From a virus, in IMG/VR virus record IMGVR_UViG_3300028569_000019, positions 32,780-96,779 of that record: DNA of 64,000 nucleotides; one strand, written 5' to 3'. Positions 1 through 64,000 of this stretch are shown piece by piece (within the stretch, counting starts at the first letter, position 1; each line of letters opens with the position of its first letter). The translations under genes were made by a program, and so were the position numbers. The notes under the pieces were generated by a model. It did not search any database and had not been told where the DNA came from. It saw nothing but the letters and a program-made list of their open reading frames with translations.

Positions 1-1341
1 TTGGTCAATGAATTGGTATTGGTACAAAAGGTTGGAAACAATTATTACTATAGCAAACCATTAAACAAATTCAATTTCCCCAATAATATCGATTATACAG
101 TTGAAACCGTATATAGCGAAAATGGAAAGCCAGCTGTACCTTTTTATTTTGATGGTACTAGAGCAACTTATACATCTGCTCCAATTTATTCAAAGTACAA
201 TAATATAGGATACGTAGGACAATATTTCATTTCAAATCCATTTATAAGATTGGTTAAGAAAAATGAAGGTGACACTGTAATAGAAAGTAGATTTGGTCAA
301 TCAATTCGATTTAGTGCATATGATGATAACAGACAAAATGATAAAGGTGTATATCCATCTTACGATTTAAATGGCAATTTATTGAAAGACTCAAGCGGCG
401 GTGGATATGGTAATCCTAAAGTTACTATTAGAAATAGACAACGAAATATTGCTTTGGATGAACCGCAACAATTACACCCTAAGTTACCACCTATTCCTAA
501 AATTACACCTATTGAAAAGAATTTCGGTGGTCAAATACAAGAAGATATTAATAACGATGGATCCACTATTCAGTTAACAAGTGGCAGAACATCGAGCGAT
601 TGGAAAACTACAGTTTATAAAAGTACATTTGGCAAAACATCAAATGGAGAGCCAACTGAAGAACAAGTAAGATTCAATCCAAAAAATTCCACTCCATTTG
701 TATTTCCAACTTTAAACGGCGATCAAATCGTAATAAATACTGATAGATTGGTGCTGAGTAGTAGATTTGCAGAAACACTACATTTTAGTAAAAAACGTTA
801 TGCCGTAACTACTGATAGCGAATACACAGTAGACGCTAATGATAATGTAGTTATAACTACAAATAACACTGCTACTATAAATGCTCCACAAATATTTTTG
901 GGTCAATATGGTGAAACTAATGAACCAGCATTATTGGGTCAAACAACTGTAGATTGGATGTATGATCTTTGTAATTGGTTATTGGATCACGTTCACTGGC
1001 ATCATCACGTACACCCACATCCTCATACACATCCTAGATCAGGTGCTGCCACTCCAGAAAATACAAAGGATGCTAATCCGGATCAAACGCAAATACCAGT
1101 ACAACAAATTAAACTACAATTATTAAGAGATAATTTACACAAGACACTAAGTAGACGAGTATTCGTTACTGGAGGCGGTTATGCGCCTGGCAGTAACGGA
1201 GTTAAACCAACTGGAAGTGGCGGAGAGTGTAAAGATCCAGTAGTAATTAATACAGTTACAGGAGCTGGAGTTGTCGGTGATTTCAAAGGTAGAAATCGTC
1301 GTGAAGGTCCAGTACAAGTTGAATTTGAATTTGAGAATTAA
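1..1341 (+). CDS. Baseplate central spike / gp5-gpV-like protein (5' truncated)
   Basis: EGDTVIESRFGQSIRF motif, beta-helix-like C-terminal strands and a His-rich HxH tip; lies upstream of gp25/gp6-like genes. Confidence 0.65.
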   Translation: MVNELVLVQKVGNNYYYSKPLNKFNFPNNIDYTVETVYSENGKPAVPFYFDGTRATYTSAPIYSKYNNIGYVGQYFISNPFIRLVKKNEGDTVIESRFGQSIRFSAYDDNRQNDKGVYPSYDLNGNLLKDSSGGGYGNPKVTIRNRQRNIALDEPQQLHPKLPPIPKITPIEKNFGGQIQEDINNDGSTIQLTSGRTSSDWKTTVYKSTFGKTSNGEPTEEQVRFNPKNSTPFVFPTLNGDQIVINTDRLVLSSRFAETLHFSKKRYAVTTDSEYTVDANDNVVITTNNTATINAPQIFLGQYGETNEPALLGQTTVDWMYDLCNWLLDHVHWHHHVHPHPHTHPRSGAATPENTKDANPDQTQIPVQQIKLQLLRDNLHKTLSRRVFVTGGGYAPGSNGVKPTGSGGECKDPVVINTVTGAGVVGDFKGRNRREGPVQVEFEFEN

Positions 1342-1343
1342 TT

Positions 1344-2852
1344 ATGAGTGATTATTATATAGCTTATGAAGAAACTGTACCTTGGAATGGTAGCGTTTTT
1401 AATGCTAACGAATATAGAAGAGCTATAAACTCATTCTATTCAAAAGTTGATCTTGTACAACCAAATGTAATAGTGGAGGATGGTGCTCCAACCCCAAATA
1501 TTTCTGTAAAAAATTTGTCTCCAGATGCGAATTTTCCCAACGAATTGAATTTTAGTTTAAGTGGAAAATTTTCAACATCAAAACGTGATCAATTAACGGG
1601 AAATTACTTAGCAAATGTTACTTTAAGTGGAGACGTTAAGGTTCCAAGACAAACATCTAGTGGAAAAACACTGAAAGCTATTATAGCATCTTCTTTTAAA
1701 ACTACGACTGCTTTTGGAAAGACTCCAGGTGAAGCTTTCAATAATGCTTTTAAAGAACTAAGAGAATCTTTGTTACAAACTTTAGCTGATCAAGTTGGTG
1801 GTTCTGGTAAGGGAATTAAAGTGGAACGACAAGATCCATTTACCGATCCAGATCCTGCTTTAGTAGGACCACCTACACAAACGATATCAGGAGTTACAAA
1901 TAAAGCTCCTGTGGTAGACAATCCTAACATAAAACTTCCAACACAAGAAGTAAAGGGGTTAGATGCAAATGCAGCACAACAAGCAGCCTCAAAAGCCCAG
2001 GACGCAGCGAGTAGTGCTACATCTCAAGTTAAAAGTGCAGCTGGAGGATTAACATCACAGGTTCAAGGAGCTGCTGGACAGGCACAAGGTGCATTACAAG
2101 GAGCTGCTGGACAAGCACAAGGTGCAATTGGTGGTGCTCAAGAATCCGCAGGTGGAATACTTAGTAATCTTTCATCTGGGGTTAAAGGTGCAATTGGCGG
2201 AGGTGCTTTAGGGGCTGGTATTGGAGCATTGGCAGGTGGAGGAAAAGGCGCATTGATTGGTGCTGGTGCTGGATTGGTAGCAGGTGGTGTAGCCGGTAAA
2301 GTATTTGATAAACTCAATCCAAAAGGTATAACACCAGATGGTTTGGGTAAGGATTGGTCGCCTGATAAGTTTAGTCCTGAATCTATAGCTGGAAATGATA
2401 CAATTGTTAATGCAAAAACTGGAACAATTAGTTCAACCTCTAAATTAGCAGCTGGATTAAAAGGTGGAGTATTAGGTGGCGCTCTAGGTGCTGGAGTAGG
2501 CGCATTGGCTGGGGGAGGAAAAGGAGCTTTAATAGGTGGTTTAAGCGGTACTGCACTCGGCGCTGGTTTATCTGTTGGCGGAGTAACAGGCGGAGCCTTG
2601 GCTGGAGGTGGGTTGGGTGCTGGTATAGGCGGAATAGTTGGGGGTGGAAAAGGAGCTGTAATTGGTGCTGTTTCTGGAGGTGCAATTGGTGCAGCTGCGG
2701 CTAAATTAGCCAGTATACAGAAGGATATGCCTAAACCAAATATACCCAAACCACCTAGTACACCTCGTATTAAGACAGTAAAGATACCAAGACCATCTGA
2801 TACAAAAGGAGCACAAGCATTATTAAATTTACCTAAATCTCGTTTGGGTTAA
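1344..2852 (+). CDS. Glycine-zipper repeat protein, probably virion/membrane-associated
   Basis: Repeated GGALGAGIGALAGGGKGALIG (GxxxG) blocks, an Ala/Gln-rich linker and a Pro/Lys-rich tail. Confidence 0.7.
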   Translation: MSDYYIAYEETVPWNGSVFNANEYRRAINSFYSKVDLVQPNVIVEDGAPTPNISVKNLSPDANFPNELNFSLSGKFSTSKRDQLTGNYLANVTLSGDVKVPRQTSSGKTLKAIIASSFKTTTAFGKTPGEAFNNAFKELRESLLQTLADQVGGSGKGIKVERQDPFTDPDPALVGPPTQTISGVTNKAPVVDNPNIKLPTQEVKGLDANAAQQAASKAQDAASSATSQVKSAAGGLTSQVQGAAGQAQGALQGAAGQAQGAIGGAQESAGGILSNLSSGVKGAIGGGALGAGIGALAGGGKGALIGAGAGLVAGGVAGKVFDKLNPKGITPDGLGKDWSPDKFSPESIAGNDTIVNAKTGTISSTSKLAAGLKGGVLGGALGAGVGALAGGGKGALIGGLSGTALGAGLSVGGVTGGALAGGGLGAGIGGIVGGGKGAVIGAVSGGAIGAAAAKLASIQKDMPKPNIPKPPSTPRIKTVKIPRPSDTKGAQALLNLPKSRLG

Positions 2853-2869
2853 TAATTATATATAATAAT

Positions 2870-3337
2870 ATGAAAATAGACGTATTAAAAGAATTTATCA
2901 AGAAAACAGTACAACAAGAGGTACGAAGTGTAGTACAAGCTGAACTTAAGCTTCAATTGGCAGAAATATTTTCTAAAGAAGTTCTTCAAGCCAAGAAAAA
3001 ATCATCTGATTCTGATTTGGAACAACAGATTCTAAAAGAATTGGAAACTATGAATGAATCTGTTGTTGAAGAGCCAATTAAACCCGTAAAGAAGTTTGTC
3101 AAATATACAAGTAACCCAATGTTAAATGATATTTTGAATCAAACTACCGGTGGAATACCACAAGAGGGCGGTATGGTTAATATGATGGGTGGATTTGGTG
3201 GTGCAACTCAAACTACAATAAATGAGACCAAAGTTCCAGAAAATGCTCCTGCACCGGTAAAATCTGTGTATTCAGCAATGAATAGAGATTATAGATCTTT
3301 AATGAAAGCAGTAGATAGTAAAAAATCCAAAGTTTAA
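2870..3337 (+). CDS. Hypothetical protein
   Basis: Tightly packed ORF in the baseplate operon; helical N-terminus. Confidence 0.7.
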   Translation: MKIDVLKEFIKKTVQQEVRSVVQAELKLQLAEIFSKEVLQAKKKSSDSDLEQQILKELETMNESVVEEPIKPVKKFVKYTSNPMLNDILNQTTGGIPQEGGMVNMMGGFGGATQTTINETKVPENAPAPVKSVYSAMNRDYRSLMKAVDSKKSKV

Positions 3338-3339
3338 TT

Positions 3340-3741
3340 ATGGCTAAAAAAGCACTAGGACTTAAAATACCGTTTAGATTGGGTCAAGATGGTTATTTTG
3401 AAACAAATGTTGATACTATTTCACAAGTTTCTAGTAATATAAAGAATCTTTTATTAACTAAACCAGGAGAACGCAGATTTAATAATGCGTTTGGTTCTTC
3501 ATTATATAAAGTTTTGTTTGATCAAAATGAATTGGGTGAAATGTTACCTATGTTAGTAAATCTCATTCAAAATGATGTAAATAGATTTATGAACGGTGTA
3601 ATAGTTGAAGATGTTAAAGTTCAATTATTGGAAAATGATGTTGTAAATAATGATTATAATAAAATATTTATAAAAGTAGCCTTTAGTTACAAAGAATTAA
3701 AGTCAACCACTGAAGTGATTATCACAAACAACAATATATAA
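3340..3741 (+). CDS. gp25: Baseplate wedge / sheath initiator, gp25-like
   Basis: NIKNLLLTKPGERRFNNAFGSSL is the GPW/gp25 signature. Confidence 0.9.
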   Translation: MAKKALGLKIPFRLGQDGYFETNVDTISQVSSNIKNLLLTKPGERRFNNAFGSSLYKVLFDQNELGEMLPMLVNLIQNDVNRFMNGVIVEDVKVQLLENDVVNNDYNKIFIKVAFSYKELKSTTEVIITNNNI

Positions 3742-5726
3742 TGCAACAATTAATTAACAAAACATTTAAAGCTAATACAAAAGACGTTTTGTATTTAAAT
3801 CGTGATTTCACTTCTTTAAAACAACAACTCATTGATTTTACCAAGCAGTATTATCCACAAAGTTATAAAGATTTTAGTGAAAGTTCACCAGGCCAAATCT
3901 TTATTGAACAAGCTTCTTTCGTTGGGGATGTATTATCATACTATACTGATTATCAATTCAAAGAAAGTTTTATTCAATTTGCAGGTGAACGTAAAAATAT
4001 TATAAACCAAGCTCAGTTTTTGGGATATAAGCCAAAGGTATCTTCAGTATCATCTACATATGTAGAGTTGTTTCAATTGTTGCCCGCAACTCGTACTTCG
4101 GGTGTTAATGGTGAATATATACCAGATGAAAGATATTGTTTGATTTTAAAACCATATACACAACTATCCAGTGTATCAGGTGTATCATTTATAGTTGAAG
4201 AAAGTGTAGATTTTAGTCAAGATACCTTATTCTCCCCAAGACAAATAAGTGTTTATAATCGTGACAACACAGGTGCTCCTTTATTTTACTTGGTGAAGAA
4301 AACTGCACAATGTTACTCTGGTCGAATAACTTCAAAAACATTTAGTATTGGCGACCCACAAGCATTTTTAAAAATAAAGTTAGATGAAACCGATGTAGTT
4401 AAGATAATCAGTGTGGTAGATTCTAATGGTAATAATTACTATGAAACTCAGTATCTAGCACAAGATACAATTCCACTATTAATCGATAATGTACCTCTTA
4501 ATAATCAAACATTATCACCATATAGAAATGAAACTCCTAAGATTTTAAAGTATCTACGAACTGAACGCAGATTCATCACAACAGTAGATCAAAATAATTT
4601 CACTTATATTCAATTTGGTGCAAATACGGAAAACTATGAAAACACTGTTATTATACCAAATCCAACTAATGTTGGCGTTGCATTATCCAATCTAAAGAAT
4701 TTAAATATATCTTTGGATGGTACAAACGTATTGAAAGCCAATTCATACGGTGTATCTCCATCAAATACAACATTGACCGTTAATTATGTTGTTGGCGGTG
4801 GTTTGGATTCAAATGTAAATTCTGAAGAAATAAATAAGATTGCTAGTACCGATTATTTAAATGACGTAACCAGTTTAACTGACAGTGAAGTTATTTTATT
4901 AAACAACATTAAAAATTCACTAAGAGTAAACAATCCACTTTCATCAACTGGTGGTAATGATGCAGAAACAGATGAAGAAATTCGTCAAAATGCTATATTA
5001 AACTTTTCTGCTCAAAACAGAATGGTTACTTCCGAAGATATTCTACTAAGAGTATACTCATTACCAACTTACTTGGGTAACATTTCAAAGGCATATGTTG
5101 AAAGTAATTCTAATAGACGCATTCAATACAACCAATTAATACAAGGTGTAGTAACTGAAGGTGGCAATGAAGCTTTGGATCTAAATCCATTAAATCCATT
5201 GGATAGAAGAAAGTTTTTGGAAGCAAGTAATCCATTTACTAACAATCTTTATTTGTTGGGATACGATGTCAATAAAAATTTAACAAAGTTGAATCCTGCC
5301 ACATTACAAAATTTAATAAGTTATCTTAATAACTTCAAGATACTCACAGATAAGATCAATATTATTGACGGTTATATTATCAATTTAGGGTTGGACTTTA
5401 AAATTACAGTATTTACCGGCTTCAATAAACGAGACGTATTAAATAACTGTATTCAGTCTGTAAAAAACTATTTGAATATTGATAATATGAGTTTTAACCA
5501 ACCAATAAATCTCAGTCAGCTCAATTTCGAAATAATGAAAAACGAAGGAGTTCAATCTGTAATTGAGTTGAAGATTAAGAATTTGACAATTGATGATGGG
5601 GATTATTCACCTATAGCATATAACGTAAGTATTGCTACACAAAATAATATTCTCTATCCATCAAAAGACCCATCAGTATTTGAAATTAAATATCCTGATA
5701 ACGATATAAAAGGATTGGTAGTATAA
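3741..5726 (+). CDS. gp6: Baseplate wedge subunit, gp6/baseplate-J-like
   Basis: YLNRDFTSLKQQL, DFSESSPG, GGNDAETDEEIR and QNRMVT motifs; follows gp25. Confidence 0.85.
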   Translation: MQQLINKTFKANTKDVLYLNRDFTSLKQQLIDFTKQYYPQSYKDFSESSPGQIFIEQASFVGDVLSYYTDYQFKESFIQFAGERKNIINQAQFLGYKPKVSSVSSTYVELFQLLPATRTSGVNGEYIPDERYCLILKPYTQLSSVSGVSFIVEESVDFSQDTLFSPRQISVYNRDNTGAPLFYLVKKTAQCYSGRITSKTFSIGDPQAFLKIKLDETDVVKIISVVDSNGNNYYETQYLAQDTIPLLIDNVPLNNQTLSPYRNETPKILKYLRTERRFITTVDQNNFTYIQFGANTENYENTVIIPNPTNVGVALSNLKNLNISLDGTNVLKANSYGVSPSNTTLTVNYVVGGGLDSNVNSEEINKIASTDYLNDVTSLTDSEVILLNNIKNSLRVNNPLSSTGGNDAETDEEIRQNAILNFSAQNRMVTSEDILLRVYSLPTYLGNISKAYVESNSNRRIQYNQLIQGVVTEGGNEALDLNPLNPLDRRKFLEASNPFTNNLYLLGYDVNKNLTKLNPATLQNLISYLNNFKILTDKINIIDGYIINLGLDFKITVFTGFNKRDVLNNCIQSVKNYLNIDNMSFNQPINLSQLNFEIMKNEGVQSVIELKIKNLTIDDGDYSPIAYNVSIATQNNILYPSKDPSVFEIKYPDNDIKGLVV

Positions 5727-5727
5727 T

Positions 5728-7395
5728 ATGCATATTTTCATTTATCCATCTCAAGACACTTATATTAACAATTCCGACAAATTCCAAAACAAAAATTTTG
5801 GAATAGACGAAATATTAGAAATATATGCGTCAAACGCAGGCAAAAAAACTGTTTACACAGATCCAAATTGGCACACTCCGCCTCTTACCGCCTCTTCATA
5901 CGGTAATAATGGATGGTTGGCATACACCACTTCTTCATTGTTCATTTATTCTGGCAGTAAGTGGTATGCTTTTAATCTCACATCTTCTGTAATACCAAAT
6001 ACATCATTTATTGCTAATTTTACAGGTAGATTGTCTAACGTAAACACCAGTCCGAGAAAACCTCTATATATTTCTGGGTCAGCAACATTTGCGTCTGGTT
6101 CATTTGTTGGAAGCATTACTGGATCTAACTGTGTAAGCAGATCTTTTAGTGGTAGTTTTTCGAGTTCAAGTTTTAGATCGATTATTAACACAAATACGTC
6201 TAGTGTATCTTACTACGTAGATGTCAGAAATTTTGCCGGTTACTTTAAAGGTAGATATAGTGGATCTTTTCAAGCTCCTTCGACAGCCACATACTTAAAC
6301 TATCCAGAGTTTAGTAGAACATTAATTAAGTTTGATTTAACCACATTGAGTCAGTCTATTTCCAAGAACGAAATTAGTAGTTCAAAATTAAAATTTACAC
6401 TCAATTTAAAAGCATGTGGTATGAGAAATCTTCCTCTCAATTATTCCATATATGCTTATCCAATAAGTCAAAGTTGGGAAAATGGAAATGGTAGATATGC
6501 AGATGATGGTTCTCAACTAGGAGCTACTTGGAACAATAGAAGTTATTCGGGTAGTAATTTGTGGTATGGTAATAAAATCACAAATAGTTATCAACAAGTA
6601 AATTATTTATTAACAGCTTCATATTCAAGCGCTAGTTTTCAAAATCAAGGTGGTACTTGGTATTATAAAGTTCCAGCTTCTTATACAAACAAGCCAAAAT
6701 GGATTTGCAACTCCACTCCGTTTCCATCATTAGTCAACAGCGGATTGATTTGCAGTCAGTCATTTACTTATGGTAAACAAAGTGACATATCAATGGACAT
6801 CACGCAAATTGTCCGTTCTTGGTTATGTGGATGCATTCCAAATCAAGGACTTATGTTATTGAGTTCATTTGAAATAAGTACACCTCCTCTTCAACCAACC
6901 AATGGATTGTTACAGTTTTTTAGTAAAGATACCAATACCATTTATAGTCCATATATTGATGTAGGGTGGAATGACACTGTATTTAGTACAGGTAGTTTAA
7001 AGCCTGTGTCATCTTCTATACAAAATCTAATTACTTTACAGTCATTAAATAGTGCATATAAAGCTGGCAGTGTTGCTAAAATATTTGTTTTTGCGAGAGA
7101 CAAATATCCTCTAAAGACATTTAATAAAGCATATCAACAACCAGCAATGGTCACTCCTAAGTATTTGCCAACTTCTTCTTATTATATGGTAAAAGATGCT
7201 GAGTCTGAGGAGGTCTTGGTTAACTTCGACGAATATACTAAGTTAAGTTGTGATGCTTTGTATGGTAATTATTTTAAATTAAATACTAATGGATTGCCTC
7301 AAGAACGTTATTTGACAGTATTTATTAAGGTAGAGTACAAGGATGGTACAATTGACATCGTTGATACTGGAAAAATATTTAAAATAACTCGTTAG
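5728..7395 (+). CDS. Virion structural (baseplate) protein
   Basis: DTYI...NFG.DEILEI and SRTLIKFDL beta-sandwich motifs; Ser/Gly-rich; baseplate context. Confidence 0.6.
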   Translation: MHIFIYPSQDTYINNSDKFQNKNFGIDEILEIYASNAGKKTVYTDPNWHTPPLTASSYGNNGWLAYTTSSLFIYSGSKWYAFNLTSSVIPNTSFIANFTGRLSNVNTSPRKPLYISGSATFASGSFVGSITGSNCVSRSFSGSFSSSSFRSIINTNTSSVSYYVDVRNFAGYFKGRYSGSFQAPSTATYLNYPEFSRTLIKFDLTTLSQSISKNEISSSKLKFTLNLKACGMRNLPLNYSIYAYPISQSWENGNGRYADDGSQLGATWNNRSYSGSNLWYGNKITNSYQQVNYLLTASYSSASFQNQGGTWYYKVPASYTNKPKWICNSTPFPSLVNSGLICSQSFTYGKQSDISMDITQIVRSWLCGCIPNQGLMLLSSFEISTPPLQPTNGLLQFFSKDTNTIYSPYIDVGWNDTVFSTGSLKPVSSSIQNLITLQSLNSAYKAGSVAKIFVFARDKYPLKTFNKAYQQPAMVTPKYLPTSSYYMVKDAESEEVLVNFDEYTKLSCDALYGNYFKLNTNGLPQERYLTVFIKVEYKDGTIDIVDTGKIFKITR

Positions 7396-7396
7396 T

Positions 7397-7873
7397 ATGG
7401 CAAATATACCATTAGTATATAACGTATCATTAAGTGATATACAAACATTTAAAGACTTTGGTACATTTCAAAATAACTTTGATGATTTTGGAAATGACCA
7501 ATTGGTTTACAATATATCACAATCGTTTGATGGCAAATTCAATTATATTAAATTGCCAATTAAAAGTTTTTTATATAACCAAAACAAAATTGCCGATACA
7601 TCTACTGTAGAATTCACCGAATTACAAACGTCTGCGGTTGAAGAAAAAAGAAATTTGACAGATGTTATAATTCAGTATAATAATTTGATTGAGGAAAATA
7701 GAATCTTAAATCAAACAGTAAATAGCTTGGTAGAGAAATATGAAAACAACGATGACAAACAAGTTATCGCCGCTATGAAAAACGAAATTATTGGTTTGCG
7801 AATCAAACTAGGTCAAGGAAAAGTTCCTTCGGATTTTGGTGACGACTATCCATTTTTACCATTAACTTCTTAA
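7397..7873 (+). CDS. Hypothetical protein with coiled coil
   Basis: Closely coupled ORF with a C-terminal heptad pattern. Confidence 0.65.
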   Translation: MANIPLVYNVSLSDIQTFKDFGTFQNNFDDFGNDQLVYNISQSFDGKFNYIKLPIKSFLYNQNKIADTSTVEFTELQTSAVEEKRNLTDVIIQYNNLIEENRILNQTVNSLVEKYENNDDKQVIAAMKNEIIGLRIKLGQGKVPSDFGDDYPFLPLTS

Positions 7874-7874
7874 T

Positions 7875-10800
7875 ATGCCTTACGACTATTTGACAATAAA
7901 CGATAATGATTTAAATAAGGGCATTACAAGTGCGTCTTATTTGAATGCTAATTTACAGTCTTTGTACGAACAAAAATTGGTCAATGAGGATATATTTTAT
8001 GGAGAATCCGATGATGACTTGTTTGAGTTTACTCTTTATAATAACAATCAACAACTAGTAAGTTTTAACAGAGTAGTTCCTTCAGTTACGTATTCTGTAT
8101 TACAAGGAAGCTATAGAGATATTAATAACGTATTGCGATCATACAGATTTGCAAACCCATTTACAAATATTGTATCTTATAAGAATGATATTTTATTACA
8201 TCCACAATTTGATTTAAATGCAAGTGGAGTGGGTCCTGGTTTATATTATTTGTTGTATAACCCAGTTAGAAATATAGCTGGTAATCCAACGAACAGATTA
8301 GTTATAAAAGAGATATCTCCTAGTAGAACTGAAATACGATTATCTTACGCATTTGACACAACTAAAAATGAATCATCTAGATTAGATGCTGTTAAGATAA
8401 CATCTTTTGCGGATAAAAAATATTTGCTATTAAGAATCTATCAAGATTTAATCGCTATTATTAAAAATAATCCAATTGAACAAGACTTTTTATTAAATAA
8501 AGACAAGTATAATTATGCGGATATTTGTTTAAAGTTGGGACTTAAAAGCGAAGCCGAATTGCAAGAGTTTATAACATCAACTTACGTTGGGTACAATACA
8601 GTTATAAAATTAAATAACGATACAGATAATGCAATTTTACAGACAAGTAAATTTTCAGGTGTACAAGAACAAATTAATAATTTTATTTACACATACAACA
8701 ACGTAGAATTTACCAGTGAAGACATATTGGAGTCTTTTAGAATAATCACACTAAAAGTATCTCAAGATAGAGTGTTGCAAAAAAGCTCTATAAATGACAT
8801 TGATTTACAAAATATATTGGGGTTGTTTGAACAAACAATTTATACCGATTGGATATTGCCACAGGTAACTAATTTACTTGAAAATTATAAAACAAAATAT
8901 TACGGTTATTACAAGAATGCTTTGAATTTCGACAATGGAAATTTGATAAAAATTCTGGATCATACAAACTATTTGAATCCAACGGATGATACTTTTAACA
9001 TCCAAGTAAAATTAGATGCACCGTTACCTTTGCAGTACAATGTAAAAACGACTTGTTGGATATCAAATATATCAATTGCGCCAATTTATTTCAAAGCTAA
9101 CTTGTTTACATCAAAAATATCAAGAAAAGTATTTTTAAACGATATAAACTTTGATGTACAGGTAAATGCTGTAAACTCCTCTACTCAAAAATTCGATAGT
9201 AATGATGCGTTTACATTGGATAAAGCAACGATAAGATTAAAAGAAAAGTATAATGATTTGTATATCGATTATACAGATTTTAACAATTTCATTAATTATT
9301 CATCCGCTGAATTACGTACTAAGATCGCTAAGAATAAGATTAAGGATTATAATCAACTTGAATCCGTTAAGAAATCAACGATCACATCTTCGTTGAATAC
9401 AAACGCTTTAATTTCGTCTTCTTACAGTCAATTAGTAAATCAAAAAACAACACAACAAATCACATTACTGGATACATTCGATGAGTACGAATCCTATTTG
9501 TTTTTCAATTCATCGAGTATAGATGATAAAATTGATGAAGCTATTACATATGATTCGGATAACTATAATAGTTTAGTATATCAACTTCCTGAGTATGTAA
9601 AGGACGATTCCGATTCAGCTGATTATATAAAATTCACAGCAATGGTTGGTCATTTCTTTGATAATATATTAGTCTTTATCAAGAAGTTTCCAAAAGCATA
9701 TCCTATTTCTAACAATGATTCAAACTACTATCCAAAGAATTATATAGACGAATTGTTGAATAGTTTTAGTTGGAATATTGATATTGATAAATTTTCTCAG
9801 AGTGATTTGAATCAATTGTATTTCAATAACCAAGAAATTGCAGGTTATAATTCTGCATCTTATTTTGATTATACAAAATCAATTTTAAATAGATTCGCAA
9901 ATAATATTTCATCGGTATATAAATCCAAGGGTACGGTCAATTCATTCGAAATGATACGTACTATGTTTGGCATTCCAGCTGGAATAATATCAACCAGAGA
10001 ATACGGAAGCGCTGATGCTTTTTCTAACCGTGATAATTACTTTGTATACGATGATATTATTTATATGACAGATTTCAAGGAAAATAATTTCTTGAATTTT
10101 GAACATACCAGTAGTGATTTTATTTATACCACTAGTAGTTATTATGCGTCCGGCTCCAATATTAATACACTCACCAGTAGTGTTGAATACGCTTCACGAT
10201 TTAACGGCATATCTACAATAGAATTTTCTTTAAGATTTAAGTCTACGGATTATAACTTTGGTGATAAAATACAATTGTTGTCAAAGTACAGAAATAAAAA
10301 ATCCGATTGGAATTTATTTGTTAAAAAATCAAAACAGGTTGAGTCAGGTCAATTAATATTTGAAATTCACCCCTATGAATTAGGCAATACAACATCTAGT
10401 TTGGTGTTGAATGAAATGCCTTTGTTAAACGGTAACATTTTTACAGTGATGTTAAAACGTGAACCTATCGCTGGTGATTTTGATAAATTGAATATAAGTT
10501 CAAGTAAAATTATAAATCAAGTTACGCCGTTTATTATAGAAGACGACGGAGATTTCGTGGTTGAAGATGATAATGATTTTGTAACATTAGCGTCTCAAAA
10601 AACAACTTTAACTTCATCATATTTCGTCAATTCAACAAAAGAATATATTCCATACGTTTATAGTCTATCTATTAATCAATACGATGGTAGTACTAAGAAT
10701 TTTTCATCAACTAAACGTAAAATTATAAGCCATACCGCTAATAGAAACTTTTCATCAGGCAGTTATTATATAGGTAATTATTCATCTTCAGTTTCATTTA

Positions 10801-12500
10801 TAGGAAATTTGGATAAAATCAAAGTTTTAAAAGACCCACTTGATAATCAATATTTTGATGAGCATTCCTATAATTTAGACTCAATATCAATACCAAATAA
10901 GGAAGATGTTTATTCCAATTTGTTTTATTTATGGAGTTTTGATACGCCTGTAGATTTGTATTCACCTTCATCTATCCGTACATCTGTAGATAATCAAAAT
11001 ATTTATTATCAGACACAATTCTTTGCTTATAATTTTGGTCAAAAAGAAAAATATTTTAGTTATCCAACTTGTTCCAATGTATTGATAAATCAATTTCCAT
11101 ATCAGTTTGATAAAATCAATGTTAAACAAACTATAAATACAAATAATTTTGGGCCAAATTATAAGATTAACAGTAAGATAAACAAAATAACAGAAACTGC
11201 GTTGTCTAATTTAACACCATACGATTATTCAACACGTATTCAGGACAGTTTGGGTGATGATTCCATCTTATCTGGATTTTTTATAAGTCCATATAACTAT
11301 TTGAATCAAAAAATAGAGAATTTTATAGGTTTAGATGGTATAGCAGATATCATCGGTGAACCTGAAAATCTAACTAAACAAAATTATGTTGGTTTAACTA
11401 CCTTACAACGTGAATTTGGAAAAATCAATGAAAAATATGTATATCCACAAGAATTTTACAGTACGTATAAATTCTATATTGATTTTTCTGTATTTGACGT
11501 TGTACAAAATTTAAAACCAGCTAGATCCAATTTATTAACAGGAGTTTTATTGGAGCCAAGCTTATTTGAACGTAAAAAGTTTAACTATAGAGATGTAGAG
11601 TTTGTAACAAATAATGAATTTAATTTATATTTTAATAATAAAGCTACATTTACATCTTCATTAATAAATACGAACAATACTTCAAGCTTTACTATAGTAA
11701 CTAGTTCACGTGTTAATGACATTACATCTGATAAAAATACATACAACTATTCTCGTCTCGAAATTAAAGATGCAATAGATGATCGTGATTTTATTTATGC
11801 AAAATATGGGAAGTATGTATTTGTTGATCCAAATGGATACAATGTACGTGACACCGTTAATGTATCAAGAAATGATTATTATCAATGCGTTAATAATGAT
11901 GGATTTGTAGTAACATTTACATCTTCGTTTGATGAAGTTCAAGTTATTGGGTCTGGGTCAGGATATTCAACAGGTACATCTGGCACAGCAGGTTCTTCTG
12001 GTACATCTGGTACATCCGGAACATCAGGCACTTCAGGCACATCTGGTACAAACTATATAGGATTTAATGTTCAAGTTACAGGAAGTAAGTACTTAAAAAA
12101 CTACTATAAAGGTGTGTTTAATACAGGATATTCTAATAGACATTTAAGTAAGTTCTCATTTGTTGGAAGTAGAACTAAATATCAAGCAGTAAGTGGTTCT
12201 AAGACGCAACTTTTGAATGGACTAAAGTTGAATTCAAAAGGCGATATTACATATTATACTTATACCAAGGGTAAAAATGATCAAAATAGTACTGTAAATA
12301 GAGATGGCATTACAAATGGAAGTGCGCCTGTTATTACTATACCTGGATTTTTAAGTTTGAATATCGAAACTAATAATGCTCCTATATATGGCGACACAAC
12401 TGGATCAATTGGTAGTCCAGACTCACTATTCACGCAATTACCACTAACCGCTTCTTTACTAACCAGTGCAAGTTTGGAAAGATACATAATGAATTTATAA
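7875..12500 (+). CDS. Large baseplate wedge/structural protein with a lectin-like region and GTS insert
   Basis: 1541 aa; MVGHFFDNI...KSKGT segment typical of wedge proteins; TIEFSLRF/FIGNLDKIKV LamG-like strands. Confidence 0.6.
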   Translation: MPYDYLTINDNDLNKGITSASYLNANLQSLYEQKLVNEDIFYGESDDDLFEFTLYNNNQQLVSFNRVVPSVTYSVLQGSYRDINNVLRSYRFANPFTNIVSYKNDILLHPQFDLNASGVGPGLYYLLYNPVRNIAGNPTNRLVIKEISPSRTEIRLSYAFDTTKNESSRLDAVKITSFADKKYLLLRIYQDLIAIIKNNPIEQDFLLNKDKYNYADICLKLGLKSEAELQEFITSTYVGYNTVIKLNNDTDNAILQTSKFSGVQEQINNFIYTYNNVEFTSEDILESFRIITLKVSQDRVLQKSSINDIDLQNILGLFEQTIYTDWILPQVTNLLENYKTKYYGYYKNALNFDNGNLIKILDHTNYLNPTDDTFNIQVKLDAPLPLQYNVKTTCWISNISIAPIYFKANLFTSKISRKVFLNDINFDVQVNAVNSSTQKFDSNDAFTLDKATIRLKEKYNDLYIDYTDFNNFINYSSAELRTKIAKNKIKDYNQLESVKKSTITSSLNTNALISSSYSQLVNQKTTQQITLLDTFDEYESYLFFNSSSIDDKIDEAITYDSDNYNSLVYQLPEYVKDDSDSADYIKFTAMVGHFFDNILVFIKKFPKAYPISNNDSNYYPKNYIDELLNSFSWNIDIDKFSQSDLNQLYFNNQEIAGYNSASYFDYTKSILNRFANNISSVYKSKGTVNSFEMIRTMFGIPAGIISTREYGSADAFSNRDNYFVYDDIIYMTDFKENNFLNFEHTSSDFIYTTSSYYASGSNINTLTSSVEYASRFNGISTIEFSLRFKSTDYNFGDKIQLLSKYRNKKSDWNLFVKKSKQVESGQLIFEIHPYELGNTTSSLVLNEMPLLNGNIFTVMLKREPIAGDFDKLNISSSKIINQVTPFIIEDDGDFVVEDDNDFVTLASQKTTLTSSYFVNSTKEYIPYVYSLSINQYDGSTKNFSSTKRKIISHTANRNFSSGSYYIGNYSSSVSFIGNLDKIKVLKDPLDNQYFDEHSYNLDSISIPNKEDVYSNLFYLWSFDTPVDLYSPSSIRTSVDNQNIYYQTQFFAYNFGQKEKYFSYPTCSNVLINQFPYQFDKINVKQTINTNNFGPNYKINSKINKITETALSNLTPYDYSTRIQDSLGDDSILSGFFISPYNYLNQKIENFIGLDGIADIIGEPENLTKQNYVGLTTLQREFGKINEKYVYPQEFYSTYKFYIDFSVFDVVQNLKPARSNLLTGVLLEPSLFERKKFNYRDVEFVTNNEFNLYFNNKATFTSSLINTNNTSSFTIVTSSRVNDITSDKNTYNYSRLEIKDAIDDRDFIYAKYGKYVFVDPNGYNVRDTVNVSRNDYYQCVNNDGFVVTFTSSFDEVQVIGSGSGYSTGTSGTAGSSGTSGTSGTSGTSGTSGTNYIGFNVQVTGSKYLKNYYKGVFNTGYSNRHLSKFSFVGSRTKYQAVSGSKTQLLNGLKLNSKGDITYYTYTKGKNDQNSTVNRDGITNGSAPVITIPGFLSLNIETNNAPIYGDTTGSIGSPDSLFTQLPLTASLLTSASLERYIMNL
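11949..12052 (+). repeat. In-frame (GTS)n low-complexity insert
   Basis: Encodes GSGSGYSTGTSGTAGSSGTSGTSGTSGTSGTSGT. Confidence 0.9.
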
Positions 12501-12546
12501 TTCATATTTTTGAGTAAAAATTAAAACTTATCAATAATTATTATAT

Positions 12547-13188
12547 ATGGCATATTTAAATAACAACATTCTTACAGTGAATGCTGTATTGACTAAAAAG
12601 GGAAGAGAAATCCTCGCAAAAACGGGTGGATTAAACATTACAGCCTTTGCTTTGGCTGACGATGAAATTGATTACACGCAGTTTAATCCAAATCATCCAC
12701 TAGGTAGTGCATATTACGACATAGCTATTCGTAACACTCCTATTATGGAACCTATTACGGATGAGTCACAATCAATGAAGTATAAGTTAGTAACTTTAAA
12801 TGACGGAGTAACGTCTGTGCCAACAATAAGTGTAGCACAAAGTGTAATTACTGTAGATAGAGATTATACAGGCGAACTCTTAATTAGTCCTAGTACAAAC
12901 CCAACTTACAATGTTACCCTTGGGTATACCGCAATTTTGGCAAATAAAAACGTTGGCACATTGGTTGTGACCGAAACAAATAGTTTGAATTCAACCAGTG
13001 CTACAATTCCTACTTTCTCAGGAGATTTAACTTCACAAACTTCTCAAGTAGTAGTAGGTAACAAATTTAGATTTGTTCCAAATGCTGGTTTGTCTAAAAC
13101 TACAACCACTAATATTACAATTATTGGCAATGAAAGTGGTGGTAATACATCCATTACAGTGACAGTTAAAGTTCCAACAACAACATAA
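12547..13188 (+). CDS. Baseplate / tail-fibre attachment protein
   Basis: AVLTKKGREILAK...ITAFALADDEIDY resembles tail-collar/fibre N-termini. Confidence 0.6.
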   Translation: MAYLNNNILTVNAVLTKKGREILAKTGGLNITAFALADDEIDYTQFNPNHPLGSAYYDIAIRNTPIMEPITDESQSMKYKLVTLNDGVTSVPTISVAQSVITVDRDYTGELLISPSTNPTYNVTLGYTAILANKNVGTLVVTETNSLNSTSATIPTFSGDLTSQTSQVVVGNKFRFVPNAGLSKTTTTNITIIGNESGGNTSITVTVKVPTTT

Positions 13189-13190
13189 TT

Positions 13191-14309
13191 ATGATATTTA
13201 GTAAATTTAATAATGACGACATCGTAGTGGGTAGAATAAATCAAGTATCTTCTGGTTTATTTGGAACTGGCAGTTTATTTGTTAGTCAATCTACGTTTGT
13301 AACACAATCAGGTGTTACTGGTCAAGCTAATCAACTTACTGGTTCCAGTCCATATGATGTGAGAAATGGTCAATATTATCTTGATATTTACTCAGGTGGC
13401 GACTTATATTTTGATGTAGCATATGGCGATTATGCAAATAGTGGTAGTTCACTTTTCGATGTCACTACTTATACAACTCCAGTATTGACAAATGAAACAA
13501 AAGTCATCTATTCTCAATACAAAAATACGCTCTTACAACCAGGTGATACTTTATTTAGTTTTGCATCTGGAAGCGTGGATAATATCGTGGATAGTGAAGC
13601 TATTTATGTAATTAGTTATGCCGCCGACAAATTTAAAGATCAAACAGACCCTGGGCAAATACAAATTTCTTTCAGTGGATCAGTTGGACCAAAGAAATTT
13701 ACATTTATCGATGATTCACAAGTTGTAAATAAACAACAAAATTCATACAATTTAATTTCCGGATCAATTGTAAATGGAATCGCTACGCCTTATTTGAAAA
13801 ATGGATCGCCTGTTTATGCAGGCATCGGTCTACTATATCCATCGAATGGCGTTATCGTATTTAATGCTATAAACCTAGATAGGTACGTTGGAATTACAGC
13901 TGGTCAACAAATTTTAAATAGAAAAAACTATTCCAATAGTGTAACTACCACAAATCGAAGTGGATACTGGAAAGTTTGGACAAGAGATTTTTATAATTCT
14001 TTAAGAAGATCCAAATCAACTATGGGTGTTAGAAAGTCTGAATTTGTACCTTCTACAAATTACTTCGTTCGTGTTAAAAATAAAGAATTTAATTATAGCA
14101 ACAATCCAACTTTTGTTTCTGATGGAACTGATGGTTTGACTAAAGGAACTATTATTTATCAAGATTTGATTAATAATCCAAGAACCTATATTACCTCGGT
14201 TGGTTTATATAATGATAATAACGAACTATTGGCAATTGGTAAAATTAGTCAGCCTACAATGAAATCCTTTGATAACGAATTATTGATTAAGGTGCGGATT
14301 GATTTCTAA
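13191..14309 (+). CDS. Baseplate structural protein
   Basis: C-terminal YITSVGLYNDNNELLAIGK...P.K motif, paralogous to the C-terminus of 15046..17622. Confidence 0.6.
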   Translation: MIFSKFNNDDIVVGRINQVSSGLFGTGSLFVSQSTFVTQSGVTGQANQLTGSSPYDVRNGQYYLDIYSGGDLYFDVAYGDYANSGSSLFDVTTYTTPVLTNETKVIYSQYKNTLLQPGDTLFSFASGSVDNIVDSEAIYVISYAADKFKDQTDPGQIQISFSGSVGPKKFTFIDDSQVVNKQQNSYNLISGSIVNGIATPYLKNGSPVYAGIGLLYPSNGVIVFNAINLDRYVGITAGQQILNRKNYSNSVTTTNRSGYWKVWTRDFYNSLRRSKSTMGVRKSEFVPSTNYFVRVKNKEFNYSNNPTFVSDGTDGLTKGTIIYQDLINNPRTYITSVGLYNDNNELLAIGKISQPTMKSFDNELLIKVRIDF

Positions 14310-14345
14310 TATATAATAGTTTGTTTTTATTCTATTTATAATAGA

Positions 14346-15044
14346 ATGATCAAATTTTTTAAAACACAAGACGTACTGGTTACCAGATTTACTGTTTCCA
14401 AAGAAAAGACGTTTAATAACGTTTTAAATAATCTTCTTTTTGGCACAGACGGTACTGATGACAGTGCATTTCCGATACAATTGTCTTACGTTTCGTGCGA
14501 TAATAATAAGTCTGGAAGTTGTGAGGGAGTTACTTTTGACGATGTATATTTAGCAATTACACAATTTGAAGAATCGTCTCAAATTGATTTTTCAGTGGGT
14601 AAATATGTAAATTCTAGCTCTGTTTTTTATCCGTCGTCAAGTGCTAAATGGAATCCGGTGGTTAATCCTGTAAATGTTAACGGTACATACAAAGGACAGG
14701 TTTATAACACTGTAAATAAAATGTATTATAATAACTACAATAATAGTTATAACATATTTGGCTTTGACGATTACGATAACCAACGTACAAAATTAGATTT
14801 GACTAATGATTTTTCTTTATATAGATTAGCCGTTGATCAAACCGGTGATGGAATTAAAAGAAATTCAGTTGTGATATATAATCAATCAGGAGATATAGTT
14901 TCCAACATACTCGACGATGGAAATCATAATTTGATATTGGGTGGTACTTATTTCATTAATAGTTACGAATTTACTACTGGAAGCAAAGATACTGTAGAAA
15001 ACCGTGGTACTTATGGTTTGGGTTATTATTTATTGAATACATAG
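14346..15044 (+). CDS. Virion structural protein
   Basis: Context; DDGNHNL beta motif. Confidence 0.5.
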   Translation: MIKFFKTQDVLVTRFTVSKEKTFNNVLNNLLFGTDGTDDSAFPIQLSYVSCDNNKSGSCEGVTFDDVYLAITQFEESSQIDFSVGKYVNSSSVFYPSSSAKWNPVVNPVNVNGTYKGQVYNTVNKMYYNNYNNSYNIFGFDDYDNQRTKLDLTNDFSLYRLAVDQTGDGIKRNSVVIYNQSGDIVSNILDDGNHNLILGGTYFINSYEFTTGSKDTVENRGTYGLGYYLLNT

Positions 15045-15045
15045 T

Positions 15046-17622
15046 ATGAGTTTAATTAACATATATAACGAACGATATGGTACCTCTGTTGCTACTAACG
15101 GTAATATAATAGCAATAGGAAATCCCCCAACTAAAAACTGGAGTTATTCAGAGGGATTTTCCCGCAGAGGACAAATATTGTTGGTTCGTAAAAATCAATT
15201 TGAATCAAACTATGAAGTGATTAAAACTTTATTCAATGAAAACGATAATTTGTTAACTCCATATTACACAGAACAAAGTAGTAGTATGGTAAACACAAGT
15301 TCTTTAATTGCTAATAGTGGCAGTTTACCAAATGTAAATGCATCGTGTAGTTATTTAACAGTTGAAAACGATACCAAATTTGTTTATCAGAGCAAGTACG
15401 GAGAATCTTTGGACGTTAGTGATTATTTTCTCGCAGCAAGCGACATTTCACTAACGCAAAGTGTCGATAATAGAAACCTCTTCACACAAAATCAAGTAAA
15501 CATATATGAAATCGATCCAAATTACGTATATGAAAGCGGAAGTATAAGAGCCAAATCCACTGAGTTTACCAAGGAAACTATAAGTACCTATCAAATAAGT
15601 TCGACTCCGATTGCTTATTTAACATCATCGATAAATTCCCAATTTGGTAAAGCTGTTAGCATTTCAAACAATTATTTAGCGGTGGGTGCGCCGGGTTATA
15701 ACAATGGCAGAGGATGTGTTTATGTTTTTAAGAATGTAAACAATAACTACAATTTTGTGCAAACATTAAGTAGTAGTGTTACTTTAGATCCATATCAATC
15801 CGCATTTGGATTCAGTGTTTGTATAGACAAATATTCTGAAAATAAGTTGGCGGTGGGATGTAACCAAGTGTCCGCTAGCAAAGTGTTTTTATTTACATCT
15901 GGTTCAGGTGGATGGAGACTGTCTCAGAGATTTCAAAATATAACTGGATCTGAATATTTGAAATTGGAAGGTTTTGAATTTGATTTGTATCCATCTGGAA
16001 GTTTATCAGCCGCTCAGAAAAACAATAGATTTGGTTATTCTGTGTCTTTACATAAAAACGTTCTAGCAATAGGTTCTCCCAATGATCTTTTGTATTATGA
16101 ATATTCAGGATCAAATCTGTTAAGACAAAGAGGAGCAACTTATATTTATGAAAACGGATTGTGTCCAACCGGATCCAATCAATATTTGTTTATTGAAAAA
16201 CTTTATGGCGATGAAATAACCTTTAAAGATAATATGATGGGTTATTCTGTATCAACATACAATAATAAAGTATTAATAGGATCCCCAAAGCCATATTTCC
16301 CATTTAGCTCACTTTACATTTCTAGTTCAGTTAGATACTATGATAAATTTTATGACGTAAATGATTACGGGGAATCAAGTTACTGTGGTCAATGTTTATA
16401 TTATAACGTCAGTAATTCTATTGTAACGCAGATTACTACAGATCCTATTGCTAAACGAAAAGAGTATAATAAACCATTTAGTGCATTTGGATATTCAGTA
16501 GCTTTATCAGAACCAAATTTAATTGTTGGATCTCCTATTCCATTAAATGACGATTTATACTTAAGTATACCATTGATAACAGAATCAGGCAGTTACAGTG
16601 ATCCTAATTATGCAAAAACATCATCGTTTAATCCTGAAAACTGTACTGAGTCCGCTGATGTGGTATATTTTCAAATAGAAGACACAGTTTATGGAAGTGG
16701 TAGCGTTGAAGCAAAAATTGCTTTACAAATGGAGGCAGAAACATATACCGATATAGTTGGTAAAGCTTATATTTATGACAATTTAGATTTAAAAACAAAT
16801 TATCCCGTTGGTAATATTTTTTATAACAACAATAGTTTGGTTTTGAATAACACAGGCAGTGTACTGAATTTGTTGACAAGAGATCCTGTTAACCCCGACC
16901 AACCATCTTTGTATATGGATTATAGGACTCTCATAACAACTTATGAAAAGCAGTATATTTGCACAATAATGCCTGGGGAATTTAATATATCAACGAATCC
17001 TACAGCTACAACTTCATCACTGATAAATTATTGTGTATTTAACAAGAGCACATTTAATTTCGAAAATTTGGATATCATTTTAAGATATATAAACTATAAG
17101 AACGTTGTACCTGGTTCTGAAAAATGGTATTTAAATATGATATCAAATGATGTAGAACAAAACATTTTTGGGTTCTACACTTCGTCTTATTTAAATTATA
17201 ACACCAATTTACTAACATCTGATTTGAAAAATATATTGGCAGAAAAGAATTTGGATGTGGATAATGATGGTAAAGTAGATGTTTACGACGGTAAAATGAT
17301 GTGGAAGTATTTCATTGAAAAATTAAACTTCACCAATTATAAATCTTATTTGAACACCTTAAGCAATCGAAATAACTACGATGACATTATTAGATTCTTG
17401 GATAACCAAACAGGTAAATCAATCAAGAATTATGTCAAACAACCATTTTTCAATTATCAATATAGTTCATCAATTGATCCAACGGGATCTTACTTAGCAC
17501 CATATATAACTACAGTTGGATTATACAGTGGATGTGACTTGGTTGCAGTGGCTAAATTAGCACAACCAATTAAAAATACGGGAGAAATTCCAATAAATAT
17601 TTCTGTTAAATGGGACACTTAA
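15046..17622 (+). CDS. FG-GAP beta-propeller protein with dockerin/EF-hand-like loop and baseplate C-terminal domain
   Basis: Repeats FGKAVSISNNYLAVGAPG, FGYSVSL..NVLAIGSP and FGYSVALSEPNLIVGSP; DVDNDGKVDVYD; YITTVGLY..CDLVAVAKLAQP. Confidence 0.75.
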   Translation: MSLINIYNERYGTSVATNGNIIAIGNPPTKNWSYSEGFSRRGQILLVRKNQFESNYEVIKTLFNENDNLLTPYYTEQSSSMVNTSSLIANSGSLPNVNASCSYLTVENDTKFVYQSKYGESLDVSDYFLAASDISLTQSVDNRNLFTQNQVNIYEIDPNYVYESGSIRAKSTEFTKETISTYQISSTPIAYLTSSINSQFGKAVSISNNYLAVGAPGYNNGRGCVYVFKNVNNNYNFVQTLSSSVTLDPYQSAFGFSVCIDKYSENKLAVGCNQVSASKVFLFTSGSGGWRLSQRFQNITGSEYLKLEGFEFDLYPSGSLSAAQKNNRFGYSVSLHKNVLAIGSPNDLLYYEYSGSNLLRQRGATYIYENGLCPTGSNQYLFIEKLYGDEITFKDNMMGYSVSTYNNKVLIGSPKPYFPFSSLYISSSVRYYDKFYDVNDYGESSYCGQCLYYNVSNSIVTQITTDPIAKRKEYNKPFSAFGYSVALSEPNLIVGSPIPLNDDLYLSIPLITESGSYSDPNYAKTSSFNPENCTESADVVYFQIEDTVYGSGSVEAKIALQMEAETYTDIVGKAYIYDNLDLKTNYPVGNIFYNNNSLVLNNTGSVLNLLTRDPVNPDQPSLYMDYRTLITTYEKQYICTIMPGEFNISTNPTATTSSLINYCVFNKSTFNFENLDIILRYINYKNVVPGSEKWYLNMISNDVEQNIFGFYTSSYLNYNTNLLTSDLKNILAEKNLDVDNDGKVDVYDGKMMWKYFIEKLNFTNYKSYLNTLSNRNNYDDIIRFLDNQTGKSIKNYVKQPFFNYQYSSSIDPTGSYLAPYITTVGLYSGCDLVAVAKLAQPIKNTGEIPINISVKWDT

Positions 17623-17651
17623 TTATATTTATTATATAATAGAACAAATAT

Positions 17652-17957
17652 ATGGCAACATCACCAGACGCAAAAGTAATTGACCGTGAATCATTGAAGA
17701 CCAATTTGGAAGCTAGATATTTAGCTAAACAAAAAGCTGGTGGCACATTCAATGCGTATAAATCTGATGCAGCTACGCCTGGTAATATGTTGGAAGGCTT
17801 GCAAGGTGGACTCGGATATACACAAAAATCACGTGCTTGGACCACTGAACCAGGGTTTAAGACAAAATCTCAGACTATGCAAGAAAATTTCAACGAGAAA
17901 GCTTTGAATTACTCTGACACTTTGCCAGGATTTAATACGAAACGATATTATCGTTGA
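17652..17957 (+). CDS. Hypothetical protein
   Basis: ORF preceded by the ATATTTAT motif. Confidence 0.6.
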   Translation: MATSPDAKVIDRESLKTNLEARYLAKQKAGGTFNAYKSDAATPGNMLEGLQGGLGYTQKSRAWTTEPGFKTKSQTMQENFNEKALNYSDTLPGFNTKRYYR

Positions 17958-17969
17958 TATGTATTTTAA

Positions 17970-18482
17970 ATGGTTATATTAGGTTTAGATTCATCTACAT
18001 CAGTTACAGGTTGGGCATTTAGTAAAGACGGAAAAGTCTTGGATGCTGGTTATATTGATACCAAAAAGTTTGAAACAACAAAAGAAAAAACTTATTTTGT
18101 TATATCTGAACTGGAAAAGAATTCGTTAATTAAAGATGTCACTGATATTAATTTGGAAGCAGCTCTTAGTGGTTTCGCCGGCGGATTCACATCCCAACAA
18201 GTTATAATCACATTAGCCCGTCACAATGCAGTGTTTGCTTACATTATAGAAGAACACTTCAAAGTCAAGGTAAATCTGTTATCGGTTAACACTATGCGCA
18301 AACAGTTGTTTGGTAAGTGTAGAATCAAGGGAATTAAATCAAAAGACTTTGTGAGAATTGAGCTTGAAAAGATGTTGCCCGAAGTCACCAAGTTCACAGT
18401 ACTAAATAAAAAAGGCAATTGGGATGAACGAAACGGCGATATGTACGATGGAATAGTCTGCTCTCTATATAAAAAGTTGTAA
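17970..18482 (+). CDS. ruvC: RuvC-like Holliday junction resolvase
   Basis: ILGLDSSTSVTGWA, central catalytic E (INLEA) and C-terminal DMYDG. Confidence 0.8.
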   Translation: MVILGLDSSTSVTGWAFSKDGKVLDAGYIDTKKFETTKEKTYFVISELEKNSLIKDVTDINLEAALSGFAGGFTSQQVIITLARHNAVFAYIIEEHFKVKVNLLSVNTMRKQLFGKCRIKGIKSKDFVRIELEKMLPEVTKFTVLNKKGNWDERNGDMYDGIVCSLYKKL

Positions 18483-18504
18483 ACTACAAAATCTGTGTTA
18501 TACT
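18477..18504 (+). promoter_or_regulatory. Sigma70-type promoter (TTGTAA-16-TATACT, extended -10 TG)
   Basis: The -10 element ends 7 nt before the primase ATG. Confidence 0.6.
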
Positions 18505-18511
18505 GTTTAAA

Positions 18512-19423
18512 ATGACTGTAGTTGACACTCTATCAAGATTATTTAAACAAAAGGTTCACATCCAAAAAGGCGGTGAAGAAATTCTTGTTTTTTGTCCCAA
18601 TTGCAAACATCATAAACGAAAGTTAAACATAAATACCAAAACTGGTTTTTACCAATGTTGGGTATGTAACTTTAGCGGAAAAAGTTTTCATAGTCTTCTT
18701 AAAAAAGTAAAAGCGCCCAAAGAATATTATGACGTTTTATGTAAAGATGTACCAAAACGAAATAACGTCGAAGTAAAAGAAGAAAAAAAGATATTAAGTT
18801 TGCCTGAGGAGTTTAAACCGTTGTGTAAACCAAATAGTGATATTGAATATAAACGTGCTTTGAGTTATTGTTTAAATAGAAATATAACTACACTTGATAT
18901 AGTTAGATACAATATTGGTTATTGCAATAGTGGTGCATTTATAAATAGAGTAATTGTGCCATCATATGACTCCACAGGAAAACTTAACTTTTATTGTGGT
19001 AGATCATTTTATGATGGATATCTCAAATATAGATTGTGTGATGGTAGCAAGGACATCGTAGGGTTTGAGTTGTTTACAGATTTTAATAAACCGATTACTT
19101 TGGTTGAAGGTGTATTTGATGCTATGTCTGTGAAATATAACGCAATACCTCTTTTTGGGAAAACCTTATCCAAAACACTCAGAATGAAGTTGATGGATAA
19201 TAAACCACCTAGAGTAAATGTGCTTTTGGATAACGATGCATTATCATCAAGTCTGAAAATTTGTGATTTTTTACTTGCCAACAATATAGAAACTTATTTG
19301 GTACGACTTGATGGTAAAGATCCAAATGAATTGGGTCACGAAAAGACTTGGCAAACCATACACAACAGTGTTAGAATGAATGAGAGTCTACTGTACAAGT
19401 TTAAATTAACGGTTAAATTATGA
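18512..19423 (+). CDS. DNA primase (Zn finger + TOPRIM)
   Basis: CPNC...CWVC zinc finger, LVEGVFDA, LLDND and KDPNE motifs. Confidence 0.9.
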   Translation: MTVVDTLSRLFKQKVHIQKGGEEILVFCPNCKHHKRKLNINTKTGFYQCWVCNFSGKSFHSLLKKVKAPKEYYDVLCKDVPKRNNVEVKEEKKILSLPEEFKPLCKPNSDIEYKRALSYCLNRNITTLDIVRYNIGYCNSGAFINRVIVPSYDSTGKLNFYCGRSFYDGYLKYRLCDGSKDIVGFELFTDFNKPITLVEGVFDAMSVKYNAIPLFGKTLSKTLRMKLMDNKPPRVNVLLDNDALSSSLKICDFLLANNIETYLVRLDGKDPNELGHEKTWQTIHNSVRMNESLLYKFKLTVKL

Positions 19424-30800: not shown

Positions 30801-31724
30801 ATTACAGCTGGTAATACACAAGGTCTAGATTGTACAAATATCAATAGCCCAGGTAGTATCGCTTATAAGCAAGCAATTGCTGCAATCGGTAATCCTGATG
30901 AATTTGATATCAACTTGATCGTAACTCCAGGTATCTTCCGTGAACAACACAGTTATGTTACCGAATTGGTAATTGATATGTGTGAAACTCGTCAAGATTG
31001 TTTCTACATTATGGATAACGTAGTGTTCCCAGCAAGCAATCAAACTGTAGGATTGATTGATGCAGCAATTAATACTGTTGCTACAATTGACAGTAACTAT
31101 GTAGGTACTTATTATCCTTGGGTTAAGATCCTAGATACTAATACCAACAAGATTATTAGTGTTCCTCCTTCAGTAGTATTGCCAGCAGTTTATGCTGCTA
31201 ACGATAACTCCGCTGCTGAATGGTACGCTCCAGCCGGTCTAAACCGTGGTGGTATTCCAACCGCTGTACAAGTACTTGATCGTGTAACTCACAGTGAACG
31301 TGATACCTTGTATGAAGGTCGTGTAAATCCAATCGCAGCATTCCCTGGTCAAGGTATTTGTGTATGGGGTCAAAAGACTCTACAAATCGCTCCAAGCGCT
31401 TTGGATCGTATCAATGTACGTCGTTTGTTGATCAACTTGAAGAAGTTTATCGCAAGTTCAAGCAACTACTTGGTATTCGAACAAAACGTTGCTTCTACAA
31501 GAAATCGTTTCTTGAGTATTGTAACTCCATATTTGGAATCAGTACAACAACGTAACGGTATCTACGCATTCCAAGTCAAGATGGATGCTGAAAACAATAC
31601 TCCTGACTTGATTGATAGAAATATTCTATATGGTCAAATCTTTATCCAACCAACCCGTACTGCTGAATTCATTATCCTCGATTTCAGCATACTCCCAACG
31701 GGAGGGGCTAGTTTTAATGCTTAA
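27807..31724 (+). CDS. gp18: Tail sheath protein with large insertions
   Basis: SPGVFTRENDLS N-terminus; WYAPAGLNRG, WGQKTLQ, LDRINVRRLL and PTRTAEFI motifs. Confidence 0.95.
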   Translation: MAIQEGGRFAPTQNIVSPGVFTRENDLSGLAQGVANIGGAIIAPFADGPAFFPNTITDVADLETRFGVADGVYYGPYTAKEYLLQQGIVTVVRVGGLTGYWQKNPLIVYAQPGIWDRDADKGAITTASFMYIDTADYTSNVIYQQTSTPISITGSAAIKGSVGSGITGSATFTRATTAEIASFLATVGSVVGINSLSASLSISSSFGKVFKVVSTRHYELFSSSVVARGGKVAKLGSSTDHSLAAFDFEKSNINGSVTVGGASSAKLKLTFDTSTSNSYLTSSFNAPNTFGLVFAKAANQNTSFATASLSGAGLSSSIQLTQRIDISTMTISGSLNVKFGSATLTSGVTADDVDGVGKLSGSILYANKTVDIGSVSSGLLVRKFSTATLANGNAKPVGTKFFLLTSSLQGSNIDAETAIATAFDESTTTVDLVSSSYFNGNIAYNLTNFNVEAATTLTLQSGSFHSLRGVGTCVAGLQVRGVVSGDFGKYTGGFTSQDNASPDQCNPVLTGRQKLILSVLANTQNASSQFTSDYQVFGFNTSTLSQLTSSTFPYKGVINPNENVYNLALKYSYTNPAGGTSAGTYGYYDFSLNENDNNYIKEVFGVDPTVGNPNKQVAGQKVEAAYNYVLFEDSIKKFVAEKTSAYGWRLQVGTSNLSGSSIVGEPLKFVDQYSTDLNNGDSQFSITNASTPWIYSQKIAPFKGSADVAAQPTKFKLFKVHTLSDGTLSNTKFKIEISNVKLAGTVPGSDWGSFTLAVRAYSDTDKKPKYLEIYQNLNLDPESANYVARRIGNRYAYITYAGKLIQFGDFTTLSKYIRIEASDVSYPVSCVPYGFESYSTPIDSTASNYVPAIQYSKASIYGLGPGKYPSGTVFGSVPGTDSEIQALYPTSSFGVGVDNNTKQYFKPLPYYGTSDSNGTNIDFDLEDKVWGTTNSKFYAQGTYVSTGSLLSPTLSGSIPSVYDAVNESTYVKLRKFVLGFQGGFEGQWPAIPINVGGNITAGNTQGLDCTNINSPGSIAYKQAIAAIGNPDEFDINLIVTPGIFREQHSYVTELVIDMCETRQDCFYIMDNVVFPASNQTVGLIDAAINTVATIDSNYVGTYYPWVKILDTNTNKIISVPPSVVLPAVYAANDNSAAEWYAPAGLNRGGIPTAVQVLDRVTHSERDTLYEGRVNPIAAFPGQGICVWGQKTLQIAPSALDRINVRRLLINLKKFIASSSNYLVFEQNVASTRNRFLSIVTPYLESVQQRNGIYAFQVKMDAENNTPDLIDRNILYGQIFIQPTRTAEFIILDFSILPTGGASFNA

Positions 31725-31740
31725 TAATTAATAAATCACA

Positions 31741-31778
31741 AAACCCCGCTTATTTCTAAGCGGGGTTTTATTTTTTTT
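31741..31778 (+). terminator. Rho-independent terminator
   Basis: AAACCCCGCTTA-TTTC-TAAGCGGGGTTT hairpin followed by a T tract after the sheath gene. Confidence 0.9.
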
Positions 31779-31824
31779 GATTTTTGACACTATAGTGTAA
31801 TATTTATCTATTAGATAAGGAGTA

Positions 31825-33336
31825 TTGTTTATGACTGAACGAGGTAAAAAAATTAGAGAAGCATTTTTTAAAAAATACGGAGTATATCATCCATCACAGC
31901 TGCCTGGCGTTAAAGAAAAAATAAAACAAAAACGAGAGAGTGGTGCATATGATAATATGATTACGAAGATGAAAAAAACAAAATTGGAAAAATATGGCGA
32001 TGAAAATTATTCAAACTTAGAAAAAGGAAAAAAAACAAAATTAGAAAAATACGGGGATGAAAATTTCAATAACAGAGAAAAAATGTTAAAAACCAATGTT
32101 GAAAAATATGGTATGAATGTATCTCCAAATACTCTTGAAAAAACAAAACAAAGAGCTAATAATGGAGAACTCGGTTTTAAGTCCGAGAAATACAAACAAT
32201 ATTTGGAGAATAATAATATTGACAATGTATCTCAATTATCCAGTGTAAGAGAAAAAAGAAAACTTCATAAAATTCAAGAATCTTTACATAATATTTTTGA
32301 AGGAAATCGATTGAAAGGTATAGTTGTCCCATTATTTAATAAAGATGAATATGTAGGTACGGAATATAATAATTTATATAAATTTAAATGTAGTGTATGT
32401 CATAACGAATTTGAAGATAATTTGTATTCTGGTAATATACCTAGATGTTTAATCTGCAATCCACACAATAGATTTAAATCTACAATTGAAACTGAAATAT
32501 TGAGTTTTTTACATTTACACGACGTTGTGACTAAACATCACGATAGAAATATATTAGACGGAGAAGAAATTGATATTTTAGTACCTCATTTGAATTTAGG
32601 CATAGAATGTGATGGAATATATTGGCACAGTGAACTTGCTGGTGGTAAAGATAAACATTATCATTTACATAAAACTAAGTTGTCACTTGATAAAAATATT
32701 CAATTGATGCATATATGGGATTGGGAATGGCGATGCAAACAAGATATAATAAAAAGCATTTTATTAAGTAAGATTGGTAAGTCCAAAAGAATATTTGCAC
32801 GTAAATGTGAAATAAAGCAAGTGATCAATGATGAAAAATCTGCATTTTTGATTGATAACCATATACAAGGAAATGACACATCATCTATTAGATTGGGATT
32901 ATACCACAATGATGTTTTGGTATCACTAATGACATTTGTTAAATCTAGATATGACAAAAAATATCAATATGAGTTATCTAGATATTGTAATATATTAAAT
33001 ACAAATGTAATAGGAGGCGCTTCTAAATTGTTCAATTATTTTATAAAAAATTACGATGTAAATTCGATTGTAACATATAGCGACCGAAGATTGTTTACTG
33101 GTAATTTATATAAACAAATTGGTATGTCGTTTGTAGATAACACTCCTTCTGGATATCACTATTTTCATAAAAATAAAGGAGTACCAATTGAAAGAAGCCA
33201 TTTTCAAAAACATAAATTAAAAGAAAAGCTTGAAAAATTTGATATTAATTTAAGTGAATGGCAAAATATGCAAATTAATGGCTATGATAGAATTTGGGAT
33301 TGTGGACATATGAAATTTAACTGGAATCGTAAATGA
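31825..33336 (+). CDS. Hef-like free-standing homing endonuclease (likely start ATG 31831)
   Basis: KTKLEKYGDEN repeats, CxxC pairs, EIDI..LGIECDGIYWHS (Vsr/DUF559-like) and GGASKL..TYSDRR..IWDCG C-terminus. Confidence 0.8.
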   Translation: MFMTERGKKIREAFFKKYGVYHPSQLPGVKEKIKQKRESGAYDNMITKMKKTKLEKYGDENYSNLEKGKKTKLEKYGDENFNNREKMLKTNVEKYGMNVSPNTLEKTKQRANNGELGFKSEKYKQYLENNNIDNVSQLSSVREKRKLHKIQESLHNIFEGNRLKGIVVPLFNKDEYVGTEYNNLYKFKCSVCHNEFEDNLYSGNIPRCLICNPHNRFKSTIETEILSFLHLHDVVTKHHDRNILDGEEIDILVPHLNLGIECDGIYWHSELAGGKDKHYHLHKTKLSLDKNIQLMHIWDWEWRCKQDIIKSILLSKIGKSKRIFARKCEIKQVINDEKSAFLIDNHIQGNDTSSIRLGLYHNDVLVSLMTFVKSRYDKKYQYELSRYCNILNTNVIGGASKLFNYFIKNYDVNSIVTYSDRRLFTGNLYKQIGMSFVDNTPSGYHYFHKNKGVPIERSHFQKHKLKEKLEKFDINLSEWQNMQINGYDRIWDCGHMKFNWNRK

Positions 33337-33352
33337 TTACTATTTATATATT

Positions 33353-33643
33353 ATGATACTATTAACAAGAATTATTGAAGATTTAACTAAACCACAGGTT
33401 AAAGAAGCAGTTGACCCATCTCTATTAAAATTAATAGATGAAGTTATTAATGATACAAACGTTTTAGTTGTTAATAATTTGAAAATGGTAAAGGATATTT
33501 TGTCAAAAGAACCAATTGACAAAGCTAAATTAGATGTGGCTCTAAGCAACTATAAACGTTATTTTAATAGAGACAATGGTGGTACACCCGAAGTAATTCG
33601 TGGTATGACTATGCAAAATAAACTAGACGAGTTATCAAAATGA
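33353..33643 (+). CDS. Hypothetical protein with shared N-terminal leader
   Basis: Preceded by TATTTATA; starts MILLTRIIE. Confidence 0.65.
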   Translation: MILLTRIIEDLTKPQVKEAVDPSLLKLIDEVINDTNVLVVNNLKMVKDILSKEPIDKAKLDVALSNYKRYFNRDNGGTPEVIRGMTMQNKLDELSK

Positions 33644-34425
33644 TTAGTTTAACCGATCTATTGTTAGAAGCCAAACTTCCTCAAAGCGAGCAAGATATGG
33701 ATCTTTATGCCCGCAAATACAAAAAGACTATAGATTATTTACGTACTAAAAACAAAGTACTATTACTAACTACTAGTAATAGATGGAGTCAACACAAAGA
33801 CGATGTTCCAAAGAGTACTCAATTAGCAATTAAGATACAAGAACTATTGGGTAAAGAAAAAGTCACATTGATTGAAGTACCTAGTTTAAATATAGCTCCT
33901 TGCGAAGGTAATGTTAGTAGCAATTTGAAGTACGATGGAAATCATTGTGGTGTAAAAGGTGCGTTGCTTAAAGATAAAGATAAGAATCCAACCGGATATC
34001 ATCGTTGTTGGGCAAGTTTAAATAATAAAAACGATGAACTTTGGAAGATTACCAAAGAACTATTTGAAAGTGATTGCGTTGTATTTTTTGCTAGTGTTAG
34101 ATGGGGTCAAGCCAATGGTTACTATCAGAAATTAATTGAAAGATTAACTTGGATTGAAAATAGACATTCTACATTGGGCGAAAAGAATGTTGTACAAGAT
34201 ATTGAATCTGGATTCATTGCAGTTGGACAAAACTGGCACGGTAAACAAGTTGTAGAAACACAAAGAGCTGTGTTGGGAGATTATTATAAATTTAAAACCC
34301 CAGATCAATTATTTTGGAATTGGCAATTTACACAAGATGATACAGACGAAACCAAACGTTCGTATGATAAATCGATCAGAGTATTTGATAAAACATTTTT
34401 AAAACCATATGATAAGACTAAATAA
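33640..34425 (+). CDS. Flavodoxin-fold / NADPH-FMN reductase (iron-sulfur flavoprotein/WrbA-like)
   Basis: VLLLTTSNR, IAPCEGNVS..HC..RCW and ESDCVVFFASVRWG...KLIERL motifs. Confidence 0.75.
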   Translation: MISLTDLLLEAKLPQSEQDMDLYARKYKKTIDYLRTKNKVLLLTTSNRWSQHKDDVPKSTQLAIKIQELLGKEKVTLIEVPSLNIAPCEGNVSSNLKYDGNHCGVKGALLKDKDKNPTGYHRCWASLNNKNDELWKITKELFESDCVVFFASVRWGQANGYYQKLIERLTWIENRHSTLGEKNVVQDIESGFIAVGQNWHGKQVVETQRAVLGDYYKFKTPDQLFWNWQFTQDDTDETKRSYDKSIRVFDKTFLKPYDKTK

Positions 34426-35263
34426 CATTTTAAGTGAAGTAATACAAGAAGGTGGTGCCGGAGGTCATAGGAATTTAGTTAATGAAAATAACGGCACTGT
34501 ATGTTGTGTAATTTGTAATAAATGGTTTGGTCAAATAACTAAAAACCATTTAAAATTTAAACATAACATTTCATTAGAAGAATATGTTCAAAAATATAAT
34601 GTTCCCACAATCGCGGAAAGTAAAAAAAATATCGGTGATAAAAACCCGATGAAAACTTATTTAAATAAAAATAAATGGGAAAAAATAATTAAATCTGAAG
34701 AACATAAGCAAAAACAACGAACGATATCTTTAAATCACATTTCTTCTTTATCGGAAGAAGAAAAGAAAAAATATAATGGTTGGAAAAATGATAATATAGA
34801 CAAAGATAATTTCAGAAAAAAAGTATCCGTGGGTGTTAAAAAAAGCTATGAAAATACAGAACTCCGAGTTTTGAGAAGTAATACTATAGGTTTAATTGGA
34901 AAGAAAAATTTATTAGAAAGATATAATGAAAAAATAAAAATGGGTGAATGGATTTCCCCGGAAAATAAAACCGATTATATTGGTTACAGAGATAGAGTAA
35001 GAAAACTTACAGACGAAAATTTTCAAAAACAGTTTTTAAATATAAAAAATGCTAAACTTAGAGGCAATGGTTGGGATTTAGATCATAAAATCAGTATTCA
35101 TTATGGTTTTAAAAATCATATACCTGAAGAGCATATATCACATATTAAAAATCTGGAAATGTTACCATCAAAAATAAATTATAAAAAAGGTAGTAATTGT
35201 TCTATGTCATACGAATCATTATTAGAATCAATAGAAAAGGAAAATTATGATAAAAATATCTAA
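34409..35263 (+). CDS. HNH homing endonuclease fused to a captured 20-aa N-terminus
   Basis: CVIC..HLKFKH zinc finger; WDLDHKISI...NLEMLPSKIN..KG HNH core; N-terminus ...EGGAGGH is duplicated in the next gene. Confidence 0.8.
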   Translation: MIRLNNILSEVIQEGGAGGHRNLVNENNGTVCCVICNKWFGQITKNHLKFKHNISLEEYVQKYNVPTIAESKKNIGDKNPMKTYLNKNKWEKIIKSEEHKQKQRTISLNHISSLSEEEKKKYNGWKNDNIDKDNFRKKVSVGVKKSYENTELRVLRSNTIGLIGKKNLLERYNEKIKMGEWISPENKTDYIGYRDRVRKLTDENFQKQFLNIKNAKLRGNGWDLDHKISIHYGFKNHIPEEHISHIKNLEMLPSKINYKKGSNCSMSYESLLESIEKENYDKNI

Positions 35264-36299
35264 ACTTTTAGTTTCTTTATTTGAAAATAAAAAACTATTA
35301 ACTTGTGGCGGGGCGGGAGGTCATATGGCACATCCATTTGATTTTGTTGATACTGGTGCTAAATTGGTAGATGTATTTGCGAAAGCAGTAAAGTCTTTGA
35401 AGCAAGGCGCCGGCAGTGTAAAGATTGACGGTGTTAATGCAAGTATCCGCATGGTAAACGGTCAATTTGTAATGGATCGTGGATCAGCAAAACCACTTGA
35501 TATCAAAGGAATGAGACCTGAAGATTTGGAGACAAGATTTGGGGCTGGTCACGGATTTGTTAATATAGGTGCTAAAGTTATTAATATTTTTGACGCTGCA
35601 GTTCCGTCTACGCAATCTGAATTGAAAACGCTTGGGTTACTAGATAATCCTAATATACTATTCAACATTGAATATGTAGAGGGACAAACAAATGTATTGG
35701 GATATGGTGAAATTGGAAACTTTTTAGCTATCCACGGATTAAAAGAAATTAAACCAAAAACATTTGGTAAAGATGGAAGTGTTAAATCAAGAGAAGCCGT
35801 TGAAATACCATATGATAAAACAGCAATGCAGTCTTATATAAACAAATTAAATAAGGTTGCTATGAAGAGTGGTTTTAAGGTATTGGGTAGCATTGACACT
35901 ACTTTCAAATCAGAACCAAAACTAGCAAGCGTTTTGACGCAGCCAGTTACATTGTATCCTACTGGCGAAGCTGTAACTAAGTCTTTGAAAGATTGGTTAA
36001 AAGGATTAAAGTTTAAAACTCCTCTTATTACACGTGAACAATTTTTGAAGGCGGTTGATAGTAAGAATATCAGTCAAGAGTTTCCAGGTCAAGATGTAAA
36101 CAAAATAGTTAATGATACTATTGTTTATTTAACCACAATTAAATTGGGAGATGAAATATTAAAAAATGCTACCAGTGAAATTGGAGACTTGGAAAAACAC
36201 GAAGGTATAGTTGTAAGAGACTCAAGTATTTATGGCAATCCATTTAAAATTACAGGAAGTTTTATTATAAAAGGTCTTGGAAGTAAGTTTAAGAAATAA
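35247..36299 (+). CDS. ATP-dependent ligase/nucleotidyltransferase-fold protein
   Basis: KIDG (KxDG motif I), NIEY, EGIVVR (motif IV) and FKITG (motif V). Confidence 0.6.
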   Translation: MIKISKLLVSLFENKKLLTCGGAGGHMAHPFDFVDTGAKLVDVFAKAVKSLKQGAGSVKIDGVNASIRMVNGQFVMDRGSAKPLDIKGMRPEDLETRFGAGHGFVNIGAKVINIFDAAVPSTQSELKTLGLLDNPNILFNIEYVEGQTNVLGYGEIGNFLAIHGLKEIKPKTFGKDGSVKSREAVEIPYDKTAMQSYINKLNKVAMKSGFKVLGSIDTTFKSEPKLASVLTQPVTLYPTGEAVTKSLKDWLKGLKFKTPLITREQFLKAVDSKNISQEFPGQDVNKIVNDTIVYLTTIKLGDEILKNATSEIGDLEKHEGIVVRDSSIYGNPFKITGSFIIKGLGSKFKK

Positions 36300-36317
36300 A
36301 TTAAATACATATTTGTT

Positions 36318-36359
36318 ATGAAGAAAGCATCAGGTAAAAGTAATCTTTTATTTTTTTAA
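36318..36359 (+). pseudogene. Orphaned 5' stub (MKKASGKSNLLFF*) of gene 37168..37839
   Basis: GKSNL recurs, recoded, at 37207..37221 downstream of the endonuclease. Confidence 0.65.
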
Positions 36360-36374
36360 TCATATTTATTCTAT

Positions 36375-37178
36375 ATGAATGAAAGGTCTATGTCTAATAC
36401 CGGAATATATAAAATAAAAAATATCATCAACAACGATTGTTATATTGGAAGTGCATCATATACTTTTAATAAACGATGGAATACACATAAACACCAATTA
36501 AAAAATAATAAACATCATTCTATTATTCTTCAAAGAGCGTGGAATAAATACGGAGAAAACAATTTTAATTTTGAAATCATAGAATATTGTGAACCATCTG
36601 AATGTCTAATAAAAGAACAACATTATTTGGATAATTTAAAACCAAAATATAATATAAATCCTAATGCTGAAAGTCCACTTGGCAGAAAACTTAAACCAGA
36701 AGACTGTAAAAAAATATCAGATAGAACAAGTGGTATAAAAAATCCATTTTTTGGAAAACATCACACAGAAGAAACTAAAAAATTACTTTCGGAGAAGTTG
36801 AAAGGAAAAAATAAAGGAAAATTTTTGGCAGAAAAAAACCCAATGTATAAAAAAACACATTCTGATGAAAATAAAAAAATAATGTCTATATCTAGTCATC
36901 AATTTTGGAATAGTGAAATGGGAATAAAATTAAAAGAAATCAAATCAAAAGAAAAATTAGGAAAAACTAATCAATTTGCAAAAAAAGGAACAGAACATCC
37001 GAATTTTGTTTCTACAACATACAGATTCTTAAATAAACAATCAAATGAAGAATTCATGGGAACTATGTTTGATTTTAGAAAAAAATATAAACTGTGTTCA
37101 GATGTTTACTATCTATTAGATGGGAAAAAGAAAAAGTATAAACAATACAAAGGATGGGTTGTAAGTTATGAAAACTAA
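36375..37178 (+). CDS. GIY-YIG homing endonuclease with NUMOD3 motifs
   Basis: GIYKIKN...YIGSA; NPFFGKHHTEETKK; NPMYKKTHSDENKK. Confidence 0.92.
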   Translation: MNERSMSNTGIYKIKNIINNDCYIGSASYTFNKRWNTHKHQLKNNKHHSIILQRAWNKYGENNFNFEIIEYCEPSECLIKEQHYLDNLKPKYNINPNAESPLGRKLKPEDCKKISDRTSGIKNPFFGKHHTEETKKLLSEKLKGKNKGKFLAEKNPMYKKTHSDENKKIMSISSHQFWNSEMGIKLKEIKSKEKLGKTNQFAKKGTEHPNFVSTTYRFLNKQSNEEFMGTMFDFRKKYKLCSDVYYLLDGKKKKYKQYKGWVVSYEN

Positions 37179-37839
37179 TACTGGTAAAAATATAAAACTA
37201 AAAACGGGTAAATCTAATTTAGATATAGTTAGAAGTTATTTAAACGGGGAAAAGGCATTCGTACAAGTTGGCTATGATGCCAATTTAGAGAATAATAAAC
37301 GCAAAGAAGGTGACGAATGGGAGGACAGTCAAGGTCACAAATGGGTTTGGAAGAATAAAAGTAAACGTAGAGTTTCAAAACGTGCCACGATTATTAATGA
37401 ACAACGTTGTAAAACGTGTAATATGGACGTTCGATGGGGCAATTATTTGGACGACCGAGTTTGGCCCAAAACTGGATATTGTTATGATTGTTTTATCAAT
37501 TTTCAAACTGAACTAAAAATGATGGGAATGTTTGAAGTTTACAACGAACTACAGGATCTTAAAAACGAACGTAGTATTTTAGAAGATTACAAGAAAAAGT
37601 TTGAAGAAAGTAAAAAGTTCTGCGAAGAAAATAAAGATAAAGATGTTACATTTCTTGAGGAAGATGGATCGTTTGAAAAGTGGGATGGTAATATAGATTA
37701 CAATAAAATATTTGAAGATTTGACAAAGGATATAGGTGTCATTGACGTTCGATTGGAAGAATTGAATCTTAAAATAAAAGAGTACGAAGAGAAATATGAG
37801 TCAGCTAAATTTAAGAGAAATAATAAAGCAGGAGTATAA
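37168..37839 (+). CDS. Hypothetical Zn-binding protein upstream of terminase
   Basis: CKTC...CYDC plus a C-terminal coiled coil; overlaps the terL start. Confidence 0.65.
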   Translation: MKTNTGKNIKLKTGKSNLDIVRSYLNGEKAFVQVGYDANLENNKRKEGDEWEDSQGHKWVWKNKSKRRVSKRATIINEQRCKTCNMDVRWGNYLDDRVWPKTGYCYDCFINFQTELKMMGMFEVYNELQDLKNERSILEDYKKKFEESKKFCEENKDKDVTFLEEDGSFEKWDGNIDYNKIFEDLTKDIGVIDVRLEELNLKIKEYEEKYESAKFKRNNKAGV

Positions 37840-38629
37840 GAAGTGTATTGAGGATCCTATATACTTCATGAAGAAGTATGTTAAGATACAACATCCTATT
37901 AGAGGTACTGTTGGATTTGAACTTTATCCATTCCAAGAAGAAGCTTTACAAAACTTTGTTGATAATCAATTAAACATCGTTCTTAAGAGTCGTCAGATGG
38001 GTATCAGTACCCTTACAGCCGCTTATAGTTTGTGGTTAATGACATTTCATAATGATAAGAACATTCTTTGTATTAGTATTACGCAAGAAACAGCAAAAGA
38101 AATTGTCACTAAGGTAAGATTTGCGAATGACAATCTTCCGAGTTGGTTAAAAGTTCCTTGTGTAGAAGATAATAGATTATCATTGCGATTAAAGAACGGA
38201 TCTCAAATCAAAGCGGTTTCATCTGCTGGTACAGCTGGTCGTTCTTCTGCACTATCATTACTAATCATCGACGAAGCCGCATTTATCGATGGCATTGAAG
38301 AAATTTGGCTGTCGTCTCAATATACACTGTCTACTGGTGGTAGAGCTATTATACTAAGTACGCCGAACGGCGTTGGCAATTTCTTCCATAAAATTTGGGT
38401 TGAATCTGAAGAAGGCAAGAATAATTTTAAAACAATTAGATTACCTTGGCATTTACACCCAGAAAGAGATCAAACGTGGAGAGATAAACAAACTGAGTTG
38501 TCAGGAGTAAAAGGTGCAGCACAAGAATGTGATTGTCTATGGGGAGCGTCTACGATTAGAGTCAGAGATAAAACATCAGGAAAAGAATTTGATATTTCTT
38601 TAGAAAAATTGTATTCCGGAGAATTGTAA
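37796..38629 (+). CDS. terL: Terminase large subunit, N-terminal part + split intein N-fragment
   Basis: LYPFQ, KSRQMGIST (Walker A), LIIDEAAF (Walker B), LSTPNG; ends AQECD|CLWGAST... Confidence 0.95.
   Translation: MSQLNLREIIKQEYKKCIEDPIYFMKKYVKIQHPIRGTVGFELYPFQEEALQNFVDNQLNIVLKSRQMGISTLTAAYSLWLMTFHNDKNILCISITQETAKEIVTKVRFANDNLPSWLKVPCVEDNRLSLRLKNGSQIKAVSSAGTAGRSSALSLLIIDEAAFIDGIEEIWLSSQYTLSTGGRAIILSTPNGVGNFFHKIWVESEEGKNNFKTIRLPWHLHPERDQTWRDKQTELSGVKGAAQECDCLWGASTIRVRDKTSGKEFDISLEKLYSGEL
38534..38626 (+). mobile_element. Atypical split intein, IntN (31 aa)
   Basis: CLWGASTIRVRDKTSGKEFDISLEKLYSGEL: block A Cys1 followed shortly by a stop. Confidence 0.9.
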
Positions 38630-38650
38630 TCATATGTATTATACAAGAAT

Positions 38651-39403
38651 GTGATTGCAACCCATATGTGTGTACCTAAAAATTATGTAGCAGTCGGTTG
38701 GGATAAAATCAAGAAACAATTAAGTTGTGAAACTGATTTATATTCGTGTGAAGAAACCAAATCCGAATTGTTAAATGAAAATCATTATAAATTTTTATTT
38801 GGTCGTGCGAAGAATAGAACTCTGATAAAACAAAACCCAAAACTATATAAATCAATTCTTTTTCATACGCGTATTCTAGAAAATGCATTTAAACAACAAC
38901 AAAGTTACAAGGGATGGTATAATTTTTCTTATAGGATTCGTTTTATTGTTGAACATAATTACGATTTGACAAAATTAAAATGTCAATGTGGGAAGAAAAT
39001 AACATGGACGAAATATTGTCGTAGATGTCCGGAATATCATAAAACTCAAACTGGTAAAGTACATACTCCAGAAACAAAACAAAAAATGAGAGTATCCACA
39101 TTAAAGTATTTATCGGAAATAAAAGGTCAGATTATACCTCGTTATAATAAAAAATCAATACAACTAATTGAGGAATTTGGTAATACACATGGATATACAT
39201 TTAGACACGCTGAAAATGGCGGTGAAGTTTTTCTTAAAGAACTTGGTTATTTTCTAGATGCATATGATGAGAAAAATAATGTTGTGTTAGAAATATACGA
39301 AAAACGACACTACAAAAATGGTAAATTGAAACAAAGAGATTTTCAAAGAGAAAATGAAATTAAAAATTTGTTAGGATGTAAACTATTTACAATAGACATA
39401 TGA
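38651..39403 (+). CDS. Free-standing Vsr-like homing endonuclease between the split-intein halves
   Basis: CQC..CRRC, NUMOD3-like GKVHTPETKQKM and YFLDAYDEKNNVVLEIYEKRH. Confidence 0.8.
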   Translation: MIATHMCVPKNYVAVGWDKIKKQLSCETDLYSCEETKSELLNENHYKFLFGRAKNRTLIKQNPKLYKSILFHTRILENAFKQQQSYKGWYNFSYRIRFIVEHNYDLTKLKCQCGKKITWTKYCRRCPEYHKTQTGKVHTPETKQKMRVSTLKYLSEIKGQIIPRYNKKSIQLIEEFGNTHGYTFRHAENGGEVFLKELGYFLDAYDEKNNVVLEIYEKRHYKNGKLKQRDFQRENEIKNLLGCKLFTIDI

Positions 39404-39741
39404 TCGATCCAAATGTTAAACTGAATACTAAGTTTCAGATTTTGACTCCAACAGGTTACCAAGATTTTTTTGGAATGCGAAAAATAAAAAAGGATTGTTA
39501 CTATAAAATATTATTGAGTAATGGCAAAATAATAAAATGTTCGGACAATCATCCTTTTATATATAAAAATTCAGAACTACGCTCTCACGATATCAAAATC
39601 GGATCGAAAATATCGGGAGTAGATGGTGTAGATGTAGTTGTCATAACCATAGAAAAATTCGAAAATTCCATTGATTTATATGATATAGTAAACGTCTCCG
39701 ACGGCAATGTTTTTAATGTAGACGGAATTGTTTCACATAAT
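39400..39741 (+). mobile_element. Atypical split intein, IntC (114 aa)
   Basis: Block B CSDNHPF, block F LYDIVNV, block G VSHN, +1 Cys. Confidence 0.9.
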
Positions 39742-40593
39742 TGTGATTTTAGTACATCTGGTAATCAAGTTGTAAGTGTAGACGTTCTTGAGTTTTACAA
39801 ACAAACCTATCTAAAAGATCCCGTTGAAAAACGTGGGAATAATCAAGACTTATGGATTTGGGATTATCCCAATTATAGTAAAAATTATATATTGACAGCT
39901 GACTGCGCTAGAGGAGATGGTGGAGATTTTAGTGCATTCCACGTTATAGATATAGAAACAATGGAACAAGTAGCTGAATATAAAGGTCAGTTAACTACAA
40001 AAGATTATGGCAATTTATTGGTTAGTGTTGCTACTGAATACAATAATGCTTTGTTGGTAGTGGAAAATAACAATATAGGATGGGCTACATTACAACAAAT
40101 TATTGATAGAGATTATCAAAATACGTTTTATAGTGCGGCTGATTTGACTGTGGTTGATGTAGAAAAAACATATACCAATAAACTTAATTCGGCTGATAAG
40201 AAATTAGTAGCTGGATTTACAACAACTAGCAAAAATAGACCTTTAATTATAAGTAACTTGGAATTATTTTTTAGACAAAAACAAGTTATAATGAAATCCA
40301 AAAGACTATATGAGGAACTGAATGTATTCATTTGGAACGGACCAAAAGCAGAAGCTATGAAGGGATACAATGACGATTTGGTTATGGCAATTGGAATTGG
40401 TTTGTGGGTACGTGAAACTGCTTTGAAACTTAGAAACGAACAAATATCTTATAATAAGGCTATCGTTTCAAAAATATCAAAAGTAACAAGTCAAATTTCA
40501 ATTCCAAAACAAGTGAGTGCTGTACCCGATCACCACAAAACTATGGATTTCACCGTTAATGACAAAAAAGAAAGTTTAACTTGGTTGTTGTAA
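39400..40593 (+). CDS. terL: Split intein C-fragment + terminase large subunit nuclease domain
   Basis: IntC ends IVSHN|CDFSTSG; then ADCARGDGGDFS, VENNNIG and NDDLVMA RNase H-fold motifs. Confidence 0.95.
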   Translation: MIDPNVKLNTKFQILTPTGYQDFFGMRKIKKDCYYKILLSNGKIIKCSDNHPFIYKNSELRSHDIKIGSKISGVDGVDVVVITIEKFENSIDLYDIVNVSDGNVFNVDGIVSHNCDFSTSGNQVVSVDVLEFYKQTYLKDPVEKRGNNQDLWIWDYPNYSKNYILTADCARGDGGDFSAFHVIDIETMEQVAEYKGQLTTKDYGNLLVSVATEYNNALLVVENNNIGWATLQQIIDRDYQNTFYSAADLTVVDVEKTYTNKLNSADKKLVAGFTTTSKNRPLIISNLELFFRQKQVIMKSKRLYEELNVFIWNGPKAEAMKGYNDDLVMAIGIGLWVRETALKLRNEQISYNKAIVSKISKVTSQISIPKQVSAVPDHHKTMDFTVNDKKESLTWLL

Positions 40594-40619
40594 ATACTTA
40601 TATACTATAGATAAATAAT

Positions 40620-43568
40620 ATGTCAGATAAATCTTTTCAAGAATTAAGAAGTCGATCTTTGTTTGCTCGTTTGAAGCGTTTGTTTTCAAACGACGTGATT
40701 GTTCGTAACGTTGGTGGTAAAAAATTAAAAGTTATCGACACTGATGAAATTCAGTATGCTACAGATCGTAATAGTTTAAGAGACCGTTTTAATAGATTAC
40801 GTACAACTTCGTATAATCAATATACAAGAGATTTCAATTTATCATATCAAAGTAGTCGTGTTGAATTGTTTAGAGATTATGACTGTGTTGGTCCTGATAC
40901 AATCATACCTCTACCAGACGGTACTAAACCAACTATAGCTCAACTAACGGAAAGATATAAAGATAATCCCCAGGAAAGATTCTATGTATTTTCATACGAT
41001 CACGAAACTGACAGTATAAAATTAGGCAAAGCATATCATCCTAGAAAGAAAGAAGGCGGTCCTAGAAAGTGTTGGAAAGTAATTTTTGACAATGGACAAT
41101 TCGTAATAGGAAGTGCCGGACATCCATTTTTAATGAGAAGTGGAGAATATAAAAAATTAGAAGATCTATCAATTGGCGAGTCTGTGATGCCTTTTTATCA
41201 AAAAGATTTCTACAACAATGGATATAGAAGTTTGTATAATTTTAGTAAAGGATGGCAAACAGAACATAAAATAGTCGCCGAACAATTTAATCGGGGATTA
41301 AGTTCTAACGAAGTTGTTCATCATAAAAATTTTGATAAAACAAACAATCTTCCGGAGAATTTACATATAATGTTAGACTCCGATCATAGAAAATTTCATG
41401 CGGAATTAAATAATAAAATTATTTGGTCGGTTGAAAATAAACAAAATACGTTAGAAAAGATCAAAAATTCAACTGGATATAAAAATAGAAAATTTCACAG
41501 ATGGAACGGAGATCGAGTTGATATAAACAATCCTTTTTATGGAAAACAACATTCCGTTGAATCAAATGATAAAAGATCTAATACTTTAAAAGAAATATTT
41601 GTTAATAGAGATCAAACCGGAAAAAACAATCCAAAATATAGAGATGATTTAACAATTGATATATTAAAAATTAAAGCGTTAAATTATTACAAACAACACG
41701 GAAAATTAACATCTTGGGGATTAGTTAAAGATTTAAATTGTGACTATTCGGTTCTACAGAATCGTTTGAAGAAAAATAACACCGAGTGGAAATCATTTAA
41801 AAATTATATAGAGTCATCTCTTAATCACAAAATCGTTGATATTGAGTATATAGGAGAAATAGAAGTTTACGATGTTACTGTTGAAAAGTATCAGAATTTT
41901 GCTACGGATTCTTGTTTCGTCCATAATACGATGGATATGGATCCAATTCTTGCATCTGCATTGGACATTTATGCGGATGAATGTACAACCCGAAATGAAA
42001 TGGGTGAAGTAATTCACATCAAATCTTCCAACGACGAAATTAAGAATATTCTACACAATTTGTTCTATGATATTCTAAATATCGAATTTAACCTGTGGAG
42101 TTGGGCACGTTGTATGGTTAAATATGGCGATTTTTACCTACGTCTTCATATTAGTCCTGATTATGGTGTTTATTTGGTAGAACCATTGAGTACATATTAT
42201 GTAACTCGCGTAGAAAATGCACATTTAACCAATAAAAACTTTGTTAAATTTCAAGTCAATTTGCCATACGGAAACAAATTGGAAGATTTGGAAAACTATC
42301 AAATTGCACATTTTAGATTATTGAGTGACAGTAACTTTCTACCATATGGAAAAAGTACTTTAGAAGGTGCTCGCCGTGTATGGAAACAATTGAGTTTGAT
42401 GGAAGACGCAATGTTAATTCATCGTATCATGCGTGCTCCTGAAAAACGTATTTTCAAAGTTGATATTGGTAATATTCCACCAAATGAAGTTGATAATCAT
42501 ATGCAACGCATTATGGACCAAATGAAAAAGGTTCCATATTTGGATCAACAAACTGGAGATTATAATTTAAGGTTCAATCTACAAAACATGGTAGAGGACT
42601 TTTTCTTGCCAGTTCGTGGTAGTGATAGTGGCACTAGTATTGAAAATTTATCTGGATTGGAGTGGACAGGTACAGATGATATTGAGTACCTTCGTAATAA
42701 AATGATGGCAGCACTTAAGATACCCAAAGCATTTTTGGGGTATGACGAATCTTTGAGTGGTAAAGCTACATTGGCAGCTGAAGACATAAGATTTGCTAGA
42801 ACAGTACAACGTATACAACGTATTATGGTTAGCGAATTGAATAAAATTGCAGTTATTCATTTGTACAGTCAAGGATATAGAGATGAGTCGTTGGTAGATT
42901 TTACTCTTGAGTTGACTAATCCATCCACTATCTTTGAAAAAGAAAAAATAGATGTATACAAGAGTAAAGTTGAACTTTGCAAAGATATGCAAGAACAAAA
43001 AGTATTTTCTAAGAAGTGGATTTATGAAAATATTTTCGGTTTGTCAGATCAAGATATGATATCCTTACAAAAGCAACTAATTGACGATGCTAAAGGAAAT
43101 TATAGATTTAAGCAAATCGAAGAAGACGGTAATGATCCAGCTTTGTCATTTTTAAATAAAAACGATAAAGGCGACCAAGGCGCAGGCGGTGGATCTGAGC
43201 CAGGTCCAGGAGCTGAACCTGGAGCAAATTCTGCTCCAGAAAGTGGAGCTGAAGCTGGTGGGGCGGGTGATACAGAAACTAAAGCTGGTGCTGAAAAATC
43301 AACTCCACCAAAATTAGCAGAAAAACGTGATCAAACAGGCAGAAAAGATGCTAGTAAATATCCATTTGGAGAAGATCCGTTTGGCACATTGGAAAACAAT
43401 AGACGCAGTGATTTATCAGTATCACACAAATATAAGAATGGATCTCCGTTGTCATTGGAGTCTATTAAGGGATTGACCGATTTGTTGAAAACATTGGATC
43501 AAGAAAAAGAAATTTTAAGAGAAGGAAACGAAAAATCTTTTATGGATGAACAAAATATAAAAGAATAG
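40620..43568 (+). CDS. gp20: Portal protein containing an intein
   Basis: MDMDPILASALDIYADE, LMEDAMLIHRIMRAPEKRIFKVDIGN, EDFFLPVRG and ALKIPKAFL motifs. Confidence 0.95.
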   Translation: MSDKSFQELRSRSLFARLKRLFSNDVIVRNVGGKKLKVIDTDEIQYATDRNSLRDRFNRLRTTSYNQYTRDFNLSYQSSRVELFRDYDCVGPDTIIPLPDGTKPTIAQLTERYKDNPQERFYVFSYDHETDSIKLGKAYHPRKKEGGPRKCWKVIFDNGQFVIGSAGHPFLMRSGEYKKLEDLSIGESVMPFYQKDFYNNGYRSLYNFSKGWQTEHKIVAEQFNRGLSSNEVVHHKNFDKTNNLPENLHIMLDSDHRKFHAELNNKIIWSVENKQNTLEKIKNSTGYKNRKFHRWNGDRVDINNPFYGKQHSVESNDKRSNTLKEIFVNRDQTGKNNPKYRDDLTIDILKIKALNYYKQHGKLTSWGLVKDLNCDYSVLQNRLKKNNTEWKSFKNYIESSLNHKIVDIEYIGEIEVYDVTVEKYQNFATDSCFVHNTMDMDPILASALDIYADECTTRNEMGEVIHIKSSNDEIKNILHNLFYDILNIEFNLWSWARCMVKYGDFYLRLHISPDYGVYLVEPLSTYYVTRVENAHLTNKNFVKFQVNLPYGNKLEDLENYQIAHFRLLSDSNFLPYGKSTLEGARRVWKQLSLMEDAMLIHRIMRAPEKRIFKVDIGNIPPNEVDNHMQRIMDQMKKVPYLDQQTGDYNLRFNLQNMVEDFFLPVRGSDSGTSIENLSGLEWTGTDDIEYLRNKMMAALKIPKAFLGYDESLSGKATLAAEDIRFARTVQRIQRIMVSELNKIAVIHLYSQGYRDESLVDFTLELTNPSTIFEKEKIDVYKSKVELCKDMQEQKVFSKKWIYENIFGLSDQDMISLQKQLIDDAKGNYRFKQIEEDGNDPALSFLNKNDKGDQGAGGGSEPGPGAEPGANSAPESGAEAGGAGDTETKAGAEKSTPPKLAEKRDQTGRKDASKYPFGEDPFGTLENNRRSDLSVSHKYKNGSPLSLESIKGLTDLLKTLDQEKEILREGNEKSFMDEQNIKE
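40884..41927 (+). mobile_element. Cis intein (348 aa) with an HNH endonuclease
   Basis: RDYD|CVGPDT...SAGHPF...VYDVTV...FVHN|TMD; internal EHKIVAE..VVHHKNFDKTNNLPENL and a NUMOD3 motif. Confidence 0.93.
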
Positions 43569-43624
43569 TATAATTCCTATATATTTAACCACATTGATTA
43601 TATTTATAAATAATAATAAATAAT

Positions 43625-44503
43625 ATGCACAAGAAAGCAAAACATTCGAAATTCAAGAATGCTGGAATATTGTTTGAACTACTCACTCGACAAATAACAG
43701 CCGACATTCTAGCGGGAAGAGATGAATCATTTACTAAAAATTTAATGTTCAAGTACTTTCACGAAAGTAAAGAACTTGGAAAAGAAGTGCAGCTTTATAA
43801 TTTTATTTTACAACAAAAAAGTAAAGACGCATCATCAGGTGAAAGACTTTTGAATGTTGTGTTGCAAACACGATCCAAGATCGATGAACGTGAATTGAAT
43901 AAACAGAAGTATAATATCATCAAAGAGATTAAAGAAAAGTATAATATTGATGAATTTTTAAAGAACAAGATTCCAAATTATAAGTTATACGCATCTATTT
44001 ATAAACTATTTGAAGATCAAGATAAAAGTGAGGCTAAGTTTGAAGTTTCTGAGTTATTGGAATCGAGAGAGTATATCATAGAAAATTTGACAAAAGAAAA
44101 GAAGTCAGATCAAGAATCAATGGATGTTTATGGAAATCAAAGTGCAGAAGTAAGATTGTTAGCATATAAGTTTTTAATTGAGAATTTCAATACCAAATAC
44201 AACAATCTATTGCCTGATCAAAAGAAACTATTGAAGGAATATATTACCAATGTTTCTAATTCCAGTAAATTTACTAAGTATGTCAATGAAGAATACAAAA
44301 GAATCAGTGGAGTATTGAAGGATCAAGTTAAAAATGTTACATCCGAAGTGGTTAAGATTAAAATAAACGAAGTTATTAGTCAATTTTCCACCAAGTCTTG
44401 TACTGGTGTAATTAAAGAAAATCAATTGACTTCTTTATTGAATGCATATGAGTTGGTAGAAGAAATTAAAAAGATTGATGTCAAAAATGAAACAAAATCT
44501 TAA
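43625..44503 (+). CDS. Hypothetical head-module protein
   Basis: Lies between portal and protease; helical; ATATTTATA upstream. Confidence 0.65.
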   Translation: MHKKAKHSKFKNAGILFELLTRQITADILAGRDESFTKNLMFKYFHESKELGKEVQLYNFILQQKSKDASSGERLLNVVLQTRSKIDERELNKQKYNIIKEIKEKYNIDEFLKNKIPNYKLYASIYKLFEDQDKSEAKFEVSELLESREYIIENLTKEKKSDQESMDVYGNQSAEVRLLAYKFLIENFNTKYNNLLPDQKKLLKEYITNVSNSSKFTKYVNEEYKRISGVLKDQVKNVTSEVVKIKINEVISQFSTKSCTGVIKENQLTSLLNAYELVEEIKKIDVKNETKS

Positions 44504-45470
44504 AGAAAAGATTAAATCAATTTTAGCCAAATTAAAGACTAAAAATGAAGCTAGCACAACAGGCACCGGTCCAGTTGCATCTGGTCCTGTTGCTGTTGGT
44601 GGTGATGCTGCTAGAACACCATTTGCATTTAGTCGCCGTGGACCAGGAAACGTTAGAGCCGCAACACAATTAGGTTATACGTTAGCTAAACCTATCAAAA
44701 GAAGTCCTGGTTATAAGTTGGAAAATCAAATGTATAGTAGTCCAGCTTACGCAACACCCGCACAATCAATTGAATTAGGCGATACGTATACTGATGAAAA
44801 TGGTTTGGTTCAACACAATGATCCTGATATGGATCCTAATTTAATTGGGTATAAACAAGGTTCTTTGCCTGTGACCGAGGGGTTTAATGGTCTTAAATAC
44901 GAACAAGAAACTAAACCTGTTGCTCCTCAACCACAAGCTGCACAAGCTGCACAACCAACTCAACCTAAACAACCCGCTTCTGTAGATTTAAAAACCTATG
45001 ACGTTCTTCCTGACTTCACTGCATTTGATACAAAACTAAAAGGTTCAACTGAAGCATTGAAGAACAATCTACAAAAGTCGATCCAAGACAAAATCTTGGG
45101 TAAGAAAATTGTGGTTAGAGCCAGCAAAGGATATAAACAGCCTGAAACAGATTATACAATCAATGTGACAGGTGTTGCAATTGATTATTATTATGATAGA
45201 TACGTCATCATAATTATTGGTCGTGAAGAAAATAAACAAAAGGTAGCTAAATTCTTCATTAAACCAGGATTTAAACTTAAAATTTTAGGTAATGCTGATA
45301 ATTTGAAGCCAAAGGATCAATATCAAGTTGCTAAATCAAAAGCATTAGTTGAACCAGAAAGTCAACAAAATGTTGTTCCATCAAACAAAATAACCGCTGA
45401 TAAAGAGGATGTAACTACTTCCGATCAGGCTCAAAATACACAACCAGGAACAACACAACCTAAAGCTTAA
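44475..45470 (+). CDS. Hypothetical head-module protein (start may be 44478 or 44487)
   Basis: Long ORF with Pro/Gln-rich linkers. Confidence 0.6.
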   Translation: MMSKMKQNLKEKIKSILAKLKTKNEASTTGTGPVASGPVAVGGDAARTPFAFSRRGPGNVRAATQLGYTLAKPIKRSPGYKLENQMYSSPAYATPAQSIELGDTYTDENGLVQHNDPDMDPNLIGYKQGSLPVTEGFNGLKYEQETKPVAPQPQAAQAAQPTQPKQPASVDLKTYDVLPDFTAFDTKLKGSTEALKNNLQKSIQDKILGKKIVVRASKGYKQPETDYTINVTGVAIDYYYDRYVIIIIGREENKQKVAKFFIKPGFKLKILGNADNLKPKDQYQVAKSKALVEPESQQNVVPSNKITADKEDVTTSDQAQNTQPGTTQPKA

Positions 45471-45475
45471 CATAT

Positions 45476-46081
45476 ATGAAACAAGTACTGATAGATATTC
45501 TACCATTTGAATTCAAAAAAACATCTTTAAATGAATCTCTTAAAGATGGAAAATTATACGTAACCGGCGTATTACAACGTGCCGATGCAAAAAACCAAAA
45601 CGGCCGTGTATATCCAGAAGATGTACTAAAGAGAGAAGCTGAAAAGTATATGCAAAATTTCGTTAAACAACGTCGTGCTATGGGTGAATTGGATCATCCA
45701 GAATCATCTGTTGTTAACTTAAAAAACGTAAGTCACAACATCGTAGATATGGGATGGGAAAATAAAGATTTGGTTGGTACCGTCGAAATTCTACCTACAC
45801 CAAGTGGTAACATATTAAAAGATTTATTGCAATCAGGCATTCTTTTGGGTATCAGTAGTCGTGGATTGGGTAGTGTAAAGAAAGATATGAGAGAAGGAGC
45901 AGATGTTGTACAAGACGACTTTGATCTAATCGCATTTGATTTTGTAAGCAATCCAAGTACCCAAGGTGCTTTTATGTATCCACAAGGTAAAATCAACGAA
46001 GGAGTTGATCAACACAGAACAATTATTAACCCATATAATAATGTTGAAAGAATTATCCACAACATTCTATCAGAACTATAA
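45476..46081 (+). CDS. gp21: Prohead core protease
   Basis: NQNGRVYP, GELDHP, VSH, GISSRGLGS and DFVSNPS motifs. Confidence 0.95.
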   Translation: MKQVLIDILPFEFKKTSLNESLKDGKLYVTGVLQRADAKNQNGRVYPEDVLKREAEKYMQNFVKQRRAMGELDHPESSVVNLKNVSHNIVDMGWENKDLVGTVEILPTPSGNILKDLLQSGILLGISSRGLGSVKKDMREGADVVQDDFDLIAFDFVSNPSTQGAFMYPQGKINEGVDQHRTIINPYNNVERIIHNILSEL

Positions 46082-46089
46082 TATTTATA
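46081..46089 (+). promoter_or_regulatory. Putative late promoter ATATTTAT(A), representative copy
   Basis: Also at 14333, 17625, 27765, 31800, 33341, 36362, 43600, 47632, 55776, 57819, 60756 and 62791 (+), and at 47593, 54759 and 55748 (-). Confidence 0.7.
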
Positions 46090-46093
46090 AAGT

Positions 46094-46531
46094 ATGAAAT
46101 TAAAACATTTACTAGAAAACTCTACTGAAGTAGCTTATAGCTCTCTTACCAAAGAAGAAAAATCAAAAATGGTTGGGGCTATTAAATCTTACAACGAATA
46201 TCGCAAAGGATTAAAAGCCGATTGCGTATATGAAACCGCACAAAAAATTATGGAGGCTGTTAATTTAGCAGAACGATATGCCATCAAAGAATGTGGCGAT
46301 TGGATGCAAGCCAAAATGGTTGAACGTGATATGAAGGAAATCAAGAGAGATGCTTCTAAAATGTACGAAGAAGCTCAAAAGATGAAAGAAATTGAAAAAC
46401 AACTTGAAATGTTATACGAACAAGTTGGTATGAGATTGGAACGTTATTTTGAAATTGCGGACTCAATGAATGAAGCTCCACAATCACAAACAAGTAACGT
46501 TACTATCAATCCATCGGCACAGAATCAATAA
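46094..46531 (+). CDS. Hypothetical helical protein with shared N-terminal leader
   Basis: Starts MKLKHLLE; ATATTTATA 4 nt upstream. Confidence 0.7.
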   Translation: MKLKHLLENSTEVAYSSLTKEEKSKMVGAIKSYNEYRKGLKADCVYETAQKIMEAVNLAERYAIKECGDWMQAKMVERDMKEIKRDASKMYEEAQKMKEIEKQLEMLYEQVGMRLERYFEIADSMNEAPQSQTSNVTINPSAQNQ

Positions 46532-46964
46532 ATTTGATCATTTCATCAAACGATTCAAAAACATATTTTCTATTTGCTTCTAGTACATAACCTTCGTCTG
46601 TTTTATAGACGAAGGTTTTTCTCTTTTCGTTGATCATATCCAAAGAAGGAATTTCTATTTCTGAGAACATTCTGTACTCGTCATCTATACGAAAGTCCAT
46701 TTCACCCAATAGATCTATTTCTGTAAAATTCCACCCATTTGGGTTATCTATATCTTCAAGTTTATACATTTTTTCTTCTTCAAAATTATCATTATTGATG
46801 AAGTTAACTAACTTTGGAGACTTGTACTTGTTATAACTATTATTCATTTCACGTACATCTGGATTTGAATAAGCATTTTCATCGCCAGTTCGTTTTATGA
46901 ACTTATAATTATCTTTGGTAGAATTCATATGTTTAGCTAAATTGGGATTAAAGTTATAGGCCAT
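46506..46964 (-). CDS. Hypothetical protein
   Basis: Overlaps the stop of 46954..47586; plausible composition. Confidence 0.6.
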   Translation of the reverse strand: MAYNFNPNLAKHMNSTKDNYKFIKRTGDENAYSNPDVREMNNSYNKYKSPKLVNFINNDNFEEEKMYKLEDIDNPNGWNFTEIDLLGEMDFRIDDEYRMFSEIEIPSLDMINEKRKTFVYKTDEGYVLEANRKYVFESFDEMIKFIDSVPMD

Positions 46965-47586
46965 AAGAGTTAATTCTATCTATAAAGTCTGCTAAGGCTT
47001 TTGTTTGTTCGTAATCTTTGTTTTTATCTATGCTAGTACTCAACATACTAAATATTTCTTTTTCAGGACGATCAGGATACGTTCTTTGTACAAAACAGGC
47101 ATAAACAATTAAATTTTCGTTTTTTTGATCTATTAATTTTTTAAACACATACTTTTTTGTACTGCCATTACTGAATATTTCAGTTTGCATTTGTGTGTTT
47201 TCTGGTGCATTTGGAATAAAATTGGTTTTTCCAAATCCACTGAATCCATTTTGTTTATTTTGAAATATTAACATTTCTTTTTTAACAAATGGAACTCCTT
47301 CGTTTTCTTTCAATACTTGATTAAAAGATTTTCCTTTAATAATATCAAAATCACTCAGTGAGTATTCAGCTTCTTTTAGACTTTTTAATATTTCTTTCAA
47401 TTTGGTAAAATGTTTAACACTACTTGGTTTTATAGTGCGTGCCATTTTACGAACCTGTGGAGATACTTCTTTTGATTTAATTCCACCTTTTTGTAAGGCT
47501 CTTACCAATCTAAATAGTCTTGCTTGCTTTTCGAAGGCTCTTACCAATCTAAATAGTCTTGCTTGCTTTTCGCTTTGTGCTGGCAT
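46954..47586 (-). CDS. Hypothetical protein with DUF3008-like N-terminus
   Basis: MPAQSEKQAR...ALQKG; ATATTTAT on the minus strand 6 nt upstream. Confidence 0.6.
   Translation of the reverse strand: MPAQSEKQARLFRLVRAFEKQARLFRLVRALQKGGIKSKEVSPQVRKMARTIKPSSVKHFTKLKEILKSLKEAEYSLSDFDIIKGKSFNQVLKENEGVPFVKKEMLIFQNKQNGFSGFGKTNFIPNAPENTQMQTEIFSNGSTKKYVFKKLIDQKNENLIVYACFVQRTYPDRPEKEIFSMLSTSIDKNKDYEQTKALADFIDRINSYGL
47495..47572. repeat. Exact 39-bp tandem duplication
   Basis: aaggctcttaccaatctaaatagtcttgcttgcttttcg x2; in frame, duplicating EKQARLFRLVRA. Confidence 0.95.
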
Positions 47587-47741
47587 ATATCAATAAATAT
47601 AAAATATTTTGATATGTTTACATTTTTAATTATATTTATTATTCAAATACATCATTCTTTGATGTGACAGTGATTTATCTTCTTTGGAGTTCTTCAATAG
47701 CTTCATAAACAAATAACAATAAGAAAGGCAGAAATATAATT

Positions 47742-48779
47742 ATGAGCGATCTATTAAAAGAAAGTATTGCGGATGCAAAGGCTGTTCGTGAAACAGCATT
47801 GGCAAATGCAAAAACCTTCCTTGAAGAAAGTTTTGCAAACAGCATGAAAGAAATGTTTGCTGACAAACTCAAAGAAGAAATGGCAGAAGAAGGCACCGAA
47901 GAAGAAGCCAAGATTGAAGAAAAGCTTGCATCTTCTAACATCGGTAAAGATGATAGTAACATTGCTTCTAAGCAACATCCAACTAAACCATCTCCTGCTG
48001 CAAATAAAAGCACAACTCCTGCTGGAAAGCAAGAATTCGACGTAAAGCTTGAAGAAGAAGCTGCGGTTGAAGAAGGTACCGAAGTAACAAGTCAAGAACT
48101 AGATGAAATTCTAGCTGAATTGGAAACTGAAGTATCTGAAGAAACAGAAGCTGACGAAGAAGCTTCTTCTGAAGAAGGCGACGACGTTGACGAATCTATT
48201 AATTTAGACGAACTTCTAGCAGAACTAGAAGCTGAAGATTCCGCTATGCCAGCACCTGCTCCAGCACCTGTTGATCCAGCTGCTCAAGTACCAGCTGCTC
48301 CAGCACAAGTTCCATCTCCATCTGAAGGAGAAGTTACTGCTGACGAAATGGCAGAAGCTTTGGTTGCTATCAATGAAGAAAACGAATCTCTTAAGAAACA
48401 ACTATCAGAAGCTCTAAGTACAGTTAAGTTTATGAAGGGCGTTCTATCTGAAACCAACCTATTGAATGCTAAGTTGCTTTATACCAACAAGTTGTTCAAG
48501 GGTAAGAGTTTGACCGAAGATCAAAAACTTAAGATCATTAACACTTTCGACTTGACCAAGAACATTCGCGAAGTCAAGTTGGCATATACAGTTTTAGCCG
48601 AATCATTTAATTCCGGTGCATCAGTTGTCAAGAAAAAAACCAATACAACTGCTCACACTATCACCGAAGGTTTGGCAAGCAAACAAGTATCATCAACTAA
48701 ACCTGACTCTACCATTGTAGAACCTCAAGCTGATGTGATGACTTCAAGATTCCAAAAACTCGCAGGAATCAAGAAGTAA
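47742..48779 (+). CDS. Prohead scaffold/core protein (gp22-like)
   Basis: Very acidic coiled coil directly upstream of the capsid gene; ends RFQKLAGIKK. Confidence 0.8.
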   Translation: MSDLLKESIADAKAVRETALANAKTFLEESFANSMKEMFADKLKEEMAEEGTEEEAKIEEKLASSNIGKDDSNIASKQHPTKPSPAANKSTTPAGKQEFDVKLEEEAAVEEGTEVTSQELDEILAELETEVSEETEADEEASSEEGDDVDESINLDELLAELEAEDSAMPAPAPAPVDPAAQVPAAPAQVPSPSEGEVTADEMAEALVAINEENESLKKQLSEALSTVKFMKGVLSETNLLNAKLLYTNKLFKGKSLTEDQKLKIINTFDLTKNIREVKLAYTVLAESFNSGASVVKKKTNTTAHTITEGLASKQVSSTKPDSTIVEPQADVMTSRFQKLAGIKK

Positions 48780-48832
48780 AATTAGTTTGCGAGTAAAAAC
48801 CTAACAGTAATTAAATATAGAAAGATAAAAAT

Positions 48833-50659
48833 ATGAGTATGGATGTAAAAAGTCTATTGACAAACAATATGAATCCACAAGCCAAATTGATGGCTGAAAC
48901 ACGTGGACTACAATCAAAATGGGAAAAGACAGGCCTTCTAGAAGGTTGCGCTGGTGTCGAAAAGGCACATATGTCAATCCTATTGGAAAACCAAGCAAAG
49001 CAATTGCTTGACGAAGCAACCACAACTGGTACCTCCACCAGTTCTGAACAATGGGCTGGCGTAGCTCTTCCATTGGTTCGTCGTGTGTTCGCTGAAATCG
49101 CTGCGAAGGAATTCGTAAGCGTTCAACCAATGAACCTACCATCAGGTCTAATTTTCTATCTAGACTTCAAGTATGGTACAAACGCTCCTGGTCAAGATTT
49201 GCGTAACTTGAACAACGGTAGTTCTGTAACTACCCGTGCTGGTAAGCAATTGAACGATAGTTTGTTCGGTGGTACAGGCAAGAAGTTGGGTTCTACCGAT
49301 GACGCTGTACGTGGTCTATACGGACAAGGCGCTTTCGCATATTCCGTTCGTCCAGTAAGTAGCTCTGTTATTACTTTGACAAAAACTGCCGGTACAACTG
49401 CAATTGGTAATACAATTCAAACTGCTTCTTGGAACGACGTACAATTTGCTGCTGAATTGAGTGCTTCCGTAGTAGCCAAGAAATTGTTCAAGGTTATCTT
49501 GAACCACGACGACAATACTACTCCTGTAGTCGGTCAAGGATATATGTACAACGTTGATTTGAATGCAGTACGTTCATTCAACTTGATCTCAGGTTCAACC
49601 GCACCAACTTCTCTAAGAAGTAATGGTTTGGTATTGAATACCTACACCAAAGCAATCAACACTGGTAGTTTGAGCAATCCATTCTATCAATCCGTATATA
49701 TCGTATCCGCTTCTAACAGCGCATTCGGTGGCGCAGCAAGCAACGTTAAGTTGATCTACAGTCTACAACCTACCGATAACCTACGTGGTGACTTCGAAGC
49801 TGGTAAGACCCCAGGTGAAGGTTCTGGTACCTCTGGTAACGTTGCTACACAAAGCATCGATACTGATATCAGTATTCCTGAAGTAAACTTGGTACTAAAC
49901 AGCGAACCAATCGTTGCTAAGACCCGTAAGTTAAAGGCAGTCTGGACCCCAGAATTGGCCCAAGACTTGAACGCATATCACTCCATCGATGCAGAAGCAG
50001 AATTGACTGCTCTATTGAGTGAATACGTATCTATGGAAATCGATCTAGAAATCCTAGAAATGTTGAACGAAGCCGTTCAAGGTATAACTACCGAAGCTTG
50101 GTCCGCCCAAATCGGTGTTGAATTCAGCAAGAGCATCAACGCAAACAATGGTGAAGCAATCTTCACACGTAATGCAAACGCTTCACCAAATCGTACTGCT
50201 TACGTAAAGAGCACTTGGTTCCAAACCCTTGGAAACAAGATTCAAAAGGTATCTAACACAATCCAAAAATTGACCCTACGTGGTGGTGCTAACTTCTTGG
50301 TCGTAAGTCCAGACGTAGCAACCATCTTGGAATCAATTCCAGGATATGTAGTAAACACTGACGGTGATCAAGCTAAGTTCGCAATGGGCGTTGCAAGAGT
50401 TGGTAGCTTCGCAAGTCGCTTCCAAGTTTATAAGAACCCATATATGACCGATAACGTTGTATTGGTTGGTTTCCGTGGAAATAACTTCCTAGAAACCGGT
50501 GCTGTATATGCTCCATATATCCCACTAATCCAAACTCCATTGGTCTATGATCCAGTGAACTTCACTCCACGTAGAGGTGTAATGACCCGCTACGCTAAGA
50601 AGGTCGTCAGACCCGAATTTTATGGAAAAGTTATTATCGGTGATCTCGATACCGTATAA
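48833..50659 (+). CDS. gp23: Major capsid protein
   Basis: KWEKTGLLEG, LLENQ, VQPMNLPSGLIF, KTRKLKAVWTPELAQDL, YAPYIPL and GVMTRY motifs. Confidence 0.97.
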   Translation: MSMDVKSLLTNNMNPQAKLMAETRGLQSKWEKTGLLEGCAGVEKAHMSILLENQAKQLLDEATTTGTSTSSEQWAGVALPLVRRVFAEIAAKEFVSVQPMNLPSGLIFYLDFKYGTNAPGQDLRNLNNGSSVTTRAGKQLNDSLFGGTGKKLGSTDDAVRGLYGQGAFAYSVRPVSSSVITLTKTAGTTAIGNTIQTASWNDVQFAAELSASVVAKKLFKVILNHDDNTTPVVGQGYMYNVDLNAVRSFNLISGSTAPTSLRSNGLVLNTYTKAINTGSLSNPFYQSVYIVSASNSAFGGAASNVKLIYSLQPTDNLRGDFEAGKTPGEGSGTSGNVATQSIDTDISIPEVNLVLNSEPIVAKTRKLKAVWTPELAQDLNAYHSIDAEAELTALLSEYVSMEIDLEILEMLNEAVQGITTEAWSAQIGVEFSKSINANNGEAIFTRNANASPNRTAYVKSTWFQTLGNKIQKVSNTIQKLTLRGGANFLVVSPDVATILESIPGYVVNTDGDQAKFAMGVARVGSFASRFQVYKNPYMTDNVVLVGFRGNNFLETGAVYAPYIPLIQTPLVYDPVNFTPRRGVMTRYAKKVVRPEFYGKVIIGDLDTV

Positions 50660-50683
50660 TACTTAATAGAAATAAAATAACTC

Positions 50684-50712
50684 AAAAACCCCAACGAAAG
50701 TTGGGGTTTTTT
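50684..50712 (+). terminator. Rho-independent terminator
   Basis: AAAAACCCCAAC-GAAA-GTTGGGGTTTTTT after the capsid gene. Confidence 0.92.
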
Positions 50713-50732
50713 CTTGCACTAATAAAAAATAA

Positions 50733-50761
50733 TTGACATTACCATAGAACTCGTATATACT
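50733..50761 (+). promoter_or_regulatory. Sigma70-type promoter TTGACA-17-TATACT
   Basis: Near-consensus; ends 8 nt before the ATG of the GIY-YIG gene. Confidence 0.8.
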
Positions 50762-50769
50762 TATATTAT

Positions 50770-51507
50770 ATGAAGAGTGGCATCTATAAAATAACAAATC
50801 TTAAGAATGGTAAGTTTTATATCGGTTCATCTAAGGATATAGAGTTTAGATGGAGTGAACATAAAAAACATTTAAATGGCAATTATCATATTAATAAAAA
50901 ATTACAAAATGCTTGGAGTTTTTATGGTAAAGAACATTTTGAATTTACAATAATCGAAATTATAAATGAATGTGATTTATTAGTTAAAGAACAGTTTTAT
51001 TTAAATATGTTTAAACCACATATGAAAGAAATTGGTTACAATATAAATCCCAGTGCATATGGCGGGGACACAATTACACATAATCCCAATAAAGAACAAA
51101 TTATTAAAAATATGACTGTTGCAAATAATGTCGGTCATATGCACGGTAAAAAACATAGTGATGAGGCTAAAGAAAGGCAACGTGAACGTGCTGTAGGGCG
51201 TTATACTTTGGAGTGGTTTGTTGACAAGTATGGCGTTGAGAGTGGTACACTTAAGTACAAAGAGAGAAATGAGAAGTTGGCCAATCGTAATATTAATTAC
51301 AGTTATGACAATGGATTAAAAGGCAAAAAGCGTGGTGCTATGAGTGATGATATGAAACGTAAGATTAGTGAACAAAAGAGAAATTTTGCGCTTAGAAAGA
51401 ATGAATTTATTGACGATTTAAAGAGTGGTAGTTTTAGCAACAACGAATTAAGTGAGAAGTATGGAGTATCATTAACCACAATTAAATTACATAAAAGAAA
51501 ATATTAA
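50770..51507 (+). CDS. GIY-YIG homing endonuclease
   Basis: SGIYKITN..FYIGSS, GYNI, NUMOD3 HGKKHSDEAK and a C-terminal HTH. Confidence 0.92.
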   Translation: MKSGIYKITNLKNGKFYIGSSKDIEFRWSEHKKHLNGNYHINKKLQNAWSFYGKEHFEFTIIEIINECDLLVKEQFYLNMFKPHMKEIGYNINPSAYGGDTITHNPNKEQIIKNMTVANNVGHMHGKKHSDEAKERQRERAVGRYTLEWFVDKYGVESGTLKYKERNEKLANRNINYSYDNGLKGKKRGAMSDDMKRKISEQKRNFALRKNEFIDDLKSGSFSNNELSEKYGVSLTTIKLHKRKY

Positions 51508-52281
51508 TTATTCGAAAAATTCGTTGGTAGATGTTACAACGATTTCTTGCACTTCTTCTTTGAACGAAGTATCTTTGGGGTAAGGTAGAATTTTATGTTT
51601 TAGAGATTTAACCAGTTTTTTATTTTCTATCTTGTTGCTAATAAACTTGACGTAACGATGTTTACCACTTTCACGTTTACGCCAAAATGTTCTACCAATA
51701 CGTTCTTTTAATTTATCTACACTGTGTGTTTTCCATCTAGCATATACACTTCTACTATGTATCCACTCATATTGATTCGGACCAATTAAACTAACACTAT
51801 AGTTAGGCATTATTGCTATATCCACATAGTTGTCTCCTTGATATAGAAATCCAGTTGCTTGATATATTGTTCCAGCGTGTCCAGCTTCACTATCTGCATA
51901 ACTAAGAATACATTTAATGTGTGGATATTCTCTGTTTAATAGTCTAAAACTTTCAGCTATACAATAACTCTCTATATTTTTACCATAACCATCTGCAATC
52001 CACAACCGTGTTAATTCCAACACATTATTGTTAGTAAGTAGACAAGATATGCTGGTACTTGAATTTCTACCCACGGCATTTCCATATACTAATACACCTA
52101 TCAGGCGTTCGTTAAATCCCCCAAAGAAAGTACTTTCGATATACTCTTTGTAATAAACTCCATAAGCTACAGTACAAAGTGACCACTTGTGAGTATAGTG
52201 GTTCTTTTCAATAAGAGTTTTTGCAACATTCTTATTGATGCTTTTGAGGTAAATTAATGAGGGGTTAAAATACTCCGACAT
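51508..52281 (-). CDS. Mom-like (GNAT-fold) DNA base modification protein
   Basis: IEKNHY, LELTRLW, ESYCIA and ILSYADSEAGHAGTIYQATGFLYQG motifs. Confidence 0.8.
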   Translation of the reverse strand: MSEYFNPSLIYLKSINKNVAKTLIEKNHYTHKWSLCTVAYGVYYKEYIESTFFGGFNERLIGVLVYGNAVGRNSSTSISCLLTNNNVLELTRLWIADGYGKNIESYCIAESFRLLNREYPHIKCILSYADSEAGHAGTIYQATGFLYQGDNYVDIAIMPNYSVSLIGPNQYEWIHSRSVYARWKTHSVDKLKERIGRTFWRKRESGKHRYVKFISNKIENKKLVKSLKHKILPYPKDTSFKEEVQEIVVTSTNEFFE

Positions 52282-52287
52282 TATTTC

Positions 52288-52315
52288 ATTATAACAATAT
52301 AACTCTACCTGTCAA
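52288..52315 (-). promoter_or_regulatory. Sigma70-type promoter TTGACA-16-TATAAT
   Basis: Perfect hexamers on the minus strand, 6 nt before the Mom-like ATG. Confidence 0.8.
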
Positions 52316-52318
52316 GAT

Positions 52319-52531
52319 TTATATTATGTAAAAAAGACCCTTGGAATTATAAACCACTGTTTTTATTTTAGTTGGGTTAATTTGATTTATACCAAGTCTA
52401 TCAATTACCTGATATGGATCTGGATGATTATTTATAGGCGCAGCCATTACTCTATCTTTTATCTTATATACATCCAAATCTGTGTTAACAATACTTGGAT
52501 GATATTGTCTTACCAAAGGCATTACTCTCAT
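52319..52531 (-). CDS. Small hypothetical protein
   Basis: ATGA overlap with the cyclase stop codon. Confidence 0.55.
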   Translation of the reverse strand: MRVMPLVRQYHPSIVNTDLDVYKIKDRVMAAPINNHPDPYQVIDRLGINQINPTKIKTVVYNSKGLFYII

Positions 52532-54306
52532 ACTGGTTTATTTATTGTTGGTTCTGCTTTTGTTACTCTGCTTGATGGAAATGCTTTGTTACCAAAGTCA
52601 CTACCGTGTAAACTATACAAGTGCATCACCACACCGTGTTTTACAACCACATCGCCTAAATCATTCACTAATACATACGCGGGTCTATCATATTTTAACA
52701 TTACAGCTGAACTAACCAATAAATGATTACTTTCACCCGCATCCATTACTCTTTGAGCATAATTGATGCCGTCGCCACTTATATTTAAATTGCCATTGAT
52801 GTCTTCCATTGGGATTACAGAACCACAATGTACACCCATTCTCATTTGTAAGTCTGGTCTATCTTTTACTGCTTTAGCTATAGCAACCGCACAATTCATT
52901 GCGTCTTCTGAGTATGTAAAGAAACCCATTACCATACCATCACCAGTAGGTAATATGATTAACTTTTCAAGAGCATTAGCTGTCTTATATTGCATTGTAC
53001 CTTTAATCAAAGTACCCAAATCTTTACAAGCTTTCTTTTGTTCATCGGTAGTCTTTTTACTATAAGCTACAATATCCATAAAGAATATATAACCTTCTTG
53101 TTCTGTATCCAATTGTAATCTACCTGATTTCACTTCCACATCAACCTTTTCAACCTTCTTGACAATAGATTTTACAGGCTTTGGAACTTCAACCTTCTTT
53201 TTTTCTTCTTTCTTTTCTACAACCGGCATATTCTTTAACTTCAAGAAGTCCTTCCAGTTAATCTTCTTTACAGGAGCATCTTTCTTTTTTGGTTCTTTTG
53301 CTGCTTGTTCTTCTTCTATCTTTTTAATAGCAGCTTCTTCTCTTTCACGTTTTTCAATAAACAAAGCTATTTGTTTTTTGACTTCATCTGTAATATAAAT
53401 GGTCACATCTTTACCGCCACCACCTGTATCGTGTTTCTTCTTTCTTTGAGCACCTTTGGATTGTAAATAACTTTGCATTTCTACATTTCCAGTCTTGAAT
53501 GCGATATCTAACGGAGCAATTTCACCCTTGAAATCCGCACCATTAACGTTTGCTCCCAAATGTACCAAAAACTCCACCATATCAACATCGTTAGCGTTAA
53601 CGGCATAATGTAATGGCATCCAACCGTTCTTTTCATCTCTACCGTTGATTCTACCATCTTTATCAAAGAATCCTTGTACACCCTCAAAATCACCAGTTTC
53701 TGCGCAGAAATGAATACTTATACCCCCGGCGGATTTAGCACCGTAATTGTTTAGTATTTTAACAATTTCGCCTCTATTTGTATTGGACAATACATCAATT
53801 GGATTGTTTTTACCCAAGAAATCTTTCTTGTTGATATCTGCACCTTTAATAATTAGATATTCAACCAAGTGTTTTTGTCCGTAATTAACGGCATAATGTA
53901 GTGCAGTCCAACCTTTACCCGCATCAACTTCGTTGATATCACATCCTTTATCTAACATTTCTTCAATAGAAACGATGTCACCATTCTTTGCAGCCAAGTG
54001 GAAACTACTACCACTGCTGTATTTAGCACCTCTTTGTTGTAGTACTTCTACAATAGGTTTAAAACCCTTTTGTTCGGCTACATCTAATGCGGTATTTTTG
54101 CTTGTCCAATCTTTTACATTTGGATCAGCTCCGTGATTTAATAATAATCGAACTATTTCTATTTGATTTTCTTCTACAGCGACAACCAGAGGCGGATTAC
54201 CTGTGTCGTCGTCTCTTTGATTAACGTCCACTTTTTCTTTTTCTATACAATTGTAAACGTTATCGTATAGACCCCTTCTAATATGGGTAAAAATATTGAT
54301 GGCCAT
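52528..54306 (-). CDS. Ankyrin-repeat / class III nucleotidyl cyclase fusion
   Basis: About 9 ANK repeats (GWTALHYAV, GWMPLHYAV); FMDIVAYS, TGDG, RMGVHCG and GINYAQRVM cyclase motifs. Confidence 0.88.
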   Translation of the reverse strand: MAINIFTHIRRGLYDNVYNCIEKEKVDVNQRDDDTGNPPLVVAVEENQIEIVRLLLNHGADPNVKDWTSKNTALDVAEQKGFKPIVEVLQQRGAKYSSGSSFHLAAKNGDIVSIEEMLDKGCDINEVDAGKGWTALHYAVNYGQKHLVEYLIIKGADINKKDFLGKNNPIDVLSNTNRGEIVKILNNYGAKSAGGISIHFCAETGDFEGVQGFFDKDGRINGRDEKNGWMPLHYAVNANDVDMVEFLVHLGANVNGADFKGEIAPLDIAFKTGNVEMQSYLQSKGAQRKKKHDTGGGGKDVTIYITDEVKKQIALFIEKREREEAAIKKIEEEQAAKEPKKKDAPVKKINWKDFLKLKNMPVVEKKEEKKKVEVPKPVKSIVKKVEKVDVEVKSGRLQLDTEQEGYIFFMDIVAYSKKTTDEQKKACKDLGTLIKGTMQYKTANALEKLIILPTGDGMVMGFFTYSEDAMNCAVAIAKAVKDRPDLQMRMGVHCGSVIPMEDINGNLNISGDGINYAQRVMDAGESNHLLVSSAVMLKYDRPAYVLVNDLGDVVVKHGVVMHLYSLHGSDFGNKAFPSSRVTKAEPTINKPV

Positions 54307-54323
54307 ATGTTTGCAGTGTTGAA

Positions 54324-54701
54324 TTAGTCTTTTTTAAAACGACTTAAATCCAAATTAGGTAGTGGTTTTTCTATATTTAGACTTGCCAATCTTTCATTTT
54401 GAACCACTAATTTGTTGCCACTAACAACCTTACCATCGACAATATCATAGATAAAGAATACAGTTTTGGTAAGTCCTACACGAATAATTCTGCCTGGTTT
54501 ACCATCGACGTATACAACGTCATCTTCTTTATAATCGGAGCCAATAAACATAAACAGCGCAGCTGCAAGTTTTTCTATGCTCGATTTAAACATTAAAATT
54601 ATCAAGCCTGCTAAGAACATCCAGACATATTTGCCTGTCATATCTTGTGCGGTTGATTCCAATACCTGTTGAGATATTACGTGTGCTGTATTTGTGTCCA
54701 T
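54324..54701 (-). CDS. Minimal MscS-like membrane protein
   Basis: TM helix, then SSIEKLAAALF..YKEDDVVYVDGKPGRIIRVGLTKT..LVVQN (MscS TM3 plus beta domain pattern). Confidence 0.65.
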   Translation of the reverse strand: MDTNTAHVISQQVLESTAQDMTGKYVWMFLAGLIILMFKSSIEKLAAALFMFIGSDYKEDDVVYVDGKPGRIIRVGLTKTVFFIYDIVDGKVVSGNKLVVQNERLASLNIEKPLPNLDLSRFKKD

Positions 54702-54776
54702 AATCGTATTTAGTTTATTAACATATAACGTTAGTTAACAATCCAAAACAATTATATAATAAATATATTTAATAAT

Positions 54777-55742
54777 TTACTTAATCCACTTTTGTTCTTT
54801 TAGTATATCATCGATCAATTCTTTTTCAGAACTGTCCATTTCCTTATCAAATCTCTTTAATACTTCGGTTAATGGATATACTCTATCAGGAGACTCTTTT
54901 TGCTTTTCTTTTAATTCTTGGATTACATCGACTATTTTGACAAGAGGAGATTTAAATTCATTAACTTTGTCTTTTGAAGCAAAGTTAGACATTTCAAATG
55001 CATGTGGAGTTAATGCTTTTACCAAACTTAATAGTCCGGATCCAATCATATTGAATATACTAAATGCTGCACCGGCGGCTGGATGTACTGTTGCTAATAT
55101 TCTAAGTATAACAAATACTATAACGAATACGATAATAGCGGTCAATGCACTGATAAAGAACTTCTTTAAACCCCAAAATACCGCATTTAATCCAAACATA
55201 CCACTCATAGCATCAAGAGTAGCCTTACTTTGATCAGCTTCTTTTGCAATTTCTTTTGCTTTATCAGTCATTTGCCACAATTCATCGTCATACTTTTCTT
55301 TCAAAGCAGACTTTTCTTTTTGTAGTTTGTTGATGATTTCGTCACGTTGTGACAATAACTGATCACCTTTCTTTCTTTCTTCAGCAACTTGACTATTCAA
55401 TAGATCAACGGTAGCTTTAATACGTTTGATTTCATCTATATGAGGTGACCCAACTATAGAAATGACACGTTCATTTAGTGCTTTAGCAGTGTCAACTTGT
55501 ACAGGCGCATTTGTTACTTGACTCAATGAGTGTTGAATACCTATGGATAAAGATGAAGTTTGTACCCGTTTACCTTTTTCTACTTTTTCCAATTCTACCA
55601 TTGTATTATCTACTTTGGCTTCCTGTTTAGCAACCGCATCTTGTGACGTTGTAACTTGCTTTGCTGGTTTAACTTCGGAGGAAATGCAACCAGTTAGTAT
55701 TAGAATCACGATTGTATAATACAGTTGTTTTTTATAGTTCAT
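54777..55742 (-). CDS. Lipoprotein with coiled coil and C-proximal TM segment(s)
   Basis: Lipobox ILTG-C, long heptad region and hydrophobic FFISALTAIIVFVIVFVILRIL. Confidence 0.7.
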   Translation of the reverse strand: MNYKKQLYYTIVILILTGCISSEVKPAKQVTTSQDAVAKQEAKVDNTMVELEKVEKGKRVQTSSLSIGIQHSLSQVTNAPVQVDTAKALNERVISIVGSPHIDEIKRIKATVDLLNSQVAEERKKGDQLLSQRDEIINKLQKEKSALKEKYDDELWQMTDKAKEIAKEADQSKATLDAMSGMFGLNAVFWGLKKFFISALTAIIVFVIVFVILRILATVHPAAGAAFSIFNMIGSGLLSLVKALTPHAFEMSNFASKDKVNEFKSPLVKIVDVIQELKEKQKESPDRVYPLTEVLKRFDKEMDSSEKELIDDILKEQKWIK

Positions 55743-55787
55743 ATAATATAAATATTACTTTTTATAATTAAACCAATATTTATCAAT

Positions 55788-56390
55788 ATGATTAAATTAG
55801 GTGATTTGATGGACAATCAAGAGTTATGTAGTATGGCTCTTATCCAAAACGTGGTTATAAGCACAAATCTCAAGTATCATCTTGAAAAACAAATACCACT
55901 AAGTGAAAACATTTTTAGAACTTATAGCGATAGTTACTTTGAGTTGTTGGAAGAAGTTCGTACTTTATATTTCCAGAACCAAATTGAATTATGTGATTCG
56001 GACGCTGAATTGGTGGAAAGTGATCTTGGTAAGAAAGAACTCTTCGAAGGTAGAGAAGTTTATTTGGATGCACCTATTGAAGTAGAAGAAGATCTACTAA
56101 TGGAACTTAAGCATAGAGGACGTACCGTTAATTTAAGCAGACCATTTAGAACTCCAGGCGGTCCTAAAAAGTATGCTGTATATGTTAAATCCAAGAATGG
56201 CAAAGTTAAAAAAGTAACATTTGGAGATCCAAATATGAGAAGTAGAGCTAGTAGCAAGGCTCGTCGTAAGAGTTTTGCAGCTAGACACAGATGTAGTCAA
56301 AAGAAAGATCGAACAACCGCTGGATACTGGAGTTGCAGAAGTCATAGAATGAGATCACTAGGCAATAAAGGTAAAGGTAAATACTGGTAA
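55788..56390 (+). CDS. Conserved phage protein with a basic C-terminal domain (DUF6321-like)
   Basis: KKYAVYVK..GKVKKVTFGDPNM...RRKSFAARHRC...AGYWSC; acidic N-terminal half ending LLME. Confidence 0.6.
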   Translation: MIKLGDLMDNQELCSMALIQNVVISTNLKYHLEKQIPLSENIFRTYSDSYFELLEEVRTLYFQNQIELCDSDAELVESDLGKKELFEGREVYLDAPIEVEEDLLMELKHRGRTVNLSRPFRTPGGPKKYAVYVKSKNGKVKKVTFGDPNMRSRASSKARRKSFAARHRCSQKKDRTTAGYWSCRSHRMRSLGNKGKGKYW

Positions 56391-56656
56391 TGAGTCTACC
56401 GTTTATAGAAAACTCACTGGGCAACAATCAGTATATAAGAGAATTTAGTTCTGATGTAGATACGCACGAACTGGAATGGCATATAGATCGTGAAGACAGA
56501 ACAGTTGAAGTTATAGAAAATAACAATTGGCACTTTCAATTAGATAATAATTTACCACAATTGCTTAAAGAAACAATATTTATACCAAAAGAAACATACC
56601 ACCGTGTAATAAAAGGCACGGGCAATCTAAAAGTAAGAATAACAAAACACATATGA
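56390..56656 (+). CDS. Small cupin-like protein
   Basis: EWHIDREDR...IFIPKETYHRVIKG. Confidence 0.6.
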   Translation: MSLPFIENSLGNNQYIREFSSDVDTHELEWHIDREDRTVEVIENNNWHFQLDNNLPQLLKETIFIPKETYHRVIKGTGNLKVRITKHI

Positions 56657-57792
56657 AATTTATTGATTTATTAACCGAAGTTAAAATGTATGAAGCAATG
56701 GGTTTACCACCCGATAGTATAATGACATTGGATCAGTTTGTGAATTCATCAGGTCTAGAAGAAGCTGATATGACCCGTACAATGACTCCGGACGAAATGC
56801 AAGACTACCTCGCAAAAACCGCCGATGGTAAAAAGACAAAATTAGATAAGTACATGATGCCCTATGTACACAGAGGCAATATTGAAATTAAAGATGAAAA
56901 TGATCGTAAGTTTGATTTAGATAAATTGAAAGCAGCGATTATTACTCGTCCTACAAAGTTATTAAAACAAAATGAAAAGATTACCCATAGTGGAGGCGAA
57001 ACCGCACAATATTTCAATATAGGTTTGCCAGCTTTAAAAGGATTAGCAGTAAATGAAAAGACTGGCGATTTTATTGTAGTAGATACGTGTCCTGGCGCAG
57101 GTGCTTGTAAAGTATATTGTTATGCTAAAAAAGGCGGCTATGTACAATGGAAAGAAAGTTCAATGTCTCAAACCAAAGTATTGAACTTTTTGCTAAACGA
57201 TCCACAAGGATTTAAAGCAAAATTAGAATCCGAAATACAAACTGAAGTGGATAAGTTTGCTAAAAAAGGAGCTAAAGTAGTAATTAGATGGCACGATGCT
57301 GGTGATTTTTTCAGTCCAGATTATGTTGATTTAGCTTATAGTGTTGCCAGAAAGTTCCCACAAGTTGATTTTTATGCTTATACAAAAATGGCAGGTGTAG
57401 CAACTGGAAACAAGCCTAATAATTTTAAGATGAATTTTAGTATGGGTGCTACTCAAGATCAAGAAAAACAAATACAACCTAAGAGTACTAAACATTCTAC
57501 AGTAGTTCCAAAACCAATGTTTACCGATTTGATTTTGAAAGATAACAATGGCAAATTGATAAAAGATAAAGACGGTAAGATTCAATTTAAGTCGCCTGAG
57601 GCTATAGATACATTAAAAGATAAATTGTCTGCAAAATATGGCGTTCCTAAAGATAGCATCATTACATACGATGAGATGAAAGTAATTCCAGCTGGAAAAG
57701 AACCAAAGTGGAATGTTATAGTTAAACCAGGCGACGGCGATGAAAGTGCAAACAGAGCGGATGTAGTAGGTACTTGGTTATTAATCCACTAA
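56653..57792 (+). CDS. Gp88-like protein (Cys-triad, radical-SAM-like)
   Basis: TCPGAGACKVYCYA, IRWHDAGDF and FYAYTK motifs. Confidence 0.75.
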   Translation: MKFIDLLTEVKMYEAMGLPPDSIMTLDQFVNSSGLEEADMTRTMTPDEMQDYLAKTADGKKTKLDKYMMPYVHRGNIEIKDENDRKFDLDKLKAAIITRPTKLLKQNEKITHSGGETAQYFNIGLPALKGLAVNEKTGDFIVVDTCPGAGACKVYCYAKKGGYVQWKESSMSQTKVLNFLLNDPQGFKAKLESEIQTEVDKFAKKGAKVVIRWHDAGDFFSPDYVDLAYSVARKFPQVDFYAYTKMAGVATGNKPNNFKMNFSMGATQDQEKQIQPKSTKHSTVVPKPMFTDLILKDNNGKLIKDKDGKIQFKSPEAIDTLKDKLSAKYGVPKDSIITYDEMKVIPAGKEPKWNVIVKPGDGDESANRADVVGTWLLIH

Positions 57793-57831
57793 TTTAGTTG
57801 TATTATCTCACGTTTGAGATATTTATAATTA

Positions 57832-58599
57832 ATGAGTGCTAATGTCAAGAAATATTTGTATCTATTGGTTAAAACCCATTCTGTAACTGGAATGAGATAT
57901 CTTTGTAAGAGAGTTACTACTAGTGATTCCAAAGCTATTTCATACTTAGGATCCGGAACAAGATGGAATAACCATTTAAAAGTCCACGGAAAACATATAA
58001 ATACAGAAATACTTGTTAAATATGATTTAGATAGAATTGAAGAATTTAGTAAGTTGTGTATAGATTATAGTAACAAATTTGATATAGTTAAAAGTGGCGA
58101 TTGGTCAAATTTAATCATTGAAACGGGTAAACCCGGAACTAAAATAGGTATTTATTGTGGTGATAAAGGAACTTTTTTTGGAAAGAAACACACCGAAGAA
58201 ACAAAAGAAAAAATAAGCATTGCGAATCGTGGAGATAATAATGTAATGCGTAGAAATAAGATTGCTTTAGAAAAGATGATTTTGACAAAAAATAAACCGG
58301 AAAATAAAGAAAAACAAAGATTGATTGCAATTGAAGTAAATAGTAGACCCGAAGTAAAAGAAAAGATTAGACAGTCAAAATTAGGATTAAATAATCCATC
58401 TGCAGATAAAAATATTTATACATTAAAAAATAAATTTACTGGAGATACAATCAATGGAACAAGATTTGATCTAATTGAACAAATGAAAAAATTAAATAGT
58501 AACAATCCATCTATTAATATATTAACAAATGGAGACATTGGTTATTTCTTAAAAAAAGACAGAGTTGTAAAAAACGTGAAAGGGTGGACTAAGATATGA
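57832..58599 (+). CDS. Seg-like (degenerate GIY-YIG) homing endonuclease
   Basis: YLYLLVKTHSVTGMRYLCK..YLGSG; NUMOD3 FFGKKHTEETKEKIS. Confidence 0.8.
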   Translation: MSANVKKYLYLLVKTHSVTGMRYLCKRVTTSDSKAISYLGSGTRWNNHLKVHGKHINTEILVKYDLDRIEEFSKLCIDYSNKFDIVKSGDWSNLIIETGKPGTKIGIYCGDKGTFFGKKHTEETKEKISIANRGDNNVMRRNKIALEKMILTKNKPENKEKQRLIAIEVNSRPEVKEKIRQSKLGLNNPSADKNIYTLKNKFTGDTINGTRFDLIEQMKKLNSNNPSINILTNGDIGYFLKKDRVVKNVKGWTKI

Positions 58600-59888
58600 G
58601 TGCTAATCTTGACTCCGATAGGGTAAGATGGCCTGGAAGTGGTAGCAGTGTTACCCAAGACACTGTGCCATTTGGTTATTACTTAAGCGAAAGTTGCAAC
58701 ACAGTATCTGGCGAAACTACATTTGAAAACGATTGTAGTAGCAGCGCTATGTGGGCAGCGAAACGTTTGGGGTATCCAATCATCGATATAGAAATGATCG
58801 ATGTTAATTTTTACGCTTGTTTTGAAGAATCTGTATTGGAGTATAACCGCGTTGTTAATGAATTTAATATCGTTAATAATATGGTTAATTTACAAGGTTT
58901 ACCTCAAGCCACATACAACAATTTAACTGGATTGGGTGTAAAAAGTACAGGTTTGCCTTTTATAATCCAATTAAGCAAACAATACGGAGCAGAAGCACTT
59001 GTTGGTGGTGAAGTTGAAGTTAAACGCAATTATGTAACTATTAGTGGAAGTATCAATCCATCTGCTACCAATCAGGTGTATGACTTAAATAAACTAATTG
59101 GACAAGACATTGAACATTTAACTGGTTCCAGAATTGAAGTGAAAAGAGTATTTCACCATCGACCACCAGCTATTGCACGTATTTATGATCCATTTAGTAT
59201 GACAGGTATGAGTTACAGCAACGTACTCAGTGAAATGGGATTCAGCGCATATAGTCCCGCTACACAATTCTTGATGACTCCTATATTTGAAGATTTGGAA
59301 CGTGTACAAGCTATCGAATTCAATGATATGGTTCGTAAAAGCGCTTACAGTTTTGAAATTCTAGGCAACAACAAGTTGAGAATATTTCCAATCCCAACCG
59401 ATAATTTTAGAGTGTATATAGATTACATCGTTGAACGTGAACGTGATATTACCAACTTTTACAGCGGATCTCGTTATCAATATATAAGCGACCCAAGCGA
59501 CGTTCCATATGAATATTGTACTTACTGTAAGGTAAATCAGCCTGGTAAACAATGGATCAAAAAGTATTTTTTGGCATTGTGCAAAGAAACATTGGGTCGT
59601 ATTCTTCAAAAATATAGTACCGTACCAATTCCTGGCGGCGAAGTAACTCTTGATGGTGCTGAACTTCGTTCTGAAGCTAAAGAAGAAAAAGATTCATTGC
59701 TTGAAAAACTAAGAGATATGTTGGAAAAGACGCTTCGTGTTAATCAATTGGAAAATAAAGGAAAAGAAAGTGAAGAAATGAATAAGATGTTGTCCCGTGT
59801 ACCTTTACATATTTACATTGGGGTTTGGGCATTTTTACTAATATATATTAATATATGGACAAACATCAATGTGATATCTGTGGTTTAA
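58596..59888 (+). CDS. Neck / head-tail adaptor protein (gp13-like)
   Basis: RLGYPIIDIE, WIKKYFLALCKETLG..KY..PGGEVTLDG motifs. Confidence 0.8.
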   Translation: MSANLDSDRVRWPGSGSSVTQDTVPFGYYLSESCNTVSGETTFENDCSSSAMWAAKRLGYPIIDIEMIDVNFYACFEESVLEYNRVVNEFNIVNNMVNLQGLPQATYNNLTGLGVKSTGLPFIIQLSKQYGAEALVGGEVEVKRNYVTISGSINPSATNQVYDLNKLIGQDIEHLTGSRIEVKRVFHHRPPAIARIYDPFSMTGMSYSNVLSEMGFSAYSPATQFLMTPIFEDLERVQAIEFNDMVRKSAYSFEILGNNKLRIFPIPTDNFRVYIDYIVERERDITNFYSGSRYQYISDPSDVPYEYCTYCKVNQPGKQWIKKYFLALCKETLGRILQKYSTVPIPGGEVTLDGAELRSEAKEEKDSLLEKLRDMLEKTLRVNQLENKGKESEEMNKMLSRVPLHIYIGVWAFLLIYINIWTNINVISVV

Positions 59889-60748
59889 AATATAAAAGCA
59901 CCAGATCTTTATCAATTCATATAAAATCTTCACATAAAATATCGACTGAAGAATATTATATAAAACATGTTAATATAAATAAAAGTGAGTGTATTTCTTG
60001 TAAATCAAAAACTAGGTTCGTGTCTTTAGTCGACGGATATTCAAAATACTGCAGTATTAAATGTTCGAAAATACATTATTATAGCGATGTGAATAATAGA
60101 ATTTTTGTATCGGAAAAAACAAAAATTGCTATGAAAAATCCCATTGTTAAAGAAAAAATGTCTAAATTTTTTTCGAAAGAAAAGTCAAAGGAAACTTTAG
60201 AAAAAATGAGTATATCTAGTAAAAAAAGATTTGAGGATGAAAATTTTAAAAAAAAGATATATACCAAAGAGAGAAATGAGAAAATCTCGATAGCAAAAAA
60301 GAAATATTGGGATACACATCCAGAAGAGAAAAAGCGTGTTGGTCAGATATGGAAAATATTGAAAGAAGAAGACGAATCCAAATGGAGAGGAAATTTATTA
60401 AGAGCGTCTAGACTGGGGTTTAAAAAAATATTTTCTCCTACAGGAAACACATCGTTGGAGGAAAAATTGTATAAACAGTTGGAGTTAGAAAATATAAAAT
60501 ATATACCACAATATGTTATAGATTATAAAGTGTTCGATGCGTATTTGCCGGATTATAATCTAGTAATTGAGATTGATGGTATATTTTGGCATCCAAAATC
60601 GCTGGGTGAATGTAAATATGAATTTCAAAAAACATCATATTTTAATGATTTGGAAAAAGAAAATTTATTAAAACAAAAAAACATAAAATTGATACGAATT
60701 CGAGAAAATGAATTTCCAGATTCAATCATTAACACTATAAATAAATAA
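59855..60748 (+). CDS. Zn-finger / DUF559 (Vsr-like) homing endonuclease
   Basis: CDIC..HIKSSH, CISC, YCSIKC and FDAYLPDYNLVIEIDGIFWH motifs. Confidence 0.82.
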   Translation: MDKHQCDICGLKYKSTRSLSIHIKSSHKISTEEYYIKHVNINKSECISCKSKTRFVSLVDGYSKYCSIKCSKIHYYSDVNNRIFVSEKTKIAMKNPIVKEKMSKFFSKEKSKETLEKMSISSKKRFEDENFKKKIYTKERNEKISIAKKKYWDTHPEEKKRVGQIWKILKEEDESKWRGNLLRASRLGFKKIFSPTGNTSLEEKLYKQLELENIKYIPQYVIDYKVFDAYLPDYNLVIEIDGIFWHPKSLGECKYEFQKTSYFNDLEKENLLKQKNIKLIRIRENEFPDSIINTINK

Positions 60749-60770
60749 TATGTATATATTTATATAATGT

Positions 60771-61340
60771 ATGGCAGCACCTGTATCTCCACAGTATCCA
60801 AAAACCGATCCAAAATTTAAACAATATTGGACATCAACTCGTAAAGACGTTGGTATTTACAATAACAATTATTCGCCTGGAAGATATTTTTCTCCAAGAG
60901 ACATAAACTTCTTGGGAAGTGTTAATTCTGAATTGATAGGTGATATAATTGAATGTGTTGTTCAAGTATTTAAGATTGCTGCTTATGAAACCAATACCAA
61001 TATTTATGGCGAAAGTAGCAGTGATAAAGGTAAAGTTTTCTATTCTGGTATTGATTTGAGTTGCCTTGTTCAACGTGAAGACATTAATACTGAAAATCAA
61101 GGATATGGTCCTGATAGAAAGCAAGATATCGTTTACAGATTCAGAGAACGTGATTGTATTACCACCAATTATTTTCCAGAAATTGGCGACTTGGTTTTGT
61201 ATAATGAACGTTATTACGAAATTGATAATGTTGTTCAAGAACAATTCTTGGGCGGACATCCAGATAAATCTTGGAGCTTAATTGTTAATACACATTACAC
61301 AAGACTAAGTAAGCTTAACCTCGTAGAAAGACAAACATAA
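60771..61340 (+). CDS. Neck / head-closure protein (gp14-like)
   Basis: NIYGES and PEIGDLVLYNERYYEIDNV; follows the gp13-like gene. Confidence 0.65.
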   Translation: MAAPVSPQYPKTDPKFKQYWTSTRKDVGIYNNNYSPGRYFSPRDINFLGSVNSELIGDIIECVVQVFKIAAYETNTNIYGESSSDKGKVFYSGIDLSCLVQREDINTENQGYGPDRKQDIVYRFRERDCITTNYFPEIGDLVLYNERYYEIDNVVQEQFLGGHPDKSWSLIVNTHYTRLSKLNLVERQT

Positions 61341-61343
61341 TTT

Positions 61344-62732
61344 ATGGCTTGGGGTCCAAATACTAATATAAATCCGCCGCCAAATCCGATTGAAAATGCA
61401 TCATCTCAATCAGATGTTAACAAGCTTTATAATAGAGCAAACGCATCTCGTCGTGATACTGATAAAGAGAAGAATTTTACGGTCACTTTATTAGACGTTG
61501 ATACAGCTGTTATTAATACTTTAAACGATACACTCAGACTTCAAGTTAATGATAACGGTGAAGTTGTAAAAGTGCCAGTTATATATGGTAATCCTGAAAG
61601 ATGGTTTGCTATGAAAAAATTTGGTCATATTAGAGATAACCAAGGCAAAATATTGTTGCCAGCCATAATGATTCGTAGAAAAAGTGTTGAAAATAACAAA
61701 GAACTAGCAACCTTTAATCGTTATCTAAATTACGAAACTATAATGAATTATAGTGAAAAGAACAAGTATGATAGATTTGATTTAATGAATAAAGGTGCTT
61801 TTGCTAGCAAACCAACCAAGCAAATTTATAGTGTAAGTTTACCAGTTCAAGTAAATATAACATACGAATGCATCATTTGGACCGATTATGTAGATCAAAA
61901 TAATAAACTGTTGGAACAAATAAACTACGCAGCTAAAGACTACTGGGGTGACGCGGAGAGATTTAAATTTAGAGCTAGAATAGATAGTTACAGCATCGAA
62001 CAAGAAGTTAACGACGGTGAAGATCGTAATATCAAAACAACATTCGATATAAATGTCAATGCTTACTTGCTAAATGATAATTATATAACAAATTTAAACG
62101 GGGTAAAAAATACCACTCAAAAGCTATTTACTGTAAGAAAAGTAATGTTGCAAGAAAATGCTGTAGCTAGTGCTGGAGAAATGGGTGCAATTGAACATAA
62201 TGTTATTAAAAACAGTAGTAATCTAAAAGATAGTCCATTGGATTACACAGATGTAACAGGTCAAGGTACAATGGCACTAAAGCCAAATGAAGTAACCAAT
62301 TTGGATGGTTATAATAAAATACCATCAAATTATCAAAATACAATAAATACTCCATTTCACCCAGCTCCTAAATCAATCACTGATTATGGAGAAAATGGTT
62401 GGTTAGCTTATGATAGTAAATATATTTATGTATATCAATATCCATCGGGGTGGTTAAAAAGAGAAATATCTACATTTGATTATGATTATAGTAGTCAAAC
62501 TTATATAAGTGGTTATGACTGTAATGGCAATCCCATATACACTACAGCTAATAGAAGACCTATAAATACAGCTTTTAGAATATTTCAAAGATTTCCTGAT
62601 AAATTCTATCATCAAGTACCTTATCAATCATCTGACTATGGAGAAGATGGCTGGGTAAGCTACGACGGTAATTATTTTTATATTTATAGTACAGGTCAAT
62701 GGAGACGAATACCAATTTCTCTATTTAAATAA
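61344..62732 (+). CDS. Tail terminator / sheath stabiliser (gp15-like) with C-terminal extension
   Basis: KVPVIYGNPERW, LPAIMI and PVQVNITYE..IWT motifs. Confidence 0.7.
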   Translation: MAWGPNTNINPPPNPIENASSQSDVNKLYNRANASRRDTDKEKNFTVTLLDVDTAVINTLNDTLRLQVNDNGEVVKVPVIYGNPERWFAMKKFGHIRDNQGKILLPAIMIRRKSVENNKELATFNRYLNYETIMNYSEKNKYDRFDLMNKGAFASKPTKQIYSVSLPVQVNITYECIIWTDYVDQNNKLLEQINYAAKDYWGDAERFKFRARIDSYSIEQEVNDGEDRNIKTTFDINVNAYLLNDNYITNLNGVKNTTQKLFTVRKVMLQENAVASAGEMGAIEHNVIKNSSNLKDSPLDYTDVTGQGTMALKPNEVTNLDGYNKIPSNYQNTINTPFHPAPKSITDYGENGWLAYDSKYIYVYQYPSGWLKREISTFDYDYSSQTYISGYDCNGNPIYTTANRRPINTAFRIFQRFPDKFYHQVPYQSSDYGEDGWVSYDGNYFYIYSTGQWRRIPISLFK

Positions 62733-62803
62733 ATATAGTTAATATTTATCTTTTTTAACACTATGTAGACGCTATTTAGTTGTTTTTGTTATATTTATAA
62801 GAA

Positions 62804-64000
62804 ATGTCAACATTGAAGAAAGATCCATGCGAAGTTTCACCAATAAAATTGGACAATGCTTTGTATGACTATAAAAAATTAACAGCGACTTTTAAAGATC
62901 CTACTACAGAACTGTTTCTTAAAATAATCGATGAATTACGCAAAATAATTTATTGTAGAACCAGTTCCAGATATTTTAACAATGTTGCAACAAAACAAAT
63001 ACCCTGCGATCAAAAAGCAAAAGTTTGGGTATTTGATCATAATCTAAATTCGGATCTGGTATTAATTCAAACATATGATGAAAATTTTAACCAGTTAATA
63101 CCTGAAACAATAGTTTTAAATAATGATAATACTGCTACAATAACTTTTTCATTTGATGCATGTGGTTATATCATAGGTGTAAGCGGTGACATAAGTACAA
63201 GCGGTACATCTGGAACAGGTACAAGTGGTACTAGCGGTACATCTGGAACAGGTACAAGTGGTACTAGCGGTAGTAGTGGTGCAAAAGGTTCAGCTGGATC
63301 AAGTGGTACCAGTACCACAAGCGGTACCAGCGGTATAAGCACATCTTCAGGAACAAGTGGAAGTAATGGTACCAGTGGAACAAATGGAGAAGGAGGTAGT
63401 AGTGGTGAAAGTGGAGAAATTGGTTCCAGCGGCAGCAGCGGTGAAAATGGAAGCAGTGGTACAAACGGCAGTAGTGGCATTTTAGGAGGCACCAATGGTA
63501 CAAGTGGTACTAGTACCACAAGCGGTACAACCGGAACAAGCGGCACCACCGGAACAAAAGGAAGATCTGGCACAAGTGGTAACGATGGAACAAGTGGAAG
63601 TAGCGGCACAAGTGGTACTAGTGGATCAAGTGGAAGTAGCGGTACGAGTGGAAGTAGTGGTTCGTCTGGAAGTAGCGGTACGAGTGGTACGTCAGGAAGC
63701 AATGGTACATCAGGCACCAGTGGCAGTAGTGGCACAAGCGGATCAAGCGGCAGCAATGGTACATCTGGTACAAGTGGTACAATCGGCACAAGTGGCACAA
63801 ACGGTACCAGTGGAAGCAGTGGGTTGAGTGGAAGCAGTGGAAGTAGTGGATCAAGTGGTACAAGTGGCACAAGTGGTAAAAGTGGAAGTAGTGGTACGAG
63901 TGGAAGTAGTGGCACAAGTGGAACTAACGGCACCAATGGTTCTAATGGAACAAGTGGTACAAGCGGTACAAGTGGTACTTCAGGTACAAGCGGAAGCAGC
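62804..64000 (+). CDS. Fibre-like protein with G-X-S collagen-like repeats (3' truncated; not in the ORF track)
   Basis: ATG at 62804, 4 nt after ATATTTATA: MSTLKKDPCEV...WVFDHNLNSDLVLIQTYD...then GTSGSS repeats, open to the window end. Confidence 0.9.
   Translation, partial: MSTLKKDPCEVSPIKLDNALYDYKKLTATFKDPTTELFLKIIDELRKIIYCRTSSRYFNNVATKQIPCDQKAKVWVFDHNLNSDLVLIQTYDENFNQLIPETIVLNNDNTATITFSFDACGYIIGVSGDISTSGTSGTGTSGTSGTSGTGTSGTSGSSGAKGSAGSSGTSTTSGTSGISTSSGTSGSNGTSGTNGEGGSSGESGEIGSSGSSGENGSSGTNGSSGILGGTNGTSGTSTTSGTTGTSGTTGTKGRSGTSGNDGTSGSSGTSGTSGSSGSSGTSGSSGSSGSSGTSGTSGSNGTSGTSGSSGTSGSSGSNGTSGTSGTIGTSGTNGTSGSSGLSGSSGSSGSSGTSGTSGKSGSSGTSGSSGTSGTNGTNGSNGTSGTSGTSGTSGTSGSS
63194..64000 (+). repeat. 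(G-T/S-S)n 9-bp-period coding repeat
   Basis: ggtacaagt / ggaagcagt / ggtactagc units; includes an exact 33-bp tandem copy near 63200-63270. Confidence 0.95.

What the first reader, a model, noticed from the sequence alone, without database searches (positions are those of the whole stretch)
33353..57792. Shared N-terminal leader on unrelated proteins: possible capsid-loading signal
Seen: MILLTRIIE (33353), MISLTDLLLE (flavoprotein), MIRLNNILSE (34409), MIKISKLLVSLFE (ligase fold), MKLKHLLE (46094), MIKLGDLMD (55788) and MKFIDLLTE (Gp88-like). Known: T4 internal proteins carry a roughly 10-aa capsid targeting sequence removed by gp21 after (I/L)-x-E, and a gp21 is encoded here. Inference: a general tag that loads enzymes into the head for injection.
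Basis: partly seen in the sequence, partly recalled or inferred. Interest (0 to 1): 0.8.

Follow-up and report, generated by a model that had tools for sequence, protein, structure and literature searches.

The report
T4-style capsid-loading leader peptides
This uncultured giant lake phage, a distant relative of T4, starts about eight unrelated proteins with the same roughly ten-residue peptide that T4 uses to load proteins into its head and then cuts off, so they are probably packed with the DNA, though nobody has shown it.

Summary
Observation confirmed. All seven N-termini sit at the stated coordinates. Three more (plus one candidate) lie outside the window on the same 96.8-kb contig.

A T4-derived pattern matches 8 of 95 N-termini against 0.58 expected, and 0 of 407 internal Met. 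Weaker tests were not significant.

The leader matches T4 ipII/ipIII, Alt and gp24 propeptides fetched from NC_000866. It is hydrophobic at positions 4, 7 and 8 with Glu at 10. Those are the four positions shown by mutagenesis to govern targeting and cleavage (PMC9026906).

The genome encodes a gp21-type S77 protease, portal and gp23 capsid protein. The same L-L-x-E motif occurs in the capsid propeptide and at the scaffold-like protein's start.

Correction: the 34409 leader is the ligase-like gene's own leader, now heading an inserted HNH open reading frame.

Relatives keep the leaders and vary the tagged-gene array. A leader-bearing enzyme of cyanophage S-CREM2 was found in virions by published mass spectrometry.

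Verdict: new member of a known kind. Packaging, cleavage and injection remain inferred. This scan noted the same thing on other genomes.

The parts
33353..33643 (+). 96-aa protein of unknown function; leader MILLTRIIE (33353-33379). First gene of a four-gene tagged array just upstream of the terminase genes.
   Evidence: In 47 orthologues positions 2, 4 and 7 are invariant, position 8 is I/V/L, and position 9 is E in 43 of 47.
33640..34425 (+). 261-aa protein, flavodoxin/FMN-reductase-like (lead only); leader MISLTDLLLE (33640-33669), followed by Ala.
   Evidence: Pfam FMN_red E=0.0022, below the cut-off. Atlas lead: score 0.90 to a cluster that is 89% FMN_red. In 58 orthologues positions 3, 4, 6, 8 and 10 are invariant, positions 2 and 7 differ in 1 of 58 each (conservatively), and position 5 is free.
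34409..35263 (+). 284-aa open reading frame. Its first 20 residues (MIRLNNILSEVIQE + GGAGGH) are the native start of the ligase-like gene. The rest is a Zn-finger/HNH-type endonuclease body that lies in an insertion (34470-35306).
   Evidence: 78 of 80 related loci start the ligase-like gene with this leader. blastn against L005 shows the insertion and a 19-nt duplication. The HNH body is absent from all 80 loci. Pfam ROS_MUCR 9.3e-5 (below cut-off), phrog_5104 2.3e-15. The HNH motif is read from the sequence by eye.
35247..36299 (+). 350-aa ligase-like nucleotidyltransferase with an alternative leader MIKISKLLVSLFE (35247-35285), then NKKLLTC, then the conserved GGAGGHMAHPFD.
   Evidence: Family alignment A1: invariant K59-x-D61-G62-x-N64, E319-G320, K334. 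Only weak ligase hits in Pfam. No PDB relative by sequence. The same leader allele occurs without the HNH gene in L065.
40620..43568 (+). T4 gp20-type portal protein interrupted by an intein with an HNH domain.
   Evidence: Pfam Portal_T4 3e-67, Intein_splicing 3.9e-12, HNH_3 4.1e-5 (below its cut-off).
45476..46081 (+). Prohead protease, T4 gp21 family (Peptidase S77). It is the presumed enzyme that removes the leaders. Its C-terminus ...NILSEL is conserved in relatives.
   Evidence: Pfam PF03420 7e-29, over the cut-off. Present in 5 of 5 long relatives. C-terminus.
46094..46531 (+). 145-aa charged (Lys/Glu-rich) protein directly after the protease gene; leader MKLKHLLE (46094-46117). Likely a prohead core or internal protein rather than an enzyme; the helical character is judged by eye.
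   Evidence: The leader is conserved in G001 and G004. No family assignment.
47742..48779 (+). 345-aa acidic protein in the position of the gp22 scaffold. It starts MSDLLKE and holds 17 (L/I)-x-E sites.
   Evidence: N-terminus conserved in G001 and G004. No Pfam hit. The scaffold role is inferred from position and composition.
48833..50659 (+). Major capsid protein, gp23 family. The N-terminal propeptide region (about 48833-49015) carries GLLE(37), ILLE(52) and QLLDE|A(61).
   Evidence: Pfam Gp23 5.7e-73. BLASTP against T4 gp23 aligns residue 67 with T4 residue 84. Sites. Which site is cut is not known.
55788..56390 (+). 200-aa protein with a basic C-terminal domain; leader MIKLGDLMD (55788-55814), with Asp where the others have Glu.
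   Evidence: phrog_7595 2.2e-15. The G001 orthologue has ...DLME, the G004 orthologue ...DLMD. The immuto homologue starts MIRLQEIVGL. The Melnitz homologue is the C-terminal module of a 650-aa leader-bearing polyprotein.
56653..57792 (+). 379-aa GP88-family protein; leader MKFIDLLTE (56653-56679). A paralogue (70% identity) lies at genome 385-1527, outside the window, with leader MKFFSDLLNE.
   Evidence: Pfam PF17338 7.4e-32 and 1.9e-33. Mycobacteriophage homologues align only from residue 71 on.

Best explanation
The shared start is a T4-type capsid targeting sequence (CTS), meaning a short N-terminal propeptide.

Proposed mechanism:
- The leader forms a short amphipathic segment, hydrophobic at positions 4, 7 and 8.
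- This docks the newly made protein onto the scaffolding core while the prohead assembles.
- The gp21-type protease (45476-46081) then cuts after the Glu of (L/I)-(L/I/M)-x-E, at about residue 8 to 14. This frees the mature protein inside the head.
- The freed protein leaves with the DNA at the next infection.

Cargo in this genome: a ligase-like nucleotidyltransferase, a flavodoxin-like protein, two GP88-family proteins, two 155-aa proteins, three small proteins of unknown function and, by capture of a leader, an HNH endonuclease. The tagged genes form a cassette array in front of the terminase genes, and its content differs between related phages.

Shown here: the motif, its excess over chance, its match to T4's leaders, the presence of the protease, and its conservation.

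Inferred: binding to the core, cleavage, packaging and ejection.
For: 1. Excess over chance: R2 8 of 95 vs 0.58 +/- 0.73 (max 4 of 2000); 0 of 407 internal Met.

2. T4 sequences fetched from NC_000866: ipII/ipIII MKTYQEFIAE|A, alt MELITELFDE|D, gp24 MAKINELLRE|S, gp22 MLKEQLIAE|A. They have the same length and the same phi4, phi7-phi8, E10 pattern.

3. PMC9026906, passages read. In IPIII, targeting depends on residues 4 and 7 and processing on residues 8 and 10. Asp at position 10 blocks processing but not targeting. Among 47, 58 and 79 orthologues of three tagged genes, variation falls mainly at positions 3, 5, 6 and 9. Positions 2, 4, 7 and the Glu are fixed or nearly so, and position 8 changes only conservatively.

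4. S77 protease, gp20 portal and gp23 capsid protein are present. L-L-x-E recurs in the capsid propeptide and at the start of the scaffold-like protein.

5. Paralogues 70-78% identical in the body have different leaders that keep the pattern. Codons differ between leaders.

6. In 37 relatives the array upstream of the ligase-like gene varies by whole cassettes. Nearly every cassette has a leader; 7 cassette copies in 7 loci did not match the pattern. Extra cargo in relatives: a Mom-family protein (1.1e-24) and a DnaJ-domain protein (1.5e-9).

7. In the ligase-like family, among the 150 best of 374 representatives, 94 of the 100 members with anything before the domain have phi-x-E exactly at the junction, and 27 start at the domain itself.

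8. Other T4-like phages carry near-T4 leaders on the same kinds of protein. L102/L105: MKTFKQFVTE|A on an HxGH nucleotidyltransferase. Also Melnitz, S-SM2 and S-CRM01.

9. S-CREM2 ORF154 starts MKNFSSFLTE|A. It is listed in that phage's published virion proteome with 3 unique peptides (PMC10665884, Table 3 passages).

10. 0 of 5 replication or nucleotide genes in G001 carry the leader.
Against: - There are no experimental data for this phage or any close relative. No virion proteome exists and the host is unknown.
- Stricter or model-free statistics were not significant (at thresholds 15-20).
- In phage immuto, R2 gives 8 of 213 vs 1.70 +/- 1.31, and one or more of 1000 permutations reached 8. 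R1 gives 2 vs 0.38.
- The same test on 50 kb of T4 itself gives only 5 of 78 (max 6 in permutations) and missed Alt. The test has low power, and two of its T4 hits (e.6, gp2) are not known CTS proteins.
- 55788 has Asp instead of Glu. 35247's alternative leader has its first phi-x-E only at residue 13. 46094's Glu is at residue 8.
- phi-x-E before GGAAGH could be part of the ligase-like domain rather than a cut site.
- The S-CREM2 authors themselves caution that such enzymes may be contaminants of the CsCl preparation.
- The contig is about 29% of the genome by CheckV, so most genes were not seen.
Confidence: 0.72

Rival explanations
1. The leader does target proteins to the prohead core, but the proteins are assembly parts (like T4 gp67, gp68 or gp22). 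They would be degraded or expelled at maturation, not delivered as cargo.
For: 46094 lies next to the protease gene, is small and charged, and matches no enzyme family. T4 core proteins also begin with (L/I)-x-E-type segments.
Against: Several tagged proteins look like folded proteins of 260-380 aa, some with conserved catalytic-type motifs: KxDG in the ligase-like protein, the GP88 family, Mom and DnaJ in relatives. The homologous tagged enzyme in S-CREM2 was detected in mature virions. (L/I)-x-E sites inside these bodies were not counted, so I cannot say how they compare with the 17 sites in the scaffold-like protein.
Confidence: 0.1
2. The leader is a recognition tag for some other phage or host machine, such as a modifying enzyme (as proposed elsewhere in this scan for an RB43 tag), a chaperone, or membrane or compartment sorting. 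It would not be a capsid signal.
For: A DnaJ-domain protein occurs in the array of some relatives. Only about 29% of the genome was seen.
Against: No Radical_SAM match on the contig, while the control rang in 14 of 14 genomes. The leader is too short and too acidic for a Sec or Tat signal (read from the sequences). The match to T4's experimentally defined CTS positions, and the presence of the cognate protease, have no counterpart under this reading.
Confidence: 0.07
3. Chance plus bias. In an AT-rich genome (about 32% G+C) N-termini rich in Lys, Ile and Leu are favoured for translation start, and the eye picks out a pattern.
For: Many untagged genes also start MI.. or MK... Pair-score tests at higher thresholds and the EM test were not significant.
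Against: Permutation within each N-terminus keeps composition and still gives 0.28-0.58 expected against 8-9 seen. 0 of 407 internal Met match. The pattern is kept across paralogues and across distant phages of other composition, including T4. Codon choice differs between leaders.
Confidence: 0.05

Closest known systems
Capsid targeting sequence of phage T4 internal proteins IPI, IPII, IPIII and of Alt, removed by the gp21 prohead protease (Mullaney and Black 1996, as described in PMC9026906 and PMC5694885, passages read)
   Same: N-terminal position and about 10 residues in length. Hydrophobic at positions 4, 7 and 8, with Glu at the cut. Borne by otherwise unrelated proteins. A cognate S77 protease and a gp20/gp23 head are present. 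The tagged genes vary between related phages (PMC3012670 passage).
   Different: The phage is only distantly related (capsid protein 31% identical to gp23 over 249 residues) and is a giant phage of roughly 280-330 kb by CheckV share. More families are tagged (7-8 on a third of the genome). Cargo includes mid-sized enzyme-like proteins rather than mostly small basic proteins. The second residue is Ile or Lys, and residue 6 is Asp or Asn instead of Glu. Nothing has been tested experimentally.
Propeptides of ejection proteins in giant phages phiKZ, 201phi2-1 and SPN3US (PMC5694885, passages read)
   Same: A giant phage, a prohead protease cutting after x-x-E motifs, and many head-internal proteins.
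   Different: Those propeptides are mostly longer than 100 residues and the motif is (S/A/G)-x-E. Here the leaders are 8-14 residues with (L/I)-x-E, which is the T4 form.
Virion-associated NMNAT-like cytidylyltransferases of T4-like cyanophages (S-CREM2 ORF154; also S-CBWM1, S-SZBM1 and S-SCSM1 as cited in PMC10665884, passages read)
   Same: An enzyme with a T4-like leader (S-CREM2 MKNFSSFLTE|A, S-SM2 MKSFFQFLSE|A, S-CRM01 MKLFNQFFKE|A) found in virions by mass spectrometry. The same enzyme family is fused to, or adjacent to, the ligase-like family of 35247.
   Different: No such cytidylyltransferase was seen on this contig. According to the search listing (0 occurrences of 'capsid targeting'), that paper does not connect the enzyme's presence to a leader.

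Membership tests
T4-type capsid targeting sequence (CTS) / gp21-processed propeptide | At the extreme N-terminus, about 10-19 residues long | tested here: met
   All ten start at Met1. The Glu or Asp lies at residue 8-10, or 13-14 for the two ligase-gene leaders. 0 of 407 internal Met match.
T4-type capsid targeting sequence (CTS) / gp21-processed propeptide | Targeting determinants: hydrophobic residues at positions 4 and 7 (IPIII mutagenesis, PMC9026906) | tested here: met
   Position 4 is L, I or F, and position 7 (or 6 in the 9-residue form) is L or I, in the listed leaders; MKLKHLLE has Leu at 3, 6 and 7 in its shorter register. These positions are invariant or conservatively replaced in 47, 58 and 79 orthologues.
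T4-type capsid targeting sequence (CTS) / gp21-processed propeptide | Processing determinants: (L/I)-x-E with Glu at the cut (positions 8 and 10 in IPIII) | tested here: met
   Met with (L/I)(L/I)-x-E in 6 of the 10 leaders. In 33353 and 46094 the Glu follows the hydrophobic pair directly (IIE, LLE). Not met in 55788 (Asp). Met only at residue 13 in 35247's alternative leader.
T4-type capsid targeting sequence (CTS) / gp21-processed propeptide | Cognate prohead protease of the gp21 (S77) family and a T4-type prohead in the same genome | tested here: met
   PF03420 7e-29, Portal_T4 3e-67, Gp23 5.7e-73.
T4-type capsid targeting sequence (CTS) / gp21-processed propeptide | Same leader on proteins with unrelated mature parts | tested here: met
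   8 body families among 10 proteins; the only hits are two paralogue pairs.
T4-type capsid targeting sequence (CTS) / gp21-processed propeptide | Mature protein physically present in virions with the leader removed | not testable with these tools
   No virion proteome exists for this phage. The only experimental link is for a homologous class in S-CREM2.
T4-type capsid targeting sequence (CTS) / gp21-processed propeptide | The leader alone suffices to carry a foreign protein into the head | not testable with these tools
   This is a bench test.
Peptidase S77 (T4 gp21 prohead protease), for 45476-46081 | Profile match over the curated cut-off | tested here: met
   101.2 bits against a cut-off of 27. 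Catalytic residues were not examined.
ATP-dependent RNA/DNA ligase-type nucleotidyltransferases, for 35247-36299 | Motif I KxDG plus motifs IV and V, and a profile match to a ligase family | tested here: inconclusive
   K59-x-D-G-x-N, E319-G320 and K334 are invariant in 47 sequences. Pfam gives only RNA_ligase E=0.15 for this protein, and 1 of 47 members each for RNA_ligase and DNA_ligase_aden. No PDB hit. No fold model.
Sec/Tat signal peptides | Basic n-region followed by an uninterrupted hydrophobic core of 7 or more residues | tested here: not met
   The hydrophobic residues are interrupted by Asp or Asn at position 6 and end in Glu at position 10 (sequences). Judged by eye; no predictor was run.
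   No PF04055 match on the 96.8-kb contig. The contig is about 29% of the genome, so absence from the whole phage is not shown.

The most novel reading that the evidence does not exclude
The leaders mark a swappable, ready-made enzyme kit that the phage injects with its DNA. In this lineage and its relatives the kit includes a ligase-like nucleotidyltransferase, often fused or adjacent to an NMNAT-like enzyme. These would act on RNA damage or NAD+ loss inflicted by abortive-infection defences before any phage gene is expressed.

Mobile genes exploit the same address. Here an HNH endonuclease has captured a cargo gene's leader, so it may itself ride in the capsid and cut rival genomes on arrival.
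Probability: 0.2. Interest if true: 0.75.

Novelty: new member of a known kind. Interest (0 to 1): 0.5.

Why it matters
If the leader works as in T4, the injected protein payload of uncultured T4-related phages can be read from sequence alone. For this abundant freshwater lineage (202 related stretches confirmed in IMG/VR, 80 kept) it predicts that enzymes, not only small DNA-binding proteins, enter the cell with the DNA.

That gives a concrete list of candidate early counter-defence or takeover factors, and a simple test for each. The variable cassette array and the leader captured by a mobile endonuclease show how new cargo could be recruited.

The mechanism itself is already known from T4, and reviews anticipate its wider use (PMC9026906). 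The gain is therefore in reach and in the cargo list, not in principle.

Tried and rejected
- Motif discovery by my own ZOOPS EM was uninformative. It gave a diffuse model and a score inside the null range (an earlier version timed out).
- The pair-score test gave support only at the lowest threshold (the first version timed out).
- Functions for the cargo:
  - Pfam and PHROGs gave nothing for 33353, the 155-aa pair or 46094.
  - PDB sequence searches gave nothing for 35247, 56653, 33640 or profile A1.
  - tblastn against 50,697 phage records found no match for 35247, the 155-aa protein or 33640.
  - The ADP-ribosyltransferase idea for the 155-aa pair rests only on an Atlas lead: score 0.91 to a cluster in which 23% carry ART-PolyVal. 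I do not claim it.
- My idea that the HNH element brought the replacement leader is not established. L065 has that leader allele without the HNH gene.
- Atu_ph07 virion proteomics: the main text gives only clusters. The per-protein list is Supplementary Table S5, which is closed, so I dropped this check.
- No paper on phage Mel-JY01 is in the library.
- Two searches listed no paper describing sets of CTS-type leaders outside the T-even and phiKZ-like phages. This covers only the held library.

Full report
WHAT THE WINDOW IS. The window is the right-hand 64 kb of a single 96,779-bp virus contig. G+C is about 29-38%. CheckV rates the contig as 29% complete. A 134-kb relative is rated 48% complete, so the phage genome is probably near 280-330 kb. 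It has a T4-type head module: a gp20 portal with an intein (40620-43568), an S77 gp21-type prohead protease (45476-46081) and a gp23 capsid protein (48833-50659). The nearest capsid proteins in 50,697 phage records belong to Microcystis phage Mel-JY01, Flavobacterium phage immuto, a 484-kb uncultured phage and Rhodothermus phage RM378, at 36-50% identity. This places it as a distant ("far") relative of T4.

THE OBSERVATION. The part of the contig outside the window adds three more (genome 385, 1531, 10348) and one candidate (19816). All-against-all BLASTP finds only two paralogue pairs, at 70% and 78% identity. All other pairs have E >= 0.037. So the leader heads 8 unrelated bodies.

STATISTICS. 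The post-hoc pattern R1 matches 9 of 95 N-termini, against 0.28 +/- 0.52 after permuting residues 2-12 within each protein (max 3 in 2000). It matches 0 of 407 internal Met and 29 of 27,082 internal windows. R2 was written from the T4 pattern before I fetched T4. It matches 8 of 95 against 0.58 +/- 0.73 (max 4). Those eight belong to six families.

Against this, ungapped pair scores beat all 500 shuffles only at threshold 12 (37 vs 16.6 +/- 3.9, max 29) and not at thresholds 15, 18 or 20. My EM motif finder was not significant: 150.8 against a null of 134.0 +/- 8.1, max 153.8. Run on 50 kb of T4 itself, R2 finds 5 of 78 (gp24, ipII, ipIII, e.6, gp2) with a permutation maximum of 6, and it missed Alt because of my ORF caller. 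So these tests have low power, and the signal here is stronger than in the T4 stretches sampled. Codons differ between leaders, so selection acts on the peptide.

ANATOMY AND COMPARISON WITH T4. I fetched T4 (NC_000866) and translated its genes. The N-termini are ipII/ipIII MKTYQEFIAE|A, alt MELITELFDE|D, gp24 MAKINELLRE|S, gp22 MLKEQLIAE|A and gp23 ...FLTE|A. The cut marks follow the (L/I)-x-E rule and the propeptide lengths given in the reviews. The leaders here include MISLTDLLLE|A, MIRLNNILSE|V, MILLKDLLIE|S, MKFFSDLLNE|V and, one residue shorter, MKFIDLLTE|V and MKLIDILTE|V. They share the T4 length and the pattern: hydrophobic at positions 4, 7 and 8, Glu at 10.

A review passage (PMC9026906, passages read) reports amber-suppression mutagenesis of the IPIII leader. 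Targeting depends mainly on residues 4 and 7 and processing on residues 8 and 10. Asp at position 10 blocks processing but still allows targeting. Among 47, 58 and 79 orthologues of three tagged genes in related contigs, changes fall mainly at positions 3, 5, 6 and 9. Positions 2, 4, 7 and the Glu are fixed or nearly so, and position 8 changes only among I, V and L. These orthologues are 79-94% identical overall, so the downstream residues are conserved too.

THE PROTEASE'S OTHER SUBSTRATES. The capsid protein's N-terminal 61 residues carry GLLE(37), ILLE(52) and QLLDE|A(61). The acidic 345-aa protein in the scaffold position starts MSDLLKE and has 17 (L/I)-x-E sites. The protease ends in NILSEL. 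All of this is conserved in G001 and G004. BLASTP aligns capsid residue 67 with T4 gp23 residue 84. Which of the three sites corresponds to T4's cut at residue 65 is not settled.

RELATIVES. A scan of IMG/VR with the 35247 protein confirmed 202 related stretches, and 80 loci were kept, at 79-95% identity. The orthologues keep their leaders. In the 37 loci with at least 4 kb upstream of the ligase-like gene, the array varies by whole cassettes. Sixteen loci have 96-aa + flavodoxin-like + ligase-like, 11 add a 173-aa gene, 2 add a DnaJ-domain gene, 4 lack the 96-aa gene, and 4 have other arrangements. Nearly every cassette has a leader; 7 cassette copies in 7 loci did not match the pattern (L012 has five tagged genes in tandem).

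The 134-kb relative G001 adds a leader-bearing Mom-family protein (PF25680, 1.1e-24). Cultured phage immuto has MIKLIDLLTE|S, MISIYNILKE|V, MRLLELLRE|A and MKKLIRIVE|A. The last two lie just upstream of its terminase gene, as the array does here. Statistically immuto is weaker: R2 gives 8 of 213 vs 1.70 +/- 1.31 with a permutation maximum of 8, R1 gives 2 vs 0.38, and a looser R3 gives 27 vs 11.2 +/- 3.1 with a maximum of 22.

THE 34409 CASE. In 78 of 80 loci the ligase-like gene itself starts MI(R/K)LNNIL(S/N)EVIQE-GGAGGH. Against L005, the window carries an insertion at 34470-35306 flanked by a 19-nt duplication that encodes GGAGGH. The HNH body has no match in any of the 80 loci. So the 34409 open reading frame is the cargo gene's own leader fused to an inserted endonuclease. 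The ligase-like gene continues with a second leader, MIKISKLLVSLFENKKLLTC-GGAGGH. That second leader also occurs in L065 without the HNH gene, behind its own intergenic region. I therefore cannot say that the element brought it.

THE LIGASE-LIKE FAMILY. A search of 1.84 billion representatives gave 374 relatives. Among the 150 best:
- 54 have a short leader before the conserved GGAAGHMxHPFD, and 51 of these end in phi-x-E exactly at the junction.
- 46 carry the domain inside longer proteins, and 43 of these have phi-x-E at the junction.
- 27 start at the domain itself.
- In 23 my pattern did not find the motif.

The longer proteins carry cytidylyltransferase-like, DUF192 or amidase domains. 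This fits protease-cut junctions in cargo polyproteins, but the phi-x-E could also be part of the domain. The ligase assignment itself rests on invariant KxDGxN, EG and K motifs and weak Pfam hits. It is not established.

OTHER T4-LIKE PHAGES AND THE ONE EXPERIMENTAL LINK. A different low-G+C phage (L102, L105) has three adjacent genes: MSSFEKLIAE|Q, the ligase-like MISFKNYTLLQE|GGAGGH, and MKTFKQFVTE|A heading an HxGH nucleotidyltransferase. The last leader is almost T4's own. Methylophilales phage Melnitz has a cluster with MQGFKTFLSE|A, MKKFSEIIE|A and MKNFKNHIAE|E. The homologue of 55788 there is the C-terminal module of the 650-aa MKKFSEIIE protein. The cyanophage cytidylyltransferases start MKSFFQFLSE|A (S-SM2) and MKLFNQFFKE|A (S-CRM01).

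For S-CREM2, Table 3 of PMC10665884 (passages read) lists ORF154, a cytidylyltransferase at 124608-125468, in the virion proteome with 3 unique peptides. The text says NMNAT-like proteins were also found in virions of three other cyanophages. I fetched that gene, and it starts MKNFSSFLTE|A. It is the only R2 match among 31 coding sequences in that 21-kb stretch. The authors caution that such proteins might be contaminants. By the search listing, the paper never uses the words 'capsid targeting'.

This contig holds almost no replication genes, so I used relatives. In G001, Pfam identified RNR large and small subunits, a DnaB helicase, a 5'-3' exonuclease and RecA among 10 proteins scanned. None is among the 8 leader hits of that contig's 117 genes. 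In immuto, none of the annotated DNA polymerase (two genes), SSB, RecA, exonuclease, helicase, RNR or primase genes is among the R1 or R2 hits. One exonuclease and a nucleotidase match only the loose R3.

RIVALS.
- Assembly-only core proteins fit 46094 but not the enzyme-sized cargo.
- A tag for another machine is not excluded, because only about 29% of the genome was seen. No radical-SAM gene is on the contig, and no other reading explains the match to T4's mapped positions.
- Composition bias is answered by the permutation tests and by the cross-phage conservation.

WHAT IS KNOWN, AND NOVELTY. The mechanism is T4's CTS. Reviews already suggest it as a general way for T4-like phages to load varied proteins (PMC9026906; PMC3012670). 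Two library searches listed no paper describing such leader sets in distant T4 relatives. Earlier notes of this scan report the same kind of leader, and cargo polyproteins, on several other genomes. I class this as a new member of a known kind.

LIMITS.
- Supplementary tables were closed. Table S5 of the Atu_ph07 paper and the supplements of the cyanophage papers may hold per-protein virion data that bear on the class-level claim.
- Papers were read as search listings and passages only, not in full.

Noticed in passing
34409-35324: An HNH-type endonuclease body lies in an insertion (34470-35306) placed in frame after the first 20 codons of the ligase-like gene. A 19-nt duplication encodes GGAGGH. 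The downstream gene carries a second, different leader, which also exists as an allele without the HNH gene in L065.
   Followed up: partly
L061:744-2000: In one relative the 173-aa tagged gene and the flavodoxin-like gene are read as one 418-aa protein. The second leader (ISLNDLLLE|A) is kept internally. This may be a natural example of how cargo polyproteins with protease-site joints arise, or it may be an assembly error.
   Followed up: no
35247-36299 and proteins P0121-P0270: The ligase-like family (conserved GGAAGHMxHPFD, KxDGxN, EG, K) has 374 representative relatives in metagenomes but no tblastn match in 50,697 deposited phage genomes. It is often fused to HxGH cytidylyltransferase-like domains.
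   Followed up: partly
whole contig; e.g. upstream of 33353, 46094, 55788, 27807, 43625: A TATATTTAT-like word lies within 50 nt upstream of 30 of the 95 ORFs listed, usually a few bases before the ATG. These include the first gene of all six transcription units that hold tagged genes and several tail and head operons, but also homing-endonuclease genes. It is a possible promoter element. No Shine-Dalgarno-like sequence was noticed by eye.
   Followed up: no
37796-40593 and 40620-43568: The terminase-like reading frames are split by inserted ORFs, and the portal gene holds an intein with an HNH domain. GIY-YIG-like genes sit at 36375 and 50770. The head region is heavily colonised by mobile endonucleases.
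   Followed up: no
45476-46081 (C-terminus): The prohead protease ends in ...ERIIHNILSEL. This is conserved in G001 and G004 and repeats the NILSE of the ligase-gene leader. It may be a C-terminal self-processing or docking site, as discussed for T4 gp21.
   Followed up: no
genome 112-381 and 11032-11448 (outside the window); window 2870-3337: There may be a second, longer leader-like class: MTKNDLKKLIKSLTKE, MTKIQENKLRALIKRIIREE, MKIDVLKEFIKKTVQQE. Counterparts in phage immuto are MKKSELVKLIKEE and MKLDLLKKLIKEA. These were not counted among the tagged proteins.
   Followed up: no
G001 (L092:1273-2022) and L012:2915-3589: Relatives carry leader-bearing proteins absent here: a Mom-family protein (PF25680, 1.1e-24) and a DnaJ-domain protein (1.5e-9).
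   Followed up: partly
genome 1531-1998 and 10348-10818 (outside the window): Two 155-aa paralogues (78% identical) have quite different leaders. The protein atlas points weakly to clusters with ART-PolyVal (23% of members). Pfam, PHROGs and tblastn give nothing.
   Followed up: partly

Follow-up and report, generated by a model that had tools for sequence, protein, structure and literature searches.

A putative homing-endonuclease cassette in the 5' coding region of a phage RNA-ligase-like gene carries a spare start for the gene it enters

In the DNA of a freshwater jumbo phage, of which a stretch of 64,000 nucleotides (the window) was analysed, an 856-base selfish cassette made up of a putative homing endonuclease and a spare gene 5' end lies after codon 20 of an RNA-ligase-like gene. 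The features of the invaded locus are as follows.

33640..34425, + strand: upstream gene, 261 aa, with a weak flavodoxin/FMN-reductase-like match; syntenic in all related loci
34409..34468, + strand: native ligase 5' end (14-codon leader plus GGAGGH), now nuclease codons 1-20; empty-site alleles L002, L003 and L007 match the window without a difference over the 88 nt ending at 34468
34469..35324, + strand: inserted cassette, 856 nt (nuclease body, substitute leader and second GGAGGH), delimited against empty-site L002/L003
34409..35263, + strand: putative homing endonuclease ORF, 284 aa, in frame with host codons 1-20 (phrog_5104 match, E 2.3e-15)
34469..34471, + strand: AGG codon (R21), where by protein alignment relatives and some fused copies carry the nuclease's own ATG
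34493..34609, + strand: Ros/MucR-like zinc-finger region, nuclease residues 29-67 (Pfam PF05443, E 1.8e-5)
35072..35191, + strand: HNH-like motif block W-DLDHK-S-YGF ... NLEMLPSK-N-KKG, invariant across relatives, T4-like phage homologues included
35237..35241, + strand: Shine-Dalgarno-like AAGGA within the nuclease ORF, 5 nt upstream of the substitute start, read from the sequence
35247..35306, + strand: substitute 20-codon leader (MIKISKLLVSLFENKKLLTC), sharing its first 17 nt, in a different frame, with the end of the nuclease ORF
35307..35356, + strand: second GGAGGH and first ligase-body codons, a 50-nt tract identical to L023-type alleles; probable co-conversion tract
35322..35345, + strand: invariant 24-mer CATATGGCACATCCATTTGATTTT of lowest diversity, starting at the insertion point; candidate homing-site core
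35247..36299, + strand: host gene as now expressed, an RNA-ligase-like covalent nucleotidyltransferase, 350 aa

Both reading frames of the invaded locus begin with a leader followed by GGAGGH. The nuclease ORF (34409-35263, 284 aa) opens with MIRLNNILSEVIQE-GGAGGH, the Gly and His codons lying at 34451-34468, and its first 20 residues are the native ligase start, a 14-residue leader plus GGAGGH; the ligase ORF (35247-36299, 350 aa) opens with MIKISKLLVSLFENKKLLTC-GGAGGH-MAHPFD, with the second GGAGGH at 35307-35324. This duplication had been picked out by an earlier sequence-only reading of the stretch and is present at both ORF starts. Among the 120 nearest homologues 115 are of 344 aa, compared to 350 aa for the ligase of the filled allele, and start MI[KR]LNNIL.EVI.EGGAGGHMAHPFD, that is with the first 20 residues of the nuclease ORF joined directly to the ligase body, and so the duplication of leader and GGAGGH is not due to chance. 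The contiguous leader-GGAGGH-MAHPFD predicted for endonuclease-free relatives was thereby found, in about 115 of the 120 closest homologues. The upstream gene overlaps the native ligase start with its final codons. The nuclease ORF ends at 35263, and the ligase restarts at 35247 in another frame with a Shine-Dalgarno sequence and an ATG of its own. A promoter and terminator scan gave a signal no better than in shuffles.

The two 18-nt GGAGGH stretches differ at three synonymous third positions, nt 3, 6 and 9 (GGT/GGC, GGT/GGG and GCC/GCG), and the native and substitute leaders are identical at 18 of their first 24 nt by manual count. That the element had synonymously recoded GGAGGH, as was proposed, did not survive: the differences are ordinary allelic variants, with 18 codon versions among 80 loci, both versions of the window found also in endonuclease-free alleles and a third version in the substitute-leader alleles that have no nuclease. 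Separately, the idea that a target-site arms race renders the GGAGGH codons hypervariable was rejected, their third-position diversity of 0.42-0.62 being equal to that of other Gly codons (mean 0.45).

From its motifs and modelled fold the host gene belongs with the nucleotidyltransferases of ATP-dependent RNA/DNA ligases and capping enzymes. Its AF2 model (pLDDT 92.5) finds T4 Rnl1 as best match in a structure search (VIA), at Z 8.7 and rmsd 5.5 over 196 aligned residues, with Z values that are middling, and the top 28 structural rows are all ligases or capping enzymes. Foldseek of the model against the PDB gave nothing at E <= 0.001 and a weak list made up mostly of RNA ligases, the Pfam RNA_ligase match reaches only E 0.12, and tblastn of the ligase against the phage collection gave no match. 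Motif I (K59-x-D61-G62) and motifs IV and V (E319-G320 and K334) are invariant in 44 ligase-like sequences. In the model the leader is disordered or helical and lies outside the ligase fold, and E-GG-A-GG-H is a conserved domain-proximal motif across the family, many members of which start MGGAAGH without a leader and many of which carry the domain behind other domains. Of all 24-nt windows in the first 690 nt of the gene, the one that starts at the insertion point has the lowest diversity across 43 unique nuclease-free alleles, with a mean pi of 0.016 as against 0.19 for the gene.

The only family match of the nuclease is phrog_5104, of unknown function. The zinc-finger match to PF05443 was obtained on the isolated segment and lies slightly below the gathering score, and phmmer against the PDB returned a weak Ros finger (2jsp) and otherwise noise. 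The pattern DH-x-S-x2-YG ... NLE-x6-N-x2-K shows no variation among six relatives of the nuclease, and the invariant DH...NLE...N..K block is carried too by its relatives in T4-like phages, where these are sporadic free-standing genes between sheath and tube genes. The HNH label given at first reading is backed by a motif but not by any profile or fold match, and the HNH or His-Me assignment, taken from that motif, is a putative one. No Pfam HNH family matched the nuclease at E <= 10, PF01844 and PF13392 matching other ORFs of the same genome, nor did NCBIfam give anything. A nuclease-family profile against PDB sequences found nothing at E <= 10, and an HMM of the C-terminal block, run against six-frame translations of the genome that include genuine HNH ORFs, matched itself alone. 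Alignment by hhalign with a genuine HNH of the same genome paired only NLEML with NLRLL (E 0.36, not significant), the AF2 model built from 5 sequences is unusable at pLDDT 41, a language-model search pointed to an HNH cluster (0.92), and scans of IMG/VR and metagenome contigs with the nuclease or its alignment yielded no relative in collections from which near-identical records may be missing.

After the host ATG the nuclease ORF has no further in-frame ATG, GTG or TTG until residue 81, and so a product containing the zinc-finger region must start at the host ATG. In relatives of the nuclease the initiator is a Met that aligns with residue 21, and the fused copies carry either M21 (P0275, P0281 and P0286) or R21 (P0121, P0279 and P0283); some of those at least 90% identical to the window nuclease keep the ATG at codon 21. 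Given AGG in the window and ATG in relatives, the obligate dependence on the host start is specific to an allele group, and the claim that the nuclease took the first 20 codons of the gene stands as a real fusion in the window and not as a property of the relatives, which start at Met21. The contexts of P0122-P0124, P0275, P0278/P0306 and P0301 were read from protein ends only, and the ancestral arrangement was likewise deduced from the proteins of the closest nuclease relatives (P0122-P0124 and the 260-aa forms).

The AGG at codon 21 could mark the first inactivating step of a nuclease copy that is decaying in the window, with the 20-residue fusion a functionless accident. The aligned Met of the relatives would fit with this, as would the fused variant found on the largest number of contigs (P0275, 12 contigs), which keeps the ATG and has the host GGAGG codons 4 nt upstream as a Shine-Dalgarno-like sequence. 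Decay is unlikely however, given an ORF that is intact over 284 codons and R21 copies that stand behind three host leader variants (P0121, P0279 and P0283) and recur with few differences in runs of several studies, suggesting that spread continued after the ATG was changed.

Comparison with the empty-site alleles L002 and L003 places the insertion within coding sequence just after GGAGGH, as had been read from the window alone, and sets its length at 856 nt (34469-35324). On the left the window is identical to L002/L003 over 88 nt; on the right it is 97.8% identical to them after nt 51, differing from L002 at 6 of the first 51 nt and 22 of the next 984 (binomial P ~1e-3, calculated post hoc). 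L023 is identical to the right flank of the window for 50 nt and divergent beyond, and this L023-type tract in an otherwise L002-type gene is probably a co-conversion tract, the P value attached to it being a post hoc one. The cassette is present or absent at one precise site in otherwise near-identical alleles, as seen between L002/L003 and the window and again within metagenome run X3, where a filled contig (1 difference, depth 17.6) occurs beside one that lacks exactly 856 nt, in which 34459 is joined to 35316, with 10 ambiguous letters (depth 18.4). The filled form occurs also in runs X4 and X6 of other studies, X6 having an empty allele in addition, and the stretch was found in runs of 14 freshwater and sediment metagenome studies. 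Nuclease copies at least 90% identical stand behind four host leader variants in a population that is highly mosaic around the ligase locus.

The substitute leader is missing from about 115 of the 120 relatives, is similar to the LL-x-C-GG leaders of the distant P0136 and P0143, and has Cys where the native leader has Glu before GG. It occurs on at least four ligase backgrounds, and ligase clusters at 90% identity mix both leader types. Three alleles have lost the nuclease and kept its footprints: in L063 what remains of the native start runs into the final codons of the nuclease ORF, in L084 the nuclease is cleanly deleted, and in P0301 the native and substitute leaders are fused in frame. 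A DNA-pattern search for the substitute leader found only L063 (the same as L082 and L083) and L084. In such nuclease-free alleles the substitute leader is the sole start of the gene.

Immediately downstream of the ligase a second insertion is seen.

36318..36359, + strand: orphan stub MKKASGKSNL-LFF*, the native 5' end of the following gene, severed by the GIY-YIG insertion as judged from nuclease-free loci
36375..37178, + strand: GIY-YIG/NUMOD3 endonuclease gene with its own start (PF01541 2.9e-8, PF07460 4.1e-13)
37168..37839, + strand: downstream gene with substitute start MKTNTGKNIKLKT and then a repeated GKSNL

In nuclease-free loci the gene after the ligase begins MKKASGKSNLSIVKDYL... 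at the position of the orphan stub. In tblastn, nuclease-free loci match the downstream gene from residue 9 onward, and loci with the GIY-YIG gene, which is found in only 3 of 80 related loci, match it from residue 1. Judged from these sequences, the insertion about 1 kb downstream is a second 5'-replacement event of the same design, with a nuclease unrelated to the putative one in the ligase gene, so that one design recurs in adjacent genes. The terminase gene 2.5 kb downstream seems for its part to hold a fractured-gene arrangement, with split inteins and a free-standing endonuclease.

Four related loci (L010, L011, L017 and L018) have a J-domain ORF inserted in the ligase gene at the same spot as the cassette. 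Its beginning is formed by the first 8-9 codons of the ligase, whose start is re-created behind it, with about 27 nt of the start region present as a direct repeat. Insertion with duplication of the start can therefore occur here without a nuclease, and the window cassette might likewise be a passive insertion (a 'moron') that was acquired at a gene start prone to recombination, through local duplication or an illegitimate event, and was spread by ordinary phage recombination, its ORF then having no need to be a nuclease; the mosaic population around the locus and a nuclease fold that neither profile nor model confirms are consistent with this too. It is nonetheless improbable that passive insertion accounts for one cassette on several diverged backgrounds with short conversion of its flank, for a site exactly at the most invariant 24-mer, and for an ORF with an invariant His-Me-like motif and a zinc finger, whose relatives act as sporadic free-standing inserts in T4-like phages and which has a bona fide GIY-YIG gene of the same design next door.

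The native 14-residue leader has also been considered, following the first reading, as a capsid-targeting propeptide of the T4 type, and nuclease fused to it would then be packaged in the virion. A prohead protease of the T4 gp21 type (S77; PF03420, E 3.3e-30) is encoded by the phage, the native leader ends I-Q-E where the T4 protease consensus is (L/I)-x-E, the leader lies outside the ligase fold in its disordered or helical form, and two upstream genes begin with similar peptides. That the leader has this role is nevertheless very doubtful, as E-GG-A-GG-H belongs to the domain-proximal motif, family members with MGGAAGH and no leader or with the domain behind other domains are many, and the substitute leader, with its Cys before GG, still serves as the only start in nuclease-free alleles. 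A wider proposal, that portable substitute 5' ends are a general route for phage nucleases into coding sequences and that in addition the orphaned leader is a capsid-targeting propeptide, by which a nuclease in the virion would cut a rival genome at once on co-infection, has little prospect of being right as a whole. A self-splicing intron or intein, for which only the location within coding sequence at a conserved motif would speak, can be set aside, since cmscan with 4227 Rfam families over 33600-37300 gave no match at E <= 1, the nuclease ORF is closed by a stop codon, the ligase is read in a different frame from a Shine-Dalgarno and ATG of its own, and nuclease-free alleles retain the substitute leader as start; the cassette is not embedded in either, and the gene is restored without splicing, as the first reading had it.

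The locus is thus likely to represent a free-standing homing-endonuclease cassette that was copied into the 5' coding region of the ligase gene, with the gene restored by a substitute 5' end. The 856-nt cassette would have been copied in after codon 20, at the 5' edge of the most invariant DNA of the gene, and because the nuclease initiator coincides with the host Met21 codon the nuclease ORF lies in frame with the first 20 codons of the host. In the window allele this ATG appears to have become AGG, and so the nuclease would be made only from the host start, as a fusion with a 20-residue extension. The 3' part of the cassette (Shine-Dalgarno, ATG, diverged 20-codon leader and second GGAGGH), which is partly inside the nuclease ORF, re-creates a complete ligase cistron, for which neither RNA nor protein splicing is needed. 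The most likely route of spread is that empty alleles are cleaved during co-infection and repaired from a filled allele with co-conversion of about 50 nt on the right, whereas the filled allele would be protected because a foreign leader is now to the left of the retained 24-mer. A later deletion then removes the element and leaves the substitute leader as the only start of the gene.

The closest precedents are the mitochondrial mORF 'gene hybrids' of Glomus atp6, atp9, cox2 and nad3 (PMC3630166) and, as cited there, of Allomyces macrogynus atp6 (Paquin et al. 1994), of which the phage cassette is a 5' mirror image that would work alike. In both an endonuclease ORF lies within a protein-coding gene with no intron and can be in phase with it, a foreign diverged copy of the terminal segment of the gene arrives in phase and keeps the gene whole, and the native terminal segment is left as a duplicate matching close relatives, here identical to L002/L003. 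The mORFs however replace the 3' end, the C-terminal segment, and the phage cassette the 5' end, and so it must bring a Shine-Dalgarno and a start codon, while the orphaned native piece, unlike in the mORF hybrids, supplies the translation start of the nuclease; no more than 20 codons are duplicated, a bacteriophage takes the place of a mitochondrion as host, and the nuclease is putatively of the His-Me type as opposed to LAGLIDADG or GIY-YIG. With the free-standing Seg and Mob enzymes of T4-like phages and their intronless homing (PMC2988022) the cassette shares the lack of a promoter, the use of host expression signals, overlap with a neighbouring ORF, sporadic distribution and co-conversion of flanking markers, and in both cases the presence of host expression signals inside the nuclease ORF helps to keep it in place. 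Seg and Mob genes however lie between genes, whereas the cassette is within coding sequence, in frame, and supplies a substitute N-terminus. As in Aeh1 nrdA/mobE, T4 gene 39/60 mobA and phage 25 gene 43 (PMC2988022) a free-standing nuclease interrupts a coding region with no splicing, but in those genes-in-pieces the two halves, made as separate polypeptides, reassemble, while here the orphaned 20-residue piece is replaced and not reused. ShiLan too has a non-intron, non-intein HNH element within a phage gene, a methylase (PMC11855218), although its insert stays in frame and adds a loop to the host protein, the HNH being out of frame, whereas the ligase restarts from a new start. In the fractured genes of split inteins an endonuclease gene likewise lies between two pieces of a phage gene (PMC2677866), but the protein trans-splicing used there is unnecessary at the ligase locus.

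The natural data on the ligase locus are unusually complete, with empty and filled sites, a probable conversion tract, several backgrounds and three kinds of loss footprint. To our knowledge homing endonucleases have been thought to enter coding sequences only by way of a self-splicing intron or intein or by splitting the host protein. The ligase locus would be a third solution, in a phage, in which the element carries along a spare gene end that has its own signals for starting translation. As a 5' mirror of the mORF hybrids, so far known from fungal mitochondria, it suggests by analogy that very different genomes have converged on the same kind of solution. Such events would yield alternative N-termini and orphan stubs, which confuse phage gene calling and pangenome clustering, and the invariant 24-mer may offer a concrete candidate target for a new and uncharacterised nuclease family (phrog_5104).

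The putative homing endonuclease ORF and the ligase-like host gene that follows it both start with a leader ending in GGAGGH, a doubling that the sequence-only reading had noted and that is confirmed here:

34409-35263: nuclease ORF, 284 aa, N-terminus MIRLNNILSEVIQE-GGAGGH
35247-36299: ligase ORF, 350 aa, N-terminus MIKISKLLVSLFENKKLLTC-GGAGGH-MAHPFD

These ORFs share 17 nt, read in different frames, and AAGGA lies 5 nt upstream of the ligase start at 35247. That reading placed an insertion after GGAGGH, with the gene kept by a replacement start, and was right in this core interpretation; the uninterrupted leader-GGAGGH-MAHPFD that it predicted in relatives is found, exactly as predicted, in about 115 of the 120 nearest ligase homologues, which are of 344 aa and begin MI[KR]LNNIL.EVI.EGGAGGHMAHPFD, while a few have in place of this native leader (14 codons) the substitute leader of the window (20 codons, 35247-35306). 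An intron or intein is very improbable, given the lack of any Rfam family match at E <= 1 over 33600-37300, the differing frames and the stop between the ORFs.

The nuclease gene is absent from all 80 related IMG/VR loci. The 88 nt ending at 34468 are identical in the window and in three of these loci (L002, L003 and L007), and relative to L002 and L003 the window has an extra 856 nt, 34469-35324, the cassette of nuclease body, substitute leader and second GGAGGH. Contigs from public sequencing runs confirm the filled/empty polymorphism: run X3 yields a filled contig with one difference from the window (depth 17.6) and a second contig joining 34459 to 35316, an exact 856-nt skip (depth 18.4), run X6 one filled and one empty-allele contig, and run X4, from a different study, a 2230-nt contig spanning 34290-36000. 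To the right, counting from the second GGAGGH, the first 51 nt hold 6 differences from L002/L003 (post hoc binomial P ~1e-3) and the ligase beyond differs at 22 of 984 positions, and the first 50 nt are identical to those of L023-type alleles, which diverge beyond. The window ligase is L023-like over 50 nt and L002-like thereafter, a mosaic that a short co-conversion tract would produce. The stretch was recovered in runs of 14 studies, metagenomes of freshwater lakes and sediment.

Homing endonucleases typically insert beside an invariant stretch coding for a conserved motif. When 43 unique nuclease-free alleles are compared over their first 690 nt, the 24-mer with the least variation is nt 58-81, CATATGGCACATCCATTTGATTTT (mean diversity 0.016 vs 0.19 for the whole gene); it starts at the last GGAGGH codon, the insertion point. 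The supposed recoding of GGAGGH does not hold up and is natural variation, because the codon variation is ordinary among alleles: 18 versions occur in the 80 loci, nuclease-free alleles contain both versions of the window, a further one is found where the substitute leader is present but the nuclease is not, and third-position diversity equals that of the gene's other Gly codons. Should the filled allele be immune, the more likely cause is the foreign leader now left of the 24-mer.

Apparently the nuclease initiator codon coincides with the Met21 codon of the host, and this puts the nuclease in the frame of the first 20 host codons; the host GGAGG (Gly-Gly codons) 4 nt 5' of the Met21 ATG looks like a Shine-Dalgarno sequence. 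Nuclease relatives form four clusters only among 5.8 billion proteins, and in the three farther ones (82, 73 and 64% identity) the start Met aligns with residue 21 of the window ORF. The cluster at >=90% identity holds 260-264-aa forms called from Met21, fused copies with Met21 (proteins P0275, on 12 contigs, P0281 and P0286) and fused copies with Arg21 (the window copy P0279, P0121 and P0283), with four different host leader variants in front of the fused copies together. With AGG at codon 21 of the window ORF and no further in-frame start before residue 81, a zinc-finger-containing product of the window allele must start from the host ATG. That Arg21 copies occur behind three leader variants points to continued spread of the fused form. 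The claim that the nuclease took the first 20 codons thus stands for the window allele, but obligate fusion is allele-specific, relatives and some sister copies having Met21.

The sole database matches of the nuclease ORF are phrog_5104 (function not annotated, E 2.3e-15) and a Ros/MucR-type zinc finger just below the Pfam cut-off. In T4-like phages, relatives of its C-terminal part occur as free-standing genes that lie between those for sheath and tube. A D-H ... G ... N-L-E ... N-x-x-K block is invariant in the ORF and these relatives and by eye matches the HNH pattern, but HNH profiles, a PDB profile, hhalign and fold prediction give the HNH label no support, and it is unproven. Its language-model neighbour cluster (88% HNH members, at 0.92) is a lead only. 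Loading of the nuclease into the capsid, as once proposed, is speculative and highly improbable.

Over its first 24 nt the substitute leader is identical to the native one at 18 positions (counted on the sequence). It ends LL-x-C-GG, as do some distant members of the ligase family, and is thus probably a diverged homologue's 5' end that travels with the nuclease. At least four ligase backgrounds carry it, and both leader types occur within 90%-identity ligase clusters. Three alleles, loci L063 and L084 and protein P0301, have lost the nuclease and kept traces of its former presence. L063 has the substitute leader, and a 17-codon relic located between its start and the upstream gene reads as the first seven native codons followed directly by the nuclease's last codons; in L084 the nuclease is cleanly deleted; and in P0301, a 366-aa ligase, the native leader through EGG is fused in frame to the remainder of the substitute leader. 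They are stages of the usual cycle of invasion, decay and loss, and show that the substitute leader suffices as a start for the ligase gene.

No significant family was found for the ligase ORF in Pfam, PHROGs or NCBIfam. Its AF2 model (44 homologues, pLDDT 92.5) is confident and poorly defined only at residues 1-21, and in a full-library search best matches T4 RNA ligase 1 (Z 8.7, rmsd 5.5, 196 aligned), followed by 27 rows that are without exception RNA ligases, DNA ligases or capping enzymes. Given these matches and the K59-x-D61-G62, E319-G320 and K334 invariant in its homologues, the product is predicted to be an RNA-ligase-like covalent nucleotidyltransferase. Across 150 cluster representatives E-GG-A-[AG]-G-H-M-x-H-P-F-D is the family hallmark, some members begin straight at MGGAAGHM, and in many the ligase-like domain is C-terminal to a cytidylyltransferase-like one; a few distant members have Cys for Glu before GG, as in the substitute leader. 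In proteins P0125-P0274 the domain with the EGGA[AG]GHMxHPFD motif, covered by no Pfam family, is often the C-terminal part of 500-1280-aa proteins whose N-terminus resembles a cytidylyltransferase/NMNAT-type nucleotidyltransferase (…YPGRFQPF.KHH…).

The gene downstream of the ligase, which in nuclease-free loci begins MKKASGKSNLSIVKDYL...., is also interrupted in the window (whole event 36318-37220), and a J-domain ORF occupies the exact position of the window's nuclease in four related loci:

36318: orphan stub, MKKASGKSNL-LFF-stop
36375-37178: GIY-YIG/NUMOD3 gene with its own start
L018:2085-2775, L010:2915-3605, L011:3325-4003, L017:3310-4003: J-domain ORF insertions

After the GIY-YIG gene the downstream gene restarts as MKTNTGKNIKLKT-GKSNL-DIV..., with a new 13-residue leader and a repeated GKSNL. 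This is a second 5'-replacement of the same design by an unrelated nuclease family, although here, unlike in the upstream cassette, the nuclease is not fused to the stub. The J-domain ORF (HPD motif, about 220 aa) opens with the first 8-9 ligase codons (MIRLNNIL...), and behind it the native start is re-created, so that about 27 nt stand as a direct repeat. Gene starts of this phage group are thus insertion hot spots, which leaves some room for passive insertion of the cassette, an improbable reading. Similar N-terminal peptides at three consecutive gene starts, 33353, 33640 and 34409 (MILLTRIIEDL, MISLTDLLLEAKL and MIRLNNILSEVIQE) may reflect a common N-terminal signal or a recombination-favouring nucleotide pattern.

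The phage itself is an AT-rich jumbo myovirus with T4-like head genes (portal, phrog_213; major head protein, phrog_138; gp21-type prohead protease, PF03420, E 3.3e-30), in a 96.8-kb record with a completeness estimate of 29%. Its large terminase (37796-40593) is apparently fractured into three ORFs, the first an N-extein with a short intein-like end (…AQECD-CLWGASTIRV…), the middle one free-standing (250 aa) and the third opening with an intein-like C-part ending …VSHN-CDFSTSG, and resembles the fractured genes that rely on split inteins (PMC2677866). The 982-aa portal ORF (40620-43568) has an internal HNH_3/HNH-endonuclease-like segment (residues ~187-278, match near 41265-41387), which suggests an intein or in-frame nuclease insertion. 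For a 503-aa ORF after the sheath gene (31825-33336) the matches are weak (DUF7487 and restriction-endonuclease-like); it is probably a further mobile nuclease, and has a homologue directly upstream of the flavodoxin-like gene in L084. Locus L045 has about 600 nt extra between the ligase and GIY-YIG genes (5050-5650) and a 6-aa insertion in its ligase (356-aa or 350-aa forms, cluster P0059).

Phage free-standing endonucleases are described as sitting between genes or splitting them into two polypeptides that reassemble (PMC2988022), and the ShiLan element is read through as a loop (PMC11855218); no phage element replacing the 5' end of a host gene was found in the literature searched, the coverage of which is incomplete. 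The closest parallel to the phage cassette is the mORF "gene hybrid" of mitochondria: there an endonuclease ORF with a foreign in-phase copy of the C-terminus has entered atp6, atp9, cox2 or nad3, and the native C-terminus stays behind (PMC3630166, citing Paquin et al. 1994). The cassette is its 5' mirror image, replacing the 5' end and not the C-terminus. The finding at this locus is real, and 5' replacement in this phage is a variant of the known insertion of an endonuclease together with a gene end.

Follow-up and report, generated by a model that had tools for sequence, protein, structure and literature searches.

The tools that phages are known to use against cyclic-nucleotide signals either degrade them or soak them up, as the Acb1 and Apyc1 nucleases and the sponge proteins do. 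Class III cyclases canonically select their purine with a pair of residues, Lys with Asp or Thr for ATP and Glu with Cys or Ser for GTP; the atypical mycobacterial enzymes Rv1900c and Rv0386, in which the pair is replaced by Asn/Asp and Gln/Asn respectively, make mainly cAMP, and pseudo-cyclase domains exist in other class III proteins. Class III enzymes with altered pockets can make cCMP, cUMP or cGMP (PMC11224242; bioRxiv 10.64898/2026.08.12.744502), and strict guanylyl cyclases occur among the bacterial class III enzymes whose residues are non-canonical, XC_0250 being one (PMC3770947). In the host-encoded Pycsar cyclases the base is recognised by F100, R142 and Q144 in EaPycC and by Y50, D94 and R97 in BcPycC, the Arg and Gln of EaPycC lying 4 and 2 residues before the second metal-binding Asp (PMC11224242).

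Phage-borne ankyrin repeats are also known, in phage WO, in ANKp of the sponge 'Ankyphages', and in Leptospira and Acinetobacter jumbo phages; a cyclase domain is present in none of these proteins. A jumbo-phage overview (PMC7824862) says nothing relevant on either nucleotide cyclases or ankyrin, and we found no case in the literature searched of a phage making a cyclic mononucleotide itself. Here we describe a phage gene in which ankyrin repeats are joined to a class III cyclase domain, and consider what its product might be and do.

Ankyrin repeats joined to a class III cyclase domain

The ankyrin-cyclase gene is a single 592-aa open reading frame with a TGA stop, at positions 52528..54306 on the minus strand of the window, by which we mean the whole 64,000-nucleotide stretch of DNA that was analysed. 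The window is part of an IMG/VR virus record with T4-like structural genes, and its major capsid protein has about 50% identity to Microcystis and Flavobacterium myophage capsid proteins; the carrier is a large T4-like uncultured lake-water phage. Full-length homologs with 54–98% identity are present in metagenomes, at least 76 viral contigs from lake water (IMG/VR loci) carry the gene, and near-identical DNA was found in lake-water sequencing runs from about nine independent studies. From the N-terminus to the C-terminus the protein has three ankyrin modules of about 95 aa with nine repeats between them, then a linker of 104 aa rich in Lys and Glu, and last a class III cyclase, the arrangement that a sequence-only reading of this phage gene had proposed, with both metal-binding Asp residues and the N..R pair intact; all of these elements are borne out by the analyses that follow.

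The three ankyrin modules, each of three repeats, were delimited from Pfam matches, a structural model and self-alignment, and correspond to residues 1–97 (54016..54306, minus strand), 98–192 (53731..54015, minus strand) and 193–290 (53437..53730, minus strand). Pfam models Ank and Ank_2 to Ank_5 match residues ~20–290 at E-values of 1e-23 to 1e-37, and ankyrin and DARPin structures in the PDB are matched with E-values down to 3e-58. Pairwise alignment of the modules gives scores of 102–169, against maxima of 40–50 for shuffled sequences, with 35 of 93 residues identical between modules 2 and 3, and the full-length AF2 model contains nine ankyrin helix pairs. Module 1 is missing in the marine clade and in the intermediate one. 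By eye the N-terminus shows neither a signal peptide nor a secretion motif, in contrast to ANKp, which is secreted and acts on eukaryotic cells. The linker, defined by composition and the model (residues 291–394; 53125..53436, minus strand), contains 27 Lys and 15 Glu and is 48% charged; the model has one long helix at residues 307–337 (window 53296–53388) and low confidence in the remainder, which is probably disordered.

The C-terminal 190 residues have a class III cyclase fold with every residue needed for two-metal catalysis. The domain (residues 395–592, with a folded core at about 403–567; 52531..53124, minus strand) is matched by PF00211 (Guanylate_cyc) at 22.9 bits in the whole protein, barely over the cut-off of 21.9, and at 26.0 bits with the C-terminal part alone; the match spans only profile positions 93–182, in the C-terminal half of the model; PF00211 matches 70 of 73 subfamily relatives, with a best E-value of 4e-30. 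A profile of the domain finds the solved cyclases 3mr7 (E 3.6e-13), Rv1900c (1ybt, E 1.4e-10) and Ma1120 (about 1e-9). The AF2 model of the domain has a pLDDT of 94, and all 35 Foldseek matches listed are guanylyl or adenylyl cyclase catalytic domains (probability 1.0, TM 0.6–0.8). Searches of the ankyrin-cyclase against NCBIfam gave nothing beyond a LipJ match far below threshold, and PHROGs gave only ankyrin families of unknown function.

Alignment to 3mr7 and 1ybt places the first metal-binding Asp at D411, in the motif FFMDIV (53074..53076, minus strand), and the second at D456 (52939..52941, minus strand). The transition-state pair is aligned at N515 to R519, in the motif NYAQR (52750..52764, minus strand). 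K556-H557, in the motif VKHG (52636..52641, minus strand), are notable for their conservation, both being invariant, and from its motif position K556 would be the phosphate-binding Lys of canonical cyclases. All 120 phage-clade sequences compared have D411, D456, N515, R519 and K556, as do 148–149 of 149 sequences of the related bacterial subfamily described below.

Prediction of a cyclase homodimer gives an ipSAE of 0.84, compared with 0.01 for the best of three controls, and passes a calibration mark that 20 of 30 same-chain pairs of solved structure attained, against 1 of 23 proteins whose solved structure is a single chain. Three runs show at least 94% contact agreement with a partner pLDDT of at least 90, and the predicted interface includes the neighbours of D411, the LPTG loop, the 502–515 hairpin and K556/H557. 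The domain is thus predicted to form a head-to-tail dimer with catalytic residues at the interface, although similar cyclase dimers have already been solved, so we take this result as a likeness to them and not as proof; the prediction may reflect memory of those structures.

The base-selecting pocket and the relatives of the domain

The best PDB matches are IIIc-type cyclases, namely Ruegeria pomeroyi 3mr7, Mycobacterium tuberculosis Rv1900c/LipJ (1ybt/1ybu) and M. avium Ma1120 (4wp9). They share the fold, the two metal-binding Asp residues, the Arg and a head-to-tail dimer (predicted for the phage domain), but are only 22–26% identical to the ankyrin-cyclase, and the soluble IIIc-type enzymes have an alpha/beta hydrolase partner domain where the phage protein has ankyrin repeats. 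The differences extend to the base-selecting pocket. In the HMMER alignment the Lys of 3mr7, four residues before the Asp of the second GD, lies opposite Leu452, in the motif LPTGDG (52951..52953, minus strand), where a Lys selects adenine or a Glu guanine, and the Asp of 3mr7 seven residues before the Asn of the N..R pair lies opposite Asn508 (52783..52785, minus strand), the second purine-selecting position, which is Asp or Thr in adenylyl and Cys or Ser in guanylyl cyclases. Ma1120 likewise has Lys and Asp at these positions; Rv1900c, like the phage protein, is without the canonical Lys and has Asn four residues before its GD. The canonical purine-selecting pair is therefore absent from the ankyrin-cyclase, a feature that defines substrate class and not family membership.

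Leu452 and Asn508 are, like the metal-binding and N..R residues, invariant in 120 of 120 close homologs, so this pattern of catalytic and pocket residues is not due to chance. It is also not confined to phages. In a bacterial subfamily represented by 149 sequences, Leu is present in 130 and Asn in 144, and the subfamily comprises 489 clusters at E<1e-30, mostly linked to TPR repeats or Ser/Thr kinase domains and found in soil Verrucomicrobiota, Acidobacteriota and others. Among the sequences compared, then, the Leu/Asn pair is the norm of a large bacterial subfamily and not a phage peculiarity. The sequence-only reading had named the same two residues and proposed a phage enzyme of unusual specificity; the residues were recovered by the 3mr7 alignment with their codons checked, and the replacement of the Lys/Asp pair stands, but the supposed distinctiveness of the phage enzyme does not.

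The ankyrin-cyclase and its bacterial relatives are 40–49% identical across the entire catalytic domain and have in common the motifs LPTGDG and N-x-x-G-x-G-I-N-x-A-Q-R; in the TPR-linked members, as in the phage protein, the cyclase is coupled to an alpha-solenoid protein-binding domain. Together they form a subfamily separate from, and much larger than, the IIIc-type enzymes, with its own invariant residues (Y415, S416, Q423, C472, D502, N504, Q518, M521, D522, H528, K556 and H557). Within it the phage clade differs in that it is phage-carried, has ankyrin repeats N-terminal to the cyclase in place of TPR repeats or a kinase, and lies on a long, well-supported branch, with changes near active-site loops that include G/A512 to D, R499 to P, E475 to A and C523 to A. 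Our searches found no characterised member of this subfamily, and the cyclase-like family of PMC4886424 is a different one.

The product of the cyclase is not readable from its sequence. The Leu452/Asn508 pocket yields no prediction, and because both purine-holding residues are replaced, ATP as the substrate is an assumption; cAMP is a default guess, and none of our analyses points to an unusual cyclic nucleotide.

Comparison with Pycsar and the genomic setting

PycC and the cGMP-making Pucsar branch resemble the ankyrin-cyclase in having a class III fold, a two-metal mechanism, a dimeric active site (here predicted) and a base pocket altered relative to Lys/Asp. The sequence-only reading had brought up the Pycsar cyclases, but several results speak against a Pycsar-type enzyme. 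The PADLOC PycC profile scores 12.4 bits (E 0.016) on the domain and has no match on the full protein, for which PADLOC returns only candidate families containing ankyrin. The specificity residues do not correspond: compared by motif position and not by superposition, Leu452 and Thr454 are 4 and 2 residues before D456, where EaPycC has Arg and Gln. The cNMP-binding TIR or transmembrane effector of Pycsar also lacks a counterpart near the ankyrin-cyclase or in the genome; we found no cNMP-binding domain in neighbouring genes, and PF00027 is absent from five virus records (that of the window and four related ones, three of which are rated 100% complete), in a search that found it in 11 of 14 control genomes. 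By profile, residue position and gene content the ankyrin-cyclase is not Pycsar-like.

All ankyrin-cyclases, including a marine sister clade that is also on viral contigs, form one clade with 99% SH-aLRT support, apart from 146 bacterial domains. Estimates of dN/dS, at dS values reaching about 1, are 0.02–0.09 for the three parts of the protein (ankyrin, linker and cyclase) and 0.03–0.08 for the ankyrin part alone. All three parts are under strong purifying selection, and the slow evolution of the ankyrin repeats argues against a sensor engaged in an arms race. Among 50,697 GenBank phage records, tblastn with the cyclase part gave no match at E<=1e-3, and megablast of 10 kb around the gene gave no match to GenBank phages. 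The whole protein matches GenBank phages through its ankyrin part only, with 24.7–32.1% identity to proteins of Wolbachia WO, Leptospira and Acinetobacter phages.

The gene is third in a co-directional block of four, on the strand opposite to that of the surrounding structural-gene region. The first encodes a 321-aa protein with no assigned family (54777..55742, minus strand), which by eye has a hydrophobic N-terminus followed by a lipoprotein-like Cys, a coiled-coil-like middle and C-terminal hydrophobic segments. The second, immediately upstream of the cyclase, encodes a 125-aa membrane protein with weak resemblance to the MscS beta-domain (54324..54701, minus strand), and the last is a 70-aa open reading frame (52319..52531, minus strand) whose ATG start shares bases with the cyclase stop (ATGA) and which is kept with the cyclase in freshwater loci. 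The four-gene order is retained in the 72–75% identity group despite different flanking genes. In about half of the marine ankyrin-cyclase loci, as taken from IMG/VR, a homolog of the 125-aa protein lies no more than a few kb away, but its strand and distance vary and it is therefore not an operon partner there.

This cassette, with its two membrane proteins and translationally coupled 70-aa open reading frame, allows the speculative reading that the ankyrin-cyclase has a role connected with the envelope or with late events such as lysis timing or exclusion, and the link to the membrane proteins could be mere synteny. The T4-type late promoter TATAAATA shows no enrichment at gene starts on the coding strand. 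A recombination or inversion site at the flanks of the cassette was rejected, the sole notable inverted match (18 nt, 50757–50774 against 55738–55755) being a shared gene-start motif. No RNA run is among those listed for this DNA, metatranscriptome X24 gives only fragments of 18–38 nt, and run X20 (labelled 'RNA?') resembles the DNA of 85–95% relatives.

Possible products and roles during infection

We favour, with a probability of roughly 0.55, the interpretation that the protein is a cytoplasmic homodimeric class III nucleotidyl cyclase of a large T4-like lake phage that makes a cyclic nucleoside monophosphate during infection. The strong conservation of an apparently active enzyme suggests that the phage probably supplies the infected cell with a second messenger of its own making. 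The enzyme would convert an NTP to a 3',5'-cyclic NMP, with cAMP the likeliest product on prior grounds, and the nine ankyrin repeats on their flexible charged linker may bind a conserved protein partner so that the enzyme is switched or localised; in the bacterial relatives the place of the ankyrin repeats is taken by TPR repeats or kinase domains. The signal would presumably be read by a host receptor, since the phage genomes encode no cNMP-binding domain.

A less likely alternative is that the same enzyme has another product, with Leu452 and Asn508, together with D502, N504, Q518 and H557, selecting a base other than adenine or guanine or giving some other cyclic product, such that the phage injects a non-canonical signal (e.g. 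cCMP or cUMP) into its host. Neither a Lys/Asp nor a Glu/Cys-type pair is present, the near-invariance of the Leu/Asn pair indicates that it is functionally constrained, and both the altered-pocket enzymes and XC_0250 provide precedents. Against this, the PycC profile and specificity residues are not matched, the substituted pairs of Rv1900c and Rv0386 belong to enzymes making mainly cAMP, and a Pycsar signal would trigger host suicide effectors with no obvious gain for a lytic phage. A bolder form, which we consider unlikely, is that the Leu/Asn cyclases are a substrate class of their own with a product that is neither cAMP nor cGMP, and that aquatic jumbo-type phages of a widespread lineage captured one for a private messenger, with the ankyrin repeats as a switch for the state of infection and the membrane proteins of the cassette as the output.

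It is decidedly unlikely that the cyclase fold is silent or re-purposed, acting as a nucleotide-binding regulatory module or as a scaffold that the ankyrin repeats hold on a host or phage protein, with no messenger made. The loss of the purine-holding residues, the marginal Pfam score and the precedent of pseudo-cyclase domains would fit such a protein, but it is difficult to see why the two Asp, the Asn, the Arg and the Lys would be invariant across hundreds of diverged sequences if the domain were not catalytic, and the predicted dimer puts the catalytic residues at its interface.

We regard as very improbable a phage-borne Pycsar-like or anti-Pycsar module, in which the cyclase and a membrane effector would either exclude competing phages or abort their infections, or else serve as a decoy to jam the host's cNMP-based defence. 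Its appeal lies in the conserved block with two membrane proteins and the homolog of one of these near about half of the marine loci, together with the presence of small transmembrane proteins among Pycsar effectors (bioRxiv 10.64898/2026.08.12.744502). However, a cNMP-binding domain is lacking in the neighbours and in the phage genomes, the cyclase is outside the PycC family by profile, selection is slow, uniform and purifying and unlike arms-race evolution, and the marine membrane gene varies in strand and distance. Least probable is a eukaryote-directed effector, a cyclase targeted by its ankyrin repeats that would leave the cell on lysis, or be carried by the host, and elevate cNMP in grazing protists, on the model of the ExoY or CyaA toxins and of the secreted phage ankyrins of sponge symbionts. 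Ankyrin repeats do typify bacterial and phage proteins that interact with eukaryotes, such as those of phage WO and ANKp, but no export signal can be made out by eye, the phage is T4-like, of lytic type and from open lake water, the cyclase is from a purely bacterial signalling subfamily, and the class II toxin cyclases show no similarity to it.

The ankyrin-cyclase points to a large cyclase subfamily with a fixed Leu/Asn pocket, known from sequence, and if the Leu/Asn enzymes are indeed a substrate class, that class would span hundreds of bacterial TPR- and kinase-linked clusters as well as the phage ankyrin clade. Under the favoured interpretation of a cyclase making a second messenger during infection, the gene is abundant and conserved enough in lake and marine viral contigs that an effect on host physiology could be ecologically relevant, and a phage that makes a cyclic mononucleotide would be pursuing the opposite strategy to those that destroy or sequester such signals.

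Domain architecture and catalytic residues

The ankyrin-cyclase is encoded by a single minus-strand ORF (52528–54306) of 592 codons for amino acids. Residues ~20–290 match ankyrin families (E about 1e-37) and form three ~95-aa modules, with inter-module alignment scores of 102–169 against shuffle maxima of 40–50; nine ankyrin helix pairs are present in the full-length AlphaFold2 model (mean pLDDT 79). The 104-aa linker that follows is 48% charged (27 Lys and 15 Glu) and is modelled as one long helix (residues 307–337), with low confidence elsewhere. The C-terminal 198 residues constitute a class III cyclase homology domain, which alone scores 26.0 bits with PF00211 (cut-off 21.9). A profile built from this domain and 21 short relatives matches the solved cyclases 3mr7 (E 3.6e-13), Rv1900c/1ybt (1.4e-10) and Ma1120 (~1e-9), and the domain model (pLDDT 94) finds its best structural matches (prob 1.0, TM ~0.7) only among the catalytic domains of adenylyl and guanylyl cyclases, demonstrating the fold.

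HMMER alignments to 3mr7 and 1ybt, with codons checked, show that the catalytic set is present, with D411 and D456 at the metal-binding positions and N515 and R519 at the transition-state positions. At the purine-selecting positions, Leu452 aligns with a Lys of 3mr7, four residues before the second metal Asp, and Asn508 aligns with an Asp of 3mr7 and Rv1900c, seven residues before N515. The three modules, the Lys/Glu linker, the intact metal Asp and N..R residues and the Leu and Asn substitutions had all been proposed in a sequence-only reading, and are borne out here. As a class III cyclase superfamily member, the protein shows every testable defining feature except the canonical purine pair; this exception leaves membership intact because the pair defines substrate classes, not membership.

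The cyclase is predicted to form a symmetric homodimer through an interface that includes residues 414–417, 451–455, 496–515 and 556–557, in the geometry of a class III active site. The ipSAE is 0.84, compared with 0.01 for the best of three controls; at least 94% of contacts are shared between runs, and pLDDT is 90 or higher. In calibration, 20 of 30 proteins with solved pairs of one chain reached the ipSAE mark, as did 1 of 23 whose solved structures are single chains. Since similar dimers have already been solved, the prediction shows likeness only.

The Leu/Asn pair and the likely product

An exhaustive HMMER search with the cyclase domain over 1.84 billion cluster representatives gave 4671 matches at E<=1e-3, of which 489 reach E<=1e-30. 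The best 149 matches outside the phage family are 37–49% identical across the whole domain, and among them position 452 is Leu in 130 and position 508 is Asn in 144; D411, D456, R519 and K556 are invariant and N515 is present in 148. Further conserved residues are specific to these relatives (Y415, S416, Q423, C472, D502, N504, Q518, M521, D522, H528 and H557). The pair is thus the signature of a large bacterial cyclase subfamily, to which the ankyrin-cyclase belongs by sequence and for which no characterised member surfaced in the searches made. The base-specificity residues are indeed non-canonical, as had been suggested, but they are not peculiar to the phage enzyme. Pfam annotation of 73 subfamily proteins identifies Guanylate_cyc in 70, in combination with TPR repeats in about one third and with Ser/Thr kinase domains in 13. 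Scanning one genome per prokaryote species yielded at least 548 loci; the best 80 lie mainly in soil Verrucomicrobiota (Chthoniobacterales, Udaeobacter) and Acidobacteriota, and single genomes often hold several of them. The nearest ESM Atlas clusters agree with this picture.

Retention of the full catalytic set across such wide divergence argues for real catalysis in the subfamily, and conservation of Leu and Asn argues that the pocket is functionally constrained, without saying for which base. We favour an active enzyme making an ordinary purine cyclic nucleotide, with cAMP the most likely product, at a probability of roughly 0.55. An active enzyme with a different product is distinctly less probable. 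Pycsar-related cyclases have diversified to cGMP too, with a few pocket residues setting specificity (bioRxiv 10.64898/2026.08.12.744502), and the bacterial class III enzyme XC_0250 is a strict guanylyl cyclase with non-canonical residues (PMC3770947); the product is therefore not predictable from the two classical positions. A silent or re-purposed cyclase domain, against which the conserved catalytic set argues, is unlikely, and minor alternatives share what remains.

The comparison with Pycsar raised by the sequence-only reading was also pursued, and a Pycsar-like assignment was rejected. The PADLOC PycC profile scores 12.4 bits on the cyclase, no effector with a cNMP-binding domain was found among the neighbours or in the window's record and four related virus records, and the residues of EaPycC and BcPycC reported to recognise CTP or UTP (PMC11224242) have no counterpart at the corresponding motif positions.

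The cassette and its surroundings

The cyclase gene is third in a co-directional minus-strand block set inside the plus-strand structural region. The first gene encodes a 321-aa protein that by eye has a lipoprotein-like N-terminus, a coiled-coil-like middle and hydrophobic C-terminal segments, and the second a 125-aa membrane protein (54324–54701). After the cyclase is a 70-aa ORF (52319–52531), its ATG and the cyclase stop codon overlapping in the sequence ATGA, and at the end of the block is a Mom-family DNA-modification gene (51508–52281; Pfam Mom E 3e-44). The order of the first four genes is kept even in a group of 72–75% identity that has lost the adjacency of the capsid and Mom genes; in most close relatives, though not in that group, the Mom gene comes after the cassette, on the same strand.

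The 70-aa ORF is conserved at 63–100% identity beside the cyclase in most freshwater (lake-water) loci; no family match to it was found, and it is a candidate partner or regulator of the cyclase. In Pfam, the 125-aa protein matches the MscS beta-domain below threshold (MS_channel_2nd, E 0.023; 15.2 bits against a cut-off of 20.2).

The motif ATATTTATA (55743–55755 at the cassette) lies 13–15 nt ahead of the start ATG in the first cassette gene and in several plus-strand structural genes, the motif-bearing starts being at 46094, 57832, 60771 and 62804. The GIY-YIG start region (50757–50774) and the cassette start region (55738–55755) share an 18-nt, 94% inverted match. This has the look of a common start or promoter signal, which suggests co-regulation of the cassette with structural genes. 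Across the whole window, a loose Shine-Dalgarno-like word is found at only 9 of 52 gene starts, leaders are rich in A and T, and in 40 of the 52 a T immediately precedes the start codon. These initiation signals resemble Bacteroidota-type or cyanobacterial ones and fit the nearest relatives of the capsid, from Flavobacterium and Microcystis phages.

The capsid gene is directly followed by a GIY-YIG homing endonuclease gene (50770–51507, plus strand), and a NUMOD3-containing gene (57832–58599, plus strand) precedes the next structural gene; each of the two occurs in some related loci but not in others, as expected for mobile endonucleases. In one DNA contig from a metagenome run, 51506 and 55776 are joined on opposite strands (depth 4.8, with 36 nt on the shorter side), a slight hint that the entire minus-strand cassette may be inverted in a relative.

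Viral carriage, selection and a proposed role

The window lies within a 96.8-kb IMG/VR virus record, rated 29% complete; the T4-type major capsid protein encoded there shares ~50% identity with its counterparts in Microcystis phage Mel-JY01 and Flavobacterium phage immuto. Metagenomes contain more than 120 full-length relatives (54–95% identity over the cyclase domain), and 76 IMG/VR loci carry an ankyrin-cyclase, including 296-kb and 175-kb records rated 100% complete, which establishes phage carriage; near-identical DNA is present in lake-water runs from about nine independent studies. Another 47 viral loci, among them a 170-kb record with a completeness rating of 100%, carry a second group, which has ~44–48% identity in the cyclase part and two ankyrin modules instead of three; we call this group marine after one cluster member from the Tara Oceans collection. 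About half of these 47 loci have a homolog of the 125-aa protein (33–40% identical) within a few kb, on either strand, which may reflect synteny, not function.

In a maximum-likelihood tree, all ankyrin-cyclases and one short stand-alone form make up one clade (99% SH-aLRT), which a branch of length about 1 separates from 146 bacterial domains. Because the tree is rooted at its midpoint, it does not show which way the gene was transferred; it fits a single capture with later spread among related phages. No counterpart was found among 50,697 GenBank phage records, and no report of a phage-encoded nucleotide cyclase in the literature searched under the phrases tried; the phage carrier, the ankyrin fusion and the conserved cassette are new.

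No cyclic-nucleotide-binding domain was found in the cassette neighbours, and neither the window's record nor four related virus records contain PF00027, which an identical search detected in 11 of 14 control genomes. A receptor, if there is one, is thus most probably encoded by the host or of an unrecognised type. Against eight relatives (dS up to ~1), pairwise dN/dS is 0.03–0.08 for the ankyrin part, 0.05–0.12 for the linker and 0.02–0.08 for the cyclase. The ankyrin surface is therefore conserved, not diversifying, which fits one fixed partner. We propose that the enzyme would cyclise an NTP inside the infected cell, that the ankyrin repeats would bind a conserved partner that gates or places it, and that the signal would be read by a host receptor.

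Follow-up and report, generated by a model that had tools for sequence, protein, structure and literature searches.

Gene content and transcription of the block

The window analysed here is a stretch of 64,000 nt of the viral record IMGVR_UViG_3300028569_000019 (positions 32,780 to 96,779), which derives from an uncultured lake-water T4-like giant phage. Within the head-gene region of this freshwater phage, on the opposite strand, the ORF list contains four minus-strand ORFs (52319-55742), which are, in transcription order, lipo321, m125, ankcyc, and s70 (Table 1). lipo321 and m125 are separated by 75 nt and m125 and ankcyc by 17 nt, and ankcyc and s70 overlap by 4 nt (ATGA). The preliminary description had claimed four co-oriented genes for a lipoprotein, a mini-MscS, an ankyrin-cyclase, and a small ORF; the ORFs lie exactly where it had placed them (321, 125, 592, and 70 aa), and all four gene calls are right, as seen from the lipobox, the MscS profile, Pfam, and fold matches, the combination of Ank and PF00211, and the codon-position signal, respectively.

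Table 1. Features of the four-gene block and of its borders (window coordinates).
Feature	Coordinates	Strand	Evidence or remark
ATATTTAT promoter-like motif	55748..55755	-	5 nt before lipo321 ATG
lipo321, 321 aa	54777..55742	-	ORF list; lipobox and TM prediction
Second ATATTTAT copy	54759..54766	-	57 nt before m125 ATG
m125, 125 aa	54324..54701	-	Profile, Pfam, and fold search
ankcyc, 592 aa	52528-54306	-	Ank and PF00211
ankcyc ankyrin region, residues ~20-290, roughly 8 repeats	53437..54249	-	Ank_2 E 1.2e-37, Ank E 1.4e-37
ankcyc Lys/Glu-rich linker, residues ~291-394, poorly conserved	53125..53436	-	Family alignment
ankcyc class III cyclase homology domain, residues 395-592	52531..53124	-	Pfam, profile, alignment
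s70, 70 aa, soluble	52319..52531	-	Start overlaps ankcyc stop (ATGA)
Perfect sigma-70 promoter (TTGACA, 16 nt, TG-TATAAT)	52288..52315	-	12/12 matches and extended -10; 3' limit of the block
Mom, fifth co-oriented gene	51508-52281	-	PF25680 E 3e-44

The ATATTTAT motif occurs 26 times in the window, compared with 16 expected copies, and at least 13 of the 26 are located in the right orientation no more than 60 nt upstream of a start, including that of the large structural ORF at 27807. Many ORFs of the window have it 3-34 nt ahead of their start, and close relatives retain it upstream of lipo321; moreover, a phage-specific box precedes both lipo321 and m125 in both phage groups. The two copies that had been pointed out in the block are indeed present, the second of them 57 nt from the m125 ATG and not directly before it. 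In T4-type late promoters, a TATAAATA box is located ~6 nt upstream of the transcription start. Assignment of the motif as a T4 late box was rejected, since the recurrent box ATATTTAT(A) differs from TATAAATA in sequence, and this box may act in the same role as the T4 late promoter. The label "late" given to the operon rests on the shared ATATTTAT motif and not on a T4 late box. The gap between m125 and ankcyc lacks the motif; m125, ankcyc, and s70 are most likely expressed as a single transcript from the copy ahead of m125, and lipo321 has its own copy. Terminator hairpins are situated just before lipo321 in two relatives (L059 and L066). On the other side of the block, Mom was considered as a further member of the operon and rejected, since it has its own perfect sigma-70 promoter.

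The envelope pair: lipo321 and m125

The phage-only lipoprotein lipo321 carries the lipobox ILTGC, the Cys19 of which is invariant in 11 homologues, followed by a helical periplasmic region of ~170 aa, a strong TM helix (residues 195-213), a weaker hydrophobic helix (222-245) preceded by a conserved Pro-Ala turn, and a 75-aa tail. Its AlphaFold model is all-helical and of low confidence (pLDDT 47, pTM 0.19). No Pfam, PHROG, or PADLOC family was matched by lipo321, and the ESM Atlas returned only viral clusters without family, while the profile search retrieved homologues in ~1250 clusters. The protein would probably be lipid-anchored at its N-terminus and span the periplasm as a long helical rod, with the TM helix holding it in the inner membrane. 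In this respect, lipo321 is reminiscent of the unimolecular spanin T1 gp11: its lipoprotein signal is N-terminal and its membrane helix lies nearer the C-terminus, so that it could bridge both membranes. However, the two proteins belong to no common sequence family, and lipo321 differs in its helical rod and in the long tail of ~100 residues that follows TM helix 195-213. Furthermore, neither a holin nor an endolysin lies next to lipo321 in the window, and a holin inside the block occurs only in L059 and L076.

Regarding m125, the protein comprises a short N-terminal helix, one thin TM helix (approximately residues 24-38, corresponding to TM3a of MscS), a helix resembling TM3b, and an MscS beta-domain. 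All 14 matches of the m125 family in the PDB profile search are MscS proteins (best E 0.003), the aligned part being TM3b plus the beta-domain, and 15 of 18 family members match PF00924 (best E 6.5e-7), whereas the m125 of the window alone scores 15.2 bits, below the 20.2 cut-off. Foldseek gave MscS, MSL10, and Flycatcher as best matches, with all chains listed at ranks 1-24 belonging to the MscS family. Thus, as judged from profile, Pfam, and fold comparison, m125 is homologous to the MscS pore helix TM3 and beta-domain.

MscS channels are heptamers in which the TM1-TM2 paddle senses tension and TM3a is rich in Gly and Ala. In m125, the beta-domain is preceded by a TM3-like pore helix; the TM1-TM2 paddle is missing, there being a single hydrophobic helix, and so is the C-terminal alpha/beta cage domain, as the protein ends ~15 residues past the beta-domain. 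The TM helix contains only ~15 hydrophobic residues and is not Gly/Ala-rich. Pore formation by m125 is uncertain owing to the short TM helix and the lack of the Gly/Ala richness of MscS TM3a. TcMscS from Trypanosoma cruzi, a 165-aa miniature MscS without the cytoplasmic cage, is a functional heptameric tension-gated channel (PMC12334622; PDB 9bgq) and is among the fold matches of m125. By analogy with this small MscS-type protein, m125 subunits would probably assemble in the inner membrane into a small oligomeric ring or pore, the beta-domain lying in the cytoplasm. Nevertheless, m125 is smaller still, has one TM helix that is not Gly/Ala-rich and no TM2, and is phage-encoded.

Homologues of m125 fall into 830 clusters and form a widespread, conserved, phage-only family; neither m125 nor its marine homologue has a protein match in 50,697 deposited phage genomes. 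This distribution, together with the retention of exactly the inter-subunit core of MscS (TM3 plus the beta-domain), is compatible with a role as a poison or modifier subunit that would join host MscS-family heptamers through these parts and hold them in the closed or the open state, giving the phage control over turgor and ion leak in the infected cell. However, m125 is only ~20% identical to solved MscS proteins, and we regard such a role as very unlikely.

The ankyrin-cyclase and s70

The tandem ankyrin repeats of ankcyc are followed by a catalytic domain that matches PF00211 just above the threshold (22.9 bits vs a cut-off of 21.9). The family profile finds soluble class III cyclases of bacteria in the PDB, from Ruegeria pomeroyi (3mr7, E 8.8e-9), Mycobacterium tuberculosis (Rv1900c/LipJ, 1ybt, E 4e-8), and Mycobacterium avium (Ma1120, 4wp9, E 4e-6), which places them in the same fold family. 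Both metal-binding Asp residues, the transition-state Arg, and the Asn/Arg of these enzymes are kept in ankcyc, where D411 and D456 (metal), R489, N515, and R519 are invariant across the freshwater clade, the marine clade, and the cellular relatives. Canonical class III cyclases specify the base through Lys/Asp for ATP and Glu/Cys for GTP. In ankcyc, the corresponding positions are L452 and N508, also invariant, and as this pair is Leu/Asn, the base cannot be read from the sequence.

Cellular proteins make up a large subfamily to which the domain belongs (913 clusters at E<1e-30, ~200-bit matches, ~37-41% identity to the ankcyc domain). Their cyclase domain is joined to TPR repeats or to Ser/Thr kinases, and its specificity positions likewise read Leu/Ile and Asn; no member of this close subfamily was found among solved PDB chains. 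A repeat scaffold is therefore paired with the cyclase in both, but this scaffold is TPR in the cellular proteins and ankyrin in ankcyc, which is phage-borne. Homologues of ankcyc form 125 clusters, and its ankyrin part matches, among deposited phage genomes, only generic ankyrin genes of Wolbachia and Leptospira phages. ankcyc is predicted to be a soluble class III cyclase, probably a homodimer, and judging by its intact catalytic residues, it most likely produces a cyclic nucleotide as a signal. Its ankyrin repeats would probably dock it on a protein partner or place it under the control of that partner.

The last gene, s70, would be translationally coupled to ankcyc. Its variable sites are distributed over the three codon positions as 28/29/61, and this third-position excess indicates that s70 is coding. 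It is present in most, not all, relatives, and has no known family, with ESM Atlas matches no better than chance.

Pycsar is an anti-phage system composed of a pyrimidine cyclase and a TM or TIR effector. The preliminary description had compared the block to cyclase plus membrane-effector systems, of which Pycsar is one, and the likeness lies in a class III-type cyclase gene adjoining genes for small membrane proteins. The comparison fails, however, at the effector, as a cyclic-nucleotide-binding domain is absent from every block protein, including lipo321, m125, and s70; moreover, the genes are carried by a phage and not by a bacterial defence island. A related proposal is that ankcyc acts as a Pycsar-like or counter-defence device, producing cCMP, cUMP, or a decoy nucleotide that triggers or jams an immune effector of the host or of a rival phage. 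The non-canonical base-specifying residues and PADLOC PycC matches are in its favour, the latter being weak both for the ankcyc of the window (E 0.016) and for 4 of 12 family members (best E 1.2e-4). Yet the domain is far closer to the cellular TPR/kinase-linked subfamily and to 3mr7, Rv1900c, and Ma1120 than to PycC, and an effector with a nucleotide-binding domain is missing, which makes this proposal highly improbable.

Synteny and separability of the two units

The neighbourhood comparison covered ~190 loci from IMG/VR only, the number of distinct contigs being far smaller; the viral record of the window is ~29% complete, so genome-wide co-occurrence is not countable. The preliminary description had staked its proposal on the genes recurring together in other genomes, and they do: nearly every freshwater relative retrieved shows synteny of the block, even with unrelated flanks. 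The four-gene order is kept in most freshwater loci, and also in L053 and L059, whose flanks share nothing with the source record. No DNA match for the block was found in deposited phage genomes.

Nevertheless, the proposal of one module of four genes stands only in part, since the block consists of two separable units. L123, L124, L150, and L180 carry lipo321 and m125 but no ankcyc, L028, L033, and L065 carry ankcyc but neither envelope gene, and L029 and L035 carry m125 and ankcyc but no lipo321; in addition, one 296-kb contig carries ankcyc 14.5 kb away from lipo321 and m125. Homologues of the envelope pair also far outnumber those of ankcyc in clusters, a comparison to be read with the different search sensitivities in mind. 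On this comparative evidence, lipo321 and m125 appear as the widely conserved part and ankcyc, with or without s70, as swappable cargo.

The slot after m125 was inspected in those 37 distinct loci of the freshwater group where the sequence continues for at least 1.2 kb past this gene. It is occupied by ankcyc in 31 and by an alternative cassette in 4, so that a cyclase gene of either architecture follows in 35 of the 37. The alternative cassette encodes an outer-membrane barrel, a sensor-cyclase (PF00211 E 2.8e-27) with two TM helices flanking a periplasmic domain and then the cyclase, and an HD hydrolase; the HD259 protein of relatives matches an HD metalloprotein model of NCBIfam in part, as well as a PHROG phosphohydrolase, and has no sequence match in the PDB. 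In the remaining two loci (L059 and L076), a holin (phrog_2359, E 1.4e-11) and a two-TM orphan sensor lie between m125 and ankcyc. Since some cyclase nearly always follows the mini-MscS gene, the envelope and cyclase activities are likely to be genetically linked. All freshwater loci are close relatives, with m125 at least 83% identical, so a small number of ancestral events may account for the rule that a cyclase always follows. Linkage is loose in the marine clade: m125 stays beside phoH while the position of the cyclase varies, and the cyclase lacks an m125 within 6 kb in 16 of 38 loci.

Functional interpretation

One possibility is that the envelope pair is lysis machinery, with lipo321 acting like a unimolecular spanin, m125 as a holin-like or holin-modulating pore, and the cyclase as an unrelated passenger in a lysis-associated variable spot. 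The lipobox, helical periplasmic rod, and inner-membrane helix of lipo321, the ATATTTAT motif common to the block and structural genes, the holin insertion in L059 and L076, and the far larger number of homologue clusters of the envelope pair than of the cyclase are consistent with this. However, the pair has no homology to any spanin, holin, or endolysin family, no endolysin or holin adjoins the block in the window, the residues beyond the lipo321 TM helix have no counterpart in T1 gp11, and the insertion is seen on two contigs only. Lysis machinery is an unlikely though tenable reading.

A second possibility, close to the envelope-sensing module of the preliminary description, is a single wired circuit in which an envelope event (superinfection, a turgor change, or wall damage, for example) is detected by the lipoprotein and the mini-MscS and relayed to the ankyrin-cyclase, the nucleotide product of which sets lysis timing or exclusion. 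It agrees with the conserved gene order and probable co-transcription, with the regular presence of a cyclase after m125, and with the fact that the alternative cargo is itself an envelope sensor accompanied by a barrel and a hydrolase; moreover, both the ankyrin repeats and the MscS beta-domain would lie in the cytoplasm. Nevertheless, neither a cyclic-nucleotide-binding domain nor another receptor was found in the block, the units are split in several genomes, by 14.5 kb in one case, the marine linkage is loose, and the envelope genes are far more widespread than the cyclase. Envelope sensing can only be put forward tentatively, because no cyclic-nucleotide receptor is detectable in the block, and we consider a wired circuit doubtful. 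A related reading would be an envelope-to-second-messenger system owned by freshwater and marine T4-like giant phages, where a mini-MscS ring held by the lipoprotein reports turgor or envelope damage (e.g., from a superinfecting phage) to the docked ankyrin-cyclase or to the sensor cyclase, and the nucleotide times lysis as a counterpart of T4 lysis inhibition; as a whole, this is quite unlikely.

Phage-borne cyclases beside envelope genes have a precedent in uncultivated pelagiphage genomes, which carry adenylate cyclases next to curli (type VIII secretion) genes, FecR, and histidine kinases (PMC9599517). Both cases represent transferable multigene sets in uncultured aquatic phages, whereas in the block the cyclase carries ankyrin repeats and has a lipoprotein and a mini-MscS as envelope partners. 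A curli-type secretion function was rejected, as the domain search found no CsgG, CsgF, or CsgA homologues in the block.

Taken together, the block is probably a composite accessory island in which an envelope pair, lipo321 and m125, is combined with a swappable cyclic-nucleotide cargo, ankcyc and s70. Late in infection, the phage would use this island to remodel the host envelope and to set the host cyclic-nucleotide level, and the pair and the cyclase may be coupled physically or through regulation.

Neither a minimal MscS encoded by a phage nor a fusion of ankyrin repeats to a cyclase turned up in the literature searches, and phage-borne cyclases have so far been mentioned only in passing, for pelagiphage genomes. 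The block genes are present in many abundant uncultured phages of lakes and oceans. If the cyclase is active, such phages set the second-messenger state of their hosts late in infection. As for m125, should it prove to form a pore or to modify the MscS of the host, it would be the smallest known protein of the MscS type and a membrane effector of a kind new for phages. That a cyclase of one or the other architecture so regularly follows the mini-MscS gene, moreover, provides a concrete and testable lead on the coupling between envelope state and signalling in giant phages.

Genomic Setting and Transcriptional Signals

The IMG/VR virus record measures 96.8 kb, of which the window makes up the final 64 kb, and CheckV rates it ~29% complete; the source phage is a distant T4-like myovirus. 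Near the gene for its gp23-type major capsid protein lie those for a prohead protease and a neck protein. The capsid protein shows only ~50% identity to those of the closest isolates, Microcystis phage Mel-JY01 and Flavobacterium phage immuto. Within this otherwise plus-strand structural region, the block is a run of minus-strand genes, whose four ORFs and coordinates, as reported in the preliminary description, were confirmed: a 321-aa lipoprotein (lipo321), a 125-aa mini-MscS (m125), a 592-aa ankyrin-repeat cyclase (ankcyc), and a 70-aa small protein (s70). The intergenic gaps measure 75 nt between lipo321 and m125 and 17 nt between m125 and ankcyc, and the ankcyc stop and s70 start codons overlap as ATGA. 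Homing-endonuclease genes stand on both flanks of the block, which is consistent with a hot spot of recombination among the head genes.

Features of the window and of fetched IMG/VR loci carrying block homologues (L numbers)
Feature	Position	Strand	Remarks
gp23-type major capsid protein	48833-50659
Homing endonucleases (GIY-YIG and HNH)	50770-51507, 57832-58599, 59855-60748		Both flanks of block
Sigma-70 promoter	52288-52315	minus	TTGACA, 16 nt, TG-TATAAT; perfect (12/12 matches), plus TG extended -10
s70	52319-52531	minus
ankcyc	52528-54306	minus
m125	54324-54701	minus
lipo321	54777-55742	minus
GP88-like protein	56653-57792
Three-gene sensor-cyclase set	L150:8394-11267, L180:8384-11246, L011:7824-10697, L029:7773-10636		In or beside the slot after m125
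PAS-domain protein (205 aa, membrane-anchored) and barrel-like secreted protein (234 aa)	L066:7769-9123		Replace s70; 75%-identity group
Two-TM protein and PHROG holin	L059:5060-6008, L076		Between m125 and ankcyc; these two contigs only
Two mini-MscS paralogues	L112:3779-4601, L079, L089, L098		Marine; beside phoH

A promoter-like octamer, ATATTTAT, occurs on the sense strand 5 nt upstream of the lipo321 start and again 57 nt upstream of the m125 start. There are 26 copies of it against ~16 expected; at least 13 of the copies are correctly oriented and no more than 60 nt upstream of a start codon, one of them ahead of the large structural ORF at 27807. The position of the octamer is more telling than its copy number. 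The octamer was rejected as a T4 late box, which is a different motif, and the designation of the block as "late" in the preliminary description is, therefore, reasonable as a supposition rather than a finding. The octamer often ends merely 3–6 nt 5' of an ATG (plus strand: 36362, 46081, 55776, 57819, 60756, and 62791; minus strand: 47600 and 55755). If it were a -10-like element, many mRNAs of the phage would be leaderless; alternatively, it might act as a translation or processing signal.

Directly 3' of s70, a perfect sigma-70 promoter occupies the 37-nt gap upstream of a Mom-like gene (PF25680, E 3e-44). As only 6 nt separate the end of this promoter from the Mom start codon, transcripts of the gene would have little or no leader. 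With a perfect promoter of its own, the Mom gene constitutes a unit separate from the block, and it is probably expressed early.

The Envelope Pair

The lipobox of lipo321 (ILTGC) contains a Cys19 that all 11 homologues compared retain, even at 23% identity. A single strong TM helix at residues 195–213 is followed by a conserved Pro-Ala turn and a weaker hydrophobic helix, because of which two topologies are possible, and the final 75 residues may be either cytoplasmic (single pass) or periplasmic (hairpin). No family above noise was found for this protein in Pfam, PHROG, PADLOC, or NCBIfam, its neighbours in the Atlas are viral clusters without families, and its AlphaFold model is all-helical and unreliable. 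A profile search places ~1250 clusters in the lipo321 family.

An invariant core is common to 18 m125 homologues from the freshwater and marine clades, and a profile of these 18 members matches only MscS proteins in the PDB, with an alignment spanning TM3b and the beta-domain of MscS. The Pfam MscS beta-domain model is matched by 15 of the 18 members (best E 6.5e-7); the m125 of the window, taken alone, falls under the cut-off. Its AlphaFold model (pLDDT 64, reaching 74–80 across residues 61–100 of the beta part) predicts one long helix and then a small beta domain, and the best Foldseek matches of this model are E. coli MscS, H. pylori MscS, Arabidopsis MSL10, and Flycatcher1. A miniature T. 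cruzi MscS ranks lower among the matches; this 165-aa protein, which retains TM2, TM3, and the beta-domain and lacks the cytoplasmic cage, is a working heptameric channel (PMC12334622), whereas m125 is shorter by one helix. The m125 family comprises 830 clusters, and no members were found among 50,697 deposited phage genomes. A natural variant of 159 aa (P0121) has its N-terminal segment and TM helix duplicated internally, resulting in a two-TM mini-MscS, and two diverged paralogues (106 and 157 aa) stand back to back next to phoH in marine loci.

The Ankyrin-Repeat Cyclase and s70

In ankcyc, ankyrin repeats (residues 20–290) are followed by a weakly conserved, Lys/Glu-rich linker and a class III cyclase domain (residues 395–592). 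The two metal-binding Asp, the Arg, and the Asn/Arg pair of the cyclase are invariant in freshwater proteins (72–98% identical), the marine clade (32–44%), and cellular relatives (34–41% over the cyclase domain), and the base-reading positions are occupied by Leu and Asn. An exhaustive profile search places this domain in a large cellular subfamily (913 clusters with E<1e-30, scores of ~200 bits), in which it is joined to TPR repeats, often also to a Ser/Thr kinase, and which shares the same unusual residues at the base positions. The closest solved structures are 3mr7, Rv1900c, and Ma1120, while Pycsar cyclases match weakly. Judging from its sequence, the ankcyc cyclase is very likely active. 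Moreover, since the ankyrin repeats stand where cellular relatives carry TPR repeats, they suggest regulation or placement of the cyclase by a protein partner. For s70, no relatives were detected outside the cassette; its orthologues vary chiefly at third codon positions, which marks it as a real gene.

Conservation and Modularity of the Block

All block genes were mapped onto loci fetched via the cyclase (76), a distant cyclase (38), and m125 (80), many of which represent one contig fetched twice. Conservation of the gene neighbourhood, which the preliminary description had proposed as a check, was borne out: lipo321, m125, ankcyc, s70 is the majority order, and it is kept in L053 and L059, two phages with no flanking genes in common with the window record. 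In these phages, terminator hairpins stand 5' of lipo321, and the box before lipo321 and m125 is phage-specific (GTGTAA) and differs from the octamer. Among the 37 distinct freshwater loci with sufficient sequence past m125, ankcyc is the next gene in 31, and its place is taken in four by a set encoding an outer-membrane-barrel-like protein (215 aa), a two-TM periplasmic sensor-cyclase (482 aa), and an HD-type hydrolase (259 aa). The cyclase to which the sensor is joined is of the canonical class III type (PF00211, E 2.8e-27), and some loci have this cyclase as well as ankcyc.

The units also separate. Some loci carry lipo321 and m125 without ankcyc, others carry ankcyc alone or with s70 only, and ankcyc lies 14.5 kb away from the envelope pair in a 296-kb contig. 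In several lineages s70 is replaced, either by a PAS membrane protein and a barrel protein or by a cyclase cassette; a homologue of the 234-aa barrel-like protein of L066 is also found elsewhere in the window's record. In L059 and L076, the insert between m125 and ankcyc encodes a two-TM protein of 206 aa, whose periplasmic domain is helical, and a PHROG holin of 108 aa (E 1.4e-11). In the marine clade, m125 stays beside phoH, and a cyclase is directly downstream of it in 1 of 38 loci and 1–5 kb off, on either strand, in 21; the remaining 16 show no cyclase–m125 pairing within 6 kb.

The preliminary description had read the block as an envelope-sensing module, a reading that the evidence supports in part. 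The genes are indeed mostly syntenic, with the cyclase after m125, but the units separate and no cyclic-nucleotide-binding domain was found in any block protein, so that one wired envelope-sensing circuit has a low probability. The best-supported reading is an accessory island, in which a stable envelope pair is accompanied by a site that receives signalling cargo, in most cases a cyclase. In uncultivated pelagiphages, adenylate cyclase genes have been described next to envelope genes, within curli clusters (PMC9599517); no account of an ankyrin–cyclase fusion or an MscS-type protein in phages was found in the literature.
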